Shown: positions 1 to 60,933 of the stretch, piece after piece
Layout: the number at the start of each line of letters is the position of its first letter
How positions within the stretch are numbered: the stretch's first letter is position 1
DNA from: Candidatus Yanofskybacteria bacterium
GTDB taxonomy: Bacteria; Patescibacteriota; Minisyncoccia; 2-02-FULL-40-12; GWA2-44-9
Assembly: GCA_903830625.1 (NCBI GenBank)
Contig: CAIKUK010000024.1
Span: 1-60,933 of the forward strand
Length of the DNA: 60,933 nucleotides
Direction of reading: 5' to 3'
Translations under genes and position numbers: made by a program
Notes under the pieces: model-generated
The model's input: only the letters and a program-made list of their open reading frames with translations
The model's database searches: none
Told to the model about the DNA's origin: nothing

Positions 1-116
1 AGTGCGCGCAAGCGCGCCAAAAATTCTGAATTCGTTGGGGGAATTCGGCGGGAATCCTTGGGACGCGCTTCGCGCGTCCCGCATTTCAGCTTCAAAAAAA
101 CCTTTGAGTTCCTTAT

Positions 117-203
117 TGGTGCCGAGGGTGGGACTTGAACCCACAAGCCCGTGAGGGCACACGATTTTGAGTCGTGCATGGTTGCCAATTTCATCACCCC
201 GGC
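117..203 (-). tRNA. tRNA-Leu(CAA), CCA encoded
   Basis: Reverse complement GCCGGGGTGATGAAATTGGCAACC...CACGA-CTCAAAA-TCGTG...GTGGGTTCAAGTCCCACCCTCGGCACCA; long variable arm; anticodon CAA. Confidence 0.95.
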
Positions 204-289
204 AATACTTTATTTTAGCATTTTTGACGCAGGTTTTCAACTGTTTTAAGGGGTTGTTTATTAGGTTAGAAATGATATGATTTTCTAAT

Positions 290-1054
290 ATGGCTCGAGT
301 CATCGCAATTTGCAACGCCAAAGGTGGGGTTGGCAAAACTACCACAGCAATAAATTTGAGTGGCTATTTGGCGGCCATGGGTAAATACGTTCTTTTGGTT
401 GATATGGATTCTCAAGCCAATGCGACAGCGGGCATAGGCACCACTATGAGTGAACAAGACGGGAGTATTTATCATGCCCTTGTGAACGATTACAATCCTC
501 ACCATCTCATCAAAAAAACGTCTCTATTTGGTTTTGATATTTTGCCTGCGGCCCAAGAACTTGCGGGTGCGACTGTGGAACTTGTGACCATGGAAGAGCG
601 GGAGTTTCGTTTAAAGAAAGCCCTTAATTCAATAAGGACAAATTACGACTATATTCTTATTGACTGTCCGCCATCTCTTGGTTTACTCACTGTTAATGCC
701 CTTGCCGCAAGTGAAAGGATAATTATACCTGTGCAATGTGAGTATTATGCTTTGGAAGGGCTTACTCAACTATTAAAAACCATTGAATTGGTCCGCCAAG
801 GATTGAACCCGGATTTGCAGGTCTTGGGCGTATTGCTTACAATGTATGATAGACGGAATCAATTGGCGAATCAGGTCGTGAACGAAGTTTACAGAAATTT
901 TCCGGGACGCGTTTTCGATGCTGTGATTCCACGAATGGTTTCATTGGCCGAGGCGCCAAGTTTTGGCAAGACCATCCTGCAATTTGATCCTAATTCCAAA
1001 GCCGCCCGCGCTTATCGCCAGCTGGCAGAAGAAGTGATAAAATACTCGAACTAA
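290..1054 (+). CDS. parA: ParA/Soj chromosome partitioning ATPase
   Basis: Deviant Walker A KGGVGKTTT, DMDSQAN, YILIDCPPSLG, PVQCEYYALEG; directly upstream of parB. Confidence 0.96.
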   Translation: MARVIAICNAKGGVGKTTTAINLSGYLAAMGKYVLLVDMDSQANATAGIGTTMSEQDGSIYHALVNDYNPHHLIKKTSLFGFDILPAAQELAGATVELVTMEEREFRLKKALNSIRTNYDYILIDCPPSLGLLTVNALAASERIIIPVQCEYYALEGLTQLLKTIELVRQGLNPDLQVLGVLLTMYDRRNQLANQVVNEVYRNFPGRVFDAVIPRMVSLAEAPSFGKTILQFDPNSKAARAYRQLAEEVIKYSN

Positions 1055-1073
1055 ATTCTAAATATGAACATGA

Positions 1074-1180
1074 ATCCCGTTAGACATTGTAGCTGGCGGA
1101 ATATGACGATTAATCAAGATATGTGCAGAATAAAAACTATTTTAAAAATTATAAATATACAATCCAATGTCTAACGGGAT
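1074..1180. mobile_element. MITE-like element, CCCGTTAGA family (copy a)
   Basis: Perfect 16-bp inverted repeat ATCCCGTTAGACATTG (1074-1089) / CAATGTCTAACGGGAT (1165-1180) around an AT-rich core; right end fused to the parB ATG. Confidence 0.7.
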
Positions 1181-2063
1181 GAACAAAAAATTCTTCGGAC
1201 TAGGCAAGGGACTGGGTTCTTTAATTCCCGAAGGCGCTAAGGCCTTGCATCCAACGACTCAAAAAGAGAATGTTTTTTATGTGGAAATTGCCAAAATTGA
1301 AGCTAATCCCAATCAGCCTCGCCATGATTTTGATGAAGAAGCGCTCAAAGAATTATCCGGCTCTATCCGCAAATATGGCGTCCTCCAGCCGTTATTGGTT
1401 TCCAAAATGGAAACCTTGTCGCCGAAGGGGATAGACGTTTCTTATAGTTTAATCGCCGGCGAACGCCGTCTGCGCGCCGCCAAGATGGCCGGCTTGCCTC
1501 ATGTGCCGGTTATCATCCGTGATGATTTTAAAGAGGATAAGGAGCGTTTGGAAGTGGCGTTAATCGAAAATGTCCAGCGTGAAGATTTAAATCCATTGGA
1601 AGAAGCCGAAGCTTACCAGAAGCTTTCAAAAGATTTCAGCCTGACCCAAAAAGAGATCGCCGATAAAGTCGGCAAGTCCCGTGAAGTCGTGGCCAACACC
1701 ATCCGGTTGCTTAATTTGCCTCAAGACATTCAGAACTCTCTCCGAGCCGGCAAGATCGCTCGCGCCAGCGCCCGCGCGCTTCTGGCTTTCAGTGATCCGG
1801 CCAAACAGCGCCAAGTTTATGAAAGTATTTTGGCTGGCGGAGTTTCTTCCCGCGATGTGGAAACGGCGGCCGCGGTCAACAAACCCAGCGTCAAAAAGCC
1901 CCGCGTTACCGACCGAAAATTTATTGAACTTGAAAAAAATCTGGCCGATACACTCGGTACTCACGTCCAAATCCACGGTGCCGCTTCTTCTGGCGGAAAA
2001 ATCGTCATCAAATTCGCCTCGTTAGAAGACCTCAACAAGATTGCGAAGAACATCATCGACTAA
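1179..2063 (+). CDS. parB: ParB/Spo0J partition protein (start ATG 1179; ORF-track start 1167 lies inside the repeat)
   Basis: GLGKGLGSLI N-terminal motif, NPNQPRHDF, GVLQPLLV, LIAGERRLRAA, ALIENVQREDLNPLEEA, HTH. Confidence 0.95.
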   Translation: MNKKFFGLGKGLGSLIPEGAKALHPTTQKENVFYVEIAKIEANPNQPRHDFDEEALKELSGSIRKYGVLQPLLVSKMETLSPKGIDVSYSLIAGERRLRAAKMAGLPHVPVIIRDDFKEDKERLEVALIENVQREDLNPLEEAEAYQKLSKDFSLTQKEIADKVGKSREVVANTIRLLNLPQDIQNSLRAGKIARASARALLAFSDPAKQRQVYESILAGGVSSRDVETAAAVNKPSVKKPRVTDRKFIELEKNLADTLGTHVQIHGAASSGGKIVIKFASLEDLNKIAKNIID

Positions 2064-2094
2064 TAGTCGCTCCGTCTTGCGCCCCTCTCGGACC

Positions 2095-2127
2095 GATAAA
2101 AACCTGCCCCAGTGGCAGGTTTTTATC
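2095..2127. terminator. Bidirectional intrinsic terminator
   Basis: 14-bp perfect stem GATAAAAACCTGCC/GGCAGGTTTTTATC between convergent genes. Confidence 0.8.
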
Positions 2128-2144
2128 TAGATGCTCGCCTTAGG

Positions 2145-2345
2145 TCAGGGTTTCAGGGGCTGTCGCCATGCGGTCCAAATAACAATAAGTGAGGCGATAA
2201 GGCCGATGCCAGTCCTTCCAAGTCGCGCTGCGGACGCTCCCTGTGCTAGCTCGGTCAGAATTCCAATTGCAAAAAGGATGGACATCAACGCGAATACTAC
2301 ACGAACGGTCCACAGAGAGATATTGCGAAATGATGTGACTTGCAT
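2145..2345 (-). CDS. Small two-TM membrane protein, unknown function
   Basis: 66 aa with two hydrophobic stretches; minus-strand promoter TTGTCA-N17-TATAAT upstream (about 2397-2369). Confidence 0.6.
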   Translation of the reverse strand: MQVTSFRNISLWTVRVVFALMSILFAIGILTELAQGASAARLGRTGIGLIASLIVIWTAWRQPLKP

Positions 2346-2400
2346 ATGGAAGTGAATGTTACACTCACATTATAAACGCCTAAGTCAAAGCTGACAACAT

Positions 2401-2676
2401 TTATAGCTGAGCAGTCTTCTTCGTGTTCTTGCACTGCGGGAAACCTGAGCAGGCGAGGAAGGGGCCAAACTGGCCATTGCGTTTCAGGAGTGGTTTGCCG
2501 CACTTATCGCATAATTGGTCTGTTATTTCGGCGGGTTGTTGGGCTTTCTTTTCAATATATTTACAGTTCGGATAATTCGAACAGGCCGTGAAGTTTCCGT
2601 AACGGCCCGATTTAACGACTAGATTGCCGGAGTTACACTCGGGGCAAGTTTTGCCTACGTTAGATTGCTGGTTCAT
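2401..2676 (-). CDS. Stand-alone topoisomerase-type C4 zinc-ribbon protein (2 repeats)
   Basis: CPEC...GRYGNFTACSNYPNC and CDKC...GQFGPFLACSGFPQC; overlaps the topA stop by 17 nt. Confidence 0.85.
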   Translation of the reverse strand: MNQQSNVGKTCPECNSGNLVVKSGRYGNFTACSNYPNCKYIEKKAQQPAEITDQLCDKCGKPLLKRNGQFGPFLACSGFPQCKNTKKTAQL

Positions 2677-4987
2677 TTAATTTTGGTTCCTCGCTAGTAG
2701 AATTTTCAATTGCCTTCGGCTCGGCAGAATTTGAAAATTCACTACCCGACTTACGCTTTCCGTATTTCTTCGCAGGTTTAACTGGTTTTTCTTTCCAAGT
2801 TTTCAGGGCCTCTTGAAGTTCGGCCTCGCTTTCGGGCTTCTTGCTCATCAAGAAGGTGCAGTCGGGCCAGCGGGAACAGGCGTAGAATAATTTGCCTCGG
2901 CCGCGTGATTTCTTTTCCACCACATCACCGACGACCCATCCTTCGTCAAGACTTCGGAGGGCAAGGCAATTCGGACATTTAAATCCGGTTTTGTTGAAGA
3001 TCTTGGAGATGCCTTTACAAGTTGGATAATCCACACAGCCAAGGAAGTAACCGAAGCGTCCGCGCTTCACTTCCATGGGTTTTGAACAGATGGGGCAAAG
3101 TTCGCCTTTGGTTTGTTCCTGAAGCTGTTTGATTTTGGCCGCTTCTTCGGGCAGGGGGAGCGAGACTTTGCTGCCTGGTTCTGGGCAGGCCAGGAATTTG
3201 CCCATCCGCCCGAATTTAACCAGCATCATTTTACCGCAGTGCGGGCAGGGGGTGGTGGATTCCACAATTAATTTATCAACGCTTTCCGTTTTTTCTTTGA
3301 GATTTTTGCTGAATGGTGTGTAGAATTCTTCCACCACCGGGACCCATTTGATTTTGCCTTCGGCGATTTCGTCGAATTCTTCTTCAATGTGAGAAGTGAA
3401 ATTGATATCAATGACTTCGGGAAAATTCTCCACGAGCATGTCATTGACCGAGAAACCGATTTCGGTGGGTTTATATTTCTTGTCTTCTTTTTCTACGTAG
3501 CCTCGGTCCTGAATGGTGGTCAAAGTGGGCGCGTAAGTGGATGGCCGGCCGACACCGGCGGCTTCCAAAGTCTTGATAAGCGAAGCATCAGTATATCGCG
3601 GAGGCGGTTCGGTGAAATGCTGGTCTTTGGACAGGTCAATGAGATTCAATAATTCTTTTTCGGATAATTCCGGAAGCTGGCCTTCTTCATAGGAATCTTC
3701 TTCGCTTTTTTCATCTTCTTCTTTAGTTTCGGTGTAAGCGCGGATGAAACCATCAAATTTAATGGCTTGGCCGTTGGCGCGGAATGTGTATTTTGGACCG
3801 GCGGATATGTCAGCGGCGGTTTGATCAAGAACGGCGACCTGCATTTGGCAAGCAATGGTCCGTTTCCAGATTAAATCGTAAAGCCGTAGCTGGCCGGAAT
3901 CCAAATCCTTATCGAGACTCTCGGGCAGACGGGATAGATCGGTCGGTCGGACGGCTTCATGGGCTTCCTGAGCGCCTTTGGATTTATTAATAAATGAACG
4001 GGGTGCATCAAGGCAATACTTGGCGCCGAATTCTTTTTTGATGACTTCTTGAGCTTGGGCCAAAGCGATTTCAGAAATATTCAAACTGTCGGTACGCATG
4101 TAGGTAATCATGCCGGTCTCGTATAATCGCTGGGCCAAGGTCATGGTCTGTTTGGCGGAGAAGCCGAGTTTCTTGGCCGCTTCCTGTTGGAGAGTGGAAG
4201 TGGTGAACGGTGCCGGCGGGGTGCGGCGGACTTCTTTTTTGACGACTTCAATGACTTTATATTCGGCGCCGGCCAAAGCGTCGGTTATTTTTTGGGCTTC
4301 GGCCGAGTTTTTGACGCCCAAGCGGTCAATTGATTCTTCGCCGACTTTAACCAGCCGGGCTTTAAAAGTTTTATCTTCGTCTTTTTTGGAGAGTGAAGCT
4401 TCGACGGACCAGTATTCTTGAGGCCTGAATTTTTGGATTTCTCGTTCGCGTTCCACCACTAAACGCACAGCCACGCTTTGAACGCGCCCGGCGGAAAGGC
4501 CGGAACGGATTTTCTTCCAAAGAAACGGCGATAATTTGTAACCGACGAGACGGTCGATAATCCGCCGAGCCTGCTGGGCATCAACCAGATTCTGGTCAAT
4601 CTCCCGCGGATGGGCGATAGCTTTTTCAATAGCCTGTTTGGTGATTTCATGAAAGACCACACGGTCTGTTTTCTTGGTGTTTGATTTTTTATCCAGACCA
4701 AGGGCGTGGGCTAAATGCCAAGCAATGGCTTCGCCTTCGCGGTCAGGGTCGGTGGCTAGGATTACCGTATCGGCTTTGGCGGTGTCGCTTTTGAGTTCGC
4801 TGACAATCTTCTTAGCTTTGGCGGGGATGATATATTCAGGTTTGAAATCGTGAGCAATATCAATACCAATGCCTTTTTTAGGCAGATCACGGATATGGCC
4901 GAAAGATGATTTAACAATAAAATCGCCGCCGAGGAAGCGGGAGATAGTTTTAGCTTTGGTTGGACTCTCAACGATTATTAATTGCAT
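2660..4987 (-). CDS. topA: DNA topoisomerase I (type IA); true start ATG 4987
   Basis: LIIVESPTKAKTI, ATDPDREGEAIAW, SAGRVQS, LITYMRTDS-like catalytic motif, AQEAHEAVRPT, GRPSTYA, C-terminal Zn ribbons. Confidence 0.97.
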   Translation of the reverse strand: MQLIIVESPTKAKTISRFLGGDFIVKSSFGHIRDLPKKGIGIDIAHDFKPEYIIPAKAKKIVSELKSDTAKADTVILATDPDREGEAIAWHLAHALGLDKKSNTKKTDRVVFHEITKQAIEKAIAHPREIDQNLVDAQQARRIIDRLVGYKLSPFLWKKIRSGLSAGRVQSVAVRLVVEREREIQKFRPQEYWSVEASLSKKDEDKTFKARLVKVGEESIDRLGVKNSAEAQKITDALAGAEYKVIEVVKKEVRRTPPAPFTTSTLQQEAAKKLGFSAKQTMTLAQRLYETGMITYMRTDSLNISEIALAQAQEVIKKEFGAKYCLDAPRSFINKSKGAQEAHEAVRPTDLSRLPESLDKDLDSGQLRLYDLIWKRTIACQMQVAVLDQTAADISAGPKYTFRANGQAIKFDGFIRAYTETKEEDEKSEEDSYEEGQLPELSEKELLNLIDLSKDQHFTEPPPRYTDASLIKTLEAAGVGRPSTYAPTLTTIQDRGYVEKEDKKYKPTEIGFSVNDMLVENFPEVIDINFTSHIEEEFDEIAEGKIKWVPVVEEFYTPFSKNLKEKTESVDKLIVESTTPCPHCGKMMLVKFGRMGKFLACPEPGSKVSLPLPEEAAKIKQLQEQTKGELCPICSKPMEVKRGRFGYFLGCVDYPTCKGISKIFNKTGFKCPNCLALRSLDEGWVVGDVVEKKSRGRGKLFYACSRWPDCTFLMSKKPESEAELQEALKTWKEKPVKPAKKYGKRKSGSEFSNSAEPKAIENSTSEEPKLNEPAI
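2935..2962 (-). repeat. REP-like palindrome inserted in frame in topA
   Basis: GCCCTCCGAAGTCTTGACGAAGGATGGG resembles intergenic CCCTCCGAAGCCTTGGCGAAGGAGGG at 40074-40099, with a compensatory change in the inner stem. Confidence 0.6.
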
Positions 4988-4997
4988 GTACGATAAT

Positions 4998-5864
4998 TTA
5001 TTCAGTTTTGCGGAATATTCCGCTGGCCATTTGGGTAACCAATCCTTGGATTTCCATGAGGGCCAGGGCACCCATTATTTTTGATGCGCCGAGCTTTGAA
5101 TGTTCAATAATACTGTCGATGTTCAACGGACCGTGCGTTTCCAGTATAGCAAGGATTACGGAATGGACAGGATCGGCTGTGGACAGACCGGGAGATTTTA
5201 TGAAGGGAAGCTTTGAATAATCATCCAGGACGTCGTGCGCGGAGGCGACTAGTTTTGCGCCGGTCCGAATAAGTTTATGCGGGCCCATCGATTTTGATGA
5301 AAAAATATTTCCTGGCACTGCAAAGACATCGCGATTCTGTTCGCCGGCGAGCCGAGCGGTAATAAGCGACCCGCTTTTTTCGTCCGCTTCGATAATCAAA
5401 ACCCCTTTCGACAAACCGCTGATGATGCGATTGCGTTCCGGGAACGAATCTTTGTAAGCCGGCTTCTTGCCGGGATGTTCCGAAATGATAAGGCCGTTAT
5501 TCTTTAAGATATCTTGTCCGAGCCGGAGATTTGTTTCGGGCGTTATCAAGCTGATACCGGAACCAAGAACAGCAATGGTCTTGCCGCTACAATCAAGCGT
5601 GGCGCGGTGGGCGGCGGCATCGATACCCAAGGCCAGACCGCTCACAATCGTAAAGTGGCGAGCCAGGCCGGGGACAATTTGCCGGGCGGCTTCTTGGCCA
5701 TAGGGTGTCATAGCCCGGGTACCCACAACGGCGAAGCATTCCGTATTTAACAGCGCGATATTGCCCCGGCAATATAAAACTTCGGGCGGATCCGAAATGT
5801 GTTTTAGAATCTTCGGATAGGTCCTATCTTTTCGCCCAATCTTAACAATGGGATAATCCATCAA
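4998..5864 (-). CDS. dprA: DNA-processing protein DprA/Smf
   Basis: AVVGTR, IVSGLALGIDAAAH, FPERNRIISGLS, EADEKSGSLITA, VFAVPG, C-terminal winged helix; typical topA neighbour. Confidence 0.95.
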   Translation of the reverse strand: MMDYPIVKIGRKDRTYPKILKHISDPPEVLYCRGNIALLNTECFAVVGTRAMTPYGQEAARQIVPGLARHFTIVSGLALGIDAAAHRATLDCSGKTIAVLGSGISLITPETNLRLGQDILKNNGLIISEHPGKKPAYKDSFPERNRIISGLSKGVLIIEADEKSGSLITARLAGEQNRDVFAVPGNIFSSKSMGPHKLIRTGAKLVASAHDVLDDYSKLPFIKSPGLSTADPVHSVILAILETHGPLNIDSIIEHSKLGASKIMGALALMEIQGLVTQMASGIFRKTE

Positions 5865-5930
5865 TAGTCTATATTACTCCCGGAAACTGGAAAAAAGCAA
5901 ATTAGTGTGTTAGATTGCAATACATATAAC

Positions 5931-6647
5931 ATGTATCTATCCGTTATCATTCCGGCCAAAAACGAAGAGAAGCATATTAAAGAAACCGTGCAGTCGGTTT
6001 TTGATTATTTAACTGCTCACAATATTGAACACGAAATTATAGTTGTTTCCAATAACAGCACCGATAAAACCAGCGAGATTGTGCGTCAATTGACGGCTTC
6101 AGTGCCGACACTGAAACTTATTGATTACAATGTCTCCGGCAAAGGCGGAGCGGTTAAAAAAGGCATGCTTGCCGCCACTGGTCAGTTCCGTTTGTTCACG
6201 GATGCCGATAATTCCACATCTATAGACCATATTGAAAAAATGATGCCGTATTTTGATCAGGGCTACGATGTGGTTATCGGTTCCATTGCCGTCAAAGGAA
6301 AGAAAGTTTCCAAGGAAAGCGAACCGATATGGCGGATCTTGCTGGGCAAGGTGGGTAATATTTTTATTCAAGTAATGGCTGTGCCGGGAATTCATGACAC
6401 TCAAAGAGGGTTTAAGATCGTTACCGCCCAAACAGCCAAAGATGTTTTCCCTCGTATTACCATCATGCACTGGGGCTTTGATGTGGAGATGCTGGCTTTG
6501 GCCAGAAAATACGGCCATAAAATAAAAGAAGTGCCGGTGGATTGGCACAATGATCCCAATTCTCGTGTAGGGTTCAAGACTTATTTGGAAGTATTATTAG
6601 AGACGGTAAAAGTACGCTGGAATCTCATGACTGGCGTTTATAAATAA
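5931..6647 (+). CDS. GT2 glycosyltransferase, dolichyl/polyprenyl-phosphate glycosyltransferase-like
   Basis: LSVIIPAKNEE, GKGGAVKKGML, LFTDAD, DTQRGFK, WGFDVEML, EVPVDW. Confidence 0.88.
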   Translation: MYLSVIIPAKNEEKHIKETVQSVFDYLTAHNIEHEIIVVSNNSTDKTSEIVRQLTASVPTLKLIDYNVSGKGGAVKKGMLAATGQFRLFTDADNSTSIDHIEKMMPYFDQGYDVVIGSIAVKGKKVSKESEPIWRILLGKVGNIFIQVMAVPGIHDTQRGFKIVTAQTAKDVFPRITIMHWGFDVEMLALARKYGHKIKEVPVDWHNDPNSRVGFKTYLEVLLETVKVRWNLMTGVYK

Positions 6648-6649
6648 AA

Positions 6650-7660
6650 GTGCTTAACGAATTAAGACAAGATCCGATTTCGGGCGAGTGGGTTTTATTC
6701 TCCACGGCCCGGGCCAAAAGACCTCATCCTGCCGGAGAGATGCCATTCTTTCAATCGAAAGGAGAATGTTTCTTTGAACCGGAACGGATGGCTCAACAAG
6801 AAGCCCCGACTGCGATATACAGCCATGGCCAGATGGTGAAAGATCTTTCGGCCGATTGGACAACAGTGGTCATCCCAAATAAATTTCCGGCTTTAAAACA
6901 CGGCGTGTGTGGTTCAACACATCATATTGGTCCGTTTACTACGGCCGATGCCAGCGGTTTCCACGAGCTGGTGATTACCCGCGACCATGATAAAAGTTTT
7001 GCTCAGTTCAGCGATGCCGAAACGGCCGAGGTCATTCAGGCTTATCGGGACCGGCATGCAGAAATGACCGAAGACAATTGCGGAGAATTTATTTCCATTA
7101 TTCATAATCATGGCCGGCTCGCTGGGGCATCTATTTATCATAATCACTCCCAAATAATTTCGCTGCCGATGGTGCCGACGACTATTATCCGCAACTTGGA
7201 GACGTCCAAGAAATATTTTGAAGCCACCGGCAAACGGATTCACGATGAACTTATGGCCTGGGAAATAGCTGAGAATAAAAGAATTGTTTATCAAAACGAG
7301 CAGTTTATAGTGGTTTGTCCTTATGTCAGCCAATCACCATATGAAATGAAAATCTTTCCCAAGATGGCCGGTTCAAATTTTGGCAATATTACCGATATGG
7401 AAATTCCGTTTCTGGCCAATGCTTTGAATGTCGCGTTGAAGAAACTTTCAACTGCGCTTAATGATATTGATTACGTTTTCTTTATTAATACCGCTCCACT
7501 AAAAAAAGAAAACCAGCCCGGATACGATTTTTATCAGTGGCACTTGGAAATTAACCCCCGGCTTTCCATTGATGCCGGCCTGGAATTAGAGACAAATGTT
7601 ATTGTGAATACCGTCGATCCCGATGAGGCGGCGATGATATTGCGTGATACGGCGATTTAA
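6650..7660 (+). CDS. galT: Galactose-1-phosphate uridylyltransferase-like (HIT fold)
   Basis: ELRQDPISGEWV...RAKRP, VIPNKFPAL, GFHELVI, HNHGRLAGASIYHNHSQII, WHLEINPR. Confidence 0.82.
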   Translation: MLNELRQDPISGEWVLFSTARAKRPHPAGEMPFFQSKGECFFEPERMAQQEAPTAIYSHGQMVKDLSADWTTVVIPNKFPALKHGVCGSTHHIGPFTTADASGFHELVITRDHDKSFAQFSDAETAEVIQAYRDRHAEMTEDNCGEFISIIHNHGRLAGASIYHNHSQIISLPMVPTTIIRNLETSKKYFEATGKRIHDELMAWEIAENKRIVYQNEQFIVVCPYVSQSPYEMKIFPKMAGSNFGNITDMEIPFLANALNVALKKLSTALNDIDYVFFINTAPLKKENQPGYDFYQWHLEINPRLSIDAGLELETNVIVNTVDPDEAAMILRDTAI

Positions 7661-8265
7661 TGATTACCGATTTTTTATCTTCAAACATAATCCATCTGAT
7701 GACCGTGTTCGGATACACGGGCCTTTTTTTGTTATCGCTTTTAGAAAGCGCGGGTATTCTGATTCCATCGGAAGTGGTTTTGCCGTTTGCGGGATTTTTG
7801 GTTGCCTCGGGGCAATTTGCGCTTTGGCCGGCAGTTTTATTGGCCACATTGGGCAATGTTTTAGGTTCGATGATTTTATTCTGGATAGGCATTTCCGGCG
7901 GCCGGTGGATTTTGGAACGGTACGGGAAATATGTCTTCATTCATCATTCTGAAATTGAAAAAGGCGAGCTGTGGTTTAGTCGCCATGGCGTCAAAGCCGT
8001 TTTTTGGGGCCGGTTGATGCCGATTGTCCGGACATTTATTTCTCTGCCGGCCGGAGTAAGCCGGATGGATTTTAAAAAATTCTCACTCTATACGGCTCTG
8101 GGCGCTTTGCCTTGGAATTTCGCCCTAGTTTATCTTGGGTTTAAAACCGGCCAAAATTGGAATTTATTTCGGCCTTATTTCCATATTTTTGATTACATTA
8201 TTGTTGCCCTCGTGGTCATTTTTATAATTCGTTATTTCTTGAAAAACAGAGACCATAAGCACTAA
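7660..8265 (+). CDS. DedA family membrane protein
   Basis: LESAGILIPSEVVLPFAGF, GRLMPIVRTFISLPAG. Confidence 0.92.
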   Translation: MITDFLSSNIIHLMTVFGYTGLFLLSLLESAGILIPSEVVLPFAGFLVASGQFALWPAVLLATLGNVLGSMILFWIGISGGRWILERYGKYVFIHHSEIEKGELWFSRHGVKAVFWGRLMPIVRTFISLPAGVSRMDFKKFSLYTALGALPWNFALVYLGFKTGQNWNLFRPYFHIFDYIIVALVVIFIIRYFLKNRDHKH

Positions 8266-8297
8266 TTTTCTGATAGAGTATAATTACCAAGAGGCCT

Positions 8298-9047
8298 ATG
8301 AAAAAATATATTGTCGCCAATTGGAAAATGAATCCACAGTCGGTCGCTGAAGCCGAAGATATTTTGGCTTACATTGACGAATATTTAAAAAATGAAACCG
8401 AAAAAAAAGAGCGGTCACTGATTATTTGTCCGCCGTTTGTTTTTTTGGACGACATCAGCAAAATACTGAGCACTTCCCAATTATCCCAGCAAGCCGAATT
8501 GGGCGCTCAAGATATTGCCTTAGCTGATTCCGGCGCTTGGACAGGCGAAGTTTCCGGTCCGATGTTAAAGCGTCTGGGCGTGTCATACGTCATTGTCGGC
8601 CATTCCGAACGACGCTGGAAAATGGGCGAGTCCGATGAATTGGTCAATAAAAAATTAAAAACCGTTTTGGCGAATGACCTCACGCCGATTGTCTGTGTGG
8701 GAGAAAAAGTTCGCGATAATAATTTTAAAGAATTTCTAAAAAACCAACTCTCGGCCACTTTGGCCGGATTATCAGACGATGAGAAAGGGAAATGCATTAT
8801 TGCCTACGAGCCGGTCTGGGCTATCTCATCCAATCCCGATTCTCATCCTGATAAACCCGAAGACACACTGAAAGCCGTGAACATAATCAAAGAAGTTCTT
8901 AGTCCGAACACCCTGGTTTTATATGGCGGTTCGGTGACGTCTAAGAATGCCAAAGATTTTCTTTTGCTTGAACAAATCGCCGGCGTTCTTGTTGGGGGAG
9001 TTAGTGTCCAAAAAGAAGAGTTCGTTCAAATACTCAAAAACTTGTAA
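8298..9047 (+). CDS. tpiA: Triosephosphate isomerase
   Basis: VANWKMN, IVGHSERR, IAYEPVWAI, LYGGSV. Confidence 0.96.
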   Translation: MKKYIVANWKMNPQSVAEAEDILAYIDEYLKNETEKKERSLIICPPFVFLDDISKILSTSQLSQQAELGAQDIALADSGAWTGEVSGPMLKRLGVSYVIVGHSERRWKMGESDELVNKKLKTVLANDLTPIVCVGEKVRDNNFKEFLKNQLSATLAGLSDDEKGKCIIAYEPVWAISSNPDSHPDKPEDTLKAVNIIKEVLSPNTLVLYGGSVTSKNAKDFLLLEQIAGVLVGGVSVQKEEFVQILKNL

Positions 9048-9048
9048 A

Positions 9049-9903
9049 TTGGAACAAACAATAACAAAAGATATCGTCGTTCTGTATCACGGCAATTGTA
9101 CTGACGGTTTTTCGGCCGCTTGGGCGGCTTGGAAAAAATTTGGCGATTCAGCCGACTATATTGCTATGAATTTTCGGTCATTGCCCCCGGATAACCTTGA
9201 GGGTAAAGAGATTTATATCATGGATTACTATTTTCCTGAGCCAATAACAAGAAAATTAATGGAGAATAATAAACGAGTGACAGGAATTGACCACCATGAA
9301 ACCGGCGAGGCCATCGTTAAAATGACTAAAGATTATTTGTTTGATATCAGCCGTTCCGGTTCTGTTTTGGTTTGGAAATATTTCCATCCCCAAGAACCGG
9401 TACCTAAATTACTGACCCATGTTGAAGATATGGATTTGTGGAAATTCAATTTACCTCAAACCAAAGAAGTCTTTGCTTATCTTGATGCGGTCGGCTACAG
9501 TTTTGACAATTGGGAAGAAGCGGCAAAGTTAGCCGAGAGCAGGGAAGGATTTGATAAAATCGTAGAGAGAGGAAAAGTTATTCTTAAATATCAGGATAGT
9601 GTTATTGATGCCATTGTCTCAACCAATACCATTGAAGTCGAATTTGAAGGTTATAAAGCGCTGGCTGTTAATTGTCCTGTATTTATTTCTCAAATCGGTG
9701 CTAAATTGGCAGAAAAAGCAGATATAGGTATTGTTTGGGTTCAGAATGAAAGAGGGACAAGGTATTCTTTGCGTTCCAAAGGCGAGCTGGATGTCTCGGT
9801 CATTGTCGTCCGATTTCCAGGCGGCGGCGGGCACAAAAATGCGGCTGGCTTTCTATTGGCGCCTGGTTCCAAACATCCCTGGAAAAATAAAAATGAAAAA
9901 TAA
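9049..9903 (+). CDS. DHH/DHHA1 family phosphoesterase (probable TTG start 9049)
   Basis: YHGNCTDGF, IDHH, DMDLW, GGGHKNAAG. Confidence 0.85.
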   Translation: MEQTITKDIVVLYHGNCTDGFSAAWAAWKKFGDSADYIAMNFRSLPPDNLEGKEIYIMDYYFPEPITRKLMENNKRVTGIDHHETGEAIVKMTKDYLFDISRSGSVLVWKYFHPQEPVPKLLTHVEDMDLWKFNLPQTKEVFAYLDAVGYSFDNWEEAAKLAESREGFDKIVERGKVILKYQDSVIDAIVSTNTIEVEFEGYKALAVNCPVFISQIGAKLAEKADIGIVWVQNERGTRYSLRSKGELDVSVIVVRFPGGGGHKNAAGFLLAPGSKHPWKNKNEK

Positions 9904-10336
9904 AATTACCATTTACACCGACGGGGGAGCGAGAGGGAATCCGGGTCCGGCCGGTATTGGCATTGTCATTGAAGGCTTGGCCAGTGGCAAGAAAACATTC
10001 AGCGAATATATCGGCGAGACGACCAATAACGAAGCCGAGTATCGAGCCTTGATTACGGCGCTGGCCAAATTAAAAAAACTTTCAAAGAAAGAAAAATTGG
10101 AACAGATTGATTGTTACGCCGACAGCGAGTTGATGGTTAAACAGCTGAACAGTGAGTATAAAGTTAAGGACCTTAATCTTCGGGGACTTTTTTTGGAAGT
10201 TTTAAAACTTAAATTGGAACTCAAAGTACCAATCTTGTTCCATCATATCAAACGGGCCAAAAACGCCGAAGCCGACGAATTACTTAATCAAATACTGGAC
10301 AAAAAGACCGGCAAACCAAAGGTTTTGTGGGAATAA
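9893..10336 (+). CDS. rnhA: Ribonuclease HI
   Basis: IYTDGGARGNPGPAGIG, TNNEAEYRAL, DSELMVKQL, NAEADEL. Confidence 0.93.
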   Translation: MKNKITIYTDGGARGNPGPAGIGIVIEGLASGKKTFSEYIGETTNNEAEYRALITALAKLKKLSKKEKLEQIDCYADSELMVKQLNSEYKVKDLNLRGLFLEVLKLKLELKVPILFHHIKRAKNAEADELLNQILDKKTGKPKVLWE

Positions 10337-10344
10337 GCCTTTTG

Positions 10345-10353
10345 TGGTATAAT
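10345..10353 (+). promoter_or_regulatory. Extended -10 promoter of rnpB
   Basis: TG-G-TATAAT ending 7 nt before the P1 helix start. Confidence 0.7.
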
Positions 10354-10359
10354 GACGTC

Positions 10360-10770
10360 AGTATGCAGACAATCGCTCGTCTTTAAGACGGGAGGAAAGT
10401 CCGGGCACTATCCTAACAGGTCGGAATCCTTCGACAGGCTCAGGATAAAACGGTAGTGGGTAATTCCCATCTGCGGCAACGCAAGAGGTGCGAACAGAAA
10501 CGTCCGTGCTCGAAAGAGCAGGAAGGCTAAACCCAGACCATTGATTTATCAAAGGTCACAGCTTAGCTCCGATCGGGGATACAAGATCGGAGGTGAAACG
10601 GCCAAATCCTTACTGGAGTGCAAGATCAAATCCCGACTTGTCGGGATAAAAGTAGATCGCTTGAGCTCGCGAGTAATCGCGAGCCTAGATAAATGATTGT
10701 CCATCCCGCCTTGGCGGGACACACAGAACCCGCCTTGGCGGGACACACAGAACCCGGCTTATCGCATACT
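10360..10770 (+). ncRNA. rnpB: RNase P RNA
   Basis: P1 AGTATGC/GCATACT; CR-I GAGGAAAGTCCGGGC; GGTGAAACGG; TAGATAAATGATTGTC; CR-V ACAGAACCCGGCTTA. Confidence 0.95.
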
Positions 10771-10771
10771 A

Positions 10772-10805
10772 AATCAAAATCCCGACAGCTGTCGGGATTT
10801 TGATT
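10772..10805. terminator. Intrinsic terminator after rnpB
   Basis: 15-bp stem AATCAAAATCCCGAC/GTCGGGATTTTGATT. Confidence 0.8.
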
Positions 10806-10853
10806 CCCTGGAATAGATTGAAAAATGTTGCTGGACATGTTACTATTTATGTT

Positions 10854-12248
10854 GTGAAAAAAGCTGACCTATTCTTCAATGTTATCCGTCTGCCCGTTGA
10901 TTTCGGGATGCTCATGCTGGCGGGACTGGCCGCTTATTTGCTTCGGACTCAAGTCTTAGCGAGCCTTCGACCTGTTTATTTCCAGCTTAACTTGCCTCTA
11001 ATTACATATCTCTCCCTCGTGGCTGTGGTGTCTTTGGTTTTTATTTGCACTTATGCCATTTCCGGGTTGTATTCAATGAAAATTCGGATTGGTAAAGCAG
11101 AAGAGTTTCTCAAAGTCATCATCGCTTCTTCAGCCGGAATCATGCTGGTCATTATTTTCATTTTCTTGCGGCAGGCATTGTTTAATTCCCGGTTCTTGGT
11201 TTTGGGCGCCTGGATTCTGGCTATCTTGTTTGTGGGGCTAGGTCGGTTGCTGGTCCGCTACTTTCAGCATGTCGCCGTCACTCGTTACGATTTTGGCGTT
11301 CAGCGTGTGGTTCTAATCGGCGATGACGCCGTGGCTCAAGGTTTAATAGAGCAGCTGACCCAGCGGCCATCTACGGGTTATCGCATTATCGCGCATTGGA
11401 ATACGCCTCAACTTGAAACTCTGGCCGCGCTCGGCGATACCATCGACGAAGTCCTGCTGGTAACGCCTCATTATGCCGACTTAACAATTGTCGATTTAGT
11501 TGATTTCTGCCACGAACATCACATTGTTTTCAAATTCGTACCCAATCTATATCAGACATTAACCAAACATTTAGATGTGGATACTATCGGCACCGTGCCG
11601 GTAATTGAATTAAAACGCACGCCTCTGGATGGCTGGGGCAAAGTATTCAAGCGCGTGGTGGATATCGTAGTGGCAGGTTTGGGGCTGATCATCCTTTCCC
11701 CATTGTTTCTTATTGTGGCGATTTTAATTAAAAGTGAAACGTCTGGGCCAGTCTTTATCAGGCAAGAAAGAATCAGTGAGAAAAATAAATTTTTATTGCT
11801 TAAGTTTAGAAGTATGATTGCTGTCGATCCGGACGGGTCGGCCGATTCATTAAAAGATAGTTTGTTGAATCTGAACGAACGTCAGTCTGGCCCGCTCTTT
11901 AAAATAAAAAGCGACCCCAGAGTTACCAAAGTGGGCAGATTTATCCGAAGGACAAGGATTGATGAATTTCCTCAATTCTGGAACGTGCTCAAGGGCGATA
12001 TTAGTCTGGTTGGTCCGCGGCCCCATCTTCCCAATGAAATTAGTCATTACGAAAAACATCACAAAAAAGTCCTGGCTATTAAAGCCGGCGCAACAGGTTT
12101 GGCCCAAGTTTCCGGCAGTTCCGATTTGCCTTTTGATGAAGAAGTGACGCTGGACAGCTTCTATATTGAAAATTGGTCTATGGGCATGGATTTCAAAATC
12201 ATCTTTCGCACCATCTTTAAGATGTTGCACGACCACTCGGCAGTGTAG
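10854..12248 (+). CDS. Polyprenyl glycosyl-1-phosphate transferase (WcaJ/WbaP-like priming sugar transferase); probable GTG start 10854
   Basis: N-terminal TMs, KRVVDIV, FKFRSM-like KFRSM, DPRVTKVGRFIRRTRIDEFPQFWNVLKGDISLVGPRP; promoter TTGAAA-N17-TACTAT 7 nt upstream. Confidence 0.92.
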   Translation: MKKADLFFNVIRLPVDFGMLMLAGLAAYLLRTQVLASLRPVYFQLNLPLITYLSLVAVVSLVFICTYAISGLYSMKIRIGKAEEFLKVIIASSAGIMLVIIFIFLRQALFNSRFLVLGAWILAILFVGLGRLLVRYFQHVAVTRYDFGVQRVVLIGDDAVAQGLIEQLTQRPSTGYRIIAHWNTPQLETLAALGDTIDEVLLVTPHYADLTIVDLVDFCHEHHIVFKFVPNLYQTLTKHLDVDTIGTVPVIELKRTPLDGWGKVFKRVVDIVVAGLGLIILSPLFLIVAILIKSETSGPVFIRQERISEKNKFLLLKFRSMIAVDPDGSADSLKDSLLNLNERQSGPLFKIKSDPRVTKVGRFIRRTRIDEFPQFWNVLKGDISLVGPRPHLPNEISHYEKHHKKVLAIKAGATGLAQVSGSSDLPFDEEVTLDSFYIENWSMGMDFKIIFRTIFKMLHDHSAV

Positions 12249-12260
12249 TAGGCTTTCAGC

Positions 12261-13340
12261 ATGCGTATTGCCTTCGTTCACGAATACCTCAACCAGTTCG
12301 GCGGAGCCGAAAGGACTTTGGCTGTCTTGGCGGAAATGTTCCCATCAGCGCCGATTTACACTCTGCTTTACGATGAGAAAGCTACTCGGGGTCTATTTAA
12401 GGGCCGAACCATCAATACTTCCTTTCTTCAGAATTTCCCGGGGGCGGTGGGCCATCATGAATGGTATCCGCTTTTGATGCCCCTCGCTATCGAGCAATTT
12501 GATTTCTCGGCCTATGATGTCGTGATTTCTCTCTCGGCATCGTTTGCCAAAGGGATTATTACCAAGCCCCACGCCCGCCATATTTGCTATTGTCTGACGC
12601 CGCCCCGTTTCCTGTGGGACAATAGCCAGAAGTTTGGCAAAGATTTTGGATTTCCGCCGCTAATCAGATTTGCCAGCCAGCCCCTAATCTCATATCTGCG
12701 AATGTGGGACCATTCTGCCGCTGATCGTGTGGATAAATTTTGGCGGATATCTGATTTTGTCGGCAAAAGAATTCAAAAATATTACCATCAATCTTCGGCG
12801 CTGATTTATCCGCCGGTCGACACGGCGGTGTTTCCGTTGGCGACTGAACCGACCGAAGATTATTTTCTCATGGCCGGCCGGCTCGTTTCTTATAAAAAAT
12901 TCGATGTCGCCATTAAAGCGTTCAATGAATTAAATCTGCCGTTGAGAATTATCGGTACGGGACCGGAGATAGGGCGTCTAAAGAAACTGGCCCGCGTCAA
13001 TATAGAATTTCTGGGCCAAGTCAGCGATGACGAACTTAGCCGGCATTATCGCGGAGCCAAAGCTTTAATTTTCCCTCAAGAAGAAGACTTCGGTATTGTG
13101 CCCTTGGAGGCAATGGCTTCAGGCCGTCCCGTGATTGCTTATCGGGGCGGAGGAGCGGAAGAGACGATTATTGAGGACAAAACCGGGATATTTTTCGACA
13201 CTCAGACTCCCGAAGCTATTGTTAAGGCGGTCAACAAATTCAACGATTATAAATTTTCGCCGGCTCGTTGCCGAGCTCAGGCCGAAAAGTTTAGCGTAGT
13301 CCGTTTCAAGGAAGAAATTAAAAAGGCTATCAATCTATGA
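12261..13340 (+). CDS. GT4 glycosyltransferase
   Basis: HEYLNQFGGAER, GRLVSYKKFD, EDFGIVPLEAMASGRPVIA. Confidence 0.92.
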   Translation: MRIAFVHEYLNQFGGAERTLAVLAEMFPSAPIYTLLYDEKATRGLFKGRTINTSFLQNFPGAVGHHEWYPLLMPLAIEQFDFSAYDVVISLSASFAKGIITKPHARHICYCLTPPRFLWDNSQKFGKDFGFPPLIRFASQPLISYLRMWDHSAADRVDKFWRISDFVGKRIQKYYHQSSALIYPPVDTAVFPLATEPTEDYFLMAGRLVSYKKFDVAIKAFNELNLPLRIIGTGPEIGRLKKLARVNIEFLGQVSDDELSRHYRGAKALIFPQEEDFGIVPLEAMASGRPVIAYRGGGAEETIIEDKTGIFFDTQTPEAIVKAVNKFNDYKFSPARCRAQAEKFSVVRFKEEIKKAINL

Positions 13341-14464
13341 TTATCGGCGTTGATATTCGTCCCATGGCCGGCCTGAGAACTGGCGTACAGGAATATACCG
13401 AACAGATTTTGGCCTTTATGGTTAAACTTGCTCCTGAACATAAATTTAAATTATTTTTTTCTTCTTTCCGTGAGCCAGCGCCGGATCGGCCCTGGATGCA
13501 TGTACCCAATGTCCAGCTGATTGCCCGCCGAATTCCGAACAACCTTTTATTTTTTTTGGGGGGCGTGTTCGGGTACCCGTTTATCAATGATTTGATTGGC
13601 GGCGCGGATATATTTTTCTCGCCTCATTTTTTTATGGCTCCGCTTTCCGGGTCGTGCCGGCGGGTAACGACATTCCACGATCTCTCTTATCTCCGGTTCC
13701 CGGAATTCTTAACTTGGCGCAAACGCTGGTGGCATACCATCGAAATGAATCCGGCTAATCAAGCTCGATTTTCAAATCAAATTATTGCCGTTTCCGAATC
13801 AACCAAAACCGATCTCGTTCATTACTACAATATCGATCCGGCCAATATCTCCGTGGTTCATTCAGGTACGGTGCTGTCTCGTCCGGACAATGAAACACTA
13901 ATTCAATTCAAGCAAAGTCACGAACTGCCTGAACGGTTCGTCTTGCATGTCGGAACACTGGAACCTCGCAAAAATATTATCGGTCTCATTGGAGCTTTCA
14001 ATATTTTAAAAGACCAATTGGGATTTGAAGACGTTGAGCTGGTGCTTATCGGTAAGGAAGGTTGGCAATTTCAAAACATTCTAAAAGAGATTCAGAAATC
14101 CCCATATAAATCTTATATCCGGCATCTTGGCCACATTGACGGCGATTTAGCTCCTTATTATAGTCTGGCCACTGTCTGCGCCTGCCCGTCTTTTTTTGAA
14201 GGTTTTGGGTTCCCGGTTTTGGAAGCAATGGCTTGCGGTACGCCAGTTATTGTCTCGGCCAATTCTTCGTTGCCCGAAGTGGCCGGCGATGCCGCTCTTT
14301 ATATAAATCCATATAATGTTTCTGAAATTGCCGAAGCGATGGGAGTAATTTTATCCGAACCGGCCATCCGCAGTCTAATGATTAAAAAATCTCTGGTCCA
14401 AGCGTCAAAATTCACGTGGGAAAACGCGGCTCGACAAACACTCAATATCCTTACTCGGGAATAG
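13337..14464 (+). CDS. GT4 glycosyltransferase (mannosyltransferase-like)
   Basis: TFHDLS, VGTLEPRKN, EGFGFPVLEAMACGTPVI. Confidence 0.92.
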   Translation: MIIGVDIRPMAGLRTGVQEYTEQILAFMVKLAPEHKFKLFFSSFREPAPDRPWMHVPNVQLIARRIPNNLLFFLGGVFGYPFINDLIGGADIFFSPHFFMAPLSGSCRRVTTFHDLSYLRFPEFLTWRKRWWHTIEMNPANQARFSNQIIAVSESTKTDLVHYYNIDPANISVVHSGTVLSRPDNETLIQFKQSHELPERFVLHVGTLEPRKNIIGLIGAFNILKDQLGFEDVELVLIGKEGWQFQNILKEIQKSPYKSYIRHLGHIDGDLAPYYSLATVCACPSFFEGFGFPVLEAMACGTPVIVSANSSLPEVAGDAALYINPYNVSEIAEAMGVILSEPAIRSLMIKKSLVQASKFTWENAARQTLNILTRE

Positions 14465-14473
14465 GGAATTTTA

Positions 14474-14548
14474 TCCCGTTAGAAGTAAGACGCCATTTTA
14501 TGGCATCTGCCGGCCATGCCTTCTAGGCAGGCCGGACTTCTAACGGGA
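14474..14548. mobile_element. MITE-like element, CCCGTTAGA family (copy b)
   Basis: 13-bp inverted repeat TCCCGTTAGAAGT / ACTTCTAACGGGA with a GC-rich palindromic core. Confidence 0.7.
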
Positions 14549-14592
14549 CAAGTCCACAGAGGTTCGGAGCTCTTTAGGTGTACAATTAAGCC

Positions 14593-17172
14593 ATGCTCCC
14601 GACCATAAGAATGCCTTTTGGGGCAATGTTTGACGTTAAGCCGGTAGATGATTCTGGTTCGCTTGATGTTCAAAAAATAGACGCCGTTCAGCCGGTGGTT
14701 AATCTAGCTTCTTTCAGGCCTAAAAAATCCAGACATAAAAATGCTAGCGCTTCGATACCGACATTGAATTCAAGGCCGGCCGAAATATCGGGACAAGTTT
14801 CAAATCAAGTGTCGGAATCGCAGGTGCTTCCGCCGGCGATAGGTTTGCCGTCTCATCAGGACATCAAAGAACAATTTGACGAGCTGATGGGCCATGATCT
14901 TGATTTGGGTGTGGAATTGACCAAGATGGGCTTGTCGGTGCAGACGAATACTAATCAAAGCAAGCCTCGCTACCGGGTTATTAAAAACCGTTCCAGATTT
15001 GAATCTAGTCAATATGCGCCCCTTATTTCGGCGATTTATCATTCCGCCAATACGATTGCCAGAGAAGAATATGCCCCACCTGAATCAGTCGATAATTTTA
15101 AAGTTGAAACCGGGTCTATGCCGGCTTTTGTGCCTGGCGAGCTCTCTCAATCGGCCGAGACCGATGTGCGGTCGCTTTTTTACACTCCTTCAGTCGAACT
15201 TATCGCTAAAAAGAAATCTTTTTCGAGGACAACCAGAATTAGAAAATGGCCTAAACTTAAAATTTCTAGAACTTATGTTTTAATTGCCATCGCTTCTGTT
15301 GTGGCTTTGGCGCTTATCATTGTCTACGGTCTTCGTGTTAAAAAACAAGTTATTCAGGATAGTGCGGCGGCGGTAACCAATCTTCAAACTGCCCAGGATA
15401 GTTTGAAAACTTTGGATTTCAAAAATGCTTCCCAAGATTTCTTTTCGGCTTATGCCAATTTTTCTAAAGCGGGGAATAGTCTGAACGTATTCGGTGCGGC
15501 TCTAACCAGTATTATTGCTGATTTGCCCGGCGGTGGAACGCTTAAATCGGCCAAAAATCTTTTACAAGTCGGCCAATTGCTTTCGGCTGCCGGCACGTCC
15601 ATGACGACGGCTTTAAACGCGGTCGCCAAAACCGGTGCTGTCTCCGATCCGACCAATCCTCAAGTGCCAATCGGCCCGATTGTTACGGCTTTAAAAAAAG
15701 CCCTGCTCGCTTCCCAACAACAAGTCGCCCAAGCCAGCGCGCTCATGGCGGATATCGACAGCAGTGTCATTCCGGCCGACAAGCAAGCCGGTTTTGCCGA
15801 TTTGAAATCAAAAATGCCGGAGTTTGAAGCCGGCGTGAACATGAGCGCCGATTACGCCAAGTTTTTTGAAAACCTGATTAACAGCGGCAAGGCAAAATAT
15901 TTGGTGATGTTCCAGAACGGTTCCGAACTTCGGCCGACGGGCGGATTCCCCGGCACGTATGGCGTGGTTTCATTCACAAACGGCAAAATGGATAATCTTT
16001 TCGTAGATGACGTTTACAATCTGGATGGCCAGATTAAAGAAAATATTATTCCGCCACTTCAGATGCAGCACATTACGCCTACTTGGGGGATGCGTGATGC
16101 CAACTGGTATATTGATTTTCCGACCTCGGCCCGCAATATTGAAACCTTCTATAAAAAAGAATCGGGCCAAAGCGTAGATGGCGTCATTTTCATCAACCCC
16201 GAAATGATTACCAAGATTCTTGATATCGTCGGGCCGATTGAAATGCCTCAATATAAACTGACACTGACCGCCAATAATGTCTTGACCACTATTCAGAGTG
16301 AAGTAGAATACGGCGCCAATCGGACCCAGCCGAAGCAAATCTTAAAAGATTTCGCGCCATTGCTTTTGGCAAAAATGTATAATGCCGGCTCCGATAAATG
16401 GCTGACGATTTTTAACACCCTTATTTTAAGCATGAATCAGCGGGACGTACTGATGAGTTTTGATAATTTATCACTCGAAAGTTTTGTGACTGACAAAGGT
16501 TTTGGCGGGCAGGTCCATCAAGGCGATGCCGATTATTTAATGGCGACAATCACGAACATTAAAGGTTCCAAGACCGATGCCGTGACCGATACTTCACTGG
16601 CGGTGGATACGGTGTTTGATAACACCACGGCGGTCCACACGCTGACCATTACTCGCCAACACAATGGCGGGGGAGCGAAATATGGATTTTATAATAAACA
16701 AAATCCGGCCTATGTCCGCGTGCTGGTGCCGGATGGCGCGGAACTTGTTTCCGTTGACGGCAACGATAAACCCAATTTTGCCCCATTAGTAAATTACTCT
16801 AATTCTAATTTTGTCCGTGATGATAATCTGGTTAAATTTGAAACCAGTGGCAAGACCGACAATACCACTGGTGTCATTACTTATCGTGAAGCGGGCAAGA
16901 CCGAATTTGGTTTTTGGCTTATCACCGATCCTGGCAAAACAAAAACTGTGACGGTTAAATATCGTGTGTCTAAAGCTCTGACCGACAAATCATATTCACT
17001 CTATGTTCAGAAACAACCCGCCTTGAAAATAAAGAGTTTCAGTTTCTCAATGCAAAAGCCGGACGGTCTCACGCCCACCGAATCGTATCCGCTTCTGACG
17101 TCCAAAGATTCCGGCTACAGCTACTCCGGTCCGTTGGAAAACGACCTGACAGTCAAAGTGAATTTCCGCTAG
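14593..17172 (+). CDS. DUF4012-domain membrane-anchored protein
   Basis: Single TM; YLVMFQNGSELRPTGGF, RDANWYIDFPTSA, VDGVIFI motifs as recalled for DUF4012; in a glycan cluster. Confidence 0.8.
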   Translation: MLPTIRMPFGAMFDVKPVDDSGSLDVQKIDAVQPVVNLASFRPKKSRHKNASASIPTLNSRPAEISGQVSNQVSESQVLPPAIGLPSHQDIKEQFDELMGHDLDLGVELTKMGLSVQTNTNQSKPRYRVIKNRSRFESSQYAPLISAIYHSANTIAREEYAPPESVDNFKVETGSMPAFVPGELSQSAETDVRSLFYTPSVELIAKKKSFSRTTRIRKWPKLKISRTYVLIAIASVVALALIIVYGLRVKKQVIQDSAAAVTNLQTAQDSLKTLDFKNASQDFFSAYANFSKAGNSLNVFGAALTSIIADLPGGGTLKSAKNLLQVGQLLSAAGTSMTTALNAVAKTGAVSDPTNPQVPIGPIVTALKKALLASQQQVAQASALMADIDSSVIPADKQAGFADLKSKMPEFEAGVNMSADYAKFFENLINSGKAKYLVMFQNGSELRPTGGFPGTYGVVSFTNGKMDNLFVDDVYNLDGQIKENIIPPLQMQHITPTWGMRDANWYIDFPTSARNIETFYKKESGQSVDGVIFINPEMITKILDIVGPIEMPQYKLTLTANNVLTTIQSEVEYGANRTQPKQILKDFAPLLLAKMYNAGSDKWLTIFNTLILSMNQRDVLMSFDNLSLESFVTDKGFGGQVHQGDADYLMATITNIKGSKTDAVTDTSLAVDTVFDNTTAVHTLTITRQHNGGGAKYGFYNKQNPAYVRVLVPDGAELVSVDGNDKPNFAPLVNYSNSNFVRDDNLVKFETSGKTDNTTGVITYREAGKTEFGFWLITDPGKTKTVTVKYRVSKALTDKSYSLYVQKQPALKIKSFSFSMQKPDGLTPTESYPLLTSKDSGYSYSGPLENDLTVKVNFR

Positions 17173-17374
17173 GGTTCTCAGTTTTTCTCAGGCTTCCGCT
17201 CGGACTATTTCTAGTCGCTTCTCTTAATTTCTCTGGCCGTCCGAAGCAACTCCTGTCGGGCCATGCGGCCTTCGGCCGTTCCCGACATCCTCGGGCCGGC
17301 ACCCAGAGAAATAACATCGAAGCTCCTGAAATAGTAGCCGATTGTGCAGATTGAGAAAAACTGAGAATCCTAGC
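17168..17374. repeat. About 207-bp long-hairpin element overlapping a stop codon
   Basis: 23-bp inverted repeat GCTAGGGTTCTCAGTTTTTCTCA / TGAGAAAAACTGAGAATCCTAGC (1 mismatch) plus nested internal stems. Confidence 0.7.
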
Positions 17375-17406
17375 TTTTTATGTCTAAAACAGGTCTATTT
17401 TCGGCC

Positions 17407-17435
17407 TTGACTTTTTGGTTAAAAGAGCGTATAAT
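17407..17435 (+). promoter_or_regulatory. Near-consensus sigma70 promoter
   Basis: TTGACT-N17-TATAAT. Confidence 0.75.
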
Positions 17436-17482
17436 TAAAGTATGTTGAAGCTCTGAAATAGGGGCTTCCAGAGAGCAATTCC

Positions 17483-17501
17483 GCTCTTTGAAAACAAGGA
17501 G
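17483..17501 (+). promoter_or_regulatory. boxA-like motif abutting a Shine-Dalgarno sequence
   Basis: GCTCTTTGAAAAC followed by AAGGAG, 9 nt before ATG 17511. Confidence 0.45.
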
Positions 17502-17510
17502 AAGCTGACA

Positions 17511-18041
17511 ATGGATACGTCCAACAGCTCAACGGCAGGCAGATTCAAGCTGTCTGATCTCACCAGCAGTCATCATACCGAGGATCGCCAACTGGCCACG
17601 AAGGCCAGGGAAACAATCAACGCCGTCGTGGCCAGCCTCAAGCCGGTTTTGCGCTATCTCACCGTTCAGGTGGATTGCACTGACGCTGCCTTGGAGGTTT
17701 GCAATCATCCTGGTTCCTTTGCATCTGTTGCCGACACCCGGTTTGCGCTTCCGCTCATGGACATGCCTGATTCAAACCGTGACTACCCAAGACGTCTCTT
17801 CGTCGACAGAGAAGGCAATTTCTTCAGTGCTTCCTTCTGTCGTGGTTCCGGCGGGCATTACCATGGGGTGGCTTTTGCTGAGACATGTACGATTGGCGCG
17901 GTGTTCTTCGGTGACCTCATCAAGGCACTTCAGGAGGCGTTCATCCAAGCACAAGCCAAGAGGGAGGTTCATCTGGCGAGCATCGCGACACGGACGGCGA
18001 TGCTGGACCGGGTCATCGAGGCGATGAAGGGGTCGTCGTAA
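17511..18041 (+). CDS. Hypothetical protein (ORFan) in a self-contained expression cassette
   Basis: 176 aa; own promoter, SD and terminator; visibly GC-richer than its neighbours. Confidence 0.75.
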   Translation: MDTSNSSTAGRFKLSDLTSSHHTEDRQLATKARETINAVVASLKPVLRYLTVQVDCTDAALEVCNHPGSFASVADTRFALPLMDMPDSNRDYPRRLFVDREGNFFSASFCRGSGGHYHGVAFAETCTIGAVFFGDLIKALQEAFIQAQAKREVHLASIATRTAMLDRVIEAMKGSS

Positions 18042-18060
18042 CCCTCACGCATGCCAACGT

Positions 18061-18094
18061 GCCAGGTCTTCGCGAGAAATCGCGAGGACCTGGC
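18061..18094 (+). terminator. Intrinsic terminator
   Basis: GCCAGGTCTTCGCGA-GAAA-TCGCGAGGACCTGGC followed by T-rich run. Confidence 0.8.
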
Positions 18095-18132
18095 CGTTTT
18101 CTTTTTCTTTTTATCAAGATATACTTCAAATA

Positions 18133-19464
18133 ATGTTTAAATCGAAGATATTTAGATCCAGCGTCATTCTTGGCGTTTTTAGTTTTATGGCATCGGCGGT
18201 GGGATTATTGCGGGATCGGATATTTGCTTCGCAATTCGGGGCTTCGCGAACGCTGGATATTTATTACAGCGCTTTTAAGATTCCGGACCTGATTTTTAAT
18301 TTGTTTATTTTGGGGGCGGTCTCGGCGGCGTTTATTCCAGTCTTTATTCGGCAGTATCGGACAGATGAGAAAAAGGCCTGGGATGTCACGCGCAATTTTT
18401 TAAATATCGCCTTTACGGCCGTGATATTTTCTTGTGGTTTAATGATTGTTTTCATCCGGCCATTGGCGGCGCTAATCACACCCGGTTTTTCGGGAGCAGA
18501 CCGAGAAGCGGTGATTCAACTGATGCGGTTGATGCTTTTGAGCCCTATTATTTTTTCAGTGAGCACCATTATTGGTTCGGCTTTGCAGGCCTTGGAACGG
18601 TTCTGGGCGTTCGCGATTGCGCCGATTCTTTATAATGTGGGCATTATTATCGGGGCGATTTATTTCGTGCCCATCATGCGAGCGCATGGTTATCAGGAAG
18701 TGCTTGGTCTGGGCTTGGGCGTAATTCTCGGCGCGCTGATGCATCTGACGGTCCAGTTGATGGCCGCCTTTCGGGCCGGATTCAGATTTGGGCCAATATT
18801 TGATTGGTCGGACACAAACTTCCGTTCTATTTTGAAATTAATGATTCCGCGCACGATTGGTCTCGGCGCATTTAGTATCGATTCGACAATTATCAATGCT
18901 TTGGCCTCAATACTGGGAGCGGGGAGCATTGCCATGCTTAATTTTGCCAATAATCTTCAGTCTGTCCCGATTTCAGTGGTAGGTATTTCGGTTGCGATTG
19001 TGATATTTCCGCGACTATCATTTCATGCTTCTGGTAATGAAAAAGAAGAATTCAGACAGAAATTAAATATGGCGCTGAAAAACACAGCGATTATTGTGAC
19101 GACTGGTGCAGTGGCCCTATTTTTCTTGAGTGAATGGGTTGTCAGGATTTTGTTCGGTGTGGGTTTATTCCATGGCCAGAATATTGCCATTACCGCCGGC
19201 ATCTTGAGTTTGTATATGCTCGGAGTAACGGCTCAGAGTTTGATTCCAATTCTGTCGCGGGCTTTTTACGCGCTCCATAATACCAAAATCCCGGTCATTG
19301 TTTCTTTAATTTCAATCGCGGTTAATCTTTCGCTGGCATCATTTTTTACGTTTTATCTGCATTGGGATGTCCGGGGCCTGGCTTTGGCTTTTGCCATTGC
19401 CGGGAACGTGAATTTCTTCCTGCTCTGGATATTTTTCAAGCGATTTACAAAAACCAGTTTTTAA
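18133..19464 (+). CDS. murJ: Lipid II flippase MurJ/MviN
   Basis: GLLRDRIFASQFGA, DIYYSAFKIPDLIFNL, AFIPVF, RAFYALHNTKIPV. Confidence 0.9.
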   Translation: MFKSKIFRSSVILGVFSFMASAVGLLRDRIFASQFGASRTLDIYYSAFKIPDLIFNLFILGAVSAAFIPVFIRQYRTDEKKAWDVTRNFLNIAFTAVIFSCGLMIVFIRPLAALITPGFSGADREAVIQLMRLMLLSPIIFSVSTIIGSALQALERFWAFAIAPILYNVGIIIGAIYFVPIMRAHGYQEVLGLGLGVILGALMHLTVQLMAAFRAGFRFGPIFDWSDTNFRSILKLMIPRTIGLGAFSIDSTIINALASILGAGSIAMLNFANNLQSVPISVVGISVAIVIFPRLSFHASGNEKEEFRQKLNMALKNTAIIVTTGAVALFFLSEWVVRILFGVGLFHGQNIAITAGILSLYMLGVTAQSLIPILSRAFYALHNTKIPVIVSLISIAVNLSLASFFTFYLHWDVRGLALAFAIAGNVNFFLLWIFFKRFTKTSF

Positions 19465-19472
19465 CGTAGATT

Positions 19473-19736
19473 ATGGTCATGGAATATAGATTCAAACCAA
19501 AAAGAAGAGAAACGGAACCAGCAAAAGAAGTGTTTGAAACTCGTGAGGGTGTAAAACACCTAACAGGCTGGGCGATAAACACATTTGTTGAAGATGAATG
19601 GCGTATGAAGTCAAATGATAGAAGTGGAGTAAAGGAACACTTGTTAGAGTGTAAAGATTGCCAGGAAAAGGTAACCCAAAAAGCGGAAGAACCAGCAGAC
19701 GGTAAATCAAGAGCCATCCCGCCTGGAGATAAGTAG
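19473..19736 (+). CDS. Small protein with zf-HC2/ZAS-like zinc motif
   Basis: HLTGWAINTFVEDEW...VKEHLLECKDCQEKV (HxxxCxxC); fills the murJ-lepA gap in operon-like spacing. Confidence 0.6.
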   Translation: MVMEYRFKPKRRETEPAKEVFETREGVKHLTGWAINTFVEDEWRMKSNDRSGVKEHLLECKDCQEKVTQKAEEPADGKSRAIPPGDK

Positions 19737-19745
19737 TAACCACAA

Positions 19746-21539
19746 ATGAATATCAGGAATTTCGTCATCATCGCCCATATTGACCATGGAAAATCGACCC
19801 TCGCGGATCGATTTTTAGAATTGACCGGCACCGTGGAAAAAAGAAAAATGCATGAACAGTATTTGGATACGATGGAACTGGAGCAGGAACGGGGTATTAC
19901 CATCAAGCTTCAGCCGGTCCGGATGAATTACAACTACCAAGGCGAGGATTACATGCTCAATTTGATTGATACGCCGGGGCATGTAGATTTTACTTATGAA
20001 GTTTCCCGTTCTCTGGCGGCGGTGGAAGGAGCGATTCTTTTGGTGGATGCTTCCAAAGGTATTCAAGCCCAGACATTGGCTAATTTACACTTGGCTCAAC
20101 AGCAAAAATTGGTCATCATTCCGGTTTTAAATAAAATTGACTTACCCAATGCCCGCACGGCGCAAGTCAGGGAAGAGCTGTCTTATTTGCTGGGCGTGGA
20201 ACCGGAAGAGATTTTAGAAATATCGGCCAAAAGCGGCCAGGGTGTGGAAGAAGTTCTTAAAAAAGTAATTGCCAAAGTTCCGGCACCGGCCATGACCACT
20301 GATGGCGCCGAATTAAAAGCTTTAATCTTTGATTCCACGTTTGATACTTACAAAGGCGTCATTGCTTATGTCCGTGTTTTTAGTGGTTCATTTAAACAAA
20401 CCATGCCAATCGTGGCCTATGCTTCGCGGGCCAAAGCCGATGTTCTAGAAATTGGCTATTTTTCTCCTGGTTTGGTTGAGTCTAAGATTTTAGGTCCGGG
20501 CGAGATTGGGTACATTGCCACTGGCTTGAAAGATCCGGGTCTGATCCGTGTCGGCGATACTATTACCGGTCCGGCGATGCTGGAAAAACATTCTTTTAAG
20601 GCCTTGGCTGGATATAAAGAGCCTCGACCGATGGTCTTTGCCAGTTTTTTCCCGGTGGAAGGCGAAGCTTATGATTTACTCAAAGATGCGCTATCAAAGC
20701 TCAAACTGACCGACGCCTCGCTAATTTATGAACCAGAATCTTCCGCCGGCTTGGGCCGGGGATTTAGAGTTGGATTCTTGGGCATGCTTCACGTGGAAAT
20801 CATATCCGAGCGGTTACATCGGGAGTTCAATTTAAATCTGATCATCTCCACGCCTTCGGTGGAGTATTTGGTTGATTTAAAAAACGGCGAACAAGTTTCT
20901 ATCCGTTCGGCGGCGATGTTGCCCGATCCGTCCCGAGTGGAAGCCGTTTTGGAACCGATCGTGGCTTTGGAAATCTTAACCCCGATTACGTATTTGGGCG
21001 GAGTGATGGAATTAATCGCCACCTACCGCAATACTTATCAGGCGACGGAATATATCGGTAAAGAAACCGCGCTTCTTAAATATGACATGCCGTTATCCGA
21101 AATCGTGACCGATTTTTATGACCGACTGAAAAGCGTTTCTTCCGGTTATGCTTCCATGAGCTATGAACCGAAAGGCGTAACTAGAAATGATTTAATCCGA
21201 TTAGATGTGCTTATTGCCGGCGATTTGGTGGAACCATTTTCGCGCATCGTGCCGCGCGAAAAAGCCTATCTGGAAGGCCGGGCCATGGTCACGAAATTAA
21301 AAGAAGTTGTGCCGCCCCAAATGTTTGAAGTTTCCATTCAGGCCGCTATTGGAGGCAAGGTCATTGCCGCCGAATCTATCCGGGCCAAGAGAAAAGACGT
21401 CACTCAGCATATGTACGGCGGAGACATTACGCGGCGTCAAAAACTCTGGAAAAAACAAAAAGCAGGGAAAGAACGCATGAAAGAGACTGGCCGGGTAAAT
21501 CTTCCCCAAGAAGTTTTCTTAAAGATGCTAAAACGCTGA
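19746..21539 (+). CDS. lepA: Elongation factor 4 (LepA)
   Basis: IRNFVIIAHIDHGKSTLADR, RGITIK, DTPGHVDF, GFLGMLH, YGGDITRRQKL. Confidence 0.98.
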   Translation: MNIRNFVIIAHIDHGKSTLADRFLELTGTVEKRKMHEQYLDTMELEQERGITIKLQPVRMNYNYQGEDYMLNLIDTPGHVDFTYEVSRSLAAVEGAILLVDASKGIQAQTLANLHLAQQQKLVIIPVLNKIDLPNARTAQVREELSYLLGVEPEEILEISAKSGQGVEEVLKKVIAKVPAPAMTTDGAELKALIFDSTFDTYKGVIAYVRVFSGSFKQTMPIVAYASRAKADVLEIGYFSPGLVESKILGPGEIGYIATGLKDPGLIRVGDTITGPAMLEKHSFKALAGYKEPRPMVFASFFPVEGEAYDLLKDALSKLKLTDASLIYEPESSAGLGRGFRVGFLGMLHVEIISERLHREFNLNLIISTPSVEYLVDLKNGEQVSIRSAAMLPDPSRVEAVLEPIVALEILTPITYLGGVMELIATYRNTYQATEYIGKETALLKYDMPLSEIVTDFYDRLKSVSSGYASMSYEPKGVTRNDLIRLDVLIAGDLVEPFSRIVPREKAYLEGRAMVTKLKEVVPPQMFEVSIQAAIGGKVIAAESIRAKRKDVTQHMYGGDITRRQKLWKKQKAGKERMKETGRVNLPQEVFLKMLKR

Positions 21540-21803
21540 CCCTACCTCAGTAATACTTCCTAGCCGCGTTCTTTGCTATGTTATCCGATATGCTAGGCAC
21601 GACGAGGAAGAATACTGGTAGTATTCTGACGAGGAGTAACAAAGCAGATCGGGAACATAGCGAGAACCCTTCGGGATACGGCAAATTTTATCTATGTCTG
21701 CGTCGCTCGTCTTCGACATACTTCCGGTATGTCTTATCCTTGCTTCTTGACCTAGAAAAAATTTGCCAGTATCGCGGCATGAAAGTATTATTGAGGTAGG
21801 GTC
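21538..21803. repeat. 266-bp inverted-repeat/hairpin element at the lepA stop
   Basis: 31-bp imperfect inverted repeat (27/31) 21538-21568 / 21773-21803; internal hairpins GAATAC-TGGTA-GTATTC and GACATAC-TTCCG-GTATGTC. Confidence 0.65.
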
Positions 21804-21907
21804 TAGAATAGAGGGGCAGCCAGCATCACCATCATGCCCAAAATAACGATGACGGCGACGGCCATCCAAAAAATCCGAATTAGTCGGTGTTTCATCCACA
21901 TAGCCAT
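21803..21907 (-). CDS. Possible 34-aa single-TM peptide (not in ORF track)
   Basis: MAMWMKHRLIRIFWMAVAVIVILGMMVMLAAPLF*; positive N-terminus then hydrophobic helix. Confidence 0.3.
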   Translation of the reverse strand: MAMWMKHRLIRIFWMAVAVIVILGMMVMLAAPLF

Positions 21908-21921
21908 ATTTTAATATTTTT

Positions 21922-22293
21922 ATGCCTCTTCTGCAACGCAAAACCCTTGTTATTGTTCTCGCGGCACTTTTAGTGTGGCTGGGTTATGGGAGTTGGCAGG
22001 TTAGAGACCAGAGAACGGGTATGGATGTTCAAGTTAAAGATTTGGAATCCCGAGCCGCCGATTTGGAACAGAACAATAAATTTTTGGCGAGCTCCTCGGC
22101 TTATTTTGCCAGTGATGCTTATCTGGAACGACAAGCCCGTCTTAAGTTAAATTACAAACTGGCGGATGAACAGGTGGCGTTTGTTTATAAAGACACCAGC
22201 GTTAAAATTGCTTCGCCGTCCAAAGAATTCAAAGCCCAGCTGGCCGAGATGCCCAATTGGAAGAAGTGGTGGTATTATCTGCTCGGCTATTAA
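21922..22293 (+). CDS. FtsB/DivIC-like septum formation initiator
   Basis: N-terminal TM, coiled coil, YLERQARLKLNY...E.V motif. Confidence 0.75.
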   Translation: MPLLQRKTLVIVLAALLVWLGYGSWQVRDQRTGMDVQVKDLESRAADLEQNNKFLASSSAYFASDAYLERQARLKLNYKLADEQVAFVYKDTSVKIASPSKEFKAQLAEMPNWKKWWYYLLGY

Positions 22294-22330
22294 AATTAGA
22301 ATCTCGCCTTCGCGACTTCAGCGGACTGTG

Positions 22331-22364
22331 TCCGCCGTAGCTCGCTTCGGCGAGCGAAGGCGGA
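22331..22364. repeat. REP-like palindrome overlapping the tRNA-Gly 5' end
   Basis: TCCGCCGTAGCTCGC-TTCG-GCGAGCGAAGGCGGA; same architecture as 40074-40099. Confidence 0.55.
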
Positions 22365-22430
22365 ATTCGTATAGTGGTAATACGCGACCTTCCCAAGGTT
22401 GAGACACGAGTCCGATTCTCGTATTCCGCT
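22360..22430 (+). tRNA. tRNA-Gly(CCC), no encoded CCA
   Basis: Acceptor GCGGAAT/ATTCCGC; anticodon arm CGACC-TTCCCAA-GGTTG; T-loop TCCGATT. Confidence 0.9.
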
Positions 22431-22433
22431 CAA

Positions 22434-22772
22434 ATGAGAAAAATTTCTATCGCCCTTATTGTTGCTGTGCATCTGACCTGGCTTGTCATTCTTATCGTCA
22501 GCTTGCCATTGGTATTCTTGCGTCCTCATTACAACGTTGACGTTTTATATATCGTGGGCTTTACGCTTCTGATTCAGTTATTTTTCTGGAGCTGTCCGCT
22601 GACTTTGGCGGAAAATAAATTACGCGGCATCCAAGCCTATCCGGAAAAAACATTTATCGGCCATTACTTAAAAGTTTTATTTAACCTCCATATTCGCGAT
22701 CGGGTTATCAATGTTATTACCGCCTGTTACCTTATCGCTATCATTTTGGTCTCAGTTTTGAAATTCTTTTAG
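22434..22772 (+). CDS. DUF2784-like membrane protein (start ATG 22434)
   Basis: VHLTW, FFWSCPLTLAENKLRG, FIGHYL. Confidence 0.7.
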   Translation: MRKISIALIVAVHLTWLVILIVSLPLVFLRPHYNVDVLYIVGFTLLIQLFFWSCPLTLAENKLRGIQAYPEKTFIGHYLKVLFNLHIRDRVINVITACYLIAIILVSVLKFF

Positions 22773-22887
22773 TGATTTACTAAACGTCAAAATCTGGTAG
22801 AATACAAGCCAGATTCACTTAGTATTTTGACAACTGCTATCCACTTTTATATTTGGAAGTGGTCTGCAAATAGGATATACTTGATTT

Positions 22888-23337
22888 ATGTCGAATAGAA
22901 AACCAAGACCAAATTGTCCCATTTGTGGTAAAGAGCCATATCGTGCTTATTACAAATATTGTAGTAATAAATGTCAGATGGAGTATCAGTATCAGTGTTA
23001 TATAAAAAAATGGAAAAGTGGAGAGATAAACGGATTGCAGGGCATAGGGATTGTCTCGTCGCACGTTAAAAGATACTTGCGAAGAAAATTTGATAACAAA
23101 TGTTGTTTATGTGGCTGGGCAGAAGTTAATAAAAAAATCGGATATTCTCCACTAGTGGCGGACCACATTGATGGCAACTGGAGAAATAATGTCGAAAGTA
23201 ATCTTCGTTTAATTTGCCCAAATTGTGATTCACTAACTTCCACATATGCAGGGTTAAACAGGGGAAATGGTAGAAAAAATAGGGTTTTGAGTAAAAGAGC
23301 TAAAGAGGGTAGGTTGTTAGCGAATATGCCGGAGTAG
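22888..23337 (+). CDS. HNH endonuclease with N-terminal Zn finger
   Basis: CPIC...YCSNKC; CCLCG; DHIDGNWRNNVESNLRLICPNCDS; stop codon lies inside tRNA-Thr. Confidence 0.85.
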   Translation: MSNRKPRPNCPICGKEPYRAYYKYCSNKCQMEYQYQCYIKKWKSGEINGLQGIGIVSSHVKRYLRRKFDNKCCLCGWAEVNKKIGYSPLVADHIDGNWRNNVESNLRLICPNCDSLTSTYAGLNRGNGRKNRVLSKRAKEGRLLANMPE

Positions 23338-23403
23338 CTCAGATGGTAGAGCAGCCGATTCGTAATCGGCAGGCCGTGAGTTCAACTCTCACCTCCGGCT
23401 CCA
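23328..23403 (+). tRNA. tRNA-Thr(CGT), CCA encoded
   Basis: GCCGGAG/CTCCGGC acceptor; GCCGA-TTCGTAA-TCGGC; T-loop TTCAACT. Confidence 0.95.
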
Positions 23404-23419
23404 AGACGTCGGTTCTCAA

Positions 23420-23447
23420 TTGAAAAAAATCGTCGGCAAGGTATAAT
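23420..23447 (+). promoter_or_regulatory. sigma70 promoter, probably leaderless prfB
   Basis: TTGAAA-N16-TATAAT, then 6 nt to GTG 23454. Confidence 0.6.
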
Positions 23448-23453
23448 GAAAGA

Positions 23454-24188
23454 GTGACGGAATATGAGCACAATAAGGCTCTTTTATATATCTTTTCAGG
23501 GGCCGGTGGCACAGATGCTCAAGACTGGGCGTCCATGTTGCTCACAATGTATCGCAAATACTCGGCCAAGCAGGGCTGGGGTTTTACGATTTTGAGCCAG
23601 TCGTTCGGCGAACAGGATGGCACCAAGAATGCCGTCATTGAAATATCGGGTCCGAACTGCTATGAGATGCTTCGGCGGGAAAACGGCGTCCATCGCTTAG
23701 TCCGCATTTCGCCTTATTCAGCCAAAGATTTGCGCCACACATCATTTGCGCTGGTGGAGTTTATGCCCGAGATTATTGTCAAGAATTTTAAGATCAATCC
23801 TAACGATTTGCGGATAGATACGTACAGATCGTCAGGGCCGGGCGGGCAGAACGTGAATAAACTGGAAACGGCGGTGCGCATTACCCATCTTCCGACAGGC
23901 CTGGCCGTTGCCGTTCAGTCGGAACGGTCCCAAGTCCAGAATAAAGAAAAAGCGATGCAAGTGCTGGTCTCACGCCTGGCCCAAAAGATGGAGGCTGAAA
24001 AAACCCAAGAACTTTCGCAGTTGAAACCCCAAGTCGCGATCGAGTGGGGCAGTCAAATCAGGTCATATGTTTTGAACCCGTATCAAATGGTTAAAGACCA
24101 CCGCACGGGAGTAAAATCTTCTCAACCCGATAAAGTGCTCGATGGCGAGCTCGATAAATTTATCGCCGGCGAGAAAGAATTATCATAA
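23454..24188 (+). CDS. prfB: Peptide chain release factor 2 lacking domain 1
   Basis: SGAGGTDAQDWASML, ENGVHRLVRISPY (SPF variant), HTSFA, SSGPGGQNVNK, WGSQIRSYVLNPY, DHRTG. Confidence 0.9.
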   Translation: MTEYEHNKALLYIFSGAGGTDAQDWASMLLTMYRKYSAKQGWGFTILSQSFGEQDGTKNAVIEISGPNCYEMLRRENGVHRLVRISPYSAKDLRHTSFALVEFMPEIIVKNFKINPNDLRIDTYRSSGPGGQNVNKLETAVRITHLPTGLAVAVQSERSQVQNKEKAMQVLVSRLAQKMEAEKTQELSQLKPQVAIEWGSQIRSYVLNPYQMVKDHRTGVKSSQPDKVLDGELDKFIAGEKELS

Positions 24189-24871
24189 TGATCGAACTCA
24201 AAGATATTTTTACGATTTACGATGACGACTTCATGGCGTTGGACAGTATTAATTTAGAAATTAAAGACGGCGAGTTTGTTTCACTCGTCGGTCCGTCCGG
24301 CGCCGGCAAGTCCACGCTTTTGCGTCTCATGACCCGCGAATTGAAACCGAGCCAGGGCGACGTTATGATTGATGGCATCAACATCGCTGAGCTGACCACT
24401 GCCCAAGTGCCATTGCTCCGCCGGAAGATCGGCACGATTTTCCAGGATTTTAAATTATTGTCCCGTAAGAGTGCTTTTGAAAATGTCGCCTTTGCGCTGG
24501 AAGTTTCCGGGGCTGAACCGGAAGAAATAAACGAAGACGTGCCCAAAGTTTTAAATATCGTCGGCCTGACCGATAAAGCCAAGAATTTTCCTCATCAGTT
24601 GTCCGGCGGGGAGAAACAGCGCCTGGCTATTGCTCGGGCGCTGATTCATCGTCCGCGCATTCTTTTGGCCGATGAGCCGACCGGCAACCTCGATATGGTC
24701 AACAGCTACGATGTGGTAAAATTACTGATGAAGATTAACGAATTCGGGACGACGGTGATTTTGGCGACGCATAACCGCGAAGTGGTGAATGCCGTCGGTC
24801 GTCGCGTAATCAGTATGGAAAAAGGCAAAATTGTCCGGGACCAAGTGGAGCAAGGCAAATATATCATATGA
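24188..24871 (+). CDS. ftsE: Cell division ABC ATPase FtsE
   Basis: GPSGAGKST, IGTIFQDFKLL, LSGGEKQRLAIARA, LADEPTGNLD; upstream of ftsX. Confidence 0.93.
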   Translation: MIELKDIFTIYDDDFMALDSINLEIKDGEFVSLVGPSGAGKSTLLRLMTRELKPSQGDVMIDGINIAELTTAQVPLLRRKIGTIFQDFKLLSRKSAFENVAFALEVSGAEPEEINEDVPKVLNIVGLTDKAKNFPHQLSGGEKQRLAIARALIHRPRILLADEPTGNLDMVNSYDVVKLLMKINEFGTTVILATHNREVVNAVGRRVISMEKGKIVRDQVEQGKYII

Positions 24872-25776
24872 AAAAAGCGTTCAAAAGAATTTTCCGAAGC
24901 GGCTGGATTAATTTTAAGCGCAACAGCTATCTAAGTTTTGGCACCACCGGCATTATGGCCCTGGTGTTGCTTTTATTTTCAGGCCTGATGGTTTTAAATT
25001 ATGTTTCCGGGCAGATTGTGACCGGTCTGGAAGATAAAGTGGACATCAGTGTCTATTTTAAAAATAACGCTTCGGAAGACCAGGTCATGGCGGTGGAGCA
25101 GGATTTGGAAGCTCAATCGGACGTGGCAAGTGTCACCTATATCTCCAAAGATAAAGCGCTGGCCGATTTCAAAACCAACCATGCCGGCGACGCTTTAATC
25201 CAGCAATCGCTGGCCGAACTGGCCGATAATCCGTTGCAGTCGTCACTCAATGTCAAAGCCAAAGATTCCACCCAGTACGCGTCAATCGTGACCTTCATCG
25301 AAGGTAACAAGCTCCGGTCCGTGATTGATAAGATAAATTTCTATGAAAATGAAGCGGTCATCAACCGCGTGGAGAGCATTTCTAATGGCGTGGGCAATTA
25401 CGGATTGGGGATTACTCTGGTTTTGGCCTTTATCGCTGTCCTAGTAACTTTTAACACTATCCGCCTGACCATTTACAACCAAAAGAATGAAATCGAAATT
25501 ATGCGTCTGGTCGGCGGTTCCAACTGGCACGTCAAAGCCCCATTCCTGGTTGAAGGAGGATTGTACGGCATTTTCGCGGCCACAATCGCCATTGTTATTT
25601 TTTATCCGACGCTCTGGTTCGTCTCATCCAAAGTGGGCGTTCTTATTCCCGGTCTTAGTCTCCTTGGCTACTTCGGCGCTAATTTCTTCCAGTTCGTGCC
25701 GTTAATCTTTGCCCTAGGTATTTCTCTGGGGGTTATCTCCAGTTTCATCGCCATCAGAAGATTTCTAAAAGTTTAA
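24868..25776 (+). CDS. ftsX: Cell division permease FtsX
   Basis: 4-TM layout, NTIRLTIY..KNEIEIMRLVGGS, PFLVEG. Confidence 0.93.
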   Translation: MKKAFKRIFRSGWINFKRNSYLSFGTTGIMALVLLLFSGLMVLNYVSGQIVTGLEDKVDISVYFKNNASEDQVMAVEQDLEAQSDVASVTYISKDKALADFKTNHAGDALIQQSLAELADNPLQSSLNVKAKDSTQYASIVTFIEGNKLRSVIDKINFYENEAVINRVESISNGVGNYGLGITLVLAFIAVLVTFNTIRLTIYNQKNEIEIMRLVGGSNWHVKAPFLVEGGLYGIFAATIAIVIFYPTLWFVSSKVGVLIPGLSLLGYFGANFFQFVPLIFALGISLGVISSFIAIRRFLKV

Positions 25777-25938
25777 TTTTGGCGATCTGCTTTGTTGCGG
25801 GTTGCAGCCATTTTTCTCTTATGGCTGGCTACGCACAGCCAAGAAAAATGGCCTGCGGTACTCATTCGCCGTATCCCTAATACGGCTCATTCCGTTCCTC
25901 GCCCGCGCCTCGCATCTCATCCAAAATTAAACTTTTAG
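25765..25938. repeat. 174-bp inverted-repeat/hairpin element at the ftsX stop
   Basis: Perfect 18-bp inverted repeat CTAAAAGTTTAATTTTGG / CCAAAATTAAACTTTTAG; internal stems GCCATTTTTCT/AGAAAAATGGC and GCCGTAT/ATACGGC. Confidence 0.7.
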
Positions 25939-25998
25939 CCTGAACAGAGGTTGAAAAGCCTCGTTTTGTGTTGTATAATTGCGAAGTTAGAAATTTTT

Positions 25999-26069
25999 TG
26001 CCGGGTCTGCTAATGGTAGGCATCGTGACTCTGAATCACGCAATCTTGGTCCGAATCCAAGCCCGGCAG
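25999..26069 (+). tRNA. tRNA-Gln(CTG), no encoded CCA
   Basis: TGCCGGG/CCCGGCA acceptor; CGTGA-CTCTGAA-TCACG; T-loop TCCGAAT. Confidence 0.9.
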
Positions 26070-26072
26070 CAT

Positions 26073-26519
26073 ATGCCCCTCGCCGAAAAAGACACATATT
26101 TTGTAGCGGTAAAATTATTCCTGGAGAAAGAGGGGAAGCTTTTTATTTTGAAAGACATGTGGGGCGACTGGGATTTGCCGGGCGGAAGGATAAGAAAGGA
26201 TGAATTCGATACACCGTTGGAACAAATCATCCAGCGCAAGATGTTGGAAGAATTAGGGGATAACGTTAAATATACCGTCGGACGGCCGGTTGTTTTTATG
26301 CGCCATCAGCGCGAAGAAGCCACGGCCGACAAACAAGTCATCAGAATTTTCGCCATCGGTTATGAAGGGACTTTAATCAGCGGGGAACCGCGTCTCGGCG
26401 ACCACCACGTGGAAATGAAATGGGTAGATATCGCCACTTTCAAACCCGAAGATTATTTCACCGGCGGTTGGCTCCAAGGAGTCCAGGATTACTTAAAGAT
26501 CCGTCGGGCAAAAAAATAA
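26073..26519 (+). CDS. NUDIX hydrolase (start ATG 26073)
   Basis: WDLPGGRI...QRKMLEELG nudix-like box; H.EMKWV. Confidence 0.8.
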   Translation: MPLAEKDTYFVAVKLFLEKEGKLFILKDMWGDWDLPGGRIRKDEFDTPLEQIIQRKMLEELGDNVKYTVGRPVVFMRHQREEATADKQVIRIFAIGYEGTLISGEPRLGDHHVEMKWVDIATFKPEDYFTGGWLQGVQDYLKIRRAKK

Positions 26520-26550
26520 CTCCGATACATTTTTTTAGTTATTCAAACTC

Positions 26551-27504
26551 ATGCTTATTAACGACCGTATTTATGGGAAAGCTAAAATTACTTTACCAGT
26601 AATTGTTGAGCTCATTAAATCAAAACCAATCCAACGGTTAAAAGGTATTTGCCAATTCGGGGTTCCAGACGAGCTTTATAATCAAAAGAATTATAATCGA
26701 TTTGAACATAGTATTGGAGTGATGATTTTGTTAAAAAAACTGGGCGCTTCGGAAGAGGAACAAATCGCCGGCCTTACCCACGACGCTTCTCATACTGCTT
26801 TTTCCCATGTCATAGACTGGGTTGTCAGCGACGGGGGAGCAGAAGAAGAACAGGATAGGCAACACGAGAAATTTATTTATTCTTCTAAGATTAGCCCCAT
26901 TCTTATTAAATACGGGTATAGTTCGAAAAGAATCGCTAATTGTCACAATTTCAAATTACTTGAAGATAAAATACCGAATATTTGCGCCGATAGATTGGAT
27001 TATGCTTTTCGGGAATTTCCCAAAAGCATCGCTGATAAATGCTTGCAGTCGTTATTAATAAAAAAAGGCCGGCTTGTTTTTAAAGGCAGCGTGCCGGCAT
27101 TATTATTCGCGAATAACTATCTGGGAAAACAGAAAAATCATTGGGGAAGCTTTGAAGCCGCTTCCCGGTATCGTTTATTGGCCGATGTTATTCGGGAGGC
27201 TATGACCGATAAAATTTTATCGCTCTCCGATTTCTGGCAGGATGATAAATACATACTGAGAAAAATTAAAAAATCTAAAAATCCTAAAATTAAAAAATTA
27301 TTGGGAGTGCTTAGAAAGAAATCACTTTCCAGTTTGCCTAAGAGTAATCTCGTTGTCTATAAAAAATTCCGCTATGTGGATCCAATATTTTTGTCCAATA
27401 ACAAATTAGTGCGTCTCAGTAAGGTAAATAATAATTTTAAACACAGACTGGAAAGCAACCGAAATTATAATAAACGAGGGATTATAATTCCTTCCATTAT
27501 ATAA
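26551..27504 (+). CDS. HD-domain phosphohydrolase (dNTP triphosphohydrolase-like)
   Basis: QRLKGICQFG, RFEHSIGV, AGLTHDASHTAFSHV, ADRLDY. Confidence 0.85.
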   Translation: MLINDRIYGKAKITLPVIVELIKSKPIQRLKGICQFGVPDELYNQKNYNRFEHSIGVMILLKKLGASEEEQIAGLTHDASHTAFSHVIDWVVSDGGAEEEQDRQHEKFIYSSKISPILIKYGYSSKRIANCHNFKLLEDKIPNICADRLDYAFREFPKSIADKCLQSLLIKKGRLVFKGSVPALLFANNYLGKQKNHWGSFEAASRYRLLADVIREAMTDKILSLSDFWQDDKYILRKIKKSKNPKIKKLLGVLRKKSLSSLPKSNLVVYKKFRYVDPIFLSNNKLVRLSKVNNNFKHRLESNRNYNKRGIIIPSII

Positions 27505-27520
27505 ATTCTAATAAAATACG

Positions 27521-27542
27521 AGAGCGCCCTAAGGGGCGCTCT
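27521..27542. terminator. Bidirectional hairpin terminator
   Basis: AGAGCGCCC-TAAG-GGGCGCTCT between convergent ORFs. Confidence 0.65.
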
Positions 27543-27948
27543 TTGAAACGACGGCGACGAAACAGGGTGGAGCCCAGCCGTCGCCGGAAAGTAAGGAACT
27601 GATGGTTCTCTGAATTCCCTCGATGGCGACCAAGGCGTCCCAGTGGGAGTTGTCATCTCGAAGCCAGAGGCAAACCCTGATACCCGTGATCTTCTCCATC
27701 TCGGAGACATCGGCGAGGTAGTCGAACCGGTTGGCCAGGACTTTGCCTTCTCTTTCGATCATCGCGAGGATGTCAGCGGTCAGGCAGTATCTTTCCACTG
27801 GCAGCCATTCGATCTTCGGCTTTTGTTGATTGAGCCGGAAGCCCTTGAGTATCCAACGCTCAACGGCTGAACACTGGAAACGCAGTCTTTGGAGCAATCT
27901 TCGGGATGCTTCCACTTCCTTGCTCACATAACGTCTTTTCACCGCCAC
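27529..27948 (-). CDS. Hypothetical protein (ORFan cassette); start GTG 27948 or 27942
   Basis: SD AAGGAGG and TTGACT-N18-TATCAT upstream on the minus strand; GC-richer than neighbours. Confidence 0.6.
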   Translation of the reverse strand: MAVKRRYVSKEVEASRRLLQRLRFQCSAVERWILKGFRLNQQKPKIEWLPVERYCLTADILAMIEREGKVLANRFDYLADVSEMEKITGIRVCLWLRDDNSHWDALVAIEGIQRTISSLLSGDGWAPPCFVAVVSKSAP

Positions 27949-28011
27949 CTCCTTGAGTTGAGACCAGAACCTGCAGGTATGATATTCTTAAACTAACCCC
28001 AAAGTCAATTT

Positions 28012-28926
28012 ATGCGCAAATCCACATCTATAAAAATACTGGTCGTGGTTGTCGGTATCGCTTTATTTGCGACGGCCGGTTATTTTGCCCGGCTGTATTT
28101 GAATAATCGGAACTCTTCAGTTGTTCAAGCTACTCCTACTCCAATTCCAGAAACGCCAACAGCCACGCCTATCCCGACTCCGACACCCCGGCCTTCGCCA
28201 ACAGCTTCGGCGGGCGCAACAACTCCAACCCCAAAGCTGGCCACGCGGATGGAGTATGTCTTACAACAACTGACCGATGCTGGATTTAATCCGGTTCAAG
28301 TGACGCAAGTCCTGACCGACCCCAGATTGAAACTATATCCAATAAAACAGGTGGCTTACAAAGAACCGGATTGGAACGCGATTAAATTAAAACTTTACGC
28401 TCCTGATTTTGTTCAAAAAGGCAAAGATTATATCGTAGCCAATCAAACTGTGTTTGATAATGCCGAAAGAGATTTTGGCGTGCCTAAAGAAGTCCTGGCC
28501 GGCGTGATTGCTATTGAAACAGAATTCGGCGCCAACTCCGGCTCCACGCTTACGTTCAACGCCTTATATTCGCGGATGCAACAATGGCCGGAAACAACAT
28601 GGCAATATCAAGCCGCCCAGCTCGTCGCGCTGGCCACTTATTGTTTAAATTCGCAGACGGATTGTTTTACGATTAAAGGCTCGTATGCCGGCGCGCTGGG
28701 TATTGTCCAGTTCATGCCCATTTCTTTATTAAATTACGGTATTGATGGCAATAAGGACGGCGTGATTGATTTGTATAATCCGGCTGATGCCATCCCCAGC
28801 GAGGCCAATTTCCTGGCGCGACACAACTGGCAAGGCGACCATATCGCCACTCTCACAGCCTATTATGGCCGTTCTGAGGGCTATCCGGAGATAGTTCTCG
28901 CTTACGCCGTTCTTTTGACCCAGTAG
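28012..28926 (+). CDS. MltB-like lytic murein transglycosylase (SLT_2)
   Basis: GVIAIETEFG, GSYAGALGIVQFMP, DGNKDGVIDL..PADAIPS.ANFL; N-terminal TM and Thr/Pro linker. Confidence 0.88.
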   Translation: MRKSTSIKILVVVVGIALFATAGYFARLYLNNRNSSVVQATPTPIPETPTATPIPTPTPRPSPTASAGATTPTPKLATRMEYVLQQLTDAGFNPVQVTQVLTDPRLKLYPIKQVAYKEPDWNAIKLKLYAPDFVQKGKDYIVANQTVFDNAERDFGVPKEVLAGVIAIETEFGANSGSTLTFNALYSRMQQWPETTWQYQAAQLVALATYCLNSQTDCFTIKGSYAGALGIVQFMPISLLNYGIDGNKDGVIDLYNPADAIPSEANFLARHNWQGDHIATLTAYYGRSEGYPEIVLAYAVLLTQ

Positions 28927-29619
28927 TTATTGGTAGTTCGGCGAATCTCGATAGACGAATTTTTTGAATTTTGACCAGGCGGTTTTAGGCTTTTTGATGA
29001 CTTGAATGACTTTGCCGTTCACTAAATAATTATCCATATCGTCGCGATGGATGAAAATAGGGGAGAAGCTGGCGCTGGATTCGGAAAGAAGAATGATGCG
29101 CTGATTGTCGCTGTCTTTGAAATAACGTTTGATGTTGGCCATGCCGTCAATGATAGAGAGAACATAATCGCCGTTACGGACGGAAGTGAAAGTCGGGTCC
29201 ACGAGAACATAATCACCGTCCTCAACCGAGAGACCGTTGATGTTGGCTCGGTTCATGGAATGACCTGAAGCCTTGATGGCGAAGATGCCCCTTTTCTTGC
29301 TTAATAGTTTACCTGAAACTCGGAGATAACCTTCGGCTTCCTGTTCCGCATACGCAGCTGCTGGGCCGCAATTGGCGGTGCCCAAGATCGGTACGGCAAA
29401 GAGCGAACTTTTACTGGCGAAGAGACCAGGCCGAGTTTTGACCATGATTTTGGAGAGGCGATCCATCTGAATGAGTCCATTTTTCTCAAGTTGAAGAAGG
29501 TGGTGTTTAATTTTTTGTGGGGAAGTTTCATTGACGAGTTTACCGATGTTACGAAGGCTCATATTCGCTAAGTCATTTTTCTCGGCTAGCTTCAAAATTT
29601 TTTCTTGAAGGATATGCAC
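28927..29619 (-). CDS. lexA: LexA-like repressor / S24 peptidase
   Basis: N-terminal wHTH (KIKHHLLQLEKNGLI), cleavage loop GTANCG, Ser in ASGHSMN, DGDYVLVD, Lys in ANIKRY. Confidence 0.8.
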   Translation of the reverse strand: MHILQEKILKLAEKNDLANMSLRNIGKLVNETSPQKIKHHLLQLEKNGLIQMDRLSKIMVKTRPGLFASKSSLFAVPILGTANCGPAAAYAEQEAEGYLRVSGKLLSKKRGIFAIKASGHSMNRANINGLSVEDGDYVLVDPTFTSVRNGDYVLSIIDGMANIKRYFKDSDNQRIILLSESSASFSPIFIHRDDMDNYLVNGKVIQVIKKPKTAWSKFKKFVYRDSPNYQ

Positions 29620-29650
29620 TAGTTGTTTGGGTTAGGTTGTTTATGTGTCA

Positions 29651-29680
29651 AGTATATCATGTGGAGTTGTCCACAGTCAA
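29651..29680 (-). promoter_or_regulatory. lexA promoter with palindromic candidate operator
   Basis: TTGACT-N18-(TG-A)TATACT; spacer contains TGTGGA-N4-TCCACA (29660-29675). Confidence 0.5.
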
Positions 29681-29759
29681 TTTGACACTCTTGACGGGAG
29701 AGAGTGGCTGTTAATACCGATATAGGCAGGCCTATTAAAAGACAGTATAATGGAAACAC

Positions 29760-32102
29760 ATGAGCGACATTGACTCAATCAAGAAATATGTGCGGGCGGC
29801 GAACTATCTTTCGGCGGCCCAGATTTATTTACAGAACAATTTTTTGTTAGAGCAAAAGCTGGCTTCGGACGATATCAAACCCCGACTGCTCGGCCACTGG
29901 GGCACTTGTCCGGGGATTAATTTTCTATACGCCAATCTCAATTTTCTTATCAAAAAACACGCGATTGATATGATGTTCGTGCTCGGTCCGGGCCACGGTT
30001 TTCCGGCTCTGCAAGCCAACTTATTCATGGAGGGCACACTTCAAAAATTTTATCCTGAAGCGACGCCAAATCTAGACGGGCTAGGTTATTTGATGAAAAA
30101 TTTCAGCTGGCCATACGGCTTTCCGAGTCACTCCAATCCGGGTACGCCGGGAGTTATTCTTGAGGGCGGAGAACTGGGTTATTCTCTTTCTACTTCCTAT
30201 GGCGCAGTACTGGATAATCCCGACTTGATTGTGACCTGCTTGGTGGGCGATGGCGAAGCGGAAACTGGCCCCACAGCCACGGCTTGGCATTTAAATAAAT
30301 TTGTTGATCCGGCTGTTAATGGCGCGGTCCTGCCGGTGCTGCATTTAAACGGTTATAAGATTTCCGGGCCAACTATCTTTGGCCGGATGTCCAACCGCGA
30401 ACTCAAATCCTTATTTTACGGTTATGGTTACGAGCCAATGATAGTGGAAGGCACCGACGCGGTCATCTATGAGCGGATGATGAAGACGCTGGAAGAGGCT
30501 TATCAGAAAATTCGGGCTATTCAAACCCAGGCGCGAAGCGGGCAGGCTGTCATATCGCCTAGATTCCCGATGATAATCATGCGCACACCCAAAGGCTGGA
30601 CAGGAATCAAGAAATTAAAAGGCGAAAAGATGGAAGGCAATGCTTTATCTCACCAAGTGGTGGCGCCGTTGGCCAAAACCGACAAGGTGGAATTGAAAGC
30701 GCTGGAAAAGTGGCTACACTCGTACAAGTTTGAAGAATTATTCAGTCCGACCGATGGCTTGAATGACGAAATCAAAACACTAGTGCCGGATGAAGGCTTA
30801 AAGATGGGTTCCAGTAAGCATGTTTTCGGCGGAGAAGCGACCAAGAATTTATTATTACCGAAAGTCCAAGAATTTATGGAAGACGCTTCCGTACCGGGCA
30901 CAATCGGTTCCAGCAGTATGGTCCGCACGGGTTTGTACCTGAACGAAGTTTTCAAACTCAATAAAGATAATTTCAGATTGTTCTCGCCGGACGAAACTTA
31001 TTCCAACAAACTGCAAGCGGTTTTCCAAACTACCTCGCGGGCCTTTACATGGCCAATAAAAGAATGGGACAAAGACATGACACCGTCAGGCCGGGTAATT
31101 GAAATGTTGAGCGAGCATTCGTTGCAGGGATTAATGCAAGGCTATGCGTTGACGGGCCGATATGGCATCTTCGCGACCTATGAGGCTTTTGTCCAAATCG
31201 TTTCCAGTATGGTGGACCAATATGCCAAGTTCTTGAAACAATCCCGAGAGCATTCTTGGCGCGGCGATGTGCCATCTATCAACTACATTTTAACCTCTTC
31301 CGGTTGGCGTCAGGAGCATAATGGCTTTTCTCACCAAAACCCAGGTTTTATCAGCGATATTCTGCAAAAACCAGGTTGCAACGCGCACGTGTATTTTCCG
31401 CCGGACGGCAACACCACACTGGCGGTTTTAGAACGATGTTTGTCTTCCAAAAACGGCATTAATTTGATTGTCGCCGGCAAGACTCTGGAACCCCGCTGGC
31501 TGACACCCGAACTGGCTGTTCGACAACTGGAACAGGGCATGATGACCTGGGATTTTGCCAGCGAAGAAAATCCGGATATTGTTTTTGGCGCGGCCGGAGA
31601 ATATTTAACCAAAGAAGCGCTGGCGGCGATTGATGCCATCAAAACGCATACGCCGGAGGTGCGAGCACGATTCGTGAGCGTGATGGAGTTAACATCTATG
31701 GGCTTAGGCAATTCGGAATGCAAAATGCCATTAAGCTTTGATGAGTTGTTTACTCATGACAAACCGGTCATCTTTAATTTCCATGGCTATCCGCAAGCGT
31801 TGAAACAAGCCTTGTTTAACACCGGCGAAAGAAGCGGACGTTTCTCGGTTCACGGCTATATCGAGAACGGTTCCACCACGACGCCTTTTGACATGCAAAT
31901 CCGCAACGAAACCAGCCGTTATCATTTGATAATTGAAGCTTATGAAAAATTAGCGAAGAGCCATGTGGTGGAACAGGGAAAAGCCGAAGAGCTTATCGCG
32001 CAATATAAAATAAAAATTCAGGAACACGGCGAATTCATCCGCAAGCACGGCGTTGATCCTGATGAAATAGAACAATGGCAATGGCCCGCCAAAATTTCCT
32101 GA
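29760..32102 (+). CDS. xfp: Xylulose-5-P/fructose-6-P phosphoketolase
   Basis: GHWGTCPG, GPGHG, EGGELGYSL, GDGEAETG TPP motif, LHLNGYKIS, SPDET.SN, LSEH, QEHNGFSHQNPG. Confidence 0.97.
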   Translation: MSDIDSIKKYVRAANYLSAAQIYLQNNFLLEQKLASDDIKPRLLGHWGTCPGINFLYANLNFLIKKHAIDMMFVLGPGHGFPALQANLFMEGTLQKFYPEATPNLDGLGYLMKNFSWPYGFPSHSNPGTPGVILEGGELGYSLSTSYGAVLDNPDLIVTCLVGDGEAETGPTATAWHLNKFVDPAVNGAVLPVLHLNGYKISGPTIFGRMSNRELKSLFYGYGYEPMIVEGTDAVIYERMMKTLEEAYQKIRAIQTQARSGQAVISPRFPMIIMRTPKGWTGIKKLKGEKMEGNALSHQVVAPLAKTDKVELKALEKWLHSYKFEELFSPTDGLNDEIKTLVPDEGLKMGSSKHVFGGEATKNLLLPKVQEFMEDASVPGTIGSSSMVRTGLYLNEVFKLNKDNFRLFSPDETYSNKLQAVFQTTSRAFTWPIKEWDKDMTPSGRVIEMLSEHSLQGLMQGYALTGRYGIFATYEAFVQIVSSMVDQYAKFLKQSREHSWRGDVPSINYILTSSGWRQEHNGFSHQNPGFISDILQKPGCNAHVYFPPDGNTTLAVLERCLSSKNGINLIVAGKTLEPRWLTPELAVRQLEQGMMTWDFASEENPDIVFGAAGEYLTKEALAAIDAIKTHTPEVRARFVSVMELTSMGLGNSECKMPLSFDELFTHDKPVIFNFHGYPQALKQALFNTGERSGRFSVHGYIENGSTTTPFDMQIRNETSRYHLIIEAYEKLAKSHVVEQGKAEELIAQYKIKIQEHGEFIRKHGVDPDEIEQWQWPAKIS

Positions 32103-32139
32103 TGGAAACTTAGGCGGGTGAACCCTATCCTAATAAAAA

Positions 32140-33300
32140 ATGAAAGATAAATACCTAGTCATTAATATCGGCAGCGCTTCCAAGAAATACGGTCTCTTTG
32201 GTGAGACTGAACTTTGCGGGGTGCACATGGAAAAAACCAGTGACGGCTACTTGGGTGCGGTTATTGTCGGCGAGGAACGGCAAGAAGTGGTTATCACGGC
32301 CGAAGATTATGATAATGCCGGCGCGTATTTAATGCGTCTGGCCGGAGAAAAAAATCTGGCCCAAATAAGCGACATTGCCAAGATTGGTATCCGCATTGTC
32401 GCGCCAGGAAAATTCTTCCAAGAAGATAAAACCATAAACGACAGTTATGTTGCTGCCCTGACCGCCGACCGAGAAATGGCCCCGCTTCATATTGGTCCGA
32501 TATTGGAAGAAATAGAAAAAATAAAAAACTGGGCTAATGGTATTCCACTTTGGGGGATTTCCGACAGCGCTTTTTATAAAGATATGCCGGCCGAAGCCAA
32601 GCTTTATGGCTTGTCAAAAGAACTGGCGGCAGAGTATGGAATTTACCGATATGGCTATCATGGAATTTCAATGAGCTCAGTGCTGGATATCATTCAAAAA
32701 ATGCAGGGTAACGTTCCGGACAGAATGATAATTTGCCATCTCGGCAGCGGTTCAACTATTACGGCTTTAAAAAATGGGAAGCCAATCGATACCTCAATGG
32801 GCTTTACTCCGTTGGAGGGCGTGCCGATGGGTTCGAGAGTGGGCAACATTGATGCGGCGGCGGTGCTATATCTTTTGAAAAAAGGCGGTTTTGATGCCAG
32901 CACGTTGGAGACCGTGCTGTACCGAAAATCAGGATTGCTCGGTTTGAGCGGAAAGACGCAATTTGTAAAAGAACTGATTGATTTGGAAAAAGCGGGAGAC
33001 GCTTCGGCGGGGGAGGCACTGGCGGTTTTTGCGCGCTCGGTCAGGAAATTTATCGGCGCTTATACCGCGCTTTTAGGTGGTCTGGATTGTCTGGTTTTTA
33101 CAGCCACTATCGGCGAGCGCTCCGATTATATGCGGGCAAAAATTTGCGCTGATTTTGAGTATCTGGGTGTGGTTCTTGATGATACCAAAAATACAGCGAC
33201 GATTAGCACCAACGGATTTATCCAATCGGACAATAGTCAAACTAAAATCGCAGTCGTGGTCACGGAGGAAATGGCCGAGATGGTCAAACGATGCGCCTAG
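32140..33300 (+). CDS. ackA: Acetate kinase
   Basis: VINIGSASKK, APLH, RYGYHGIS, CHLGSGS, DTSMGFTPLEG, FTATIGE. Confidence 0.93.
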   Translation: MKDKYLVINIGSASKKYGLFGETELCGVHMEKTSDGYLGAVIVGEERQEVVITAEDYDNAGAYLMRLAGEKNLAQISDIAKIGIRIVAPGKFFQEDKTINDSYVAALTADREMAPLHIGPILEEIEKIKNWANGIPLWGISDSAFYKDMPAEAKLYGLSKELAAEYGIYRYGYHGISMSSVLDIIQKMQGNVPDRMIICHLGSGSTITALKNGKPIDTSMGFTPLEGVPMGSRVGNIDAAAVLYLLKKGGFDASTLETVLYRKSGLLGLSGKTQFVKELIDLEKAGDASAGEALAVFARSVRKFIGAYTALLGGLDCLVFTATIGERSDYMRAKICADFEYLGVVLDDTKNTATISTNGFIQSDNSQTKIAVVVTEEMAEMVKRCA

Positions 33301-33493
33301 TGGCTATATACACCACAAGTGATTATACCCGCTCGTACTCTCGCAGGGCACTGCATCGCCTTCGCTCCTTGGTGCCATATACAACTTAATAGATTAATGA
33401 TATACTTCATTCAAGCAAAACACTTATTTCCAAAGAAGAGTTGTCGACTTCCTCAATACTTAAATTTGCGAAACAAACATTAACTATAAGACT

Positions 33494-33721
33494 ATGAAAC
33501 AAGGTACAATCAAGCGATTAGTGACAGACAAAGGTTTCGGCTTCATCACTCCTGATGACAAGGCGGATTTACCTCCAAACAAAGAAGATTTGTTCTTCCA
33601 CGCGACAGCTGTCGCTGGTGGCGGCACGATTGAATCTTTGAAAGAAGGCGATCGTGTATCCTACAATGTCACCGAAGGTGCAAAGGGACCACAAGCGTCT
33701 GACGTAGCGAAGAGCGAGTAA
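33494..33721 (+). CDS. Cold-shock domain protein
   Basis: KGFGFI (RNP1), LFFH (RNP2), KGPQASDV; extended -10 TG-A-TATACT at 33398-33406 implies a leader of about 80 nt. Confidence 0.93.
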   Translation: MKQGTIKRLVTDKGFGFITPDDKADLPPNKEDLFFHATAVAGGGTIESLKEGDRVSYNVTEGAKGPQASDVAKSE

Positions 33722-33725
33722 TGCC

Positions 33726-33765
33726 AATCAAAAACCGTCCCGGTTAACCGGGACGGTTTTTGATT
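33726..33765. terminator. Intrinsic terminator
   Basis: 18-bp perfect stem AATCAAAAACCGTCCCGG / CCGGGACGGTTTTTGATT. Confidence 0.85.
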
Positions 33766-33938
33766 CGACAGAGATTCTTAGGCCGGCTACAGAGATTCCA
33801 ATTATCGGCAACGGGCTTACACCCGGCCGATCGGAACCTTCTCCGAACAAAGCACGGCCAAGAAACTTCTCCGAGAGTGGACAACAATATGTACAGATTT
33901 AATTCGAAGTTCTACTATTAAAGTAGTAAATACTGAAC

Positions 33939-34613
33939 ATGGTTCAATATGGAGTCAATCAACGCAAAAATTTGGCCATGTCCCTCCGTCGGGGCGGGTA
34001 TTCATATTCAGAAATCCAAAAATTCGTAGCCGTACCCAAAGCGACGTTGTCTTATTGGTTCAAGGACATAAAATTATCAGAAGCTCAACTGTCCCGACTT
34101 CAAAAAAAGAGAAACGAAGCTATTCAGCAGGGGACATTAGTCAGATCAAAGCGAGTCAACGAAGCTATCGAAAAAATTGAAAAGACTTCAGCCAAAGATA
34201 TCAAAGACATATCAAAAAGGGAGTTGTGGCTGATGGGGGTTATGCTCTATTGGCGGGAACGAGTCAGTGATCGGGATGTAAAAAAAGGGGTAAAATTCAC
34301 CAGTTCGGACCCATATCTTATCAGGCTGTTTTTGAAGTGGTTGATGGAGGTTGGCCAGCTCGGGGAAGCAGATGTTTTATGCGATATTTTTGTCGACGAC
34401 GATAAGAAAAAAATCGTCGCTTACTGGTCGGAAGTAACCGGTTTTCCACAGGCCATATTTACCCGGATTTATGTCCAGAAAGCTAAGAAAAAGAGGAAAA
34501 AAAGGAAGGTTAAAAAAGCCGAATTTGGTCTCCTAAGAATCAGGGTCAAAGCCAGCTCCATGCTGGCCCGGCAGTTATCAGGCTGGATTAAGGCTATCCA
34601 GAGTAAAATCTAG
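33939..34613 (+). CDS. HTH plus degenerate LAGLIDADG-like protein (CPR-type hypothetical)
   Basis: LRRGGYSYSEI...VPKATLSYW HTH; GVMLYWRER, VKFTSSDP.LIRLFLKWL, YWSEVTG, GLLRIRV. Confidence 0.55.
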   Translation: MVQYGVNQRKNLAMSLRRGGYSYSEIQKFVAVPKATLSYWFKDIKLSEAQLSRLQKKRNEAIQQGTLVRSKRVNEAIEKIEKTSAKDIKDISKRELWLMGVMLYWRERVSDRDVKKGVKFTSSDPYLIRLFLKWLMEVGQLGEADVLCDIFVDDDKKKIVAYWSEVTGFPQAIFTRIYVQKAKKKRKKRKVKKAEFGLLRIRVKASSMLARQLSGWIKAIQSKI

Positions 34614-34712
34614 TAAACATTACTAATAATTTTATAAGTCTTATCAAGGTTTTATCAGAAACACATAGCAATCTTGATTCGTACTTATAAGAGAGATATA
34701 ATTCATTTAAAC

Positions 34713-34841
34713 ATGAAAAAAGTCCTAATATCTATTGTGATTATTTTGGTGGTTGTAGTCACCGCGGTTTTAGTGATGACTAAATATGCTACGGCTCCGG
34801 AAAACACTTCGGTTTCGCCCTCGTCATCAGCTCAACAATAA
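34713..34841 (+). CDS. 42-aa membrane-anchored/secreted peptide (not in ORF track)
   Basis: MKKVLISIVIILVVVVTAVLVMTKYATAPENTSVSPSSSAQQ*; promoter TTGATT-N17-TATAAT at 34674-34702; next ATG 1 nt after the stop. Confidence 0.6.
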   Translation: MKKVLISIVIILVVVVTAVLVMTKYATAPENTSVSPSSSAQQ

Positions 34842-34842
34842 A

Positions 34843-35436
34843 ATGAAACTACCCCTTCCACTCATTGCAAAATTATTCATTCCGCTGGCCTTCATTATGA
34901 CCGTGATGGCCGGGTTAGTTTACCTGACCGTTCAGCAAAATTTCAGAATGAACGGGAACGATCCCCAGATCCAAATTGCGGAAGACCTTGCGACTCAATT
35001 ATCGGCCGGGGCACCGGTTAATCCAAACAGTCTCACGGCCAGCGTCGACATCTCTAAGAGCCTTTCGACTTTCGTGCTTATTTATGACGATGCCGGGAAA
35101 ATCATCACTGGTTCGGGTAAACTTAACGATCAGTTTCCAGTCCTGCCGGCCGGGGTTTTAGACCATACCAGAACCATTGGCGAGAACAGAATTACCTGGC
35201 AACCCCAGACTGGCGTGAGGGTCGCGCTGGTTATTACCAAGTACGGCGGAGCCAATCCGGGATTCGTGGCCGTCGGCCGTTCTCTCCGAGAAGTTGAACA
35301 ACGAGAGTCAATACTAGGTCTGCAAGTATTAGTTGCGTGGCTAGTAGGTATGGTCGGGTTATTTATCTTGATTGTCGGCGGCGAATTTATGCTTTCCCGT
35401 TTTTCTTCTCGAGAAAATACCCCATCTAATTTATAA
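34843..35436 (+). CDS. Two-TM protein with Cache/PAS-like extracytoplasmic domain and no kinase (start ATG 34843)
   Basis: TM - FVLIYDDAGKIITGSG...GFVAVGRSLREVE - TM, ending about 15 aa after TM2. Confidence 0.65.
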   Translation: MKLPLPLIAKLFIPLAFIMTVMAGLVYLTVQQNFRMNGNDPQIQIAEDLATQLSAGAPVNPNSLTASVDISKSLSTFVLIYDDAGKIITGSGKLNDQFPVLPAGVLDHTRTIGENRITWQPQTGVRVALVITKYGGANPGFVAVGRSLREVEQRESILGLQVLVAWLVGMVGLFILIVGGEFMLSRFSSRENTPSNL

Positions 35437-35756
35437 TGATTACCATCGACGATTTTAAAAAAATAGAAATGAAAGTCGGCCGTGTTCTGACTGCGGAATC
35501 AATCGAAGGTTCGGATAAATTATTAAAATTACAAATTGATTTGGGTTCTGAACAGCGCCAGATATTGTCCGGTATCGCCAAACATTATCAGCCGAGCGAT
35601 TTGGTCGGCCGTCAGATTGTTGTTATCACTAATTTGGAACCGCGGGCAATGATGGGTCTGGAAAGCCAGGGCATGGTCCTGGCAGCAGGGGACGGGGAAG
35701 TTATTTCCCTGCTTGCGCCCGACAAAGATCTACCTGCGGGGTCGGAAGTCAGGTAG
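35436..35756 (+). CDS. Stand-alone tRNA-binding OB domain (MetRS C-terminal/Trbp111/CsaA-like)
   Basis: ITIDDFKKIEMKVG, GSDKLLKLQIDLG, NLEPRAMMGLESQGMVLAA. Confidence 0.9.
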   Translation: MITIDDFKKIEMKVGRVLTAESIEGSDKLLKLQIDLGSEQRQILSGIAKHYQPSDLVGRQIVVITNLEPRAMMGLESQGMVLAAGDGEVISLLAPDKDLPAGSEVR

Positions 35757-35795
35757 TAGTATTTTTATTCTAATTTGCTAAGCTTAAATAAATTG

Positions 35796-35868
35796 ATCCC
35801 GTTAGAAGTCTCGCTCGCGCCCTAGGCGCGAGTCCGGAGGACCTTGGCGGGGCTACTTCTAACGGGAT
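35796..35868. mobile_element. MITE-like element, CCCGTTAGA family (copy c)
   Basis: 14-bp inverted repeat ATCCCGTTAGAAGT / ACTTCTAACGGGAT; fused to ATG 35867. Confidence 0.75.
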
Positions 35869-36814
35869 GGATACTCATTCAGAAATTAGTAAGTCTACGC
35901 CCAGGGATGTGTTTTTGTACCTGTTGGGCCTAATAACGCTGGTTATGAGCGCGGTTAGTTTTGGGGCGCTGATTTATCAATACATTGACCTTAAATTCCC
36001 GGATATTCTTCAATATGGCTCAATTGCGCCAAGCATCAATTACAGTTTAATCCGGACTGCTCTCTCGGCATTGATAGTGGTGTTCCCGGTATTTTTCTGG
36101 GTTACCCGGACTTTGCACAAAGATGTGGTAATTGAACCGGCCAAACGTGACCTTCGTGTTCGCCGTTGGCTGCTTTACTTTACGGTTTTTGTGGCCGGGC
36201 TGGTGGTCATCGGTGACCTGATCACTTTGATTCAAAGTTTCTTAAATGGCGACTTGACCACGGCGTTTGTTTTGAAAGTTCTGACGATTTTCTTCATCGC
36301 TGGTTCAACACTGTTCTATTATCTTTCGGAATTACGTGACCGGGCCTATCCCCGCAAGGCTTTTCAAGTAGTCATAGCGAGTATAGTAGTGTTGTCGCTT
36401 GGATACGGGTTTTATCTGGCCGGTTCTCCTCAAAGTCAACGCTTGGTTCGATTTGACGACTTAAAAGCAAATAACCTCCAGACCATTCAGGACCGGCTGG
36501 TGTATTATTGGCAACAAAAAGGATCTCTGCCCGTGAATCTTACCGGTTTAAATGATCCTATTTCCGGATTTAATGTACCGGTTGATCCTCAGAACAATCA
36601 GCCGTTTGAGTATAAATTAACTGGTTTGCGAGCTTTTCAGTTGTGTGCAGTATTTAATCTCGACAATGTTAGTTCAACTACCGCGCCGACATTTGGTTAT
36701 GCTTCCAGTAATTGGCAGCATGGTGCTGGGAGAGTTTGTTTTGATAGAACTATTGACCAAGCGTTATATCCCGTAAATCCGAAAGGATTACCGGTACCCT
36801 CGCCAGTTAAATAA
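35867..36814 (+). CDS. DUF5671-like membrane protein with pilin-like C-terminal domain
   Basis: PRDVFLYLL, LIVVFPVF, GDLITLI..FLNGDLT..FVLKV; C-terminal LP..L..L..DP...FEY...FQLCA. Confidence 0.7.
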   Translation: MDTHSEISKSTPRDVFLYLLGLITLVMSAVSFGALIYQYIDLKFPDILQYGSIAPSINYSLIRTALSALIVVFPVFFWVTRTLHKDVVIEPAKRDLRVRRWLLYFTVFVAGLVVIGDLITLIQSFLNGDLTTAFVLKVLTIFFIAGSTLFYYLSELRDRAYPRKAFQVVIASIVVLSLGYGFYLAGSPQSQRLVRFDDLKANNLQTIQDRLVYYWQQKGSLPVNLTGLNDPISGFNVPVDPQNNQPFEYKLTGLRAFQLCAVFNLDNVSSTTAPTFGYASSNWQHGAGRVCFDRTIDQALYPVNPKGLPVPSPVK

Positions 36815-36836
36815 TTAGAGAATAATTATACAAACG

Positions 36837-37343
36837 ATGAAAAATATTTTCATGTATATCATTGTGATTGCCATAGTGGCCGTCGGTGTCTGGTTGTTTA
36901 TGCGCAAGGGGAGCGGTACCGCTGATTTATATGAAGCTTCTCCAACAACCTCACCCAACATTGTTTTAAGCGAATCACCAACAGCGACGGCCAGTCCGGC
37001 CGGAAAAATAATAACCACTGCTTCCGGTCTTCAGTATCAGGACCAAGTTGTAGGAACTGGCCCAGTGGCTAAAGCCGGGCAAACTGTCAGTGTTCAATAT
37101 ACCGGCACTTTGACCGATGGCACAAAATTTGATAGCTCGTACGACAGAGGAGAAGCATTTAGTTTTAAACTTGGTGCGGGGCAAGTTATCAAAGGTTGGG
37201 ATGAGGGCGTCGCCGGTATGAAAGTCGGCGGTAAACGCATATTGGCTATTCCACCGGCGCTTGGTTATGGAGCCCAAGCCAACGGTCCTATTCCAGCAAA
37301 TTCAACTTTGATTTTTGAAGTGGAATTGGTAGCCATAGAGTAG
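36837..37343 (+). CDS. FKBP-type peptidyl-prolyl isomerase, N-terminal TM
   Basis: [46 protein letters not shown]. Confidence 0.95.
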
Positions 37344-37370
37344 GGGTTTCACATTTCGGTATTCTCAAAA

Positions 37371-37400
37371 GGAAAAATCGCCCTGTGGGGCGATTTTTCC
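37371..37400. terminator. Intrinsic terminator
   Basis: 13-bp stem GGAAAAATCGCCC / GGGCGATTTTTCC. Confidence 0.75.
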
Positions 37401-37456
37401 TAGTCCGATCTCTCTAACAACTTTCTGTTTTGCGACATTGGTAAACCTTAATAAGC

Positions 37457-37465
37457 TGTGGATAA
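37457..37465 (-). promoter_or_regulatory. Isolated consensus DnaA box
   Basis: TGTGGATAA, reverse complement of TTATCCACA. Confidence 0.4.
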
Positions 37466-37674
37466 CTTTTTTTGAATGGGGCAGGGGAGTAGGGAGTAAA
37501 ATGTTCCGCAAGTTTTTGTTATGAGCTTATGTGGCGCCTAATAATCATATATAAATTAGGTTTATTTTTATTATTGGCCTAAATTTATTTTTGGCCGAAA
37601 GGCGATTACCACTCCCCTGTCTCCCCCATTGTCATCCATTTATTTTTTAGGTACAAAGAATCCATTCGCCTCAA

Positions 37675-38292
37675 ATGACTACTGAACAACAAAAGCTATT
37701 CGTACGGGTCATGACTTCCCTATTCCAGGTCCAGCAATCTGTGGCCGACTTGTTTTTTAAAAACCGATTGAACGAAGAGACTCAGAACATATTGGAGAAA
37801 CACATACAGTTTCAAACTCGCCCGCTTGAAGAAATTCGACCCGAATATATTAGAAGCTTAAAAAATCTGGTAAAAGTTCTTCAGGAGATAGCTTATCTGG
37901 AAAAAGGCGAAGCTGTTCAACTGGCCCTTTCCCAGGAACAGGTTCTTAGATATCTGCATAATATTATTAAGGGGATGCGGAATATAAAACAAATACCAGC
38001 TAAAACTGAAGCTACCATTAAACCAATTGGATTGGCACTCCAACCCCTAGTTGTCCAGCCGGCAGTGCAGATAGTTCAAAGACGTCATCGGAGCAGAAAA
38101 GAATTAAGCGAGACACAAGAAAAGATTTTGGAATTTGTTCGTCAAATCCCGGACCGCAGAACTAAAGATGTTGTAAATCAATTTAGCGCTCTATCCCCAA
38201 GAACCGTGAAGCGAGGATTGAAAGAATTGAGTGAGGATGGGAGGATTGTTAAAAGAATTGAAAGCGGGGCAGTATATTATTCAGTAGTATAG
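37675..38292 (+). CDS. Hypothetical protein with C-terminal winged HTH (DeoR/MarR-like)
   Basis: LSETQEKILEFV...TKDVVNQFSALSPRTVKRGLKELSEDGRI....GAVYY. Confidence 0.75.
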   Translation: MTTEQQKLFVRVMTSLFQVQQSVADLFFKNRLNEETQNILEKHIQFQTRPLEEIRPEYIRSLKNLVKVLQEIAYLEKGEAVQLALSQEQVLRYLHNIIKGMRNIKQIPAKTEATIKPIGLALQPLVVQPAVQIVQRRHRSRKELSETQEKILEFVRQIPDRRTKDVVNQFSALSPRTVKRGLKELSEDGRIVKRIESGAVYYSVV

Positions 38293-38302
38293 GGATAGTT
38301 TG

Positions 38303-38420
38303 AGGCTCCGAGCCTGCCATGAGTTGGGTTGTACGATCATTATCCCTCCTTGATTGGGCATAACCCTATTCAATAAAAGAGCATAATCTTTTATTATGAA
38401 TCATGGCAGGCTCGGAGCCT
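38303..38420. repeat. 118-bp inverted-repeat element
   Basis: Perfect 20-bp inverted repeat AGGCTCCGAGCCTGCCATGA / TCATGGCAGGCTCGGAGCCT. Confidence 0.7.
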
Positions 38421-38431
38421 TAACTCACTTG

Positions 38432-38503
38432 TCCCGTACGAAGTCTCGCTCGCGCCTCAGGCGCGAGTCCGAAGGACCTCGGCGAGGATACTTCGTTTGG
38501 GAT
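38432..38503. mobile_element. MITE-like element, CCCGTTAGA family (copy d, diverged)
   Basis: 45-nt core 39/45 identical to copy c; ends TCCCGTACGAAGT / ACTTCGTTTGGGA; fused to ATG 38502. Confidence 0.7.
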
Positions 38504-39530
38504 GAACGATTTTGGAAATAAATGGATACTTGTCGGATCTCTAGTAGTAGTTTTTACTATTACTTTAATTTTTAGTTACGGGCCGGGATATGGAGGCGGT
38601 CTCTATTCTTTTTTAAGTAGTAACGCTGGTATTTATCCTGAAATGTCACCTAGTGACATAGTGACACCAATGGTGACACTAAAAAAAGTGGTGACATCCA
38701 GGAGTGTCACCAATGTCACCACTGTGTCACCAGTTGTGTCATCATCAATATATAGTAATTACGGCGCTTCTATATATTCTTCATATTCCCCGTCACCAAT
38801 TACAAGTCTACATCCTTCCGTGTCACCTCGTATTTCAACCATGACACCAACTCCCAGAGTGTCACCAACTGTGTCACCAGCGACACCGATACCAGTGGTG
38901 ACACCTACGCCTTCACCAGAGACTTTAGTAGAAACAACATCACCTACTGTTATTCCGGAACCGGAAACTCCTACATCGACTCCAACCCCGACTCCAGTTG
39001 TTATTAGTGTTGGAGATATAGTTATTAATGAAATTGCCTGGATGGGTACTGGCAATACATCAAAATTGTCAAATGATGAATGGATGGAACTGTATAACAC
39101 TACTGACCAAACCATTGATTTGACTGGCTGGACTCTAAATTCTCTCACTGGCACTTCTCCTGACCCCCAAATTAACCTAGCTCATTCTATCCAGCCATTC
39201 GGGTTCTACATTCTTGAAAGAACCGATGATAATACTATTCCTGGCATTATAGCTAATCAAATATACACCGGTTCGCTTATAGATTCCGGTGAAAATCTAG
39301 AACTTAAGGATTCCTCTGGCCTTTTGATTGATTCTGTTCACAGCGAAGGCTCATGGTTTGGAGGAGATAAAGCCAGTAGGTCCTCAATGGAGCGTATAGA
39401 TCCTTATAAACCAGGCAATGATTTGACTAATTGGGGGACGAACAATGGTATAAATAAGAATGGTCTTAATGCTGAGGGGGGTCTGATTAATGGTACTCCC
39501 GGCCAGCCCAACAGTATTAGGGTCCCCTAA
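38502..39530 (+). CDS. Lamin-tail-domain (LTD) surface protein with Ser/Thr/Pro/Val-rich linker
   Basis: N-terminal TM; IVINEIAWMGT, DEWMELYN, IDLTGWTL, GTPGQPNS. Confidence 0.88.
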   Translation: MNDFGNKWILVGSLVVVFTITLIFSYGPGYGGGLYSFLSSNAGIYPEMSPSDIVTPMVTLKKVVTSRSVTNVTTVSPVVSSSIYSNYGASIYSSYSPSPITSLHPSVSPRISTMTPTPRVSPTVSPATPIPVVTPTPSPETLVETTSPTVIPEPETPTSTPTPTPVVISVGDIVINEIAWMGTGNTSKLSNDEWMELYNTTDQTIDLTGWTLNSLTGTSPDPQINLAHSIQPFGFYILERTDDNTIPGIIANQIYTGSLIDSGENLELKDSSGLLIDSVHSEGSWFGGDKASRSSMERIDPYKPGNDLTNWGTNNGINKNGLNAEGGLINGTPGQPNSIRVP

Positions 39531-39535
39531 TACCT

Positions 39536-39544
39536 TTATCCACA
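39536..39544 (+). promoter_or_regulatory. Isolated consensus DnaA box
   Basis: TTATCCACA. Confidence 0.4.
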
Positions 39545-39648
39545 ATTAGGCCCTTGCTTGCTTTTTTAAACGATATACAATTAGTTTCAAGAGTTATATT
39601 GGGACTGGTCCCAAATAGTGTTAGAACCAGCAAATATCCAGAGATACG

Positions 39649-39677
39649 TTGACTTTTAGGGATGGTTACGCTAGTAT
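39649..39677 (+). promoter_or_regulatory. Candidate promoter of the S-layer gene
   Basis: TTGACT-N17-TAGTAT about 470 bp upstream of the ATG. Confidence 0.5.
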
Positions 39678-40073
39678 TAATAGACATTGGACGAGGCAAT
39701 AATAAGCAAGCAAAACAGCCAAAATCTATGTAACATTACCCATAAATTTATTGAAAATAACCATTGTTGGTTATTTTTGGGTTGATTGAGCTTCCTACCT
39801 TTGAACGTCCCCTTCAGTCCGTGATGTCCAAAGGCAGAAAGCCCAGGAGTGAACATTGAAAACCAGGTGAAAAGAAACGGTTATCTCAGATGAGAAAGTT
39901 ATTAAATTTCCACTTTAAGATTGCACTTAGTTTGTATTAAGTCAGGTAAAGATTTCTTATACTGCTTGGTCGAGAAAAAGCATAAGAAGTTTTTACAATA
40001 ATAATGTAGTAGTGATTGTTTCCGTATAGTAATTAAAATCCTGTTCTGCGTTTAATAAAGTACCCTCGTATAA

Positions 40074-40099
40074 CCCTCCGAAGCCTTGGCGAAGGAGGG
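40074..40099. repeat. REP-like palindrome
   Basis: CCCTCCGAAGCC-TT-GGCGAAGGAGGG. Confidence 0.6.
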
Positions 40100-40146
40100 C
40101 GCGATCGGCACTGGAATCGCAAAACAGAAAAAATAGTAAAAATAAA

Positions 40147-43100
40147 ATGTCTAATTCTTTAAACAGGGTTCGACCGGTTTTTGTAAAAACCGTGTCAGCT
40201 CTAACTTCGATAGCGACTTTATTGACGCTGTCGGGAGCTGCCTATCTTGCGCCTTTGGCTGCAAGCGCGGCTGTTCCGTCAGATTATGGCCTTACGGAAG
40301 GCAACATGGTTAGCGCAGCCGGAACAAATGATCCGGATGTCTATATTGTCAACGCGTTGGGTTACAAGAGATTGTTCTTGAATCCAGCTATCTTTAACAT
40401 GTATGGCCAACTCACTGGTGGTTGGTCCTTGGTAAAGAATGTTACCCCAGCTGTTCGTGATGCGTTCCCATCTTCTGGCTTGTTCCGCAATTGCGAAACT
40501 AATGCCCAGCAAGTTTGGGCAGTTGAAGTTACTGGTGAAGACACCGGTGTCTTGCACAAAGTAACTATGTCTGGCAATCAGGCTGTTGCTGAAGATGCCA
40601 ATTTCTTTAAGAAAGTATTCTGCATCAACAACAACGAACAAAACTGGTATGCCAAGAGTTCAGTTGATTACACGTCATTGAGTCAGGTTCCGGTTTATTC
40701 CCGTGTTCCGGGAGCAACCCCGACCCCGAGCTACGGTCCAGTATCAGTAAGCTTGGCTTCGGATAACCCGGCTTCTAGCGTGTTAGTTCAAGGTCAGGCT
40801 ACCGCAGACCTTCTCCACATTACCTTTACCGGTACTGGTTCGGTTACAAGTGTTGTCTTGAACCGTTTGGGTGTTTCTGCTGATGCTACATTAGCCAGTG
40901 TTTATCTGTATGATGGCAATAAGCGTTTGACTGATTCCGCCACCGTCTCTTCCGGCAGAATTACTTTCAATGACTCAGTCGGGTTGTTCCAGGTAAGTGG
41001 TTCTAAGACCATCTCGGTTAAGTCAGATATTCTTAGCACGGCTACAGGCGAGACAATCGGAGTTCAGTTGACTGGTTTTACCCAGTCTGGTAGCGCTGCT
41101 GTCAGCACGTCGTTGATGGGTAACCTTTTCAACATTGCTACGGCAACGTTGGCAACCGTTACTCTGGCGACTGATACTTCTATTCTTCCGGCCACGAATA
41201 CGGCCCTTGACCCGGGCAGCGATGTCGTCGTTTGGCAGGACACTGCCACGATTGGCCAACGCTATGTCTGGCTCAAGAGTCTTCAGTTCCGCGTCATCGG
41301 TTCAGTTGCTGTCGGCGACTTACAGAACTTCCGTCTCTATGTTGATGGCGTTCGGGCCGGTTCAGCTCAGGCCCAGACCGATGCTCTCGGTTATGTTGTT
41401 TTTGACTTGACCAGTGGTCCGGTCAAACTTGAAACCGGCAGTCGAATCATAAAGGTCTTAGCGGATGTTATTGGTGGTTCTAACAAGAACTTCATCCTCT
41501 CAATTCGCCAAGCTCCGGATATTGCGACAACCGATTCACAGTATAACGTGCCGGTTCTGGCTACGCAGACAGGCAGCTTCCCAGCACAAGGACTTGTTGG
41601 TACCGCAGACAGCACCCAAACTATCAGCCAGGGTACTTTGACCATCACCAAAACAACGGATTCCCCGTCTGGTAATGTGGTCAAGGATGCCTCTGGTGTC
41701 GTGCTGGCTCGCTTTGAACTCAAAGCGAACGGTGAGCGATTGAAGGTGGAAAATCTCCGCGCCAACTTCTCGGGTAGTTCTACTCTCGCCGGCGATGAAT
41801 TGCGCAATGGCGCATTGTTCGCCAATGATGGTTTAGGAGGCCCGATGGTTCAGATTGGCTCGACGAAGGCTTTATTTGAGGATACTGCCAGCGGTAGTAT
41901 TAACACTCTCGGATACACGGAATACACTCTGGGCTCCTCGCTCATCGTTGAACCTGGTCATCCGCGCCTCGTTGAAATCCGCGCCGATATCTATGATGAT
42001 AGCGTTGGTAACAACGATGTTGTCGCTGATGCCACTATTGTCGGCAATATTGCTGTCGGTTCATCCAACGTCCAGCGTTTGGTTTCGCTGAACTATGCTA
42101 GTTACCCAGCTTCGGTCACTATCGGTAACTCATTGACAGTAAAGACCGGTTCGTTCAATGCCGCTAAGTACACGGGCTACGCGAACCAGTCGGTGGTGAC
42201 TCCGAGGACACAGTTCAAGCTCGGCCACTTCACGTTGACCGCCGCTTCCTCGGAAAACATCAATGTCAACACAATCATCGTTGACTATGACGGAACCAAT
42301 GATGGCTCGGTTGCCTCTAAGGCGGCCGATGTCTACATTGTGGTCAAGAACGATGTTGGTTCGACGGTTTATACCTCGCCGGCCAAACCCACAATCTCGT
42401 CTACTGCCAGCTCATCCTACTCGGTCAACTTCACTATTCCGGTGAACAAGACCTATCAGGTGGAAGTCTGGGGTAACTTGAATACGGTGGCCCTGACGTC
42501 TAAGACCTTGATTACTCACTTGCTTGCCTCTGGTGTAACAGCAAACTCCAGTACAGCTGTAACCACGACAGAAGTGGTTGGTCAAACTGTGACCACCCAA
42601 AGCGGTACTTTGAACGTCCAGGCCACCTCGTATCCCGCTGCCTCGCTCCGAGTCGGTGGTACCACGATGACCGGTTACGCGTTCGGACTCCAGCCGCAGT
42701 ATGATGACTTCACCCTTGACGAAGTCTATGTCGATATTGCCAGCGGTTCGCTGGGTGTCCGCATGGCTTCCTCTTCTGGCGCAGTGGCGCAGTTGATCCT
42801 CAAGGATGGCACTACCCCGATTAGTTATGCGACAGTTGACGGCACAACCGGTTCGGCCTCATTCACTGGCTTGAACTACCCACTCTCACAGCTTGGCGGT
42901 ACCAAGACCTTCTCGGTTGACGTGCAGCTTGCCAATGTGGGCGTAGGCGCCAACGACACCGGCGGTAATGTCACAGTGCGTTTGGATGGTCTTAAGTACC
43001 ATGGTTCTGGTGGCACTATCACCACGACCAATGGTCTAGTTCCGGCGACCAATACGGGTAATGTAAATCTTGTTCACAAGGCTTACCCAACCTTAGCCAA

Positions 43101-43647
43101 TGTGGCTCTACCAACGACAGCCATGACGGCTGGTGAGAACACTCTAGCCAAGGTAGCAGTCAGTAGCGTGGGAGGCACGGTCGGACTGTACCGCTTGGTA
43201 TGGACCGTCACAGTAGCCGCTGGTCCCCAGATCGCTTCTGCGTCCAACTTCAAGTTGTTAGAGGATGACGTCGACCAGACGTCGCTCGGTGCGTTCTCGA
43301 CAGCCAGCTACAACTTCAACAAGGCCACCGGTGGCACAGGATATGTCGCGTTCACCTTTACGGCTGAACGCCCAGTCTCTTCCACCAAGGTCTACTCGTT
43401 GTTAGGCACCGTCAGCGGAACGTTGACAGCAGGCAACACCATTATCTCGAAGATTTCTAACCCGAAAACCACGACTGCCAGTGCGGTCACGGATAATGCT
43501 GCTGATGTGGCCGGTACATTAGGAGCGACTTCAGCCAGTATCGTTTGGACAGATCAGTCGGCTGCCACCCACTCACTCCTTTCGGATGACTGGATGAACG
43601 ACTACCTGGTCAAGACGATTAACGTGTCGCAGGTTCTGACAAAGTAA
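40147..43647 (+). CDS. Large secreted S-layer-like surface protein
   Basis: 1166 aa; long signal peptide (...LAASA/AVP); Cys-pair N-terminal domain; tandem beta-rich Ig-like repeats; Thr/Ser/Gly/Val/Ala-rich. Confidence 0.75.
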   Translation: MSNSLNRVRPVFVKTVSALTSIATLLTLSGAAYLAPLAASAAVPSDYGLTEGNMVSAAGTNDPDVYIVNALGYKRLFLNPAIFNMYGQLTGGWSLVKNVTPAVRDAFPSSGLFRNCETNAQQVWAVEVTGEDTGVLHKVTMSGNQAVAEDANFFKKVFCINNNEQNWYAKSSVDYTSLSQVPVYSRVPGATPTPSYGPVSVSLASDNPASSVLVQGQATADLLHITFTGTGSVTSVVLNRLGVSADATLASVYLYDGNKRLTDSATVSSGRITFNDSVGLFQVSGSKTISVKSDILSTATGETIGVQLTGFTQSGSAAVSTSLMGNLFNIATATLATVTLATDTSILPATNTALDPGSDVVVWQDTATIGQRYVWLKSLQFRVIGSVAVGDLQNFRLYVDGVRAGSAQAQTDALGYVVFDLTSGPVKLETGSRIIKVLADVIGGSNKNFILSIRQAPDIATTDSQYNVPVLATQTGSFPAQGLVGTADSTQTISQGTLTITKTTDSPSGNVVKDASGVVLARFELKANGERLKVENLRANFSGSSTLAGDELRNGALFANDGLGGPMVQIGSTKALFEDTASGSINTLGYTEYTLGSSLIVEPGHPRLVEIRADIYDDSVGNNDVVADATIVGNIAVGSSNVQRLVSLNYASYPASVTIGNSLTVKTGSFNAAKYTGYANQSVVTPRTQFKLGHFTLTAASSENINVNTIIVDYDGTNDGSVASKAADVYIVVKNDVGSTVYTSPAKPTISSTASSSYSVNFTIPVNKTYQVEVWGNLNTVALTSKTLITHLLASGVTANSSTAVTTTEVVGQTVTTQSGTLNVQATSYPAASLRVGGTTMTGYAFGLQPQYDDFTLDEVYVDIASGSLGVRMASSSGAVAQLILKDGTTPISYATVDGTTGSASFTGLNYPLSQLGGTKTFSVDVQLANVGVGANDTGGNVTVRLDGLKYHGSGGTITTTNGLVPATNTGNVNLVHKAYPTLANVALPTTAMTAGENTLAKVAVSSVGGTVGLYRLVWTVTVAAGPQIASASNFKLLEDDVDQTSLGAFSTASYNFNKATGGTGYVAFTFTAERPVSSTKVYSLLGTVSGTLTAGNTIISKISNPKTTTASAVTDNAADVAGTLGATSASIVWTDQSAATHSLLSDDWMNDYLVKTINVSQVLTK

Positions 43648-43690
43648 CATCGTTACTTTGTAAATCTCGAGATTCGCGCGATGGCGTTTC

Positions 43691-43730
43691 TCGTAACCAA
43701 AAACCCCCTTTAGGGGGTTTTTGGTTACGA
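43691..43730. terminator. Intrinsic terminator
   Basis: Stem TCGTAACCAAAAACCCCC / GGGGGTTTTTGGTTACGA. Confidence 0.85.
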
Positions 43731-43783
43731 CGATGACAGACTTTTATATTGAAAGTTTATTAAATCAGGATTATACTAAGGGC

Positions 43784-44860
43784 ATGAATAAATTTGTGGC
43801 AGCACTGGTATTGTTGGTCAGCATTTTTTCAAGCGCGTTTTCTTTTACAAATGCCCAAGATGGGCCGATACTGACGGCGACATTGGACAGCCAAACACCG
43901 GTGGCGAGAAGTATATCAGCTGGCGCTCAAAATATCGATGTGGCCAGGATTACTTTAACCGCATCAGTGGGTGATGTAATAATAGAAGGTATCTACCCAG
44001 GAACAGATGTGCCGGGCGGTTTGAGTAATTTTACCAATATTTTTATATATGACGTAACCTCTGGTTCTGAACCTACTCTGGTTGGCACATATCCCAATGC
44101 AAGTGCCAATCCTAATCTGATTAAATTCACTAACTTCGTTACTGTTTATAATAATGGTACAAACAAGACATATTTGATACGAGCGAGTCTGTCGTCTTCA
44201 GCGGCTGGCAATGTCCGGGTTGGTTTCAGCGGGGTCACTTTTCCAGGTGTAAATACGCCAACCTTGATTAGTATTCCTATATACGGCAATGTCATGACCT
44301 TGCCTGGAGTGGTGGCGACACCGACCCCAACTCCGACACCGAGCCTCTCGCCTACACCGACCCCTTCTTTAAGTCCGGAGCCGACACCAACTCCCTCGCC
44401 ATTGATTACTCCCGGTTCACTTGGATTTACTAGTTTAGCTGCCCTTAATCTTCGTGAGGGAAATACTATCAGCGCCATTGGCTCAAATGACCCCGATATT
44501 TACATTATCAACGATTGGGGGTATAAAAGATTATTCCTAAATCCAATTATCTTCAGTTTTTACGGTCATTTAGGTGGATTTGCCAAAGTAAAAAATATCA
44601 CACCTCAAACAAATAGCTTACTGGTAACTTCTGGTCTTTTTAGGAATTGCGAAACTAACGACCCTAAAGTATATGGCGTGGAAGTGACCGGAGAGGATAC
44701 TGGTATATTGCACTGGATAAACACCTCAGGTGCTCAAGCCGTTCAGGATGATTCAGATTTCTTCAAAAAAGTTTTCTGTGTAAACTCAAATGAATTCAAC
44801 TGGTATACCAAAGGTTCCGATTACGCTTCAGTCAATCAAGTTTCCATATATACTCGCTAA
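43784..44860 (+). CDS. Secreted protein: Ig-like repeat, TP linker, S-layer-type Cys-pair domain (start ATG 43784)
   Basis: Signal peptide MNKFVAALVLL...; C-terminal domain paralogous to the S-layer N-terminus; promoter TTGAAA-N17-TATACT 6 nt upstream. Confidence 0.8.
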   Translation: MNKFVAALVLLVSIFSSAFSFTNAQDGPILTATLDSQTPVARSISAGAQNIDVARITLTASVGDVIIEGIYPGTDVPGGLSNFTNIFIYDVTSGSEPTLVGTYPNASANPNLIKFTNFVTVYNNGTNKTYLIRASLSSSAAGNVRVGFSGVTFPGVNTPTLISIPIYGNVMTLPGVVATPTPTPTPSLSPTPTPSLSPEPTPTPSPLITPGSLGFTSLAALNLREGNTISAIGSNDPDIYIINDWGYKRLFLNPIIFSFYGHLGGFAKVKNITPQTNSLLVTSGLFRNCETNDPKVYGVEVTGEDTGILHWINTSGAQAVQDDSDFFKKVFCVNSNEFNWYTKGSDYASVNQVSIYTR

Positions 44861-44904
44861 CAATTAATAAATAATTTTCCGATAGTTATATTGGGCTTAA
44901 ACCA

Positions 44905-45426
44905 ATGAAAATACCAAAAAATATCTACATTTATTCAATTATCGCCACAGTCATCGTTGGGGCGGTAATATTCTGGATTAGCCGGGCGGACAATAAAATT
45001 GATGATGTTGTGGATATGTCAACTCTCTTTGGTGCCAGCCCCAGTCCGGATCAGTCTCCTCTTCCATCTCAAACTCCCAGATTATCCAATAACACCCCCA
45101 AGCCGACACCAGGAATTATCGTTAGTGAGGTGGCCAGTTACCAGTCTTGGGTTAAGTGGCTTGATCCTCAAAATAGGCGCTTGGCTTTAGATGAGGACTG
45201 TACTAGTATTGTGCCATCGCAAGTTGATTATCCAAACAATGTTGAAGTAATGCTCGATAATTCAGCTTCGAATAAGCCTCGGATTTTAAAAATTGGCAGT
45301 CAAAATTATTCCCTTAACGCTCAAGGCTGGATAGTTACTACTCTTCACAGTGAAACACTTCCGGCAAAACTGACGATGTTTTGCGGAGATATGGAGTTAG
45401 GACAACTTGACCTGGTAGCCAAATAG
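44905..45426 (+). CDS. Membrane-anchored hypothetical protein (possible cupredoxin-like beta domain)
   Basis: N-terminal TM, Pro/Ser linker, C...C beta-rich domain. Confidence 0.7.
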   Translation: MKIPKNIYIYSIIATVIVGAVIFWISRADNKIDDVVDMSTLFGASPSPDQSPLPSQTPRLSNNTPKPTPGIIVSEVASYQSWVKWLDPQNRRLALDEDCTSIVPSQVDYPNNVEVMLDNSASNKPRILKIGSQNYSLNAQGWIVTTLHSETLPAKLTMFCGDMELGQLDLVAK

Positions 45427-45430
45427 AAAA

Positions 45431-45474
45431 TAAGAAACCTAAAACTCCCCTCGAGGGGAGTTTTAGGTTTCTTA
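45431..45474. terminator. Bidirectional terminator
   Basis: Perfect 44-bp palindrome TAAGAAACCTAAAACTCCCC-TCGA-GGGGAGTTTTAGGTTTCTTA between convergent genes. Confidence 0.85.
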
Positions 45475-46671
45475 AAGCAGTTTTTCTATTTGTTTAATTG
45501 TAGTTTCAATATTGAAGGCAAAGAGAACGCGTTGGTGAGCCTGGATGCCCATCTCTTGGGCTCGGGAATTGTTATCAATAAGTACGATGACCTTTTCTGA
45601 TATTTGGCCCGGATTTCTCGGTTCGACGATGTATCCACTTACGCCGTCCTCTATTATTTCGGGGATTGCTCCAACTCGGGTGGCAATGACCGGTAATTTG
45701 GCGGCCATGGCCTCCAAAATGGCCCAAGGGAAGCCTTCTTTTACCGAAGGCAGGACAAACAGGTCAAAAGCTTTTAGGTATCTGGCCGCTTGCTCTCTAT
45801 GGCCAGTAAGGATTACTTTTTCGTCTAACCCCTTGCTCTGGATTAGTTTTTTGAGGCCAGTTCGGCCTTCTCCATCTCCGATAATGCACCATATGACATC
45901 TTCCCGGCCCATTATTTGGGCGGCTCCAATTAGATACTCTAAACCTTTGGCTGGGTAAAAATTAGCAATAGTGCCGACAATTTTTTTCGACAAGGGGAGA
46001 CCTAGTTTGGAGCGAGCTTCATCTTTTTCTAGAAAATTAATTTTATAAGGGTCAAGGCCGTTATGAATTAAAACAAGACTCTGGCGGGGTTTAATGCCAA
46101 TTTCTTTGGCTTGGTCTAGATCACGAGCATTATTAACAATGATGACATCTTTCCAAGGAGCGCTTATCTTTTCGAGTGTTTGCCAGAGTCTCTTTTTCCA
46201 CACTGGCCAAGGATCATTGAACGTCCAACCACCAATACGATAAACTACTTTCGGTCGCGGGTGGCAAAATTTTGACGCTAGTGCTCCAATAAAACCAGCC
46301 TTAGAGCTGGCTAAGAAAAGAGTATCAGGTTTGAATTTTTGGATACATTTTTTAATTTGATCGATGGCTCTAAGATCGGAAAATGGACTAACATTCCGTT
46401 TAAGCGACGAAAGGGTGAGAGCAGGGATTCCGAGGTCGATTAAGGCATGAGTAAATGAACCATCGCCATCAGTTCCGACGGCCACGGTAATATCGTAAGC
46501 ATCTTTCTCTAGTTGTTTGATAAATTGAAGAATAAACTGCTGGGCGCCACCCAGTTCCGATTGGGTAATAACAAATAGAACCCGCTTTTTGGGAACTGGA
46601 GGTGTGCCACCAAAGGCATTGACCCCCACACCTAACGGGTAGTTACTGTTTTTATTTCCATGTTCAGGCAT
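45472..46671 (-). CDS. GT4 glycosyltransferase; N-terminus supplied by an inserted element
   Basis: VLFVITQSELGGAQ, GTIANFYPAKG, KEGFPWAILEAMAAKLPVIAT. Confidence 0.9.
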   Translation of the reverse strand: MPEHGNKNSNYPLGVGVNAFGGTPPVPKKRVLFVITQSELGGAQQFILQFIKQLEKDAYDITVAVGTDGDGSFTHALIDLGIPALTLSSLKRNVSPFSDLRAIDQIKKCIQKFKPDTLFLASSKAGFIGALASKFCHPRPKVVYRIGGWTFNDPWPVWKKRLWQTLEKISAPWKDVIIVNNARDLDQAKEIGIKPRQSLVLIHNGLDPYKINFLEKDEARSKLGLPLSKKIVGTIANFYPAKGLEYLIGAAQIMGREDVIWCIIGDGEGRTGLKKLIQSKGLDEKVILTGHREQAARYLKAFDLFVLPSVKEGFPWAILEAMAAKLPVIATRVGAIPEIIEDGVSGYIVEPRNPGQISEKVIVLIDNNSRAQEMGIQAHQRVLFAFNIETTIKQIEKLL

Positions 46672-46755
46672 ATATTATTTTTATTAAATATAATTCCAAG
46701 CAGTTCTTATCTAGACGACAGCTACTAAGGGATATCTACCCGTTAGGTGTGGGGG
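46623..46755. mobile_element. 133-bp TIR element with 4-bp target duplication (copy e)
   Basis: 20-bp perfect TIR CCCCCACACCTAACGGGTAG / CTACCCGTTAGGTGTGGGGG; TTGA on both flanks; excision restores an in-frame ATG at 46772. Confidence 0.85.
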
Positions 46756-46796
46756 TTGATAGGAGCGTCCATTTATGTTAAAATATTAGCACATTA

Positions 46797-47090
46797 CCCC
46801 CACACTCACAAGGTTTTATGCATTTCGTCTATATCATAAAAAGTAAGGTAAATAAGGACTTATATATGGGGTGTACGGGTGATTTAAAGAAGAGATTTAC
46901 TGAACATAATTCCAATCAGGTTCCATCAACGAAGAACAAAGGACCGTACGAATTAATATACTACGAAGCGTATAAATCAGAGAAGGATGCTTTCAAGCGA
47001 GAGAAAAATCTTAAGCTAAGAGCTAATGCTCTCACCGGGCTGAAGAGAAGACTTTTGGAAAGTCTTAACTAAACCTTGTGAGTGTGGGGG
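46797..47090 (+). mobile_element. 294-bp TIR cassette carrying a GIY-YIG nuclease (copy f)
   Basis: 20-bp perfect TIR CCCCCACACTCACAAGGTTT / AAACCTTGTGAGTGTGGGGG; TA on both flanks; gene fills the whole interior. Confidence 0.85.
46818..47072 (+). CDS. Small GIY-YIG nuclease (UPF0213-like)
   Basis: HFVYII...LYMGCTGDLKKRFTEHN, YELIYYEAY, AFKREKNLK. Confidence 0.9.
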   Translation: MHFVYIIKSKVNKDLYMGCTGDLKKRFTEHNSNQVPSTKNKGPYELIYYEAYKSEKDAFKREKNLKLRANALTGLKRRLLESLN

Positions 47091-47093
47091 TAT

Positions 47094-48260
47094 ATGCAGG
47101 AAAAATCAACAGAAATCCTCGGCCGGCTAAAGCACGGCCAGGAGACCATTCCGAGAAGAATTTTGATACTATCAACTGCCTACCTGCCTCAAGTGGGCGG
47201 TTCGGAACTGGCTATAAAAAACATTACCGACCGTTTGCCTGAATTTGATTTTGACCTGATTACCTCTAAATTTTCACCGGACATCCCCTCGTTTGAAAAG
47301 ATTGGCAATGTTAATGTTTGCCGTGTCGGCAATGCTTTGAGTCGGTTTTCTTTTTTGTTACCTAAGAACTTTTTGCCAATTGCTGTATTTTTAAAGGCGC
47401 GGCAATTAATATCTCAACATGGTGTCTATGGTTTTATTCATGCTTATCAAGCTTCGCAGGCTGCTGGCGGTGGCTGGTTACTTAAATTATTTTATCCACA
47501 AATCCCGTTTTTAGTTACAGTGCAGGAAGGAAAGAATTTAATAAACCAGCCGTGGCTTACTAAAACTTTTAGAGGTTTGATATTCAATAAAGCCAACCGG
47601 GCGACTGCAATCAGTAATTATCTGGCGGAATATATTGTCTCTCAAAACAAAAATTTGCCCGTGACGATAATCCCCAATGGTGTAGATTTGCAAAAATTCG
47701 CGATGTCCAGCCAAGAAATTTTAAATAATCGGACAATTATTACCGTCTCGCGATTAGTTGAAAAAAATGGGGTCAAAGATCTGGTTGAAGCTATGGCGAT
47801 TGTTGTAAAAAAGATTAACGATGCCAAATTGTTTATAGTGGGCGATGGTTATCAAAAAGAAGAATTGATCAAAAGAACAAAAACCCTGGAACTGGAAAGC
47901 AATGTTGAGTTTTTAGGTGAAATTTCAAATGAAGAACTGCCAAAGTATTTGATCAAAGCCACAGTGTTTGTCCGGCCATCCTTGTCGGAAGGGTTAGGGA
48001 TTGCCTTTTTGGAAGCGATGGCTTCAGGAATAGCCATAATTGGCACGCCAGTCGGGGGGATACCTGATTTTTTGAAAGACAGAGAAACGGGTTTGTTTTG
48101 CGAGCCTGAAAATCCACAAGATATTGCTAATAAAATAATAGAAATTATAGAAAATAAAGATCTAAGACAGAAACTAGTTAAAAATGCCAGGAAGTTGGTT
48201 GAAGAAAAATACGATTGGAATAACATTGCGCAAGAATTTAAGAAAATTTATGGCCAATAA
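47094..48260 (+). CDS. GT4 glycosyltransferase
   Basis: YLPQVGGSE, TVSRLVEKNG, SEGLGIAFLEAMASG. Confidence 0.92.
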   Translation: MQEKSTEILGRLKHGQETIPRRILILSTAYLPQVGGSELAIKNITDRLPEFDFDLITSKFSPDIPSFEKIGNVNVCRVGNALSRFSFLLPKNFLPIAVFLKARQLISQHGVYGFIHAYQASQAAGGGWLLKLFYPQIPFLVTVQEGKNLINQPWLTKTFRGLIFNKANRATAISNYLAEYIVSQNKNLPVTIIPNGVDLQKFAMSSQEILNNRTIITVSRLVEKNGVKDLVEAMAIVVKKINDAKLFIVGDGYQKEELIKRTKTLELESNVEFLGEISNEELPKYLIKATVFVRPSLSEGLGIAFLEAMASGIAIIGTPVGGIPDFLKDRETGLFCEPENPQDIANKIIEIIENKDLRQKLVKNARKLVEEKYDWNNIAQEFKKIYGQ

Positions 48261-49416
48261 AAGTATTATTATCGCCACCGGTATTTTTTCACCCGACATC
48301 GGCGGACCGGCTTCGTATGCTCGGACTATTGCCAGTCGGCTGGCGACATCTAGAAAAGTGACAGTGGTAACTTATTCTTCTGTTTGGAATTCGCTCGCCG
48401 ATTCGAAGTTGCCTTTTAGAGTGGTGAGAATCTGGGCCAAATGGCCGAAAGGGATTAAACACGGCATATATTTTATAAGAATGTTGTTTGAAGCGAGAAA
48501 GGGTAAAGTTGTTTTTGCTCTGAACGCCGTGAGTGCGGGGATACCGGCTCGTTTTGCAGCCCGGGCGTTCAAAAGAAAATTTATTGTCAAAATTGTCGGC
48601 GATTCAGCGTGGGAACGGGCGATTAGCAATAATAAAACTTCTCTACTACTCAATGATTTTCAGAAAACAAAACGTTCGGGTTGGGCGCGAATATTGCATG
48701 CGTTGCAATGCTCAGTTTGCAAAGGTGCTTACACGATTATTGTTCCGTCGGAGTATCTAAGCAAAATTGTTGAGGGGTGGGGCATTTCCAAAGAAAAGAT
48801 CAGGGTTGTTTATAATGGTTCCGATTTTGAAGCTTCTCCGTTATCCAAAGAAGAAGCCAAGAAAAAACTGGGTATTTCGGGAAATGTTTTATTTACTTGG
48901 GGTCGGCTCGTACCGTGGAAAGGTTTTCGGATGTTAGTTAAGATTATGCCCAAGCTTGCCGAGGTAAACCAGTTCTTTAAATTGGTAATCGTCGGTTCTG
49001 GGCCGGATAAGTCTATTCTTGAGGCCATGATTAAAAACATGAGACTGGAGCGAAAAGTAATTCTGGCGGGCCGAAAGAATCTGAAAGAAGTGGCCGAGTA
49101 TCTGGCCGCGGCCGATATCGCCATTTTGAATAGCGGCTATGAGGGATTTTCACATCAAATCATTGAGGCGATGATTGCGGGTGTGCCCTTGATTACGACG
49201 AACGCTGGCGGGAATAAAGAAATTATTCATCAGGGCCAGAATGGGATTATGGTTAAATACAACGACGAGTTTAATTTAATCGAAGTCATTAGGGCGCTCT
49301 GGAACAATCCGGAAATGCAGGAACATTTTATTGAAGAAGGCAAAAAAACCGCCGCCTATTTCAGTGTTGAAAAAATGTTTGATGAAACAATAGCCTTATT
49401 AATTTCGAATTTATAA
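48250..49416 (+). CDS. GT4 glycosyltransferase
   Basis: PDIGGPASY, GRLVPWKG, YEGFSHQIIEAM.AGVP. Confidence 0.9.
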   Translation: MANKSIIIATGIFSPDIGGPASYARTIASRLATSRKVTVVTYSSVWNSLADSKLPFRVVRIWAKWPKGIKHGIYFIRMLFEARKGKVVFALNAVSAGIPARFAARAFKRKFIVKIVGDSAWERAISNNKTSLLLNDFQKTKRSGWARILHALQCSVCKGAYTIIVPSEYLSKIVEGWGISKEKIRVVYNGSDFEASPLSKEEAKKKLGISGNVLFTWGRLVPWKGFRMLVKIMPKLAEVNQFFKLVIVGSGPDKSILEAMIKNMRLERKVILAGRKNLKEVAEYLAAADIAILNSGYEGFSHQIIEAMIAGVPLITTNAGGNKEIIHQGQNGIMVKYNDEFNLIEVIRALWNNPEMQEHFIEEGKKTAAYFSVEKMFDETIALLISNL

Positions 49417-49861
49417 TTATAAATTTTGAATAAAATTAGAATGACCGAAGATAAAAAACGAATTTATGATTTAGAAGAGAGAACGGCCATATTTGGGCAG
49501 AATATTATTAGTTTATGTAAGAGTGTGAAGGTAAATAATATTTCCAGTCCACTAATTAACCAAATTATTAGATCTGGTACTAGTATTGGGGCCAATTACA
49601 TGGAAGCGAATGCCGCATCTTCAAAGAAAGATTTTATTAACAAGATCTCTATATGCAAGAAAGAAGCCCAAGAGACTAAGCACTGGCTTAGGATGCTAGA
49701 CTTTTATGATAACCAGCTTACATTGATGCGAGATTTGAAACAGGAGTGTGGAGAGTTAGTTTTAATTTTTGGTAGAATTCTTAGTTCATCAAGATCGGAA
49801 AAGTTTGAAAATTGAAAATTCAGTTATTTATTCAAAATTCTAAATTCATCATTCAAAATTA
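49407..49861. repeat. Inverted heptamer-repeat arrays flanking a four-helix-bundle gene
   Basis: Upstream GAATTTA-TAATTAT-AAATTTT-GAATAAA; downstream heptamers including a 13-bp inverted match AATTTTGAATAAA (49422-49434) / TTTATTCAAAATT (49827-49839). Confidence 0.6.
49441..49815 (+). CDS. Four-helix-bundle protein (23S rRNA-IVS-like family)
   Basis: DLEERT, QIIRSGTSIGANYMEA, KKDFINKISICKKEAQETKHWL, EL..IF. Confidence 0.9.
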   Translation: MTEDKKRIYDLEERTAIFGQNIISLCKSVKVNNISSPLINQIIRSGTSIGANYMEANAASSKKDFINKISICKKEAQETKHWLRMLDFYDNQLTLMRDLKQECGELVLIFGRILSSSRSEKFEN

Positions 49862-49866
49862 ACACT

Positions 49867-50952
49867 ATGAATCTATTAATGGTTACAGGGCTTGGTTCGG
49901 CCACAGATTTGGCTCAAGGTAAAAAGGGCGCCTTTTATAATACCTTGGAAGAATTTCATAAATATTGGGAACGGATTGATATTATAATTCCCCGAGTCAG
50001 TAATCCTCAAGTTGCCGAGTTGTTTGGAAATGTTTTTCTCCACACATCCCCATGGCCTCTTATATTGCATCCATTATTTTTTATTAGAAAAGGAATTAGT
50101 CTGCATAAAAAATATCATTTCAATTTAATGACGGTTCAGGATTTTCCGCCTTTCTATAATGGTATCGGCGCATTTTTACTTTGGTGCGGAATTCGAGTCC
50201 CCTATATATTAGAGATTCACCATATTCCTGGTTATCCAAAGTCAGCAAACCTTAAAGAATGGTTGTACCGCATATATGCCAGACTTTTTCTAGGCTTGGA
50301 CGCATGGCCGGCCCGAGCAATCCGTGTAGTTAATAAGCACCAGACGAAAGAATTTTTGATTCGAGTGGGCGTATCGGCCTCTAAAATTATATATATCCCT
50401 TCTCTCTATATCGACCAGAGCATATTTCATCCGACCAACGATCCTAAAGAATACGACCTTATATTTGTAGGGCGCTTAGCCGAAAATAAAGGTATAGATC
50501 TCTTTATTGCTACGTCTAAAAAGCTTGGCATAAAAACTCTTATCATTGGAGATGGACCGGAACGAGAACGTATTCAAAAAGAGATATTTGGACAGAGTAA
50601 CATAACTTTTCATGGCTGGGCTAAAGATTCTCATGAGGTGGCAGATCTTTTAAATAAGTCACGATTACTTATTATGCCTTCTTTTAATGAGGGCGGGCCG
50701 AGGGTGGTGGTGGAAGCAATGGCCTGTGGAGTGCCGGTTTTAGCAACACCCGTCGGAATCGTTCCTGATATTAAAGATGCCTGTACGGTTATTGATTGGA
50801 AGGTGGACGATATTGTTAATAAAATTCGCCACCTTTTGAGCGACGAACAAACATATGAATCCAAAGTTAAGCTTGGACTGGAAGTAGTCAAACAATTCAA
50901 AAAAGAACTTGCCGTTAAAAATTATGCCGAAAAACTACAGAGTTTAATATGA
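49867..50952 (+). CDS. GT4 glycosyltransferase
   Basis: FVGRLAENKG, NEGGPRVVVEAMACGVPV. Confidence 0.88.
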   Translation: MNLLMVTGLGSATDLAQGKKGAFYNTLEEFHKYWERIDIIIPRVSNPQVAELFGNVFLHTSPWPLILHPLFFIRKGISLHKKYHFNLMTVQDFPPFYNGIGAFLLWCGIRVPYILEIHHIPGYPKSANLKEWLYRIYARLFLGLDAWPARAIRVVNKHQTKEFLIRVGVSASKIIYIPSLYIDQSIFHPTNDPKEYDLIFVGRLAENKGIDLFIATSKKLGIKTLIIGDGPERERIQKEIFGQSNITFHGWAKDSHEVADLLNKSRLLIMPSFNEGGPRVVVEAMACGVPVLATPVGIVPDIKDACTVIDWKVDDIVNKIRHLLSDEQTYESKVKLGLEVVKQFKKELAVKNYAEKLQSLI

Positions 50953-51998
50953 AGAATATACTTATAATCACACAGAAAGTTAACGCCAAAGATGATTTAC
51001 TTGGGTTTTTTGTCGGATGGTTACACGAATTTTCAAAAAACTTCGAAAAAGTCTTTGTTATTACTCTTGAAAAAGGCGCTTATGAGTTGCCCAAAAATGT
51101 TTTTGTATATTCGCTTGGAAAGGAAAATAGTAATTTAAAAATCGCTCGGGCTCTCACCTTCTATAAGTTATTATTTCAACTCGTCCCTAAGACGGACGGC
51201 GTATTTGCTCATATGTCTCCAGTTTTTGCTATTGCTTCATGGCCGGTGGCAGTGCTTTATAGGAAAAGAATAATTTTGTGGTATTTGCACCGTTCCGTAA
51301 CTGGTCGCCTAAAACTGGCTGAAAAATTATGCTATAAAATCGTGACCGCATCCAAAGAAAGCCTTAAGTTAATAAGTTCCAAAGTAATTGAAATCGGCCA
51401 CGGCATACAAGTAGAACAATTTAAGACAGTCAGAAATTGGCCGAACAAAAAATTAGAGATCTTAAGCGTCGGAAGAATATCCAGGATAAAGGATTATGAA
51501 ACCTTACTTGAAGCGGCAAAAATATTAAAAGATAAAGATCTTAATTTTCAAGTCAAAATAGTTGGCCAGCCAATCATGGTGCCAGATTTTAAATACCAAA
51601 AATTATTAGTCTCTCTGCAAGAAAAACTTGAGCTTAAAGATGTTGTTGAATTTGTAGGGTTTGTCCCATACAGCCAAATGGTTCGATATTATAAAGAAAC
51701 AGACTTAGTTATCGGCCTTACACCTTATGGAGGAATAGACAAGGTGATATTAGAAGGCATGGCTTCGGGTTGTTTGGTGCTGACTTCAAACGAAGCCAAT
51801 CGTAGATATTTTGGGCATTACGCTGATAATCTTATTTTTAATCATCATGATTCGGTCCATCTTGCCCACAAAATAGAATCATTAAATTGTATGCCGGCCG
51901 AACAAAAAAAAGAAATGAGCGAATTTTTAGTCCGGTCGGTTGAACAAAATCATAATCTAACAAATTTAATAAATAGAATCAGTAAATTATATGAATAA
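50949..51998 (+). CDS. GT4 glycosyltransferase
   Basis: VGRISRIKD, GGIDKVILEGMASG. Confidence 0.85.
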   Translation: MKNILIITQKVNAKDDLLGFFVGWLHEFSKNFEKVFVITLEKGAYELPKNVFVYSLGKENSNLKIARALTFYKLLFQLVPKTDGVFAHMSPVFAIASWPVAVLYRKRIILWYLHRSVTGRLKLAEKLCYKIVTASKESLKLISSKVIEIGHGIQVEQFKTVRNWPNKKLEILSVGRISRIKDYETLLEAAKILKDKDLNFQVKIVGQPIMVPDFKYQKLLVSLQEKLELKDVVEFVGFVPYSQMVRYYKETDLVIGLTPYGGIDKVILEGMASGCLVLTSNEANRRYFGHYADNLIFNHHDSVHLAHKIESLNCMPAEQKKEMSEFLVRSVEQNHNLTNLINRISKLYE

Positions 51999-53088
51999 GG
52001 ATAAACAGATTTCTGTTCTGTATTTTGGTTCCTATAGTCTCAATAATTCCAGGAATGCAATCTTAATGAGGGGGCTAAAGGAGAATGGCGTCAGGATTTT
52101 AGAATGCAACGACCATTCAAAGTTTTATATTTTGAAATATATTAAACTTCTTTTTAAATATTTAAAATATATTGGCAAATTTGATGTTATGGTGGTTGGG
52201 TTCGCCGGGCAAGAGATGATGCCACTGGCGAGGGTGTTAACGCGAAAACCGATTTTTTTTGATGTGTTCACTTCCCATTATATGGGCTATATTCTAGACC
52301 GTAAATATTTTTCTCCGCAAAGTCTACGTGCCAAGTATTACCATTTTATCGATAAATTTTCTTGTTGGTTGGCTGATATTGTCATTTTGGACACTCAAGC
52401 CCATATCGAATATTTTATTAAAGAATTCAATATCCCTAGGGGTAAATTAATAAAAGTGCCACTAGGCGCGAATTCAGAACTGTTTCGGCCCCATCCGCAT
52501 CTCAAAGGTCAAGACAAAGGTTTTAGGGTGGTTTTCTGGGGCACGTTTATTCCTCTCCAAGGAATAAAATACATAATCGAAGCAGCGAAACTACTTGATG
52601 GCGACGGAGTCGATATATTCATCATTGGCAACGGCGGACAGACATATGAACACGATAAAAAATATGCCGATGAATTGAAATTGAATAATTTACACTTTTT
52701 AGGTAGACTTCTACCGGGCAAGATGGAGGCAGGTGAACTAAATCGGCAGATCGCAATGGCTGATGTTTGTCTTGGGTGTTTTGGTGAGAGTATTAAGACT
52801 GATGTTACAATACAAAACAAAATTTTCGAGACACTGGCTTCCAGCAAGGCCCTACTAACAGCTAGAACGACTGCGCTTCAGGAGCTTTTGGTTGATGGCA
52901 AGCATTGTTTAATGTGTCGTGCGGCTGACACAAAGGACTTGGCCGACAAAATAACAATCCTGAAAAATGACACTATTCTTAGAAATAGTATATCCGAGGA
53001 AGGTTATAAGTTTTTTGTCGGTAACTTATTAGAACGAAAGTTGGGGAGCATCGTTCTTGGAGCAATTCAACAAATGATTAAAACGTAA
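51991..53088 (+). CDS. GT4 glycosyltransferase
   Basis: [21 protein letters not shown]. Confidence 0.82.
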
Positions 53089-53090
53089 AA

Positions 53091-54146
53091 ATGAAAAACG
53101 CTCTTATAACTGGTTCGTCTGGTCTTATCGGCTCTGAAGCTGTAAGATTTTTTAGTGACAAAGGTTATAAAATTGTAGGTATTGATAATAACATGCGGCA
53201 GTATTTTTTTGGTAAAGAGGCCAGTACCACATGGAACAGAAAACAGTTAGAGGACGAGTTAGGAAGTAAGTATCGTCACCATAACATTGATATTCGCAAT
53301 AATAAGAAGATTGAAGAATTATTTAAGCACAACAAGTTTGATATAATCATCCATACTGCCGCTCAACCCAGCCATGATTGGGCAGCCAAGGAACCCATTA
53401 CAGACTTTACTGTCAATGCACTTGGAACTTTGGTGCTCTTGGAAAACTATAGGAAATACTGCCCCGACGCAACATTTATATACACCTCAACTAACAAGGT
53501 TTATGGTGATACACCAAACCTACTACCCTTAGTTGAATTAAATAAGAGATATGAAATTGACAAGAAACACAAATATTTTAAAAATGGAATTGATGAATCA
53601 ATGAGTATGGATCAAAGTAAGCATAGTATTTTTGGAGCTTCAAAATTGGCTGCCGATATTATGGTGCAGGAGTACGGGAGGTATTTTAATTTACCAACCG
53701 CCGTTTTCCGTGGAGGTTGTTTGACCGGGCCGGCCCATAGCAGTACTCAATTGCATGGATTCTTAGCTTATTTGGCAAAGTGTATTATGACCGGCAAAAA
53801 ATATACCATTTTTGGCTATAAAGGTAAGCAAGTAAGAGACAATATTCATTCTTATGATCTAGTCAACATGTTTTGGCATTTTCATAAAAACCCTCGTTTC
53901 GGTGAAGTGTATAATGCGGGGGGTTCAAGACACTCAAACATTTCAATACTTGAGGCAATTGATAAAATTGAGCAGGTAACTGGCAAAAAATCTATTTACG
54001 AATATGTTGAGCAGAACAGATCGGGGGACCATATGTGGTATATTTCCGATGTTTCAAAATTCAAATCGCATTATCCCAAATGGAACTATACTTACAACAT
54101 AGATGATATTATTGTGGATCTCTGTCAATCAGGACATCTTGTATGA
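53091..54146 (+). CDS. NAD-dependent epimerase/dehydratase (CDP-paratose 2-epimerase-like)
   Basis: [38 protein letters not shown] (YxxxK variant), KGKQVRD. Confidence 0.85.
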
Positions 54147-54889
54147 TAAAAAAAATTATTAAACTTTTTTATTATTCTTTAGTTCGATATTTTCCGGCTC
54201 GAGGAGTTGTTGTCTTGATGTATCATTCGGTTGGTGATAACAGTGAATTTTTTACCGTTTCTGCCGCTGATTTTGAAAAACAGATGGCCTATCTGGCCGA
54301 GAATAATTACCACGTATTGTCTGTCTCCAAAGCAATTGAATTATTTGAGGGCGGTCGGGAGCTTCCGCCTAAAACTGTCATAATAACATTTGATGATGGC
54401 TATAAAGATAACTACGATTACGTTTTCCCGGTCCTCAAAAAATATGGGTTTTCGGCGGCTATTTTTATTGTGACTGGTTCCGTGGGCGGTGCCAGGACCA
54501 CAACTAAAGGTACGGCTCTGCCAACTTTAAATTGGCAACAGATAAAAGAGATGGCAGATAGCGGTCTTGTGGAATTCTTTCCACATTCTCACACTCATCC
54601 GAAGCTTGATCTTATCTCCGACGAGGATATACGATATGAAGTTCAGACTTCCAAAAATATCTTAGAGAAGGAACTTGGCAAGAAAATGACCAATTTTGCG
54701 TATCCTTATGGCCGAAGCAATCAAAAAGTCAGGGATATTCTTGACCAAGAATATTTTCGCTCCGCATTTACAGTTAAGACAGGGCGAATATCCAGCAAAA
54801 CCAATTTAATGTTGCTTAATAGAAATTCAATTGATTCTAAAGTAACGCCGGCCATGTTCAAGGGGATAGTTCATTATGGTAGGATTTAA
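54143..54889 (+). CDS. Polysaccharide deacetylase (NodB-like)
   Basis: [28 protein letters not shown]. Confidence 0.9.
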
Positions 54890-54890
54890 T

Positions 54891-56066
54891 ATGCGTAAAA
54901 TTTTTATAACCTCATATCCTTACGTTTATGAAAGATATTTCAAGGTTTTTGATTTTTTCCCAGAGAAAGAAAAGTTATTTTTTATTCTCCCGAATACTTG
55001 GGAGGCCAAGGGAGGTAAGATAAAAGTTAAGACTCCAGTTCGTCAAGATATTAAAATAATTAGTACCGAAGCATATTTTTTCCACTCCCATTACCCAATT
55101 ATCAGGGGGTTATTAAAAGGTTGGATGCCAAGAGCTAAAAATATAATTAAACAAAACGCAAAATTGGGCGATATCATATATACCGCAATTGAGCCTAATT
55201 TGCTGACCACTTACTTCAATGCTCGTCTTGCTAAAAAACTTGACCTGAAGCATGTGTTCTTTACCTGGCAAAACGTACCCTACAAGTCGCGGCTTCGGGG
55301 ACTAAAATTGAAATTTACGGAACATATCATTAAAAAAACAATTCAAAATTCGGCAGGCGCGATTTGTGGTAACCATAAGGCGGCAGAAATACTAAGAAGT
55401 TATGCTACCACAGATTTTAAAATTCTAGTTGCTCCTATTTCTGGTGTTGATACTGAAAAGTTCAGCCCTAGTATTAATTCTGATTTTAGGGTAAAAAATA
55501 ATCTAGATAATAAAATTATTATTACTTTTGCCGGCGTTTTTGATAAAAGAAAAGGAATTAATACGCTCCTTGATGCTTTTCTTTTATCATTAAATAAGAA
55601 TCCGGATTTACATTTGGTCATGATCGGTACTGGACCGCTTGAAGATTTTATACACGATTTTGTTAATCAGAATAAGCTACAAAATGAAATTACTGTAATT
55701 CCTTGGTTACCAAATGAACAGTTGCCCGGTGTTTTTGCGGGCTCTAATATTTTTGTTCATCCATCGGAACCAAGTGGAGGCTGGGAAGAACAGTTCGGTT
55801 ATTCTATGGCTGAAGCATCCGCTTCAGGTTTACCAATAATATCAACGAATACGGGGTCTATTAATGAAATTGTTATTGATGGAGAAACGGGTAAACTGGT
55901 TGAAGCGAAAAATCCGGAACAACTTAGTCAAGCAATAGAAATTTTATCCGCTAACCGTTCATTAAGACAGCAAATGGGAGTGAATGCTCGAAAGTACATC
56001 GAGAGCAATTTTAGCCATCGCGTTGTGGCCGATAAATTTAATAATTTTTTTAGAGAGCTAAATTAA
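54891..56066 (+). CDS. GT4 glycosyltransferase
   Basis: GVFDKRKG, WEEQFGYSMAEASASGLP. Confidence 0.88.
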   Translation: MRKIFITSYPYVYERYFKVFDFFPEKEKLFFILPNTWEAKGGKIKVKTPVRQDIKIISTEAYFFHSHYPIIRGLLKGWMPRAKNIIKQNAKLGDIIYTAIEPNLLTTYFNARLAKKLDLKHVFFTWQNVPYKSRLRGLKLKFTEHIIKKTIQNSAGAICGNHKAAEILRSYATTDFKILVAPISGVDTEKFSPSINSDFRVKNNLDNKIIITFAGVFDKRKGINTLLDAFLLSLNKNPDLHLVMIGTGPLEDFIHDFVNQNKLQNEITVIPWLPNEQLPGVFAGSNIFVHPSEPSGGWEEQFGYSMAEASASGLPIISTNTGSINEIVIDGETGKLVEAKNPEQLSQAIEILSANRSLRQQMGVNARKYIESNFSHRVVADKFNNFFRELN

Positions 56067-56067
56067 T

Positions 56068-57105
56068 ATGGATAATCAAGATAAAAAACGGGTCATTGTA
56101 ATCAGTCCGGCCGATTCATTCTTTACCATGCCTCATGTTAGGGCCTTTCAGACCTTGGGTTATGATTGTATTTCTTTTGACAATCGAAGTGGTAAATTAT
56201 ATTCCAGTTCAATCCTAAGGAAGTTGATGAGGGTTTTTCCGCGACTTCGGATTATTAAAAAAATCACTCTTGACCGAACGAACAGAAAGCTAATCTCTTT
56301 GGTTAATGATTATAAACCATTCTTAGTATTTGCAGTAAAGGCCGAGAATATTTATCCGGAAACCATTGAAGAGATTAAAAAGATGGGGGTGACAACCGCA
56401 TGTTTCTATATTGATCTAATGGACCATTGGCCGGTAATAAGCAAGATTGCACCGGTCTATGACCATTTTTTCAACCAATGTCATGTTGTGTTGCGTCGTC
56501 TTTGGAATGAGCTTAGGTTGAAGAATTGCCACTATATGGCCCATTCAACAGAACCTATTCCGGAGGATAAAATGCCTAGCGATAGAAAATATGATATTAC
56601 ATTCATTGGTACTCACAATAATGAGCTCTATCCTAATCGTGAAAAATATTTAATGGCCATCGCCGACCTTGGTCTGAATATCTGGGGGACCGACAGCTGG
56701 GCGGATACATCGTTAAAAAATTGTTTTCATGGCCGTTCATATGGCGATCAAAGGTTGGACATATATACCAATAGCAAGATTGTGATTGATATAAATTGGG
56801 ATGTCATGCCCGCTGAGGGTCTTAGTAATCGGCCGTTTGAAGTTACGGGTTGCGGGGCAATGTTCATGACCGATTATGTACGCGAGGATATAAAAAGGGC
56901 TTATGTTGAGGGCAAGGAAGTAGTATTATTTAGAGACGAGAACGAATTGAGACAAAAAGTTATTTACTACCTCGAGCACGAGAAAGAGAGAAAAGAGATT
57001 ATGAAAGCCGGATATGTAAAAACCGTAGCCCAACACACCTACATTGAACGAGTCAAGCAATTATTGGATACAATCGAAAATCCGGACAAATATTTATATA
57101 AATAA
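56068..57105 (+). CDS. CgeB-like glycosyltransferase
   Basis: ITFIGT, NRPFEVTGCGAMFMTD, G..KTVAQHTYIERV. Confidence 0.8.
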   Translation: MDNQDKKRVIVISPADSFFTMPHVRAFQTLGYDCISFDNRSGKLYSSSILRKLMRVFPRLRIIKKITLDRTNRKLISLVNDYKPFLVFAVKAENIYPETIEEIKKMGVTTACFYIDLMDHWPVISKIAPVYDHFFNQCHVVLRRLWNELRLKNCHYMAHSTEPIPEDKMPSDRKYDITFIGTHNNELYPNREKYLMAIADLGLNIWGTDSWADTSLKNCFHGRSYGDQRLDIYTNSKIVIDINWDVMPAEGLSNRPFEVTGCGAMFMTDYVREDIKRAYVEGKEVVLFRDENELRQKVIYYLEHEKERKEIMKAGYVKTVAQHTYIERVKQLLDTIENPDKYLYK

Positions 57106-57114
57106 TGTTAAAAT

Positions 57115-57579
57115 ATGGACACAATTAAACTTGCCGAAGAATTAAAAAAAATTACTCCATTCCCCAACATGCCCCGGGAAATTTTTGAATCTTTGAAAGG
57201 ATTATTGCCTATAACCGCGGTTGAATTATTGGTTATTCATCCGGATAATTCTTTTGTGTTGATTGAAAAGACCGGGCAGTTTAATGGTTGGGCATTGCCT
57301 AGTGGCTACATCGGTTTGAATGAAAGCCTTGAAGATGCTTGCCAGAGAGTAGCAGAAAGAGATCTTGGGGCTAAATTAAAATCTACTGACTTTATCACGG
57401 TCTTTAATTGGCCGAAAGGGGGCCAAAGATCAGGAGATGGCCATGCTATTTCACTCCTTTTTAAATGCGAAGTGCGCGGAAATATTAAAAATGGCAAATA
57501 TTTCAAAAAAATTCCTGAAGGAATTTTAGCGCATCATAAAATAATGATCGAGGCTTACTTTGAAAAATATGAAAAATAA
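57115..57579 (+). CDS. NUDIX hydrolase (NDP-sugar hydrolase-like)
   Basis: PITAVELL, WALPSGYIGLNESLEDACQRVAERDLG, H.ISL.F. Confidence 0.75.
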   Translation: MDTIKLAEELKKITPFPNMPREIFESLKGLLPITAVELLVIHPDNSFVLIEKTGQFNGWALPSGYIGLNESLEDACQRVAERDLGAKLKSTDFITVFNWPKGGQRSGDGHAISLLFKCEVRGNIKNGKYFKKIPEGILAHHKIMIEAYFEKYEK

Positions 57580-58270
57580 TGAAATTAGAGAATATTTTTC
57601 CAAATATCCCGAGCAAGCTTTCGCGCTGGTAAAACTCGAGACATTAATTTTTAATTCTGTTTCCGAGAAGTGCGAGCTAGTGTATCTATTTTCACAGACC
57701 CCCGATAATGAATCGTCAATCATAAACATCGGGGCCAAGATCTCAAAAGAAAATAGTTTGAATACCTCCGTGGAAACAAAAATAGGTATCTGTGGTTTGG
57801 AACATCCGGCTTGCAGTAAGCCCGAAGAAATAAAAAAGAGACTTATCAATAAGGGTGTCAGAAGCAAAGATATTATTGTAATTGATTATGATCATCCAGA
57901 TGTCGGAGTTGGCCGTAAATTCAGATTTTCTAACACTAAAATCGAAGCGGAAGCAGTTGTTAATTATTGTCTTCGCAATGGCATTGTGAAATTAGGCATT
58001 TGTTCTCCCCCTTTCCACCAAATCAGAGGTTATTTAACCGTGCTCGCCGCTCTGAAAAGAGCTGGGTTGGAAAATAAAATCGCAATTTACAATATTGTGG
58101 GAGAAACACTTGATTGGAATAAAAAAGCCGTTCACTCGCAAGGCACCACGATTGATTTGCGGAGCAATCTGATTGATAGCGAAATTTTGAGAATTTTCAA
58201 ATACTGGCAGGCAGGTGATTTAGCTTCTCCCGAGGAAGCAGTTAAATATTTCTTGGAACACTCTAAGTAA
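57569..58270 (+). CDS. Hypothetical protein, DUF218/YdcF-like fold (tentative)
   Basis: NTKIEAEA, SPPFHQIRGY motifs reminiscent of DUF218. Confidence 0.5.
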   Translation: MKNNEIREYFSKYPEQAFALVKLETLIFNSVSEKCELVYLFSQTPDNESSIINIGAKISKENSLNTSVETKIGICGLEHPACSKPEEIKKRLINKGVRSKDIIVIDYDHPDVGVGRKFRFSNTKIEAEAVVNYCLRNGIVKLGICSPPFHQIRGYLTVLAALKRAGLENKIAIYNIVGETLDWNKKAVHSQGTTIDLRSNLIDSEILRIFKYWQAGDLASPEEAVKYFLEHSK

Positions 58271-58335
58271 TTTTTTGCTTGATATTTGGCCCATTTTTTG
58301 GTATATTCCACCTAAAGTATAGGTTTTTGATTTAT

Positions 58336-59574
58336 ATGCCAATAATCAAGGAAATAACCAGTTGCCGGATTTGTCAAGGCAGAAAATTGTCAACGTTTTT
58401 GAGTTTGAGGCCAATGCCTAAGCCCAATGGTTTTCTTACAAAACCTATCGCCGAAAAACGCTATCCGCTCAATGTTCAGCGTTGTCATATTTGTGGCAAT
58501 ATTCAACTTCAGCACGTAATAGACGCGAGCGAGCTTTTCTCCCACTATTTATATATGTCGTCAATGTCTAAGACGATGCTTAAACATTTTACCGCGACTG
58601 CTGAACAAGTGATTAAAAAATTTAACCTAAAATCCAAATCTTTTGTCGTTGATATAGGAAGTAATGACGGCGCTTTTTTAGGAACCTTTAAGGGTTCCGG
58701 GATTAAGGTTTTAGGCATTGACCCAGCAAAAAATCTTAAATCGGTTGCAGCCAAAGCCGGCGTTGAGACTTACGTTGCTTTTTTCAATAAAGATACCGCT
58801 ACTAAAGTGGCGAAGAAATATGGCCGAGCCGACCTGATTAGCGGAATAAATGTCTTTGCTCACATTGATAACCTGGAAGGTGTTTTTCAAGGCATTAACG
58901 TTTTATTAAAAGAAAAAGGTGTTTTGATGATGGAGTTTCCTTATTTAGTCGACCTGATTGAAAAAAATGAGTTTGATACGATTTACCACGAACATCTTTC
59001 ATATTTTCTAGCTAAACCCTTGGAGGTTCTCCTGGCGCGTAATGGTTTTGAAATCTTTGATTTTCAAAGGTTCAGTACTCATGGTGGGTCAATCAGATTC
59101 TTTATTCAAAGAATTTCAGAGCGACCTTATGCCGTTTTATCCAAAGTTAACGATCTTTACAAATACGAACATGATATTGGTATGTACGATGATAAAACTT
59201 ATAGTCGTTTTGCCAATAATATCAAATCTATCCCAGCCGGGCTGGTTGCAACCGTTGCGAAATTAAAGAAGCAAGGTAAAAGAATAATCGGCTATGGAGC
59301 TTCAGCTAAGGCCAATGTTTTATTAAATATGTGTGGTTTTGGGCCTAACGACATAGAATACATAGTTGATTCGACGCCATATAAACAAGGTCTATATACT
59401 CCCGGTACGCATATTCCAATCGTGTCAGAGGAATATCTTGAGAAAGATAATCCTGATTACGCGATTATGTTTATTTGGAATTTTAAAGACGAAGTTCTAA
59501 AAAAGCAAAAAGACAAGTTTTTAAAACGTGGCGGTCATTTCATCATACCGGTTCCTAAAGTTGAGATAATTTAA
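58336..59574 (+). CDS. NDP-hexose C-methyltransferase-like protein
   Basis: Zn site CRIC...C..CG.IQL; DIGSNDG; NVFAH; FDTIYHEHLSYF; HGGSIR; GYGASAK; DSTPYKQG..TPGTHIPI. Confidence 0.88.
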   Translation: MPIIKEITSCRICQGRKLSTFLSLRPMPKPNGFLTKPIAEKRYPLNVQRCHICGNIQLQHVIDASELFSHYLYMSSMSKTMLKHFTATAEQVIKKFNLKSKSFVVDIGSNDGAFLGTFKGSGIKVLGIDPAKNLKSVAAKAGVETYVAFFNKDTATKVAKKYGRADLISGINVFAHIDNLEGVFQGINVLLKEKGVLMMEFPYLVDLIEKNEFDTIYHEHLSYFLAKPLEVLLARNGFEIFDFQRFSTHGGSIRFFIQRISERPYAVLSKVNDLYKYEHDIGMYDDKTYSRFANNIKSIPAGLVATVAKLKKQGKRIIGYGASAKANVLLNMCGFGPNDIEYIVDSTPYKQGLYTPGTHIPIVSEEYLEKDNPDYAIMFIWNFKDEVLKKQKDKFLKRGGHFIIPVPKVEII

Positions 59575-60302
59575 TGGGAAAATCAATAAAAAAACTTATC
59601 AAAAGTTTTTTTCGAGGTTTCGGTATAAAAATAGGCAGGATTAGTAAAAATGAACTTTCCGAAGAGAAGAAGATTGAATGGTTCAAAAATATTGACTTCA
59701 AGACCATAATTGATGTCGGGGCCAGTAAGGGTAATTTCTCGTTACAATTTCACGGGATATTTCTGCAAGCCCAAATATATGCCTTCGAACCACTGACCGA
59801 TTGTTTTGAGCTAACAAAAAATAAACTTGATGGCGTAGCTAATTTTAAAGCATTCAATATTGCTCTAAGCGATTTCAAGGGGCAAAGCAATTTTTTTCGT
59901 AGTTCTTATTCAGGAGCTTCGTCATTAATAAAGATGTCTTCTTTCCAGAAAGAAATATTTCCGGTCACGGCCGGCGAAGCAATGCAGGATATTAGCGTGG
60001 ATACTATGGACAATGTTCTCGGAGAGATACAATTGGATGAACCCATTTTGATTAAACTTGATGTTCAAGGTACCGAAGACAAAGTAATTAGGGGAGGTAA
60101 AATAATATTCAGCATGGCTAAAGCCGTCATTGCGGAAACTTCTTTTCGACGGCTTTACGACGGTCAGCCCTTGTTCAACGATATTTGTCGCTTGTTAGAG
60201 GATTTAGGGTTTAGGTACGCCGGAATTTGGGGTGAGGGCGATTTTAGAAGCCCAATAGACGGCCAACCTTTACAGCAAGACAGTATTTTTATCAGAGATT
60301 AG
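59574..60302 (+). CDS. FkbM family methyltransferase
   Basis: IIDVGASKG, AFEP, LIKLDVQG.E. Confidence 0.88.
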   Translation: MGKSIKKLIKSFFRGFGIKIGRISKNELSEEKKIEWFKNIDFKTIIDVGASKGNFSLQFHGIFLQAQIYAFEPLTDCFELTKNKLDGVANFKAFNIALSDFKGQSNFFRSSYSGASSLIKMSSFQKEIFPVTAGEAMQDISVDTMDNVLGEIQLDEPILIKLDVQGTEDKVIRGGKIIFSMAKAVIAETSFRRLYDGQPLFNDICRLLEDLGFRYAGIWGEGDFRSPIDGQPLQQDSIFIRD

Positions 60303-60317
60303 ATAGAATAATATCCA

Positions 60318-60933
60318 ATGGTTCTAAAAAAGATAGACAAAAATGAGTTGGGCAGTTATTTAGACAAGATTGATTATATTGCCTACTCCGATTCTTTTGC
60401 CGAATTTGCCGAGAGTGCTTATAAAAGTCAACGTTCATTTGTTGGAGTTTTTGAAGATGGGAAATTAAAGGCATTTTTCCCTGTTTTTGAGAAAAAACAA
60501 GGAAATCAGAGTATTATTGAATTACCGCTGTTTATTTATACGGAAATATTTTTTGTCGACCAAAAATTTATTATTAATGGCTTTGAGTTGGGTCGCGAAT
60601 TGATTAAAAAGTTTAGATGTGATGTTTTGAGATTAAATATCTATAAGCCGTATTTTGCGGATAATTTTACAACAGATGGATTCCAGGAAATATTCACAAC
60701 CATGATCATTTCTTTAGAGGGTGTTAATAGTTTTGAAGATTATTTGATGAATTCCATAAGTAAAAACGCGCGGAGTAAGATTTATAAAGGACAAAATTCC
60801 GGATTCGAATTTATAGAGTTAACCGAGAAAGACTTGCCGGAATTCTATAATCTTTACCAACGCCATGTAAAATTATTGGATTCGGCTCCGCATTCAATAG
60901 ATTATTTTCAGAAAATAATAAACGCTCATAAGA
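60318..60933 (+). CDS. GNAT/FemAB-like acyltransferase, truncated by the window edge
   Basis: Open frame from ATG 60318 to the end: MVLKKIDK...ISKNARSKIYKG...EFYNLYQRH...YFQKI. Confidence 0.6.
   Translation, partial: MVLKKIDKNELGSYLDKIDYIAYSDSFAEFAESAYKSQRSFVGVFEDGKLKAFFPVFEKKQGNQSIIELPLFIYTEIFFVDQKFIINGFELGRELIKKFRCDVLRLNIYKPYFADNFTTDGFQEIFTTMIISLEGVNSFEDYLMNSISKNARSKIYKGQNSGFEFIELTEKDLPEFYNLYQRHVKLLDSAPHSIDYFQKIINAHK

What the first reader, a model, noticed from the sequence alone, without database searches (positions are those of the whole stretch)
1074..47090. Candidate new mobile system: short-TIR cassettes that home to start codons, possibly mobilised by a mini GIY-YIG nuclease
Seen: six elements with C-rich terminal inverted repeats. 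Family 1 has CCCGTTAGA ends (1074-1180, 14474-14548, 35796-35868, 38432-38503). Family 2 has CCCCCACAC ends (46623-46755, 46797-47090). The TIR of 46623 contains both motifs (CCCCCACACC+TAACGGG), linking the families. Five of six touch a translation start: three end GGG|ATG exactly, one ends 3 nt before an ATG, and one sits in codons 5-6. Interiors are unrelated cargo: AT-rich filler, GC palindromes, or a complete 84-aa GIY-YIG gene. No DDE, Y1 or tyrosine transposase is visible in the window. Inference: a cassette-type mobile element with conserved ends and variable cargo that inserts at gene starts, where leaderless promoters place it harmlessly. The GIY-YIG may be the mobiliser or just a passenger.
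Basis: partly seen in the sequence, partly recalled or inferred. Interest (0 to 1): 0.85.

Follow-up and report, generated by a model that had tools for sequence, protein, structure and literature searches.

The report
Tiny GIY-YIG transposons at gene starts
The six repeats are real mobile DNA: one is a roughly 290-bp element that carries only an 84-residue GIY-YIG nuclease gene between inverted ends, the other five are gene-less miniatures of such elements, and they often sit on start codons because insertion rebuilds a start codon on both sides.

Summary
All six elements are at the stated coordinates and five touch a translation start. Relatives lack F2a, the GIY-YIG cassette and E4 at exactly these sites. 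Insertions duplicate 4 bp (TNNA) within a target R|TNNA|Y.

Both end types bracket homologous ~85-aa single-domain GIY-YIG genes elsewhere. CCCCCACAC-type ends flank most of 80 homologues found by protein similarity. CCCGTTAGAAGT ends flank a 280-bp version in 62 contigs. E1-E4 and F2a are therefore ORF-less derivatives. No transposase-sized version exists in 1.65 Mb of loci, and the window encodes no transposase.

Start-codon contact is 18% for miniatures against 1.2% for control RTNNAY sites (p = 2e-16). Many full-length copies have no start codon of their own. They read in frame from the host ATG (ATG AAY|CCC GTT AGA AGT...), and the host gene restarts at a rebuilt RTG.

The closest known system is the Ssn family of ssDNA nucleases with flanking hairpin repeats (2025). 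Here the published hairpin motif is absent and the stem is split around the gene. That the nuclease itself moves the element is inferred, not shown. I rate this a new variant of a known kind, of high interest.

The parts
1075..1179 (+). E1: family-1 miniature element (T-CCCGTTAGACATTG ... CAATGTCTAACGGG-A). Duplicated TGAA lies at 1071-1074 and 1180-1183. The parB start ATG (1179-1181) is made of the element's last base plus TG of the duplication.
   Evidence: 16/16 IR; an ORF runs from the flank ATG (1064 or 1070) through the element and stops at TAA in the right end (MNMNPVRH...SNV*). ParA upstream, ParB downstream; ssDNA hairpin z = -4.0.
14474..14548 (+). E2: family-1 miniature element between two genes. 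It has perfect ends but no matching flank duplication (TTTA / CAAG).
   Evidence: fold -30.6 kcal/mol, z = -10.1; the PVRS frame is open up to the DF* stop in the right end.
35797..35867 (+). E3: family-1 miniature element with a GC-rich interior, on the start codon of the DUF5671 gene. Left flank ATTGAT, right flank ATGGAT. The insertion is 75 nt, in frame and free of stop codons.
   Evidence: present at the same site in relative L125 with a compensatory stem change, and absent in L122 (aaaaatATGGATaca).
38432..38502 (+). E4: decayed copy of E3 (84% identical) on the start codon of the LTD-domain gene. The right flank is TGAA.
   Evidence: absent in L125 (ctcatcATGAACgat), L122 and L123; in frame and stop-free.
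46623..46755 (.). F2a: family-2 miniature element (CCCCCACACC...GGTGTGGGGG) with an AT-rich interior. Duplicated TTGA lies at 46619-46622 and 46756-46759. It is inserted between codons 5 and 6 of the minus-strand GT4 gene. An internal ATG (46671, minus strand) restores an in-frame start.
   Evidence: 24 nt, 96%; empty sites in L125 and L122 read gcaTTGAtac; the original frame stops in the element end (MDAPINPHT*), and the new start gives MPEHGNKNSNYPLGVGVNAFGG...
46797..47090 (+). F2b: full-length family-2 element, with 22-nt perfect inverted ends bracketing the nuclease gene. It is inserted just upstream of the ATG (47094) of a GT4 gene.
   Evidence: absent in L125 and L122 (ttagcacatATGcag); the same architecture occurs in about 70 of 80 homologues.
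46818..47072 (+). GIY-YIG nuclease gene, 84 aa, single domain, with the catalytic residues intact (Y5, Y16, R26, H30, E62).
   Evidence: PF01541, E = 1e-16; invariant columns; weak match to 1zg2; 40% identical to an Azospirillum Ssn-type protein flanked by SRM hairpins.

Best explanation
The window holds members of a family of very small transposable elements.

The full-length form is about 280-300 bp. It consists of 12-22-bp terminal inverted repeats that begin Y-CCC(C/G), and between them a single gene for an ~85-aa single-domain GIY-YIG nuclease related to the Ssn ssDNA nucleases. F2b is such an element. E1-E4 (ends CCCGTTAGA) and F2a (ends CCCCCACAC) are gene-less miniature derivatives of two sister lineages.

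Shown:
- Insertion occurs at R|TNNA|Y and duplicates TNNA.
- Because the element's outer bases are Y and R, both junctions again read RTNNAY.
- At a start codon A|TGAA|Y, the left junction keeps ATG AAY and the right junction makes a new RTG start. The host protein is therefore unchanged.
- Many full-length family-1 copies have no start codon. They are read in frame from the host ATG through the end (M-N-P-V-R-S...). Their stop codon lies in or just before the right end, 8-15 nt before the rebuilt host start.

Inferred:
- The nuclease recognises its own ends, probably as a snapped-back stem in single-stranded DNA, as Ssn enzymes recognise their hairpins.
- It cuts in the variable flank a few bases outside the stem.
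- It makes a 4-nt staggered cut at RTNNAY targets.
- Host repair or ligation completes the move.
- Selection then keeps copies at gene boundaries. For start-less copies, only insertions on a start codon are expressed.
For: Duplication and target:
- In 120 family-1 elements from other genomes, the central four flank positions match at 75-79% in one register only. The outer bases are Y and R.
- Among family-2 cassettes, 26 of 49 match at 3-4 of 4 positions, against 9 of 53 in the shifted control.

Empty sites in syntenic relatives exist for F2a, F2b, E4 and E3.

Both end types bracket GIY-YIG genes:
- About 70 of 80 protein-found homologues carry C-run...CAC ends.
- The metagenome scan gave 50 stretches and the genome scan 12 stretches with CCCGTTAGAAGT ends 250-280 bp apart. 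Most encode an 85-aa GIY-YIG.

Size classes: only two exist, under 200 bp and 200-450 bp. No pair spans 450-3000 bp in 1.65 Mb.

Catalytic residues are invariant across both lineages. Their spacing matches the SsnA active-site residues Y6/Y17/E64 (PMC11893778).

Start codons:
- Enrichment with odds ratio 18, p = 1.8e-16.
- 20 of 28 start-less copies sit on an in-frame ATG, and 19 of 28 are followed by RTG plus a host ORF.
- Core lengths are biased to multiples of three (62/26/22, p = 1.8e-6).

Spread: two copies 85% identical lie at different start codons in one MAG, and copies 92% identical occur across classes.

No transposase is encoded in the window.

Ssn enzymes bind a hairpin and cut upstream of it in the variable flank. 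They also accept a stem formed from two separate halves (PMC11893778).
Against: - GIY-YIG enzymes are hydrolytic nucleases. None is known to join DNA, so the integration step needs host functions and has no precedent.
- A 4-bp duplication is what DDE transposases typically leave.
- Physical linkage alone would make the ends and the gene co-diverge, so covariation does not prove recognition.
- E2 and E4 lack matching duplications, and about a quarter of copies have imperfect ones.
- Three independent assemblies of this same genome are 99.99-100% identical, with every element they cover present (E3 and E4 in two assemblies, F2a and F2b in one). No insertion polymorphism was seen.
- The published Ssn hairpin motif is absent.
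Confidence: 0.62

Rival explanations
1. These are ordinary MITEs moved in trans by a DDE transposase (IS5, IS1380 or piggyBac-like, which leave 4-bp duplications and often have CC(C) ends) encoded elsewhere. The GIY-YIG gene is a passenger or an addiction gene that rides between the ends.
For: The 4-bp TNNA duplication includes TTAA, and the ends start with CCC. This recalls piggyBac and IS1380, but that resemblance rests on my own knowledge and was not tested. The window also holds another hairpin element with CTAG flanks (17168-17374), so more than one TIR system may be active. GIY-YIG chemistry lacks strand transfer.
Against: No pair of these ends encloses anything larger than about 450 bp in 1.65 Mb taken around 250 copies. 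There is no transposase domain in the window. The nuclease ORF overlaps both ends, leaving no room for other functions. The same gene-plus-ends unit recurs in many end variants and phyla. A passenger would not be the only content of hundreds of diverged copies.
Confidence: 0.15
2. This is an Ssn-like host or selfish nuclease with its recognition repeats. The nuclease does not transpose the DNA. It cuts single-stranded DNA at these stems (for example incoming transforming DNA or replication intermediates). The repeats spread by recombination, gene conversion or homing-type repair rather than by transposition.
For: The protein is homologous to an Ssn-type gene flanked by canonical hairpins. Ssn enzymes modulate transformation (PMC11893778). 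DprA is encoded in the window. E3 is conserved at one site in two diverged genomes, with a compensatory stem change. The elements covered by the other assemblies of this genome are present in all of them.
Against: Variable 4-bp duplications at hundreds of unrelated sites, and precise empty sites, are the footprint of insertion and not of recombination between repeats. Near-identical copies sit at different loci and in different classes. The start-less ORF design only makes sense for an element that lands on start codons.
Confidence: 0.15
3. These are structured RNA leaders or intervening sequences (stems processed by RNase III, or regulatory hairpins at the 5' ends of mRNAs) that are conserved for function, not mobile DNA.
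For: The hairpins are strong (z = -4 to -10). There are compensatory changes in internal stems. Related GIY-YIG cassettes lie inside 23S rRNA genes, as classical intervening sequences do.
Against: No Rfam family matches. The interiors are unrelated between copies. Copies occur in both orientations, in coding regions and after stop codons. Duplications and empty sites show DNA insertion.
Confidence: 0.03

Closest known systems
Ssn nucleases with NTS/SRM repeats (Chenal et al. 2025, Nat Commun, PMC11893778)
   Same: The protein is a single-domain GIY-YIG of about 85-95 aa with the same Tyr-Tyr-Glu spacing. The gene is bracketed by its own stem-forming repeats, an architecture the authors called identical to an insertion sequence. 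There are many gene-less copies of the repeat. The stems begin A-Y-CCC in both (ATCCCCGCG in the Azospirillum example, ATCCCGTTAG and ACCCCCACAC here).
   Different: There, each flank is a complete 20-50-nt hairpin matching HGTCWY...RNCYNB. Here that motif is absent (0 hits in the window), and one stem is split around the whole gene or cargo. The C-terminal protein motif differs. No target duplication, empty site or start-codon use was reported for Ssn, and the authors proposed domestication.
Bacterial MITEs that tolerate or exploit coding regions (Rickettsia palindromic elements, Neisseria Correia elements)
   Same: They are short TIR elements with hairpin potential and many copies. Their lengths are biased so that insertions stay in frame. 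They can supply starts, stops or promoters to neighbouring genes.
   Different: Known MITEs are traced to DDE-transposase IS elements or have no known parent. Here the parent carries only a GIY-YIG nuclease, and the target and ends are built to regenerate start codons. This comparison rests on my own knowledge of those families.
piggyBac / IS1380-type DDE transposons
   Same: They leave a 4-bp duplication of a T..A tetranucleotide (TTAA for piggyBac), their ends begin CCC, and both junctions keep the target motif, which would allow precise excision.
   Different: No DDE transposase lies between the ends, and the elements are five to ten times smaller. The resemblance is recalled from memory and was not tested against ISfinder.
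IS200/IS605 and REP/RAYT systems
   Same: They are very small elements whose enzyme recognises DNA hairpins in single-stranded DNA. Gene-less hairpin copies are amplified in the genome.
   Different: Those use HUH/Y1 transposases, have no terminal inverted repeats and make no duplication.
rRNA intervening sequences with ORFs (23S_rRNA_IVP four-helix-bundle or GIY-YIG ORFs in CPR rRNA insertions; bioRxiv 10.1101/2024.02.27.582315)
   Same: They are stem-bounded insertions that carry one small ORF. GIY-YIG ORFs in CPR rRNA genes were reported in insertions that are not introns. Homologous cassettes lie in 23S genes of a Bacillota MAG.
   Different: The window copies sit at protein-gene boundaries. 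Ends, duplication and start-codon use were not described for the rRNA insertions.
GIY-YIG homing endonucleases (I-TevI, Seg proteins)
   Same: They share the GIY-YIG catalytic fold and are selfish nuclease genes.
   Different: Those have a separate DNA-binding domain and live in introns or between phage genes. They spread by repair from a homologous allele, without inverted ends or duplications.

Membership tests
Ssn nuclease / SRM repeat system | Single-domain GIY-YIG protein shorter than 150 aa | tested here: met
   84 aa; PF01541 covers residues 1-71.
Ssn nuclease / SRM repeat system | Catalytic Tyr, Tyr and Glu (SsnA Y6, Y17, E64) | tested here: met
   Y5, Y16 and E62 are invariant or nearly so in 22 sequences of both lineages. 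The SsnA residues are taken from PMC11893778.
Ssn nuclease / SRM repeat system | Membership of the cd10448 clade | tested here: inconclusive
   No CDD tool was available. The protein is 40% identical over 64 aa to an Azospirillum protein flanked by four canonical SRM hairpins. The C-terminal motif differs. NCBIfam gives only a sub-threshold TIGR01453 match.
Ssn nuclease / SRM repeat system | Gene flanked on both sides by SRM hairpins (HGTCWYN0-2YYVSBRHN0-5WNVSBRGN0-2RNCYNB) | tested here: not met
   0 hits in the window. There are 4 hits in 760 kb of homologue loci, against 4 hits around the single Azospirillum gene used as a positive control.
Ssn nuclease / SRM repeat system | Site-specific cleavage of single-stranded DNA only, upstream of the hairpin | not testable with these tools
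   This needs purified protein.
MITE (non-autonomous TIR element): E1-E4 and F2a | Terminal inverted repeats, small size, no ORF of their own | tested here: met
   Elements are 71-133 bp.
MITE (non-autonomous TIR element): E1-E4 and F2a | Target-site duplication | tested here: met
   E1 has TGAA/TGAA and F2a has TTGA/TTGA. E3 is imperfect (TTGA/TGGA). E2 and E4 have lost it. In the family as a whole the match is 75-79% at the four central positions.
MITE (non-autonomous TIR element): E1-E4 and F2a | Same ends as a longer, protein-coding element | tested here: met
   Full-length GIY-YIG elements exist with CCCGTTAGAAGT ends and with CCCCCACAC ends.
MITE (non-autonomous TIR element): E1-E4 and F2a | Empty sites in related genomes | tested here: met
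   (L125, L122, L123).
DDE-transposase insertion sequences with 4-bp duplication (IS5, IS1380, piggyBac-like) | DDE transposase gene between the ends | tested here: not met
   No end pair spans 450-3000 bp in 1.65 Mb. No transposase Pfam domain in the window.
DDE-transposase insertion sequences with 4-bp duplication (IS5, IS1380, piggyBac-like) | Ends match those of a catalogued IS family | not tested
   No ISfinder-type library was available. A full-text search for the end sequences found nothing relevant.
GIY-YIG homing endonuclease genes | Separate DNA-binding domain; residence in an intron or intein; spread without duplication | tested here: not met
   The 84-aa protein is catalytic domain only. 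Inverted ends and duplications are present. No intron model matches.
Integron attC sites | RYYYAAC ... GTTRRRY cores in that order, next to an integron integrase | tested here: not met
   The motif order is reversed (GTTAGAA at the 5' arm). There is no integrase in the window. The flanks are housekeeping genes.

The most novel reading that the evidence does not exclude
These are the smallest autonomous transposons yet seen, at about 280 bp. Their only protein is an 85-aa GIY-YIG nuclease acting as the mobilising enzyme, a catalytic class not known to drive any prokaryotic transposon. One lineage has given up its own start codon and lives as a parasite of host start codons. It is translated from the host's initiation site and hands a rebuilt RTG start back to the host gene.
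Probability: 0.45. Interest if true: 0.92.

Novelty: new variant of a known kind. Interest (0 to 1): 0.82.

Why it matters
If the nuclease moves these elements, it adds a new enzyme class to the short list of ways DNA transposes. It would also set a new lower size limit for an autonomous mobile element.

It would explain what the very common 'GIY-YIG nuclease family protein' genes and short C-rich palindromes are doing in streamlined genomes of Patescibacteria and other uncultured phyla. It would also give the recently found Ssn nucleases an evolutionary context as transposon-derived.

The start-codon trick is a new solution to the problem of surviving in genomes with almost no intergenic space. 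The element is expressed from the host's initiation signals and returns a rebuilt start codon.

There are two practical consequences:
- Gene callers mis-place starts and fuse ORFs at these sites.
- Nuclease and end pairs with different specificities could extend the ssDNA tool kit proposed for Ssn.

Tried and rejected
- A full-text search for the end sequences found only unrelated primers.
- Rfam, at gathering and at permissive thresholds, and ARAGORN found nothing on the elements.
- I considered an attC/integron reading and rejected it, because the core order is reversed, there is no integrase, and the flanks are housekeeping genes.
- A four-helix-bundle gene in L019 preceded by CCACGTTAGAA looked like a second cargo for family-1 ends. 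Its real flanks are AT-rich repeats, so the match is chance.
- The two family-2 'pairs' of about 550-590 bp: the one I read (L121) lies inside an ordinary coding region and is a chance one-mismatch hit. The other (L141) was not inspected.
- Viral contigs hold 1 miniature and 0 full-length copies, so phages are not the obvious carriers.
- The plasmid collection gave one homologue, an Ssn-type gene in Azospirillum, which I used as a positive control.
- The search for insertion polymorphism found only the same genome: three other assemblies are 99.99-100% identical.
- Exact look-ups of the GIY-YIG protein and two neighbouring proteins found nothing on record.
- I did not run the large homology search, because names alone would not settle membership of the Ssn clade.

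Full report
WHAT IS IN THE WINDOW

The window is a housekeeping stretch of a Patescibacteria (Parcubacteria) genome. It encodes ParA/ParB, topoisomerase I, DprA, LepA, FtsEX, phosphoketolase, acetate kinase and many glycosyltransferases. It also carries RNase P RNA and four tRNAs. The nearest genomes are Yanofskybacteria-like MAGs with 55-71% protein identity. Three other public assemblies hold the same genome at 99.99-100% identity.

All six elements are at the stated coordinates.
- CCCGTTAGA occurs six times exactly, as three inverted pairs, against 0.46 expected.
- CCCCCACAC occurs four times, as two inverted pairs.
- E4 is a decayed copy of E3, 84% identical.
E2 does not.

THE ELEMENTS ARE INSERTIONS

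These came from Patescibacteria, Planctomycetota, Nitrospirota, Elusimicrobia, Omnitrophota, Deltaproteobacteria and a nanoarchaeon.

Their interiors are unrelated, but their flanks are not. In one register only, the four positions next to each end match between left and right at 75-79%. The base adjoining CCCG is Y, and the base adjoining CGGG is the complementary R. The structure is [TNNA]-Y-CCCGTTAGAAGT...ACTTCTAACGGG-R-[TNNA], and the target is R|TNNA|Y.

Syntenic relatives give precise empty sites:
- F2a: the relatives read gcaTTGAtac. The window reads TTGA[CCCCC...GGGGG]TTGA, inside codons 5-6 of a GT4 gene.
- F2b: the relatives read ttagcacatATGcag with no cassette.
- E4: relative L125 reads ctcatcATGAACgat.
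- E3: L122 reads aaaaatATGGATaca. L125 has E3 at the same site, with a compensatory change in an internal stem.

BOTH END TYPES BELONG TO GIY-YIG GENES

I searched with the window's 84-aa protein (PF01541, E = 1e-16). This returned 80 loci at 44-66% identity from many phyla. This search was blind to the ends. Even so, about 70 of the 80 genes are bracketed by inverted repeats of the form (A)CCCCCACACC...GGTGTGGGGG(T) or clade-specific variants such as CCCCGCACC, CCGAGCAC, CCCAGCAC and CCCCTCAC. Of 49 non-redundant cassettes, 26 have flanks matching at 3-4 of 4 positions, mostly TNNA, against 9 of 53 in a shifted control.

I then scanned for the family-1 ends 250-280 bp apart. This found 50 metagenome stretches and 12 genome stretches, the latter all Patescibacteria. 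Most encode an ~85-aa GIY-YIG protein of the form WY.Y.L...WY.GST...R...HN.G.N.STK...PW..IY.E...DA.AREKYLKSG.GRRYLKNRLK. The two protein lineages are 35-47% identical, with invariant Y16, G18, R26, H30, Y48, E50, D57, R61, E62 and K66.

In 1.65 Mb of DNA around these copies, the end pairs fall into only two size classes. Family 1 has 181 pairs under 200 bp and 38 pairs of 200-450 bp. Nothing is transposase-sized. So E1-E4 and F2a are gene-less derivatives of nuclease-only elements, and F2b is a full-length one.

WHY START CODONS

The full-length family-1 elements are extremely compact. The ORF ends in or just before the right end (gAC TTC TAA cggg = D F stop). It begins 5-8 nt after the left end, or it has no start codon at all.

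Among 28 non-redundant start-less copies, 20 have ATG in frame in the flank, read as ATG AAY|CCC GTT AGA AGT... and giving M-N-P-V-R-S. In 19 of them, RTG follows the right end and opens a host ORF of 60-550 codons. The host genes are varied and include TatD-like proteins, glycosyltransferases, RpiB, HisH and epimerases.

The geometry explains this. At a target A|TGAA|Y, the left copy keeps the host ATG. The right copy gains the element's R, which makes ATG or GTG.

The miniatures show the same bias. They contact a start codon in 18.4% of 103 cases, against 1.2% of 9,218 control RTNNAY sites in the same loci (p = 1.8e-16). They contact stop codons 3.4 times more often than controls, and they are depleted inside ORFs. 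Their core lengths favour multiples of three (62/26/22, p = 1.8e-6), so insertions tend to stay in frame.

In the window:
- E1 carries an ORF from the flank ATG to a TAA in its right end, just before the parB ATG.
- E3 and E4 are in frame and stop-free.
- F2a supplies a new in-frame ATG to the gene it interrupts.

I cannot separate targeting from selection. The target motif is only RTNNAY. Survival at gene boundaries, and for start-less copies expression, would produce the enrichment.

HOW IT MOST LIKELY WORKS

The following are shown:
- the insertion footprint;
- the target motif;
- the nuclease-only content;
- the intact catalytic residues;
- the start-codon design;
- spread within and between genomes. 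Two copies 85% identical sit at different starts in one MAG, and copies 92% identical occur across classes.

That the nuclease is the mobilising enzyme is inferred. The nearest characterised proteins are the Ssn nucleases (PMC11893778). These are 94-aa single-domain GIY-YIG enzymes that bind a hairpin repeat in single-stranded DNA and cut a few bases upstream, in the variable flank. They also accept a stem assembled from two separate halves. Their genes are flanked by these repeats in an IS-like arrangement.

An Azospirillum homologue that is 40% identical to the window protein sits between sufB and sufC and is flanked by four canonical hairpins. In the window family that published motif is absent. 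Instead, one stem is split around the gene. The stems begin alike: A-Y-CCC.

I therefore propose the following. The ends snap back in single-stranded DNA. The nuclease cuts in the TNNA flank, and it cuts RTNNAY targets with a 4-nt stagger. Host functions join the DNA. Because both junctions regenerate RTNNAY, precise excision would be possible. The joining step has no precedent for this enzyme class and is the weakest link.

RIVALS

- A DDE transposase acting in trans would explain the 4-bp duplication. However, no such element with these ends was seen.
- A domesticated Ssn-like system with non-transpositional spread fits the fixation of the elements and the conserved E3 site. It does not fit the variable duplications at hundreds of sites.
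- A purely RNA-level role fits the strong hairpins. It does not fit the empty sites or the unrelated interiors.

NOVELTY

The nuclease family and its IS-like flanks were published in 2025, and the authors proposed domestication. In the library I could search, I found no report of target duplications, empty sites, TIR-bounded nuclease-only elements, their miniatures or start-codon capture. A study of CPR rRNA insertions noted GIY-YIG ORFs in non-intron insertions without describing ends. I rate the finding a new variant of a known kind. There is a fair chance that it is a new class of transposon.

The family is large. The window protein matches 4,792 clusters (at 50% identity) at E <= 1e-3.

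Noticed in passing
window 49399-49862: This is a cassette carrying a 129-aa four-helix-bundle gene (23S_rRNA_IVP / TIGR02436, ORF 49426-49815) between 36-nt AT-rich inverted repeats. It is flanked by TTAA on both sides. Relatives L125 and L122 have the empty site (cattaTTAAaaact), where two GT genes overlap by ATGA. It shows the same TNNA-type duplication but has different ends. The insertion changes the last codons of the upstream gene.
   Followed up: partly
window 38300-38423: A 23-nt inverted repeat (96%) encloses a conserved 78-nt interior (gatcattatccctccttgatt) just upstream of E4 and the LTD-domain gene. It is conserved in L125 and, with an internal insertion, in L123. It may be a structured leader or another element. 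No Rfam family matches it.
   Followed up: partly
window 17168-17374, 21538-21803, 25765-25938: Three further hairpin cassettes each begin on the stop codon of the upstream gene (the DUF4012 gene, lepA and ftsX). The first has CTAG on both sides and ends GGTTCTCAG..., and looks like a different MITE family. The other two show no clear duplication.
   Followed up: no
proteins P0013, P0026, P0028, P0032, P0051, P0057, P0113, P0148: Predicted proteins of 240-480 aa consist of an N-terminal GIY-YIG domain fused in frame to type IV pilin-like proteins (...SGAGFTLIE...). The nuclease would occupy the leader that prepilin peptidase removes. These could be start-codon insertions without a stop, or gene-calling fusions.
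   Followed up: no
L200, L202 (also L203, L204), Bacillota MAG JBMNFA01: Homologous GIY-YIG cassettes (ends CTTATCCGGCACTCAAC...) share identical flanks in four loci of one genome. In the two loci scanned with Rfam (L200, L202) the cassette lies inside a 23S rRNA gene, so there it is an rRNA intervening sequence.
   Followed up: partly
L225, L227, L241, L249, L256: Full-length family-1 elements sit at the same non-start site (ATAAAC / GTAAAA) near the 5' end of an HsdM-like gene (VKDLENRLWEAADHMRANS...) in five contigs. This is either one inherited insertion or repeated use of one site. The host gene has no obvious restart codon.
   Followed up: no
L254 2173-2792: Two full-length family-1 elements lie in tandem 30 bp apart, with similar flanks (tctcacga).
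   Followed up: no
window 23454-24188: A release-factor ORF of only 244 aa (the PCRF match starts at profile position 96) begins right after tRNA-Thr. The N-terminal part is missing from this frame.
   Followed up: no
L045 and L065 (one MAG); L080, L115, L120: A family-1 miniature subfamily has a conserved interior (ccaattc.ctgccag.gaattggcagattttatctttgataaaatactt). It sits at different start codons within one genome and in other genomes. Paired differences keep an internal stem intact.
   Followed up: partly

Follow-up and report, generated by a model that had tools for sequence, protein, structure and literature searches.

Can the maturation of a tRNA supply the 5' end of the mRNA encoded immediately behind it in a bacterium? 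The question is raised by two sites in the stretch of DNA analysed here (the window, 60,933 nt), which belongs to a Candidatus Yanofskybacteria genome of 598 kb that is 100%-complete and carries 38 tRNAs. A sequence-only reading of this DNA had described two tRNAs lacking an encoded CCA, each followed by an ATG 3 nt past the discriminator, with no room in between for a Shine–Dalgarno (SD) sequence or a promoter. Reading the sequence again, we confirmed both junctions (T22430-CAA-ATG 22434 and G26069-CAT-ATG 26073), the lack of CCA in both tRNAs and the impossibility of placing an SD sequence or promoter in spacers of this size, which are also too short for a terminator. The features are listed in Table 1.

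Table 1. Positions of tRNAs, spacers, protein genes and promoter-like sites in the window
Feature	Position	Strand	Remarks
RNase P RNA, bacterial class A	10357..10777	+	Rfam, 108 bits
tRNA-Gly(CCC), CCA-less	22360..22430	+	ARAGORN; Rfam, 59.7 bits; acceptor pairing; discriminator T22430
Spacer CAA, 3 nt	22431..22433	+	C74 plus AA; tRNA-Gly to DUF2784
DUF2784 membrane protein gene, 112 aa	22434..22772	+	PF10861, E=2.5e-8; ATG adjoins tRNA-Gly
Promoter-like TTGGAA-17-TATACT	22853..22881	+	Ends 6 nt upstream of ATG 22888; leaderless-type spacing
HNH-like endonuclease ORF, 149 aa	22888..23337	+	HNH_3 match weak, E=0.0015
tRNA-Thr(CGT), CCA encoded	23328..23403	+	ARAGORN and Rfam
Promoter-like TTGAAA-16-TATAAT (11/12)	23420..23447	+	Ends 6 nt upstream of GTG 23454 of RF2-like gene; leaderless-type
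Promoter-like TTGAAA-17-TATAAT (11/12)	25951..25979	+	20 nt 5' of tRNA-Gln
tRNA-Gln(CTG), CCA-less	25999..26069	+	ARAGORN; Rfam, 51.1 bits; discriminator G26069
Spacer CAT, 3 nt	26070..26072	+	tRNA-Gln to NUDIX
NUDIX hydrolase gene, 148 aa	26073..26519	+	PF00293; ATG adjoins tRNA-Gln
HD-domain gene	26551..27504	+	31 nt 3' of nudix, same strand

The tRNA-Gly(CCC) has the T-loop TCCGATT (C55), and its acceptor 3' strand, ATTCCGC, occupies positions 22423–22429. In tRNA-Gln(CTG), for which the cloverleaf is the minimum-energy fold, the acceptor sequence CCCGGCA occupies 26062–26068; this tRNA was missed by the Rfam scan of the whole window because of its speed filters and was recovered by a local scan. 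The spans given by ARAGORN (22360–22431 for Gly and 25999–26070 for Gln) each take in one C past the discriminator. According to Pfam, the ORFs that follow the two tRNAs encode DUF2784, HNH, NUDIX and HD proteins, and the HNH-like ORF shares its final 10 nt with the 5' end of tRNA-Thr. No promoter-like site was found inside tRNA-Gly or tRNA-Gln. The site upstream of tRNA-Gln is the presumed promoter of a tRNA-Gln-nudix-HD unit, the HD-domain gene and nudix probably belonging to one transcription unit. The DUF2784 and NUDIX ORFs are both genuine genes, and their starts are credible: residues 7–108 of DUF2784 align to profile positions 5–105 of 109, residues 16–125 of NUDIX align to positions 9–120 of PF00293, and the N-terminus MRK(F/I) of DUF2784 is kept in two other species.

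Tight junctions of this kind recur throughout the genome, in which a coding ORF starts 1–9 nt past the discriminator at 9–10 of the 38 tRNAs; the abutting genes include uppS, cca (the CCA-adding enzyme), mazG and an HNH-repeat gene. Gene calls were made with our own crude caller (544 calls), and in small sets of loci the junctions were read directly from the sequence and not through the hexamer coding model. When relatives were pooled with this genome, an ORF start was located within 14 nt of the tRNA at 79 of 403 tRNAs, with a mode of 3 nt and none at 0. The tRNA-to-start gaps are bimodal, with 33 of 2–8 nt, 4 of 9–16 nt and a broad tail beyond, and the spacers are rich in A (45%) and poor in G (12%). 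The arrangement is specific to orientation: in this genome, 9 of 18 co-directional tRNA-to-ORF pairs are tight versus 0 of 7 divergent pairs, and in the pooled set, starts within 10 nt were found in 66 of 246 co-directional versus 0 of 132 divergent pairs (Fisher p=2e-14, although p-values here are overstated because the genomes compared are kin). The genome is compact, with 14% of cds-to-cds gaps measuring 1–10 nt and 13% overlapping, and, measured against the resulting null of 27%, this genome by itself shows a modest enrichment (p=0.03). Tight junctions exceed chance, and the survey of tRNA-to-start distances proposed in the sequence-only reading gave distances that are not random across genomes. 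On the 5' side of tRNAs, an ORF stop lies 0–10 nt upstream in about 19–29% of cases, and the tRNAs thus lie inside operons. Two details of the original description did not carry over to the larger set. The spacing of exactly 3 nt is true of both junctions in the window, but it is only the mode of a class that ranges from 1 to 14 nt. Likewise, splitting the tRNAs by their 3' ends revealed no tie to the CCA-less type, the share with a start within 10 nt being 21% for CCA-less tRNAs and 18% for those that encode CCA.

Some individual junctions are conserved among relatives. The one between tRNA-Gly(CCC) and DUF2784 occurs in three species, as T-C-ATG in genome G004, T-CC-ATG in G001, where the encoded CCA and the ATG have one A in common, and T-CAA-ATG in the present genome; it persists with a spacer of 1 to 3 nt despite about 55–60% protein divergence, and this orthologous series rules out an exact 3-nt spacing as a rule. 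The cca gene is adjoined by tRNA-Arg(CCT) at 6–14 nt in about 23 related loci, and by other tRNAs in more distant ones; in G020, a closed genome of the same family, the gap is 8. Together with cca, the housekeeping genes for a pcrA-like helicase and an M16 peptidase retain their tRNA junction across genera. As for the second site in the window, a search of 36 relatives found none with NUDIX behind tRNA-Gln(CTG), and this junction is therefore young. NUDIX is present in 10 and UppS in 4 of 61 genomes, and a synteny search via these two proteins was uninformative because most relatives lack the genes. In related genomes, tRNA-Thr(CGT) comes directly after tRNA-Gly(CCC); the slot between them contains no gene in G005 and G012, and other species carry different genes there. 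Among the tRNAs recorded, a tRNA-Pro(CGG) on contig C15 was called by ARAGORN only, has the T-loop TGCAATT and gave nothing in Rfam at E<=1; it was kept as conserved but atypical.

A bias of this genome towards leaderless or non-SD initiation, also suggested in the sequence-only reading, is supported. An SD match of at least 5 nt was found for only about 5% of the gene calls, and −10-like hexamers are most frequent at position −12 relative to the start codon, with the end of the box 6–7 nt upstream of the start. By these signatures, this organism appears to make common use of leaderless translation. The anti-SD tail of the 16S rRNA is intact, so that SD-independent but leadered initiation is possible for other genes.

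How the 3' ends of these tRNAs could be made is a related question. An RNase Z-type cut after the discriminator had been assumed, together with a suggestion to look for rnz, and no such enzyme was found: the TIGR02651 profile reached 15 bits against a cut-off of 293 bits, and canonical RNase Z passes this cut-off in none of the 61 order-level genomes (this genome and 60 relatives). No canonical RNase E/G or RNase II/R was found either. The only MBL-fold proteins found were RNase J, a beta-CASP aCPSF1-like protein and a 210-aa Lactamase_B_3 protein, and alongside RNase P RNA and the CCA-adding enzyme, the genome encodes RNase Y, RNase J, PNPase and a beta-CASP RNase. The sister family f2 is beta-CASP-poor, with 1 of 8 genomes positive. 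C74 is retained by the tRNAs generally, mostly as 'CA', and is present in 226 of 238 CCA-less tRNAs. Candidates for the 3' nuclease are RNase Y, RNase J and the beta-CASP RNase, a conserved protein of 452 aa.

In our judgement, it is reasonably likely that a tRNA and the mRNA abutting it are co-transcribed and that tRNA 3' processing yields a leaderless or near-leaderless mRNA. We infer the co-transcription, the cleavage site and the leaderless translation from the gene anatomy, orientation specificity, recurrence, conservation, SD rarity and RNase inventory observed here. A promoter upstream of the tRNA would drive a single transcript of the tRNA and the abutting protein gene, which in the tRNA-Gln unit would start from the TTGAAA-17-TATAAT site. 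RNase P would trim the short 5' leader off the tRNA, an endonuclease would cut at or just past the discriminator or C74, leaving the tRNA 3' end to be finished by the CCA-adding enzyme. The downstream fragment, whose 5' end would lie 0–3 nt ahead of the AUG here and as much as about 9 nt ahead of it at other junctions, would then be translated in a leaderless or near-leaderless manner. A wider proposal, which we put forward tentatively and hold to be doubtful, is that in Paceibacteria-type CPR, RNase Z may have been replaced by a 3' endonuclease dependent on a C74 encoded in the genome, with the consensus N73-C-A, the candidate being either RNase Y or the 452-aa beta-CASP RNase, which is CPSF73-like and near-universal. 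The same cut would systematically make 5'-monophosphate leaderless mRNAs, and the spacers of tandem-tRNA operons would serve as plug-in expression slots in which accessory or selfish genes (DUF2784, NUDIX, MazG and HNH endonucleases), and even cca, could be expressed without a promoter or ribosome-binding site.

The junctions might instead reflect passive compaction or cargo insertion, with accessory genes landing beside tRNAs, no role for the junction in expression and, perhaps, poor expression of some of the genes. We consider this unlikely. The patchy distribution of NUDIX and UppS, the varying and sometimes vacant slot between tRNA-Gly(CCC) and tRNA-Thr(CGT), the homing-endonuclease-type genes hosted between tRNAs, the duplicated tRNA 3'-end fragments in the Ile-Ala spacer of G020 and the frequency of short cds-to-cds gaps all agree with such a history, but against it stand the absence of divergent ORF starts within 10 nt of tRNAs (0 of 132), the housekeeping genes that hold their junction across genera and the survival of the DUF2784 junction under strong protein divergence. 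Integrase-type insertion, as in tRNA-targeted islands, is likewise unsupported here because no att-like direct repeat of either tRNA 3' end was found in 21800–28600. A history of insertion and a use of the junction in expression are, in any case, mutually compatible.

It is also rather improbable that each gene is transcribed independently from a leaderless promoter embedded in the 3' half of the preceding tRNA gene, starting at or near the ATG, without involvement of tRNA processing. Promoters in which the −10 box ends 6–7 nt before the start are common here, two examples being the HNH gene (ATG 22888) and the RF2-like gene (GTG 23454). At the two junctions, however, a −10 box would have to occupy −12 to −7, which is acceptor or T-arm sequence and reads TATTCC (Gly) and GCCCGG (Gln), no promoter-like site was found in either tRNA, and tRNA sequences are constrained and differ among the many tRNAs that ORFs abut.

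Translation of the uncut precursor, with the tRNA serving to stabilise it or to structure its 5' end and no need for a cut 5' end, would have the merit that such a structure could shield the transcript from RNase J, a 5'-3' exonuclease encoded by this genome. We give this reading little credence, since the AUG lies 1–3 nt from a stable acceptor helix, which, from what is established about initiation complexes, should hinder entry of the 30S subunit; moreover, the tRNAs need to be released anyway to function, and in G001 the CCA and the ATG overlap by one A. Mis-called starts, with the true start codons further downstream and the junctions as artefacts of ORF calling, are highly improbable, even though some junctions depend on uncertain GTG or TTG codons (e.g. 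tRNA-Glu(TTC) and tRNA-Gly(GCC) in this genome), because Pfam profiles begin 2–10 residues from the proposed starts of DUF2784, NUDIX, UppS, the CCA-adding enzyme and MazG, DUF2784 has no second Met, NUDIX would lose the first strands of its fold if begun at its next Met, N-termini are conserved (MRK(F/I) in DUF2784 and M-x-L-P in the CCA-adding enzyme) and ATG is the start in 61 of the 79 tight junctions.

The preferred reading, in which tRNA 3' processing would set the mRNA 5' end, has partial parallels in other bacteria. In the mixed operon thrU-tyrU-glyT-thrT-tufB of Escherichia coli, tRNAs and an mRNA share a transcript that nucleases cut into its parts, as is proposed here for a single tRNA–mRNA transcript, but the spacer is ~100 nt with a normal SD sequence and the mRNA is not leaderless. 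In Bacillus subtilis, RNase Z is disfavoured by C74/C75. The RNase Z pathway reportedly processes the CCA-less tRNAs of this species (Pellegrini et al. 2003). The CCA-less tRNAs, the implied cut near the discriminator and the presence of a CCA-adding enzyme are similar here, whereas rnz was not found and C74 is almost universal among the CCA-less tRNAs. Propionibacterium acnes has also been reported with CCA-less tRNAs and without an RNase Z homologue (PMC3848588). In Actinobacteria, Deinococcus and archaea, transcription of leaderless mRNAs begins at the start codon (PMC4633059, PMC3848588). The lack of SD sequences and the many starts with a −10 box 6–7 nt upstream are shared with these groups; unlike in them, the 5' end at tRNA junctions would come from processing (5'-monophosphate) and not from initiation (5'-triphosphate).

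The closest likeness is to animal mitochondria and their tRNA punctuation model (Ojala, Montoya and Attardi 1981, as cited in PMC10941002). The two systems have in common coding regions butt-joined to same-strand tRNA genes with 0 to few nt between them, the lack of separate promoters or ribosome-binding sites for the abutting genes and ORF stops near tRNA 5' ends; in both, tRNA excision would set the mRNA ends and the mRNAs would be leaderless. The differences are that the organism here is a bacterium, free-living or episymbiotic, whose genome has about 600 genes and many promoters, that only about 20% of tRNAs take part, that RNase P is of the RNA-based bacterial type, that no RNase Z/ELAC homologue was found in this genome and 60 relatives and that there is no sign of stop codons completed by polyadenylation. 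Of the mitochondrial pair of RNase P at the 5' end and RNase Z at the 3' end, RNase P RNA is present and RNase Z was not found. On the preferred reading, tRNA punctuation of the mitochondrial kind would have a counterpart in bacteria.

Punctuation by tRNAs is taught as a mitochondrial peculiarity, and the literature searched contained no description of it in bacteria, which is not proof that none exists. The near-universal C74, together with the lack of RNase Z, E/G and II/R, makes tRNA 3'-end finishing in CPR testable with few candidate enzymes. If the proposed reading is true, extreme compaction in an independent bacterial lineage has reached the same route to mRNA ends. In CPR bacteria, the maturation of tRNAs would then be linked to the initiation of translation. 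The reading would also explain the expression of genes without a promoter or ribosome-binding site and matter for how genes are called and operons predicted in thousands of metagenome-assembled genomes.

ARAGORN called four tRNAs in the window. For two of them, tRNA-Gly(CCC) and tRNA-Gln(CTG), direct reading of the sequence and acceptor-stem pairing confirm the junctions proposed by the sequence-only reading, in which an ATG follows three nucleotides after the discriminator. Both are good tRNAs by Rfam score (listed in the table). The two downstream ORFs are real genes, and their starts are credible: residues 7-108 of the DUF2784 protein align to profile positions 5-105 of 109, with the start Met as its sole methionine, and residues 16-125 of the NUDIX protein align to profile positions 9-120, where starting at the next Met would remove the first strands of the fold.

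Features discussed in the text. Locations without a prefix are window positions; G000 is the genome of the window, C8, C15 and C18 its contigs, L013, L014 and L184 stretches of it, and G020 a closed relative.
Feature	Location	Details
tRNA-Gly(CCC) junction	T22430 to ATG 22434	spacer CAA; Rfam 59.7 bits; DUF2784 ORF, 112 aa
tRNA-Gln(CTG) junction	G26069 to ATG 26073	spacer CAT; Rfam 51.1 bits; NUDIX ORF, 148 aa
tRNA-Gly(CCC) leader	22322-22359	GC-rich hairpin GCTCGC-TTCG-GCGAGC plus flanking sequence
tRNA-Gln(CTG) promoter-like site	25951-25979	TTGAAA-17-TATAAT, 11/12 match, 20 nt upstream of the tRNA
HNH-like ORF	22888-23337	leaderless-type promoter; ends 10 nt inside tRNA-Thr(CGT)
tRNA-Thr(CGT)	23328-23403	
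RF2-like gene	23454-24188	244 aa; leaderless-type promoter ends at 23447
tRNA-Ala(GGC), G000		CCA, then A, then ATG of uppS; from residue 10 the protein matches Prenyltransf profile 1-219 (Pfam)
tRNA-Arg(CCT), G000		9 nt, then CCA-adding enzyme gene cca (Pfam)
tRNA-Ile(GAT), G000		5 nt, then MazG gene, 101 aa (Pfam); its stop is 3 nt before tRNA-Ala(TGC)
tRNA-Pro(CGG), G000	L013:4843-4914	5 nt, then HNH-repeat gene (Pfam); T-loop TGCAATT, D-loop without GG
tRNA-Ser(TGA), G000		CCA, then AA, then ATG of 198-aa ORF
tRNA-Gln(TTG), G000		discriminator G, C, ATG; gap 1
Ile(GAT)-Ala(TGC) spacer, G020	G020:487823-488072	two partial tRNA 3'-end copies (...GATTCCTAGATCGCCCAC...)
tRNA-fMet(CAT), putative initiator	L014:5620-5895 = G000:C18:8619-8894	exons: 5' CGCGGGG...CTCATAA, 3' end ...CCCCGCA-A-CAA; not called by ARAGORN
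Group I intron in tRNA-fMet(CAT)	L014:5643-5853	Rfam 78 bits
16S rRNA gene	L184 (G000:C8:6966-10193)	Rfam match covers 2205 nt
tRNA-Ser(ACT)	G000:C15:24225-24315; G020:442357-442444	
'tRNA-Stop(TTA)'	G020:78863-78955	93 nt, ARAGORN; 7-bp acceptor stem

The window is one entire contig of a 598-kb, 100%-complete genome in 24 contigs; among public genomes, the nearest to it are Patescibacteria that carry the name Candidatus Yanofskybacteria or Paceibacterota. The genome was compared with G020, a closed 615-kb genome of another genus in the same family, and with 1.2 Mb of sequence surrounding cca orthologues at 80 loci (324 usable tRNAs); all ORF and gap counts rest on our own crude gene caller. 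Among all 38 tRNAs of the genome, a coding ORF begins 1-9 nt past the discriminator at 9-10. Abutment within 10 nt was found in 9 of 18 tRNA-to-cds pairs, whereas, by the same crude caller, 14% of same-strand cds-to-cds pairs are 1-10 nt apart and a further 13% overlap. The excess (p=3e-4 when the null is 14%, p=0.03 when it is 27%) indicates that genome compaction alone accounts for part of the abutment, not all.

Abutment depends on orientation. Co-directional ORFs begin no more than 10 nt past the discriminator in 9/18 cases in this genome, 4/21 in G020 and 53/207 in the loci, whereas divergent ORFs never come that close to a tRNA 5' end (0/7, 0/8 and 0/117, respectively), a difference whose pooled Fisher value of p=2e-14 is overstated, the genomes being kin. 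Pooled, a start lies within 14 nt of the discriminator at 79 of 403 tRNAs, with a modal gap of 3 and none of 0; ATG is the start codon at 61 of these 79 junctions, and their spacers are A-rich (A 45%, G 12%). When cca junctions are left aside, the gaps are bimodal, with 33 junctions at 2-8 nt, four at 9-16 nt and then a broad tail. ORF stops 0-10 nt before, or overlapping, tRNA 5' ends (G000 5/17, G020 6/21, loci 32/168) place the tRNAs within operons on both sides. The supposed link to CCA-less tRNAs was not seen, abutment within 10 nt being equally common at CCA-encoding (8/45) and CCA-less (25/121) tRNAs.

Several junctions are conserved. At about 23 of the closest loci the gap from tRNA-Arg(CCT) to cca is 6-14 nt, and in G020 it is 8 nt; the M-x-L-P N-terminus of the CCA-adding enzyme is conserved directly at the ATG. 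At more distantly related loci, cca is abutted by other tRNAs, namely Arg(TCG), Arg(GCG), Gln(CTG) and Lys(CTT). tRNA-Ala(CGC) precedes a PcrA/UvrD-like helicase by 3-5 nt in several loci. BLAST of the tRNA and direct reading showed that a DUF2784 orthologue starting with MRK(F/I) abuts tRNA-Gly(CCC) in three species of the genus, with the spacers C in G004, CC in G001 and CAA in this genome, each between T and ATG. The spacer thus drifts while the abutment is kept, and a spacing of exactly three nucleotides does not hold as a rule. In G001, one A belongs both to the encoded CCA and to the ATG, and the start codon would not survive cleavage after A76; this points to a cut no later than position 75, with subsequent repair by the CCA-adding enzyme.

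Passive insertion of cargo genes next to tRNAs did take place in the past. The distribution of these genes is patchy (among 37 genomes searched, NUDIX follows tRNA-Gln(CTG) only in G000) and the slots between tandem tRNAs are variably filled: tRNA-Thr(CGT) lies about 45 nt after tRNA-Gly(CCC) in the related genomes G005 and G012, a different 150-aa gene occupies this slot in G003, 7 nt from the tRNA, and the Ile(GAT)-Ala(TGC) slot holds MazG in G000 and no ORF in G020. The tRNA 3'-fragment duplicates in the latter spacer, which resemble insertion or excision scars at a tRNA, also favour insertion. Nevertheless, it leaves the orientation specificity and the conserved housekeeping junctions unexplained, and no att-like repeat was found in the window.

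Transcription of the abutting genes from promoters within the tRNAs is unlikely: no promoter-like site was found inside tRNA-Gly(CCC) or tRNA-Gln(CTG), and positions -12 to -7 read TATTCC and GCCCGG, respectively. Nor is there space for a terminator. tRNA-Gln(CTG) has a promoter-like site upstream; for tRNA-Gly(CCC), no convincing promoter was found, and it may be read through from a DivIC-like gene 66 nt upstream. The leader hairpin of tRNA-Gly, which lacks a U-tract and is thus not a terminator, can pair with the tRNA 5' strand in the minimum-energy fold (z = -3.2) and could, as a leader structure, influence RNase P access. Translation from an uncut tRNA-mRNA precursor is sterically unattractive. 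For the principal junctions, profile matches and N-termini rule out mis-called starts.

The proposed leaderless bias is real. Across 544 gene calls, Shine-Dalgarno matches of at least 5 nt occur at about 5% of starts vs 1% at random positions and matches of 3-4 nt are depleted, although the 16S anti-SD tail GGATCACCTCCTT is intact. Hexamers resembling the -10 element peak at -12 relative to start codons, a position that implies transcription beginning on or immediately beside the start codon, and the HNH-like and RF2-like genes of the window have promoters of this type. An mRNA with a 0-3-nt leader would therefore suit the habits of this organism. RNase P cleavage at the 5' end of tRNA-Thr would strip the HNH-like stop codon, giving a non-stop mRNA; a tmRNA gene is present on contig C23. 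The RF2-like protein matches PCRF from profile position 96 of 194 and lacks the N-terminal domain, a short form conserved as a 243-aa orthologue after tRNA-Thr(CGT) in G020.

The presumed RNase Z step has no enzyme: the genome scores only 15 bits against TIGR02651, and none of 61 order-level genomes passes the cut-off of 293 (best score 42 bits). RNase E/G and RNB-type exonucleases were not found; G000 encodes RNase P RNA, RNase J, RNase Y, PNPase, the CCA-adding enzyme and a 452-aa MBL/beta-CASP/RMMBL protein like archaeal aCPSF1 without KH domains. The beta-CASP domain occurs in 34/36 family and 50/61 order genomes, but in only 1/8 of one sister family. Position 74 is C in all 38 G000 tRNAs and in 312 of 324 in the loci, including 226 of 238 that are CCA-less; position 75 is mostly A, the usual form among CCA-less genes being N73-C-A (CA-N 161, CT-N 31, CG-N 8, besides 86 CCA). 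The absence of gap-0 junctions fits C74 as part of the functional tRNA gene, and we infer that this signal may be read by the beta-CASP RNase, RNase Y or RNase J.

Among other RNA genes, a group I intron splits the putative initiator tRNA. The 16S rRNA gene is far over 1.5 kb and its true 3' tail lies about 1 kb past the end of the Rfam match, which implies that the gene carries large insertions or introns, including one close to its 3' end. About 8 kb further downstream are tRNA-Ile(GAT) and tRNA-Ala(TGC), and no rRNA was detected near them at the Rfam gathering threshold (10 kb scanned, C8:14000-24000). Non-canonical T-loops occur, reading TCC (C55 for U55) in five G000 tRNAs, including tRNA-Gly(CCC) and both tRNA-Gln, and TGC (G55) in three. 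tRNA-Pro(CGG), conserved in position among relatives, is unrecognised by Rfam at E<=1. tRNA-Ser(ACT), called besides the usual tRNA-Ser(GCT), has an A34 unusual for a bacterial Ser tRNA, and the 'tRNA-Stop(TTA)' could be either a spurious call or a suppressor-like tRNA.

Taken as sequence evidence, these data make it reasonably probable that the abutting genes are co-transcribed with their tRNAs and processed to near-leaderless mRNAs; this core of the original interpretation is partly supported, while exact spacing, CCA dependence and RNase Z need correcting. In the literature searched, tRNA punctuation is described only for organelles, and bacterial leaderless mRNAs are attributed there only to transcription initiation or MazF cleavage. 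To this the window adds an orthologous 1/2/3-nt series with a CCA/ATG overlap, which constrains the possible cut position, a conserved coupling of tRNA and cca genes, a universal C74 where no RNase Z was found, and the idea that tandem-tRNA spacers serve as slots for cargo.

Follow-up and report, generated by a model that had tools for sequence, protein, structure and literature searches.

A hairpin-ended, MITE-like insertion at the start of a glycosyltransferase gene, and an element family, common in Patescibacteria, with a GIY-YIG nuclease gene in its longer members

Features at the locus

The window (the whole stretch of DNA that was analysed, 60,933 nucleotides from a Candidatus Yanofskybacteria bacterium) contains two divergently transcribed GT4 glycosyltransferase genes, with a 133-bp non-coding element at the start of one of them and, 40 bp away, a sister element of 294 bp that shares its CCCCCACAC ends (Table 1). 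Read directly from the plus strand, the junctions of the 133-bp element are ...GGCA-TTGA-CCCCCACACCTAACGGGTAG...CTACCCGTTAGGTGTGGGGG-TTGA-TAGGAGCGTCCAT. The original prediction had noted TTGA on both sides of this element, and all of its coordinates and translations were reproduced. The ends form a perfect 20-nt inverted repeat, extended to 24 nt at 96% by a repeat search (46622-46645 / 46733-46756). No complete start-to-stop ORF is present, and a 44-codon open frame spans the entire 135-nt stretch 46622-46756. As RNA, the 21-bp terminal stem was predicted to be very stable, at -52.9 kcal/mol (z = -7.5); past this stem the interior is neither structured nor conserved. No Rfam family matched the 133-bp element (best hit a plant microRNA, E = 0.15).

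Searched with up to 3 mismatches, the arm 20-mer was found at two places only within the window (0 of 100 shuffles gave any match), and the window holds a single short copy (n = 1). Candidate matches from elsewhere were rejected. The sole exact match of the 20-nt arm in genome contigs (L001) was a single arm on a contig of 63% G+C and was attributed to chance, and a metagenome scan with the subfamily-specific 20-mer ATGCCTGAACATGNAAATAA returned 10 matches, all by chance, with the element absent.

Table 1. Coordinates of the features at the locus, counted from the first letter of the window
Feature	Position	Strand	Description
GT4 glycosyltransferase, current reading	45472..46671	-	399 aa, MPEHGNKNSNYPLGVGVNAFGG...
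TTGA, left copy of target-site duplication	46619..46622		TCAA on gene strand; within Ile5-Asn6 codons of original gene
133-bp element	46623..46755		Non-coding, hairpin-ended, MITE-like; A+T-rich interior with little structure besides the 20-bp terminal stem
Left arm CCCCCACACCTAACGGGTAG	46623..46642	+	Nucleotides 1-10, terminus found throughout the family; 11-20, copy-specific
Alternative in-frame GTG start	46627..46629	-	Inside arm, in terminal GGTGTGGGGG motif
Right arm CTACCCGTTAGGTGTGGGGG	46736..46755	+	Perfect complement of left arm
Stranded original glycosyltransferase start	46743..46772	-	ATG GAC GCT CCT ATC AAC...; stop inside element
TTGA, right copy of target-site duplication	46756..46759		Read in sequence
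Sigma-70-like promoter TTGATA-17-TAAAAT	46756..46784	+	10/12 matches, TG-extended; serves divergent neighbouring GT4
294-bp sister element	46797..47090		CCCCCACAC/GTGTGGGGG termini; arms 46797-46816 and 47071-47090
GIY-YIG nuclease gene	46818..47072	+	84 aa, single domain; only ORF of the sister element
Second GT4 glycosyltransferase	47094..48260	+	MQEKSTEILG...

Including the flanking TA, the arms of the sister element are perfect over 22 nt (46795-47092). Its 84-aa product matched Pfam PF01541 over residues 1-71 (E = 1e-16), and the nearest solved structures were the UPF0213 proteins 1ZG2 (PDB; E = 3.5e-5) and 1YWL. The match to TIGR01453 was weak and N-terminal (26 bits vs. a cut-off of 56); the protein is the catalytic domain alone and does not have the DNA-binding domain of known homing enzymes. 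The ATG of the second GT4 gene lies 3 nt past the core of the sister element, so the nuclease gene now precedes this gene in the same orientation.

Interruption of the glycosyltransferase gene

From the old ATG (46772-46770) the minus strand reads ATG GAC GCT CCT ATC AAC CCC CAC ACC TAA, which yields only MDAPINPHT*, as predicted. This stranded start is identical to that of the orthologous loci L003 and L217 over five codons and the first two bases of codon 6, which is AAC in the window and AAT in those loci, and it agrees with the N-termini of the orthologues P0001 and P0002. Deletion in silico of the element and one TTGA gave MDAPINAFGGTPPVPKKRVLF..., a 387-aa protein that starts MDAPINAFG in frame, as had been proposed. 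P0001 and P0002, the two closest orthologues, begin MDAPINAFG and agree exactly with the 387-aa length of the reconstruction.

The original prediction recommended that the empty allele be sought in related sequences, and it was present on related contigs in five orthologous loci (L003, L217, L216, L214 and L213), each with the exact predicted junction ATGGACGCTCCTATCAATGC... and a single, scar-free copy of TTGA. The insertion was absent from 119 of 120 homologues. An MPEHG-type N-terminus, rather than MDAPIN, had been named as the observation that would speak against an insertion; this check did not refute the insertion, as the MPEH-type N-terminus was found in one homologue of the 120 (P0026), and this one has the same element at the same site. 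A 22-bp spacer is conserved across all lineages. The 133-bp sequence is a real insertion into codons 5-6 (the sixth codon) of the GT4 gene.

Codons 1-14 of the current GT4 ORF, and part of codon 15, now lie within the element. A restart at 46671 had been proposed, and the interrupted gene has no in-frame ATG other than that at 46671-46669, which opens a 399-aa ORF; we infer that this element-borne ATG is the working start, with the in-frame GTG in the arm as the alternative. Because the element offers an in-frame ATG, the hit gene would survive, with its first 6 residues swapped for 18 new ones (MPEHGNKNSNYPLGVGVN). Both carriers (the window and L002, a locus in another genome) retain the 18-codon extension, and of the codon changes between them 5 are synonymous and 1 is non-synonymous; as an argument for the extension this is weak because the subfamily has just two copies. 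Two of the 5 synonymous changes are also stem-compensatory. A candidate internal promoter for the new ATG, TTGGAA-16-TAATAT, matched at 8/12 positions by eye; it was uncalled by the promoter scan and is not conserved in L002.

On the other side, the target TTGA is the -35 box of the promoter of the divergently transcribed neighbouring GT4 gene, and this box was left intact by the TTGA duplication. The same promoter site was found in L002 and in the empty locus L003.

A family of elements with shared ends

Public genomes, mostly of Patescibacteria, contained at least 100 short elements (115-144 bp) with these ends, and at least 76 GIY-YIG elements (approximately 280-310 bp) sharing them. A DNA scan using the termini only gave at least 119 loci, mostly in CPR MAGs, vs. 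approximately 17 expected by chance (an estimate), and several MAGs carry 3-4 copies. Every member ends CCCCCACAC(C)...(G)GTGTGGGGG. The two size classes differ in content, as the class of approximately 115-145 bp is geneless and the class of approximately 280-310 bp encodes only a single-domain GIY-YIG nuclease of approximately 85 aa. Among loci found via the protein, the ORF was bracketed by family termini in 31/80; in the DNA-only scan at a spacing of 260-290, 76 of the 88 A+T-rich matches had an intact GIY-YIG ORF. Pairs of termini at IS-like distances (700-2500 bp) were not seen in the fetched loci.

A 20-bp terminal stem is common to both classes, with the outer 10 pairs invariant and the inner 10 varying between copies yet complementary within each copy. 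Stem positions 11-20 each show 3-4 pair types and are Watson-Crick paired in 73-96% of copies, vs. 29-43% with shuffled partners (60% at position 12), and pairing is at background from position 22 on. Mismatches of G:T vs. A:C numbered 63 vs. 47, in an ungapped counting that is confounded by bulges, and these counts do not separate RNA, ssDNA and dsDNA constraint.

An exact 4-5-bp direct repeat flanked 72/123 short copies (approximately 5% by chance), and 66/103 of those at low-GC loci. The usual target duplication is 4 bp, TTNA/TNAA. For GIY-YIG elements, an exact 4-bp duplication was found in 24/77. No clean 4-bp duplication was found at the GIY-YIG element of the window, where the net insertion relative to the empty sites is the core plus 5 nt; a possible duplication there is AT/ATG (two or three bp) plus extra bases, and another is TA/TG, in which case every empty site differs by 3 nt.

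Hundreds of copies occur at unrelated places, some of them within tRNA genes and others at start codons. Those inside genes are confined to the first few or last few codons, and all 5'-end insertions supply in-frame starts from the element; the terminal GTG is likewise offered by other family members inserted at gene starts. This is a hairpin-ended mobile-element family, common in Patescibacteria (CPR) and present in some other uncultured phyla, which is undescribed: no description of MITEs or GIY-YIG-bounded mobile elements in CPR bacteria was found in the literature.

The evidence that short elements might be deletion derivatives of long ones did not hold up beyond the window: a 28-nt interior similarity between its short and long elements (1/500 shuffles) did not recur in L002 or in three other same-locus pairs.

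Age of the insertions and site preference

L002, whose GT4 orthologue is 62% identical, has the two elements exactly where the window has them; the sister element is missing from all five empty loci. The short element has kept a perfect 4-bp duplication in both the window and L002, and its two copies differ by two compensatory stem changes. Identity between the window and L002 was 80% for the short element and 85.5% for the GIY-YIG ORF, vs. 60-65% for the flanking glycosyltransferase genes. At fourfold-degenerate sites, 39% differed in the nuclease gene and 71-72% in the glycosyltransferase genes (saturated), and the nuclease-gene value is lower even than the host divergence between the window and L003 (43-52%). 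Codon changes in the nuclease gene (24 synonymous, 7 non-synonymous) indicate purifying selection. The coding flanks beside the elements showed no tract of raised identity. As the elements occupy the same two sites but are far less diverged than the host genes, these comparisons point to recent, independent, site-preferring insertion of both elements in the window and in L002.

The claim of mobility in the original prediction is accordingly borne out for insertion, by the five empty sites and by a family with 4-bp duplications, and not for excision. The original prediction had overlooked the neighbouring GIY-YIG element with its shared termini, the role of the TTGA target as a -35 box, and the spread of the family through other genomes. 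Precise excision had been suggested to switch glycan expression. Nothing shows excision; the empty sites do not support it, because never having been hit explains them equally, and no on/off switch is obvious, because both alleles encode an intact enzyme.

Proposed mechanism and alternatives

The 133-bp element is MITE-like in its size and lack of coding sequence, inverted ends, duplication with an empty site, and multiple copies. We consider it likely, as a whole explanation, that it is a non-autonomous MITE-like element that inserted at TTGA and brought a new ATG, with a GIY-YIG nuclease proposed to act on it in trans. The nuclease of the long elements would act on the short copies by recognising the conserved terminus at the hairpin base, probably in single-stranded or extruded DNA as in related Ssn nucleases, and would cut 4 nt outside the stem. 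Preferred targets would resemble the element end, G-rich and then TTNA.

A bolder form of this explanation is held tentatively, at somewhat below even chances. In it, the CCCCCACAC-ended elements of approximately 290 bp would be autonomous transposons with an approximately 85-aa GIY-YIG nuclease as their sole protein, moving through hairpin or single-stranded ends, making 4-bp duplications, and mobilising the copies of approximately 130 bp in trans. The build of their ends, with a terminal G run and an outward GTG, would allow a host to survive insertion at a start codon, a -35 box or the 5' end of a tRNA gene. If true, few autonomous mobile elements known would be smaller, and these would use a transposition chemistry so far unassigned to GIY-YIG enzymes. 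To our knowledge, GIY-YIG enzymes are not known as transposases, and the 84-aa protein has no evident strand-joining activity.

The strongest competitor, which we judge unlikely but worth serious weight, is that the elements are mobile but merely carry the GIY-YIG gene along, as cargo or hitch-hiker, and that another transposase (host- or element-encoded, e.g. a DDE or HUH enzyme from elsewhere in the genome) recognises the CCCCCACACC ends. DDE transposition classically duplicates 4 bp of target, no joining activity is known for GIY-YIG enzymes, and the duplication is clean in just 24/77 GIY-YIG elements; against this, no size class with these termini other than the GIY-YIG one bears an ORF (76/88 A+T-rich matches), and the fetched loci contained no termini pairs at 700-2500 bp. 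The nuclease ORF is also under purifying selection and accompanies the ends across phyla, and the inner-stem covariation suggests a hairpin substrate, which suits the Ssn-type ssDNA nucleases (PMC11893778) better than a DDE enzyme.

Spread of this copy by homing (cutting of the empty allele and repair from a filled donor) or by recombination of the whole inter-gene block, rather than by transposition, is improbable. It would account for both elements lying at identical sites beside glycosyltransferase genes just 60-65% identical, for elements much younger than their hosts, and for the adjoining nuclease gene. However, homing makes no duplication and both genomes have a perfect one of 4 bp, family members with duplications lie at many unrelated sites, and the 84-aa protein does not have the DNA-binding domain of known homing enzymes. 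Nor do the coding flanks next to the elements show a tract of raised identity, and conservation of the 22-bp spacer is in any case general to all lineages.

An ancient insertion, inherited vertically from the ancestor of the window and L002 and precisely excised in all intervening lineages (the history behind the switch idea), is very improbable: the shared site and arrangement in both carriers and the scar-free empty sites agree with it, but it needs many independent precise losses to leave 119/120 homologues without the insertion, and the fourfold divergence of the nuclease gene (39%) is below that of the flanks (71-72%) and below even that between the window and L003 (43-52%). A regulatory hairpin that evolved in place in the 5' region of the gene (attenuator, RNase III site or small RNA), instead of mobile DNA, can practically be dismissed, since the very stable RNA stem and the covariation, a classical sign of structured RNA, are set against target duplications, empty alleles, a stranded original start codon, hundreds of copies at unrelated places including tRNA genes and start codons, no Rfam match, and an interior that is unconserved and unstructured past the terminal stem.

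Implications

CPR genomes are tiny and streamlined, and across the radiation this family seems to be a major cause of insertions that has been overlooked, at promoters and start codons as well as at DnaA-box-like sites and tRNA genes. For annotation, the elements alter predicted N-termini, as in this glycosyltransferase, and split promoters; the conserved 10-nt terminus is a simple marker for spotting them in metagenomes.

Comparison with known systems

Integron attC sites have short conserved cores at the ends of an imperfect palindrome of approximately 60-140 bp, with a variable yet complementary interior, and are recognised as a folded single strand. They differ from the present elements in being used by a tyrosine recombinase and in flanking cassettes, with no target duplications and no internal nuclease gene.

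Prokaryotic MITEs such as Correia elements (Neisseria) and RPEs (Rickettsia) are, like the short elements here, approximately 100-150 bp and geneless, with inverted ends, a short duplication and many copies. Correia elements supply promoters and RPEs are translated in frame, with effects near or inside genes that are tolerated (PMC10969869); the same MITE review never mentions CPR bacteria. In contrast to Correia/RPE-like MITEs, the termini here are common to a GIY-YIG element of approximately 290 bp and not to a DDE-type insertion sequence, and copies differ freely from one another in the inner half of the inverted repeat, which nevertheless remains complementary. Correia elements duplicate TA, whereas the duplication here is 4 bp, TTNA.

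The IS200/IS605 and REP/RAYT systems are similar in their small size, essential end hairpins, single-strand mechanism and miniature derivatives (REP/BIME, PATEs), and in a target that resembles sequence beside the element end. These systems use HUH/Y1 transposases and subterminal local hairpins and make no target duplication, whereas here the candidate enzyme is GIY-YIG, the ends pair together and 4 bp are duplicated; an IS200/IS605-type assignment (HUH/Y1 TnpA, no duplication) was rejected on the GIY-YIG as only ORF and on the 4-bp duplication. Free-standing GIY-YIG homing genes (T4 Seg, I-TevI family) share the GIY-YIG domain, a selfish character and re-occupation of the same site across genomes. 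The elements here differ in having no DNA-binding domain (84 aa), inverted ends, duplications and non-coding derivatives, and a homing endonuclease gene was rejected on the catalytic domain alone, the TIGR01453 score (26 vs. 56 bits), and the inverted ends with duplications.

A further parallel is with the Ssn nucleases (Chenal et al., 2025, PMC11893778). As described there, these single-domain GIY-YIG proteins bind hairpin-forming DNA and cleave ssDNA site-specifically, a few nt away in the variable flank, and ssn genes have an IS-like repeat-gene-repeat layout, with SRM/NTS repeats that also stand alone in many copies. The present nuclease (84 aa) falls close to that single-domain size (approximately 85-95 aa), and its gene is likewise bracketed by repeats that also occur alone in many copies. 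The flanking repeats here, however, pair across the gene as a terminal inverted repeat and are not local 20-50-nt hairpins; the published degenerate SRM pattern (HGTCWY...RNCYNB) matched nowhere within 500 bp of the ORF, nor on either strand of the whole window. The present elements show target duplications, empty sites and discrete geneless derivatives of approximately 130 bp, and none of these came up in the available part of PMC11893778, where mobility is raised as a hypothesis only, through comparison with insertion sequences. The recently described Ssn-type GIY-YIG ssDNA nucleases gain a concrete mobile-element context here, in which the empty sites, duplications and geneless derivatives make it experimentally testable whether a bare GIY-YIG domain can move DNA.

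Insertion site and empty alleles

The 133-bp element belongs to a family of inverted-repeat elements, and this family, together with the bare GIY-YIG nuclease to which it is linked, is the larger result. On the + strand the insertion reads GGCA-TTGA-[CCCCCACACCTAACGGGTAG...CTACCCGTTAGGTGTGGGGG]-TTGA-TAGGAGCGTCCAT, and the arms lengthen to 24 nt at 96% in a repeat search. The stranded ATG at 46772 (minus strand) yields MDAPINPHT*. The original prediction of an insertion into a GT4 glycosyltransferase (GT) start is correct in its core, and its TTGA flanks, element length, MDAPINPHT* and ATG at 46671 were all re-read from the sequence. The arm had no further window occurrence with up to 3 mismatches allowed (0/100 shuffles matched), no Rfam family matched the element, and robust folding of the window copy was limited to the terminal stem.

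The reconstructed MDAPINAFG start was borne out by homologues and empty sites. The closest GT homologues are 387 aa, exactly 399 - 18 + 6; the two nearest (81% identity) begin MDAPINAFG, and most of the remainder M-x-x-x-I-N. The empty allele sought in relatives was found at five orthologous loci (L003, L217, L216, L214, L213), where the starts of the two divergent GT4 genes are separated by 22 bp. The sequence ...CATATGTGCTAATATTTTAACATAAATGGACGCTCCTATCAATGC... of L003 and L217 is the window minus the element and one TTGA, as predicted, and in-silico excision from the window gives the same MDAPINAFG-type protein. The proposed excision switch of glycan expression was unsupported.

Features of the insertion region and other repeats in the window
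Feature	Coordinates	Strand	Description
Short element	46623-46755		133 bp; perfect 20-nt inverted arms
GT4 glycosyltransferase ORF	45472..46671	minus	399 aa, ATG at 46671; Glycos_transf_1, 1.9e-39
Inverted repeat of sister element	46795-46816 / 47071-47092		Perfect, 22 nt
GIY-YIG nuclease ORF	46818..47072		84 aa; single domain, PF01541, 1e-16
Inverted-repeat pairs with common core	1074-1180; 14471-14551		Core ATCCCGTTAGA / TCTAACGGGAT
'23S rRNA-intervening sequence protein' family ORF	49426..49815		129 aa; PF05635, 3e-14
Inverted repeat enclosing the PF05635 ORF	49399-49862		36 nt, imperfect (78%)
Four further inverted-repeat pairs	21538-21803; 17168-17374; 38300-38423; 25765-25938		18-31 nt, 87-100% complementary, 78-204 nt enclosed
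Glycosyltransferase cluster	~44000-60933		G+C falls from ~0.44-0.52 to 0.37-0.40

Sister GIY-YIG element and arrival history

The original prediction was right about the insertion and had not noticed a gene-bearing sister element 40 bases away, in which a perfect inverted repeat encloses the nuclease ORF. The nearest structures to its protein are the UPF0213 proteins 1ZG2 and 1YWL. Termini ACCCCCACAC are common to this 294-bp element and the 133-bp element, whose ends are the motif's only four window sites. The 294-bp element is also missing at 5/5 empty loci. A stretch of the short element (46680-46707) matches codons FTEHNSNQV of the GIY-YIG gene (46896-46923) at 23/28 nt (1/500 shuffles reached the score), a similarity not reproduced in the other contig carrying both elements (L002) or in three further loci compared.

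L002 encodes P0026, a homologue with 62% identity to the window GT, which starts MPEHENKNSNYPLGVGVN and is roughly equidistant (~60%) from all other orthologues. L002 has the short element at the identical ATCAA|TCAATG junction; its GIY-YIG element occupies the same position, upstream of the second GT. The short-element arms differ from those of the window by two changes, each compensated in the opposite arm. Identity between window and L002 reaches 80% for the short element and 85.5% for the nuclease ORF (24 synonymous and 7 non-synonymous codons), against 65% and 60% for the flanking GT genes. Fourfold-degenerate differences are 39% in the nuclease gene and 71-72% in the GT genes; between the window and the empty relative L003 they are 43-52%. 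The elements thus entered the two lineages after these split, at the same two positions. Conservation of the 22-bp spacer is no sign of transfer of the whole inter-gene block, as all lineages share it. It is very unlikely that both elements were inherited vertically and then precisely lost many times, given the lower fourfold divergence of the nuclease gene and the absence of an element-derived N-terminus among the 119 homologues besides P0026; the MPEHG-type start was found in 1/120.

Short and long classes

One genome per species was scanned for the short class with CCCCCACACC-N(95-125)-GGTGTGGGGG, which gave at least 119 loci (~17 expected by chance, our estimate). Among the matches listed, the large majority were Patescibacteria (CPR) MAGs (Saccharibacteria, Paceibacterota and numerous named candidate phyla), frequently with multiple copies per genome; G+C-rich non-CPR matches look like noise. 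An exact 4-5-bp flanking direct repeat was present in 72/123 short copies among the matches listed (~5% by chance) and in 66/103 at low-GC loci, with the target consensus R|TNAA, equivalent to TTNA|Y. Stem positions 11-20, compared over 91 distinct A+T-rich copies, were variable (3-4 pair types each) and complementary within 73-96% of copies, vs 29-43% for shuffled partners, with position 12 higher at 60%; from position 22 on, pairing was at background. Family-wide, the A+T-rich interior shows no conservation. In three genomes (L011, L033, L108), a short element without direct repeat lies between near-identical flanks, GC(G/A)GCATTTT(C/T)A ... C(A/G)AGTTGC(C/T)GA(G/A), which looks like a conserved orthologous site.

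For the long class, a protein-led search found the ORF closely enclosed by ACCCCCACAC-type termini in 31/80 related loci. A DNA-only scan (same termini, 260-290 spacing) gave 88 A+T-rich matches; in 76 the GIY-YIG ORF was intact, and most others held decayed versions. In the loci retrieved, no termini pairs were seen at insertion-sequence-like distances. The stem is likewise 20 bp, the outermost pair covaries too (C:G, T:A, A:T), and 24/77 GIY-YIG elements had an exact 4-bp duplication. The gene-bearing class is tied exclusively to a GIY-YIG ORF under selection.

Target preference and survival of hit genes

The empty locus has a sigma-70-like promoter, TTGATA-17-TAAAAT (10/12 matches), predicted to serve the second GT, with its -35 hexamer overlapping codons 5-6 of the first. 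The short element entered the TTGA of this hexamer, and duplication left TTGATA intact; the GIY-YIG element, in our reading, separates the presumed -35 and -10 of the hit GT's old promoter. The promoter scan called no convincing internal promoter in the 133-bp element.

Recurrent targets in the family were -35-like cTTGAc, start codons aTGAA (11 cases) and DnaA-box-like tgtggATAA (7 cases). At aTGAA, the duplicated TG and the element's last G restore that codon as a GTG start. Copies with arms CCCCCACACC(A)TAACGAG form a subfamily inserting there, inside start codons followed by AA (L093, L042, L005, L017, L021, L010, L028, L052, L087); hosts, by N-terminus, include a putative peroxiredoxin (MKLKIGDKAPDF) and a putative triose-phosphate isomerase. 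Insertions at tgtggATAA duplicate ATAA (L022, L083, L113/L173, L117, L098, L082, L102) and hint that replication-origin or dnaA-promoter regions are among the sites hit. Some GIY-YIG elements (L286, L309, L220, L322, L266) directly follow GGGG at what by eye are apparent tRNA 5' ends (e.g. ...GGGCGCG|TAGCTCAGTCGG), where the terminal G run together with the duplicated 4 bp would restore the 5' strand of the acceptor stem.

Among short copies with clean duplications, 11/62 lay in ORFs, all within the first few or last few codons, and the six 5'-end insertions all gave in-frame starts from within the element. Either design or mere survivorship could account for such placement and element-borne starts. 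In the window GT, 46671 is the sole in-frame ATG. Compared with L002, its 18 added codons carry 5 synonymous changes and 1 non-synonymous one. This pattern favours the start no more than suggestively, since two of the synonymous changes also compensate in the stem; initiation might instead occur at a GTG (46629).

Proposed mechanism

Insertion duplicates 4 bp, the 10-bp ends are conserved and the next 10 bp are under hairpin constraint. We infer that the GIY-YIG nuclease mobilises both classes. The enzyme would recognise an end-like motif and cut 4 nt beyond, which fits targets often G-rich just ahead of the duplicated 4 nt (GGGG|NNNN at tRNA 5' ends, tgtgg|ATAA) and the occurrence of tandem elements with one TTGA in common. 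At L282 and L231 an element adjoins another element's end, with a single TTGA common to both (tandem or nested); the end of a resident element, with its duplication, may itself be favoured for insertion. The chance that the family is a new type of transposon is substantial.

Other repeats in the window

Two inverted-repeat pairs have the core ATCCCGTTAGA / TCTAACGGGAT in common, and CCCGTTAG is also present in the arm of the 133-bp element. The PF05635 ORF and its inverted repeat, between two glycosyltransferase-cluster genes, may be another small selfish cassette. The four further pairs, with 0 Rfam matches and 0 CCCCCACAC termini, could be further hairpin-ended insertions, or else structured RNAs. 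The glycosyltransferase cluster may have been acquired horizontally as a glycan island; frequent element traffic there would be in keeping with this.

Comparison with known systems

In full-text literature searches, neither MITEs in CPR bacteria nor GIY-YIG elements having both inverted ends and target duplications were the subject of any paper found, and none of the papers containing either terminal 10-mer was relevant as judged by title or abstract. CPR are unmentioned in a 2024 review of prokaryotic MITEs (PMC10969869), from which Correia elements (promoters) and RPE (in-frame insertions) are the nearest analogies. The family was rated as resembling two kinds, a MITE and an Ssn-type repeat-nuclease pair. 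Literature support for the proposed mechanism comes from Chenal et al. 2025 (PMC11893778), who showed that Ssn proteins, related single-domain GIY-YIG enzymes, bind a hairpin repeat as ssDNA only and cut a few nucleotides off, within the variable flank; the repeat-gene-repeat layout is likened there to an insertion sequence. The published SRM motif had 0 occurrences in the window. Each Ssn repeat forms its own hairpin, whereas here the two repeats pair together; compared with the Ssn systems described there, the present family further shows duplicated targets, empty sites and gene-less derivatives that are discrete.
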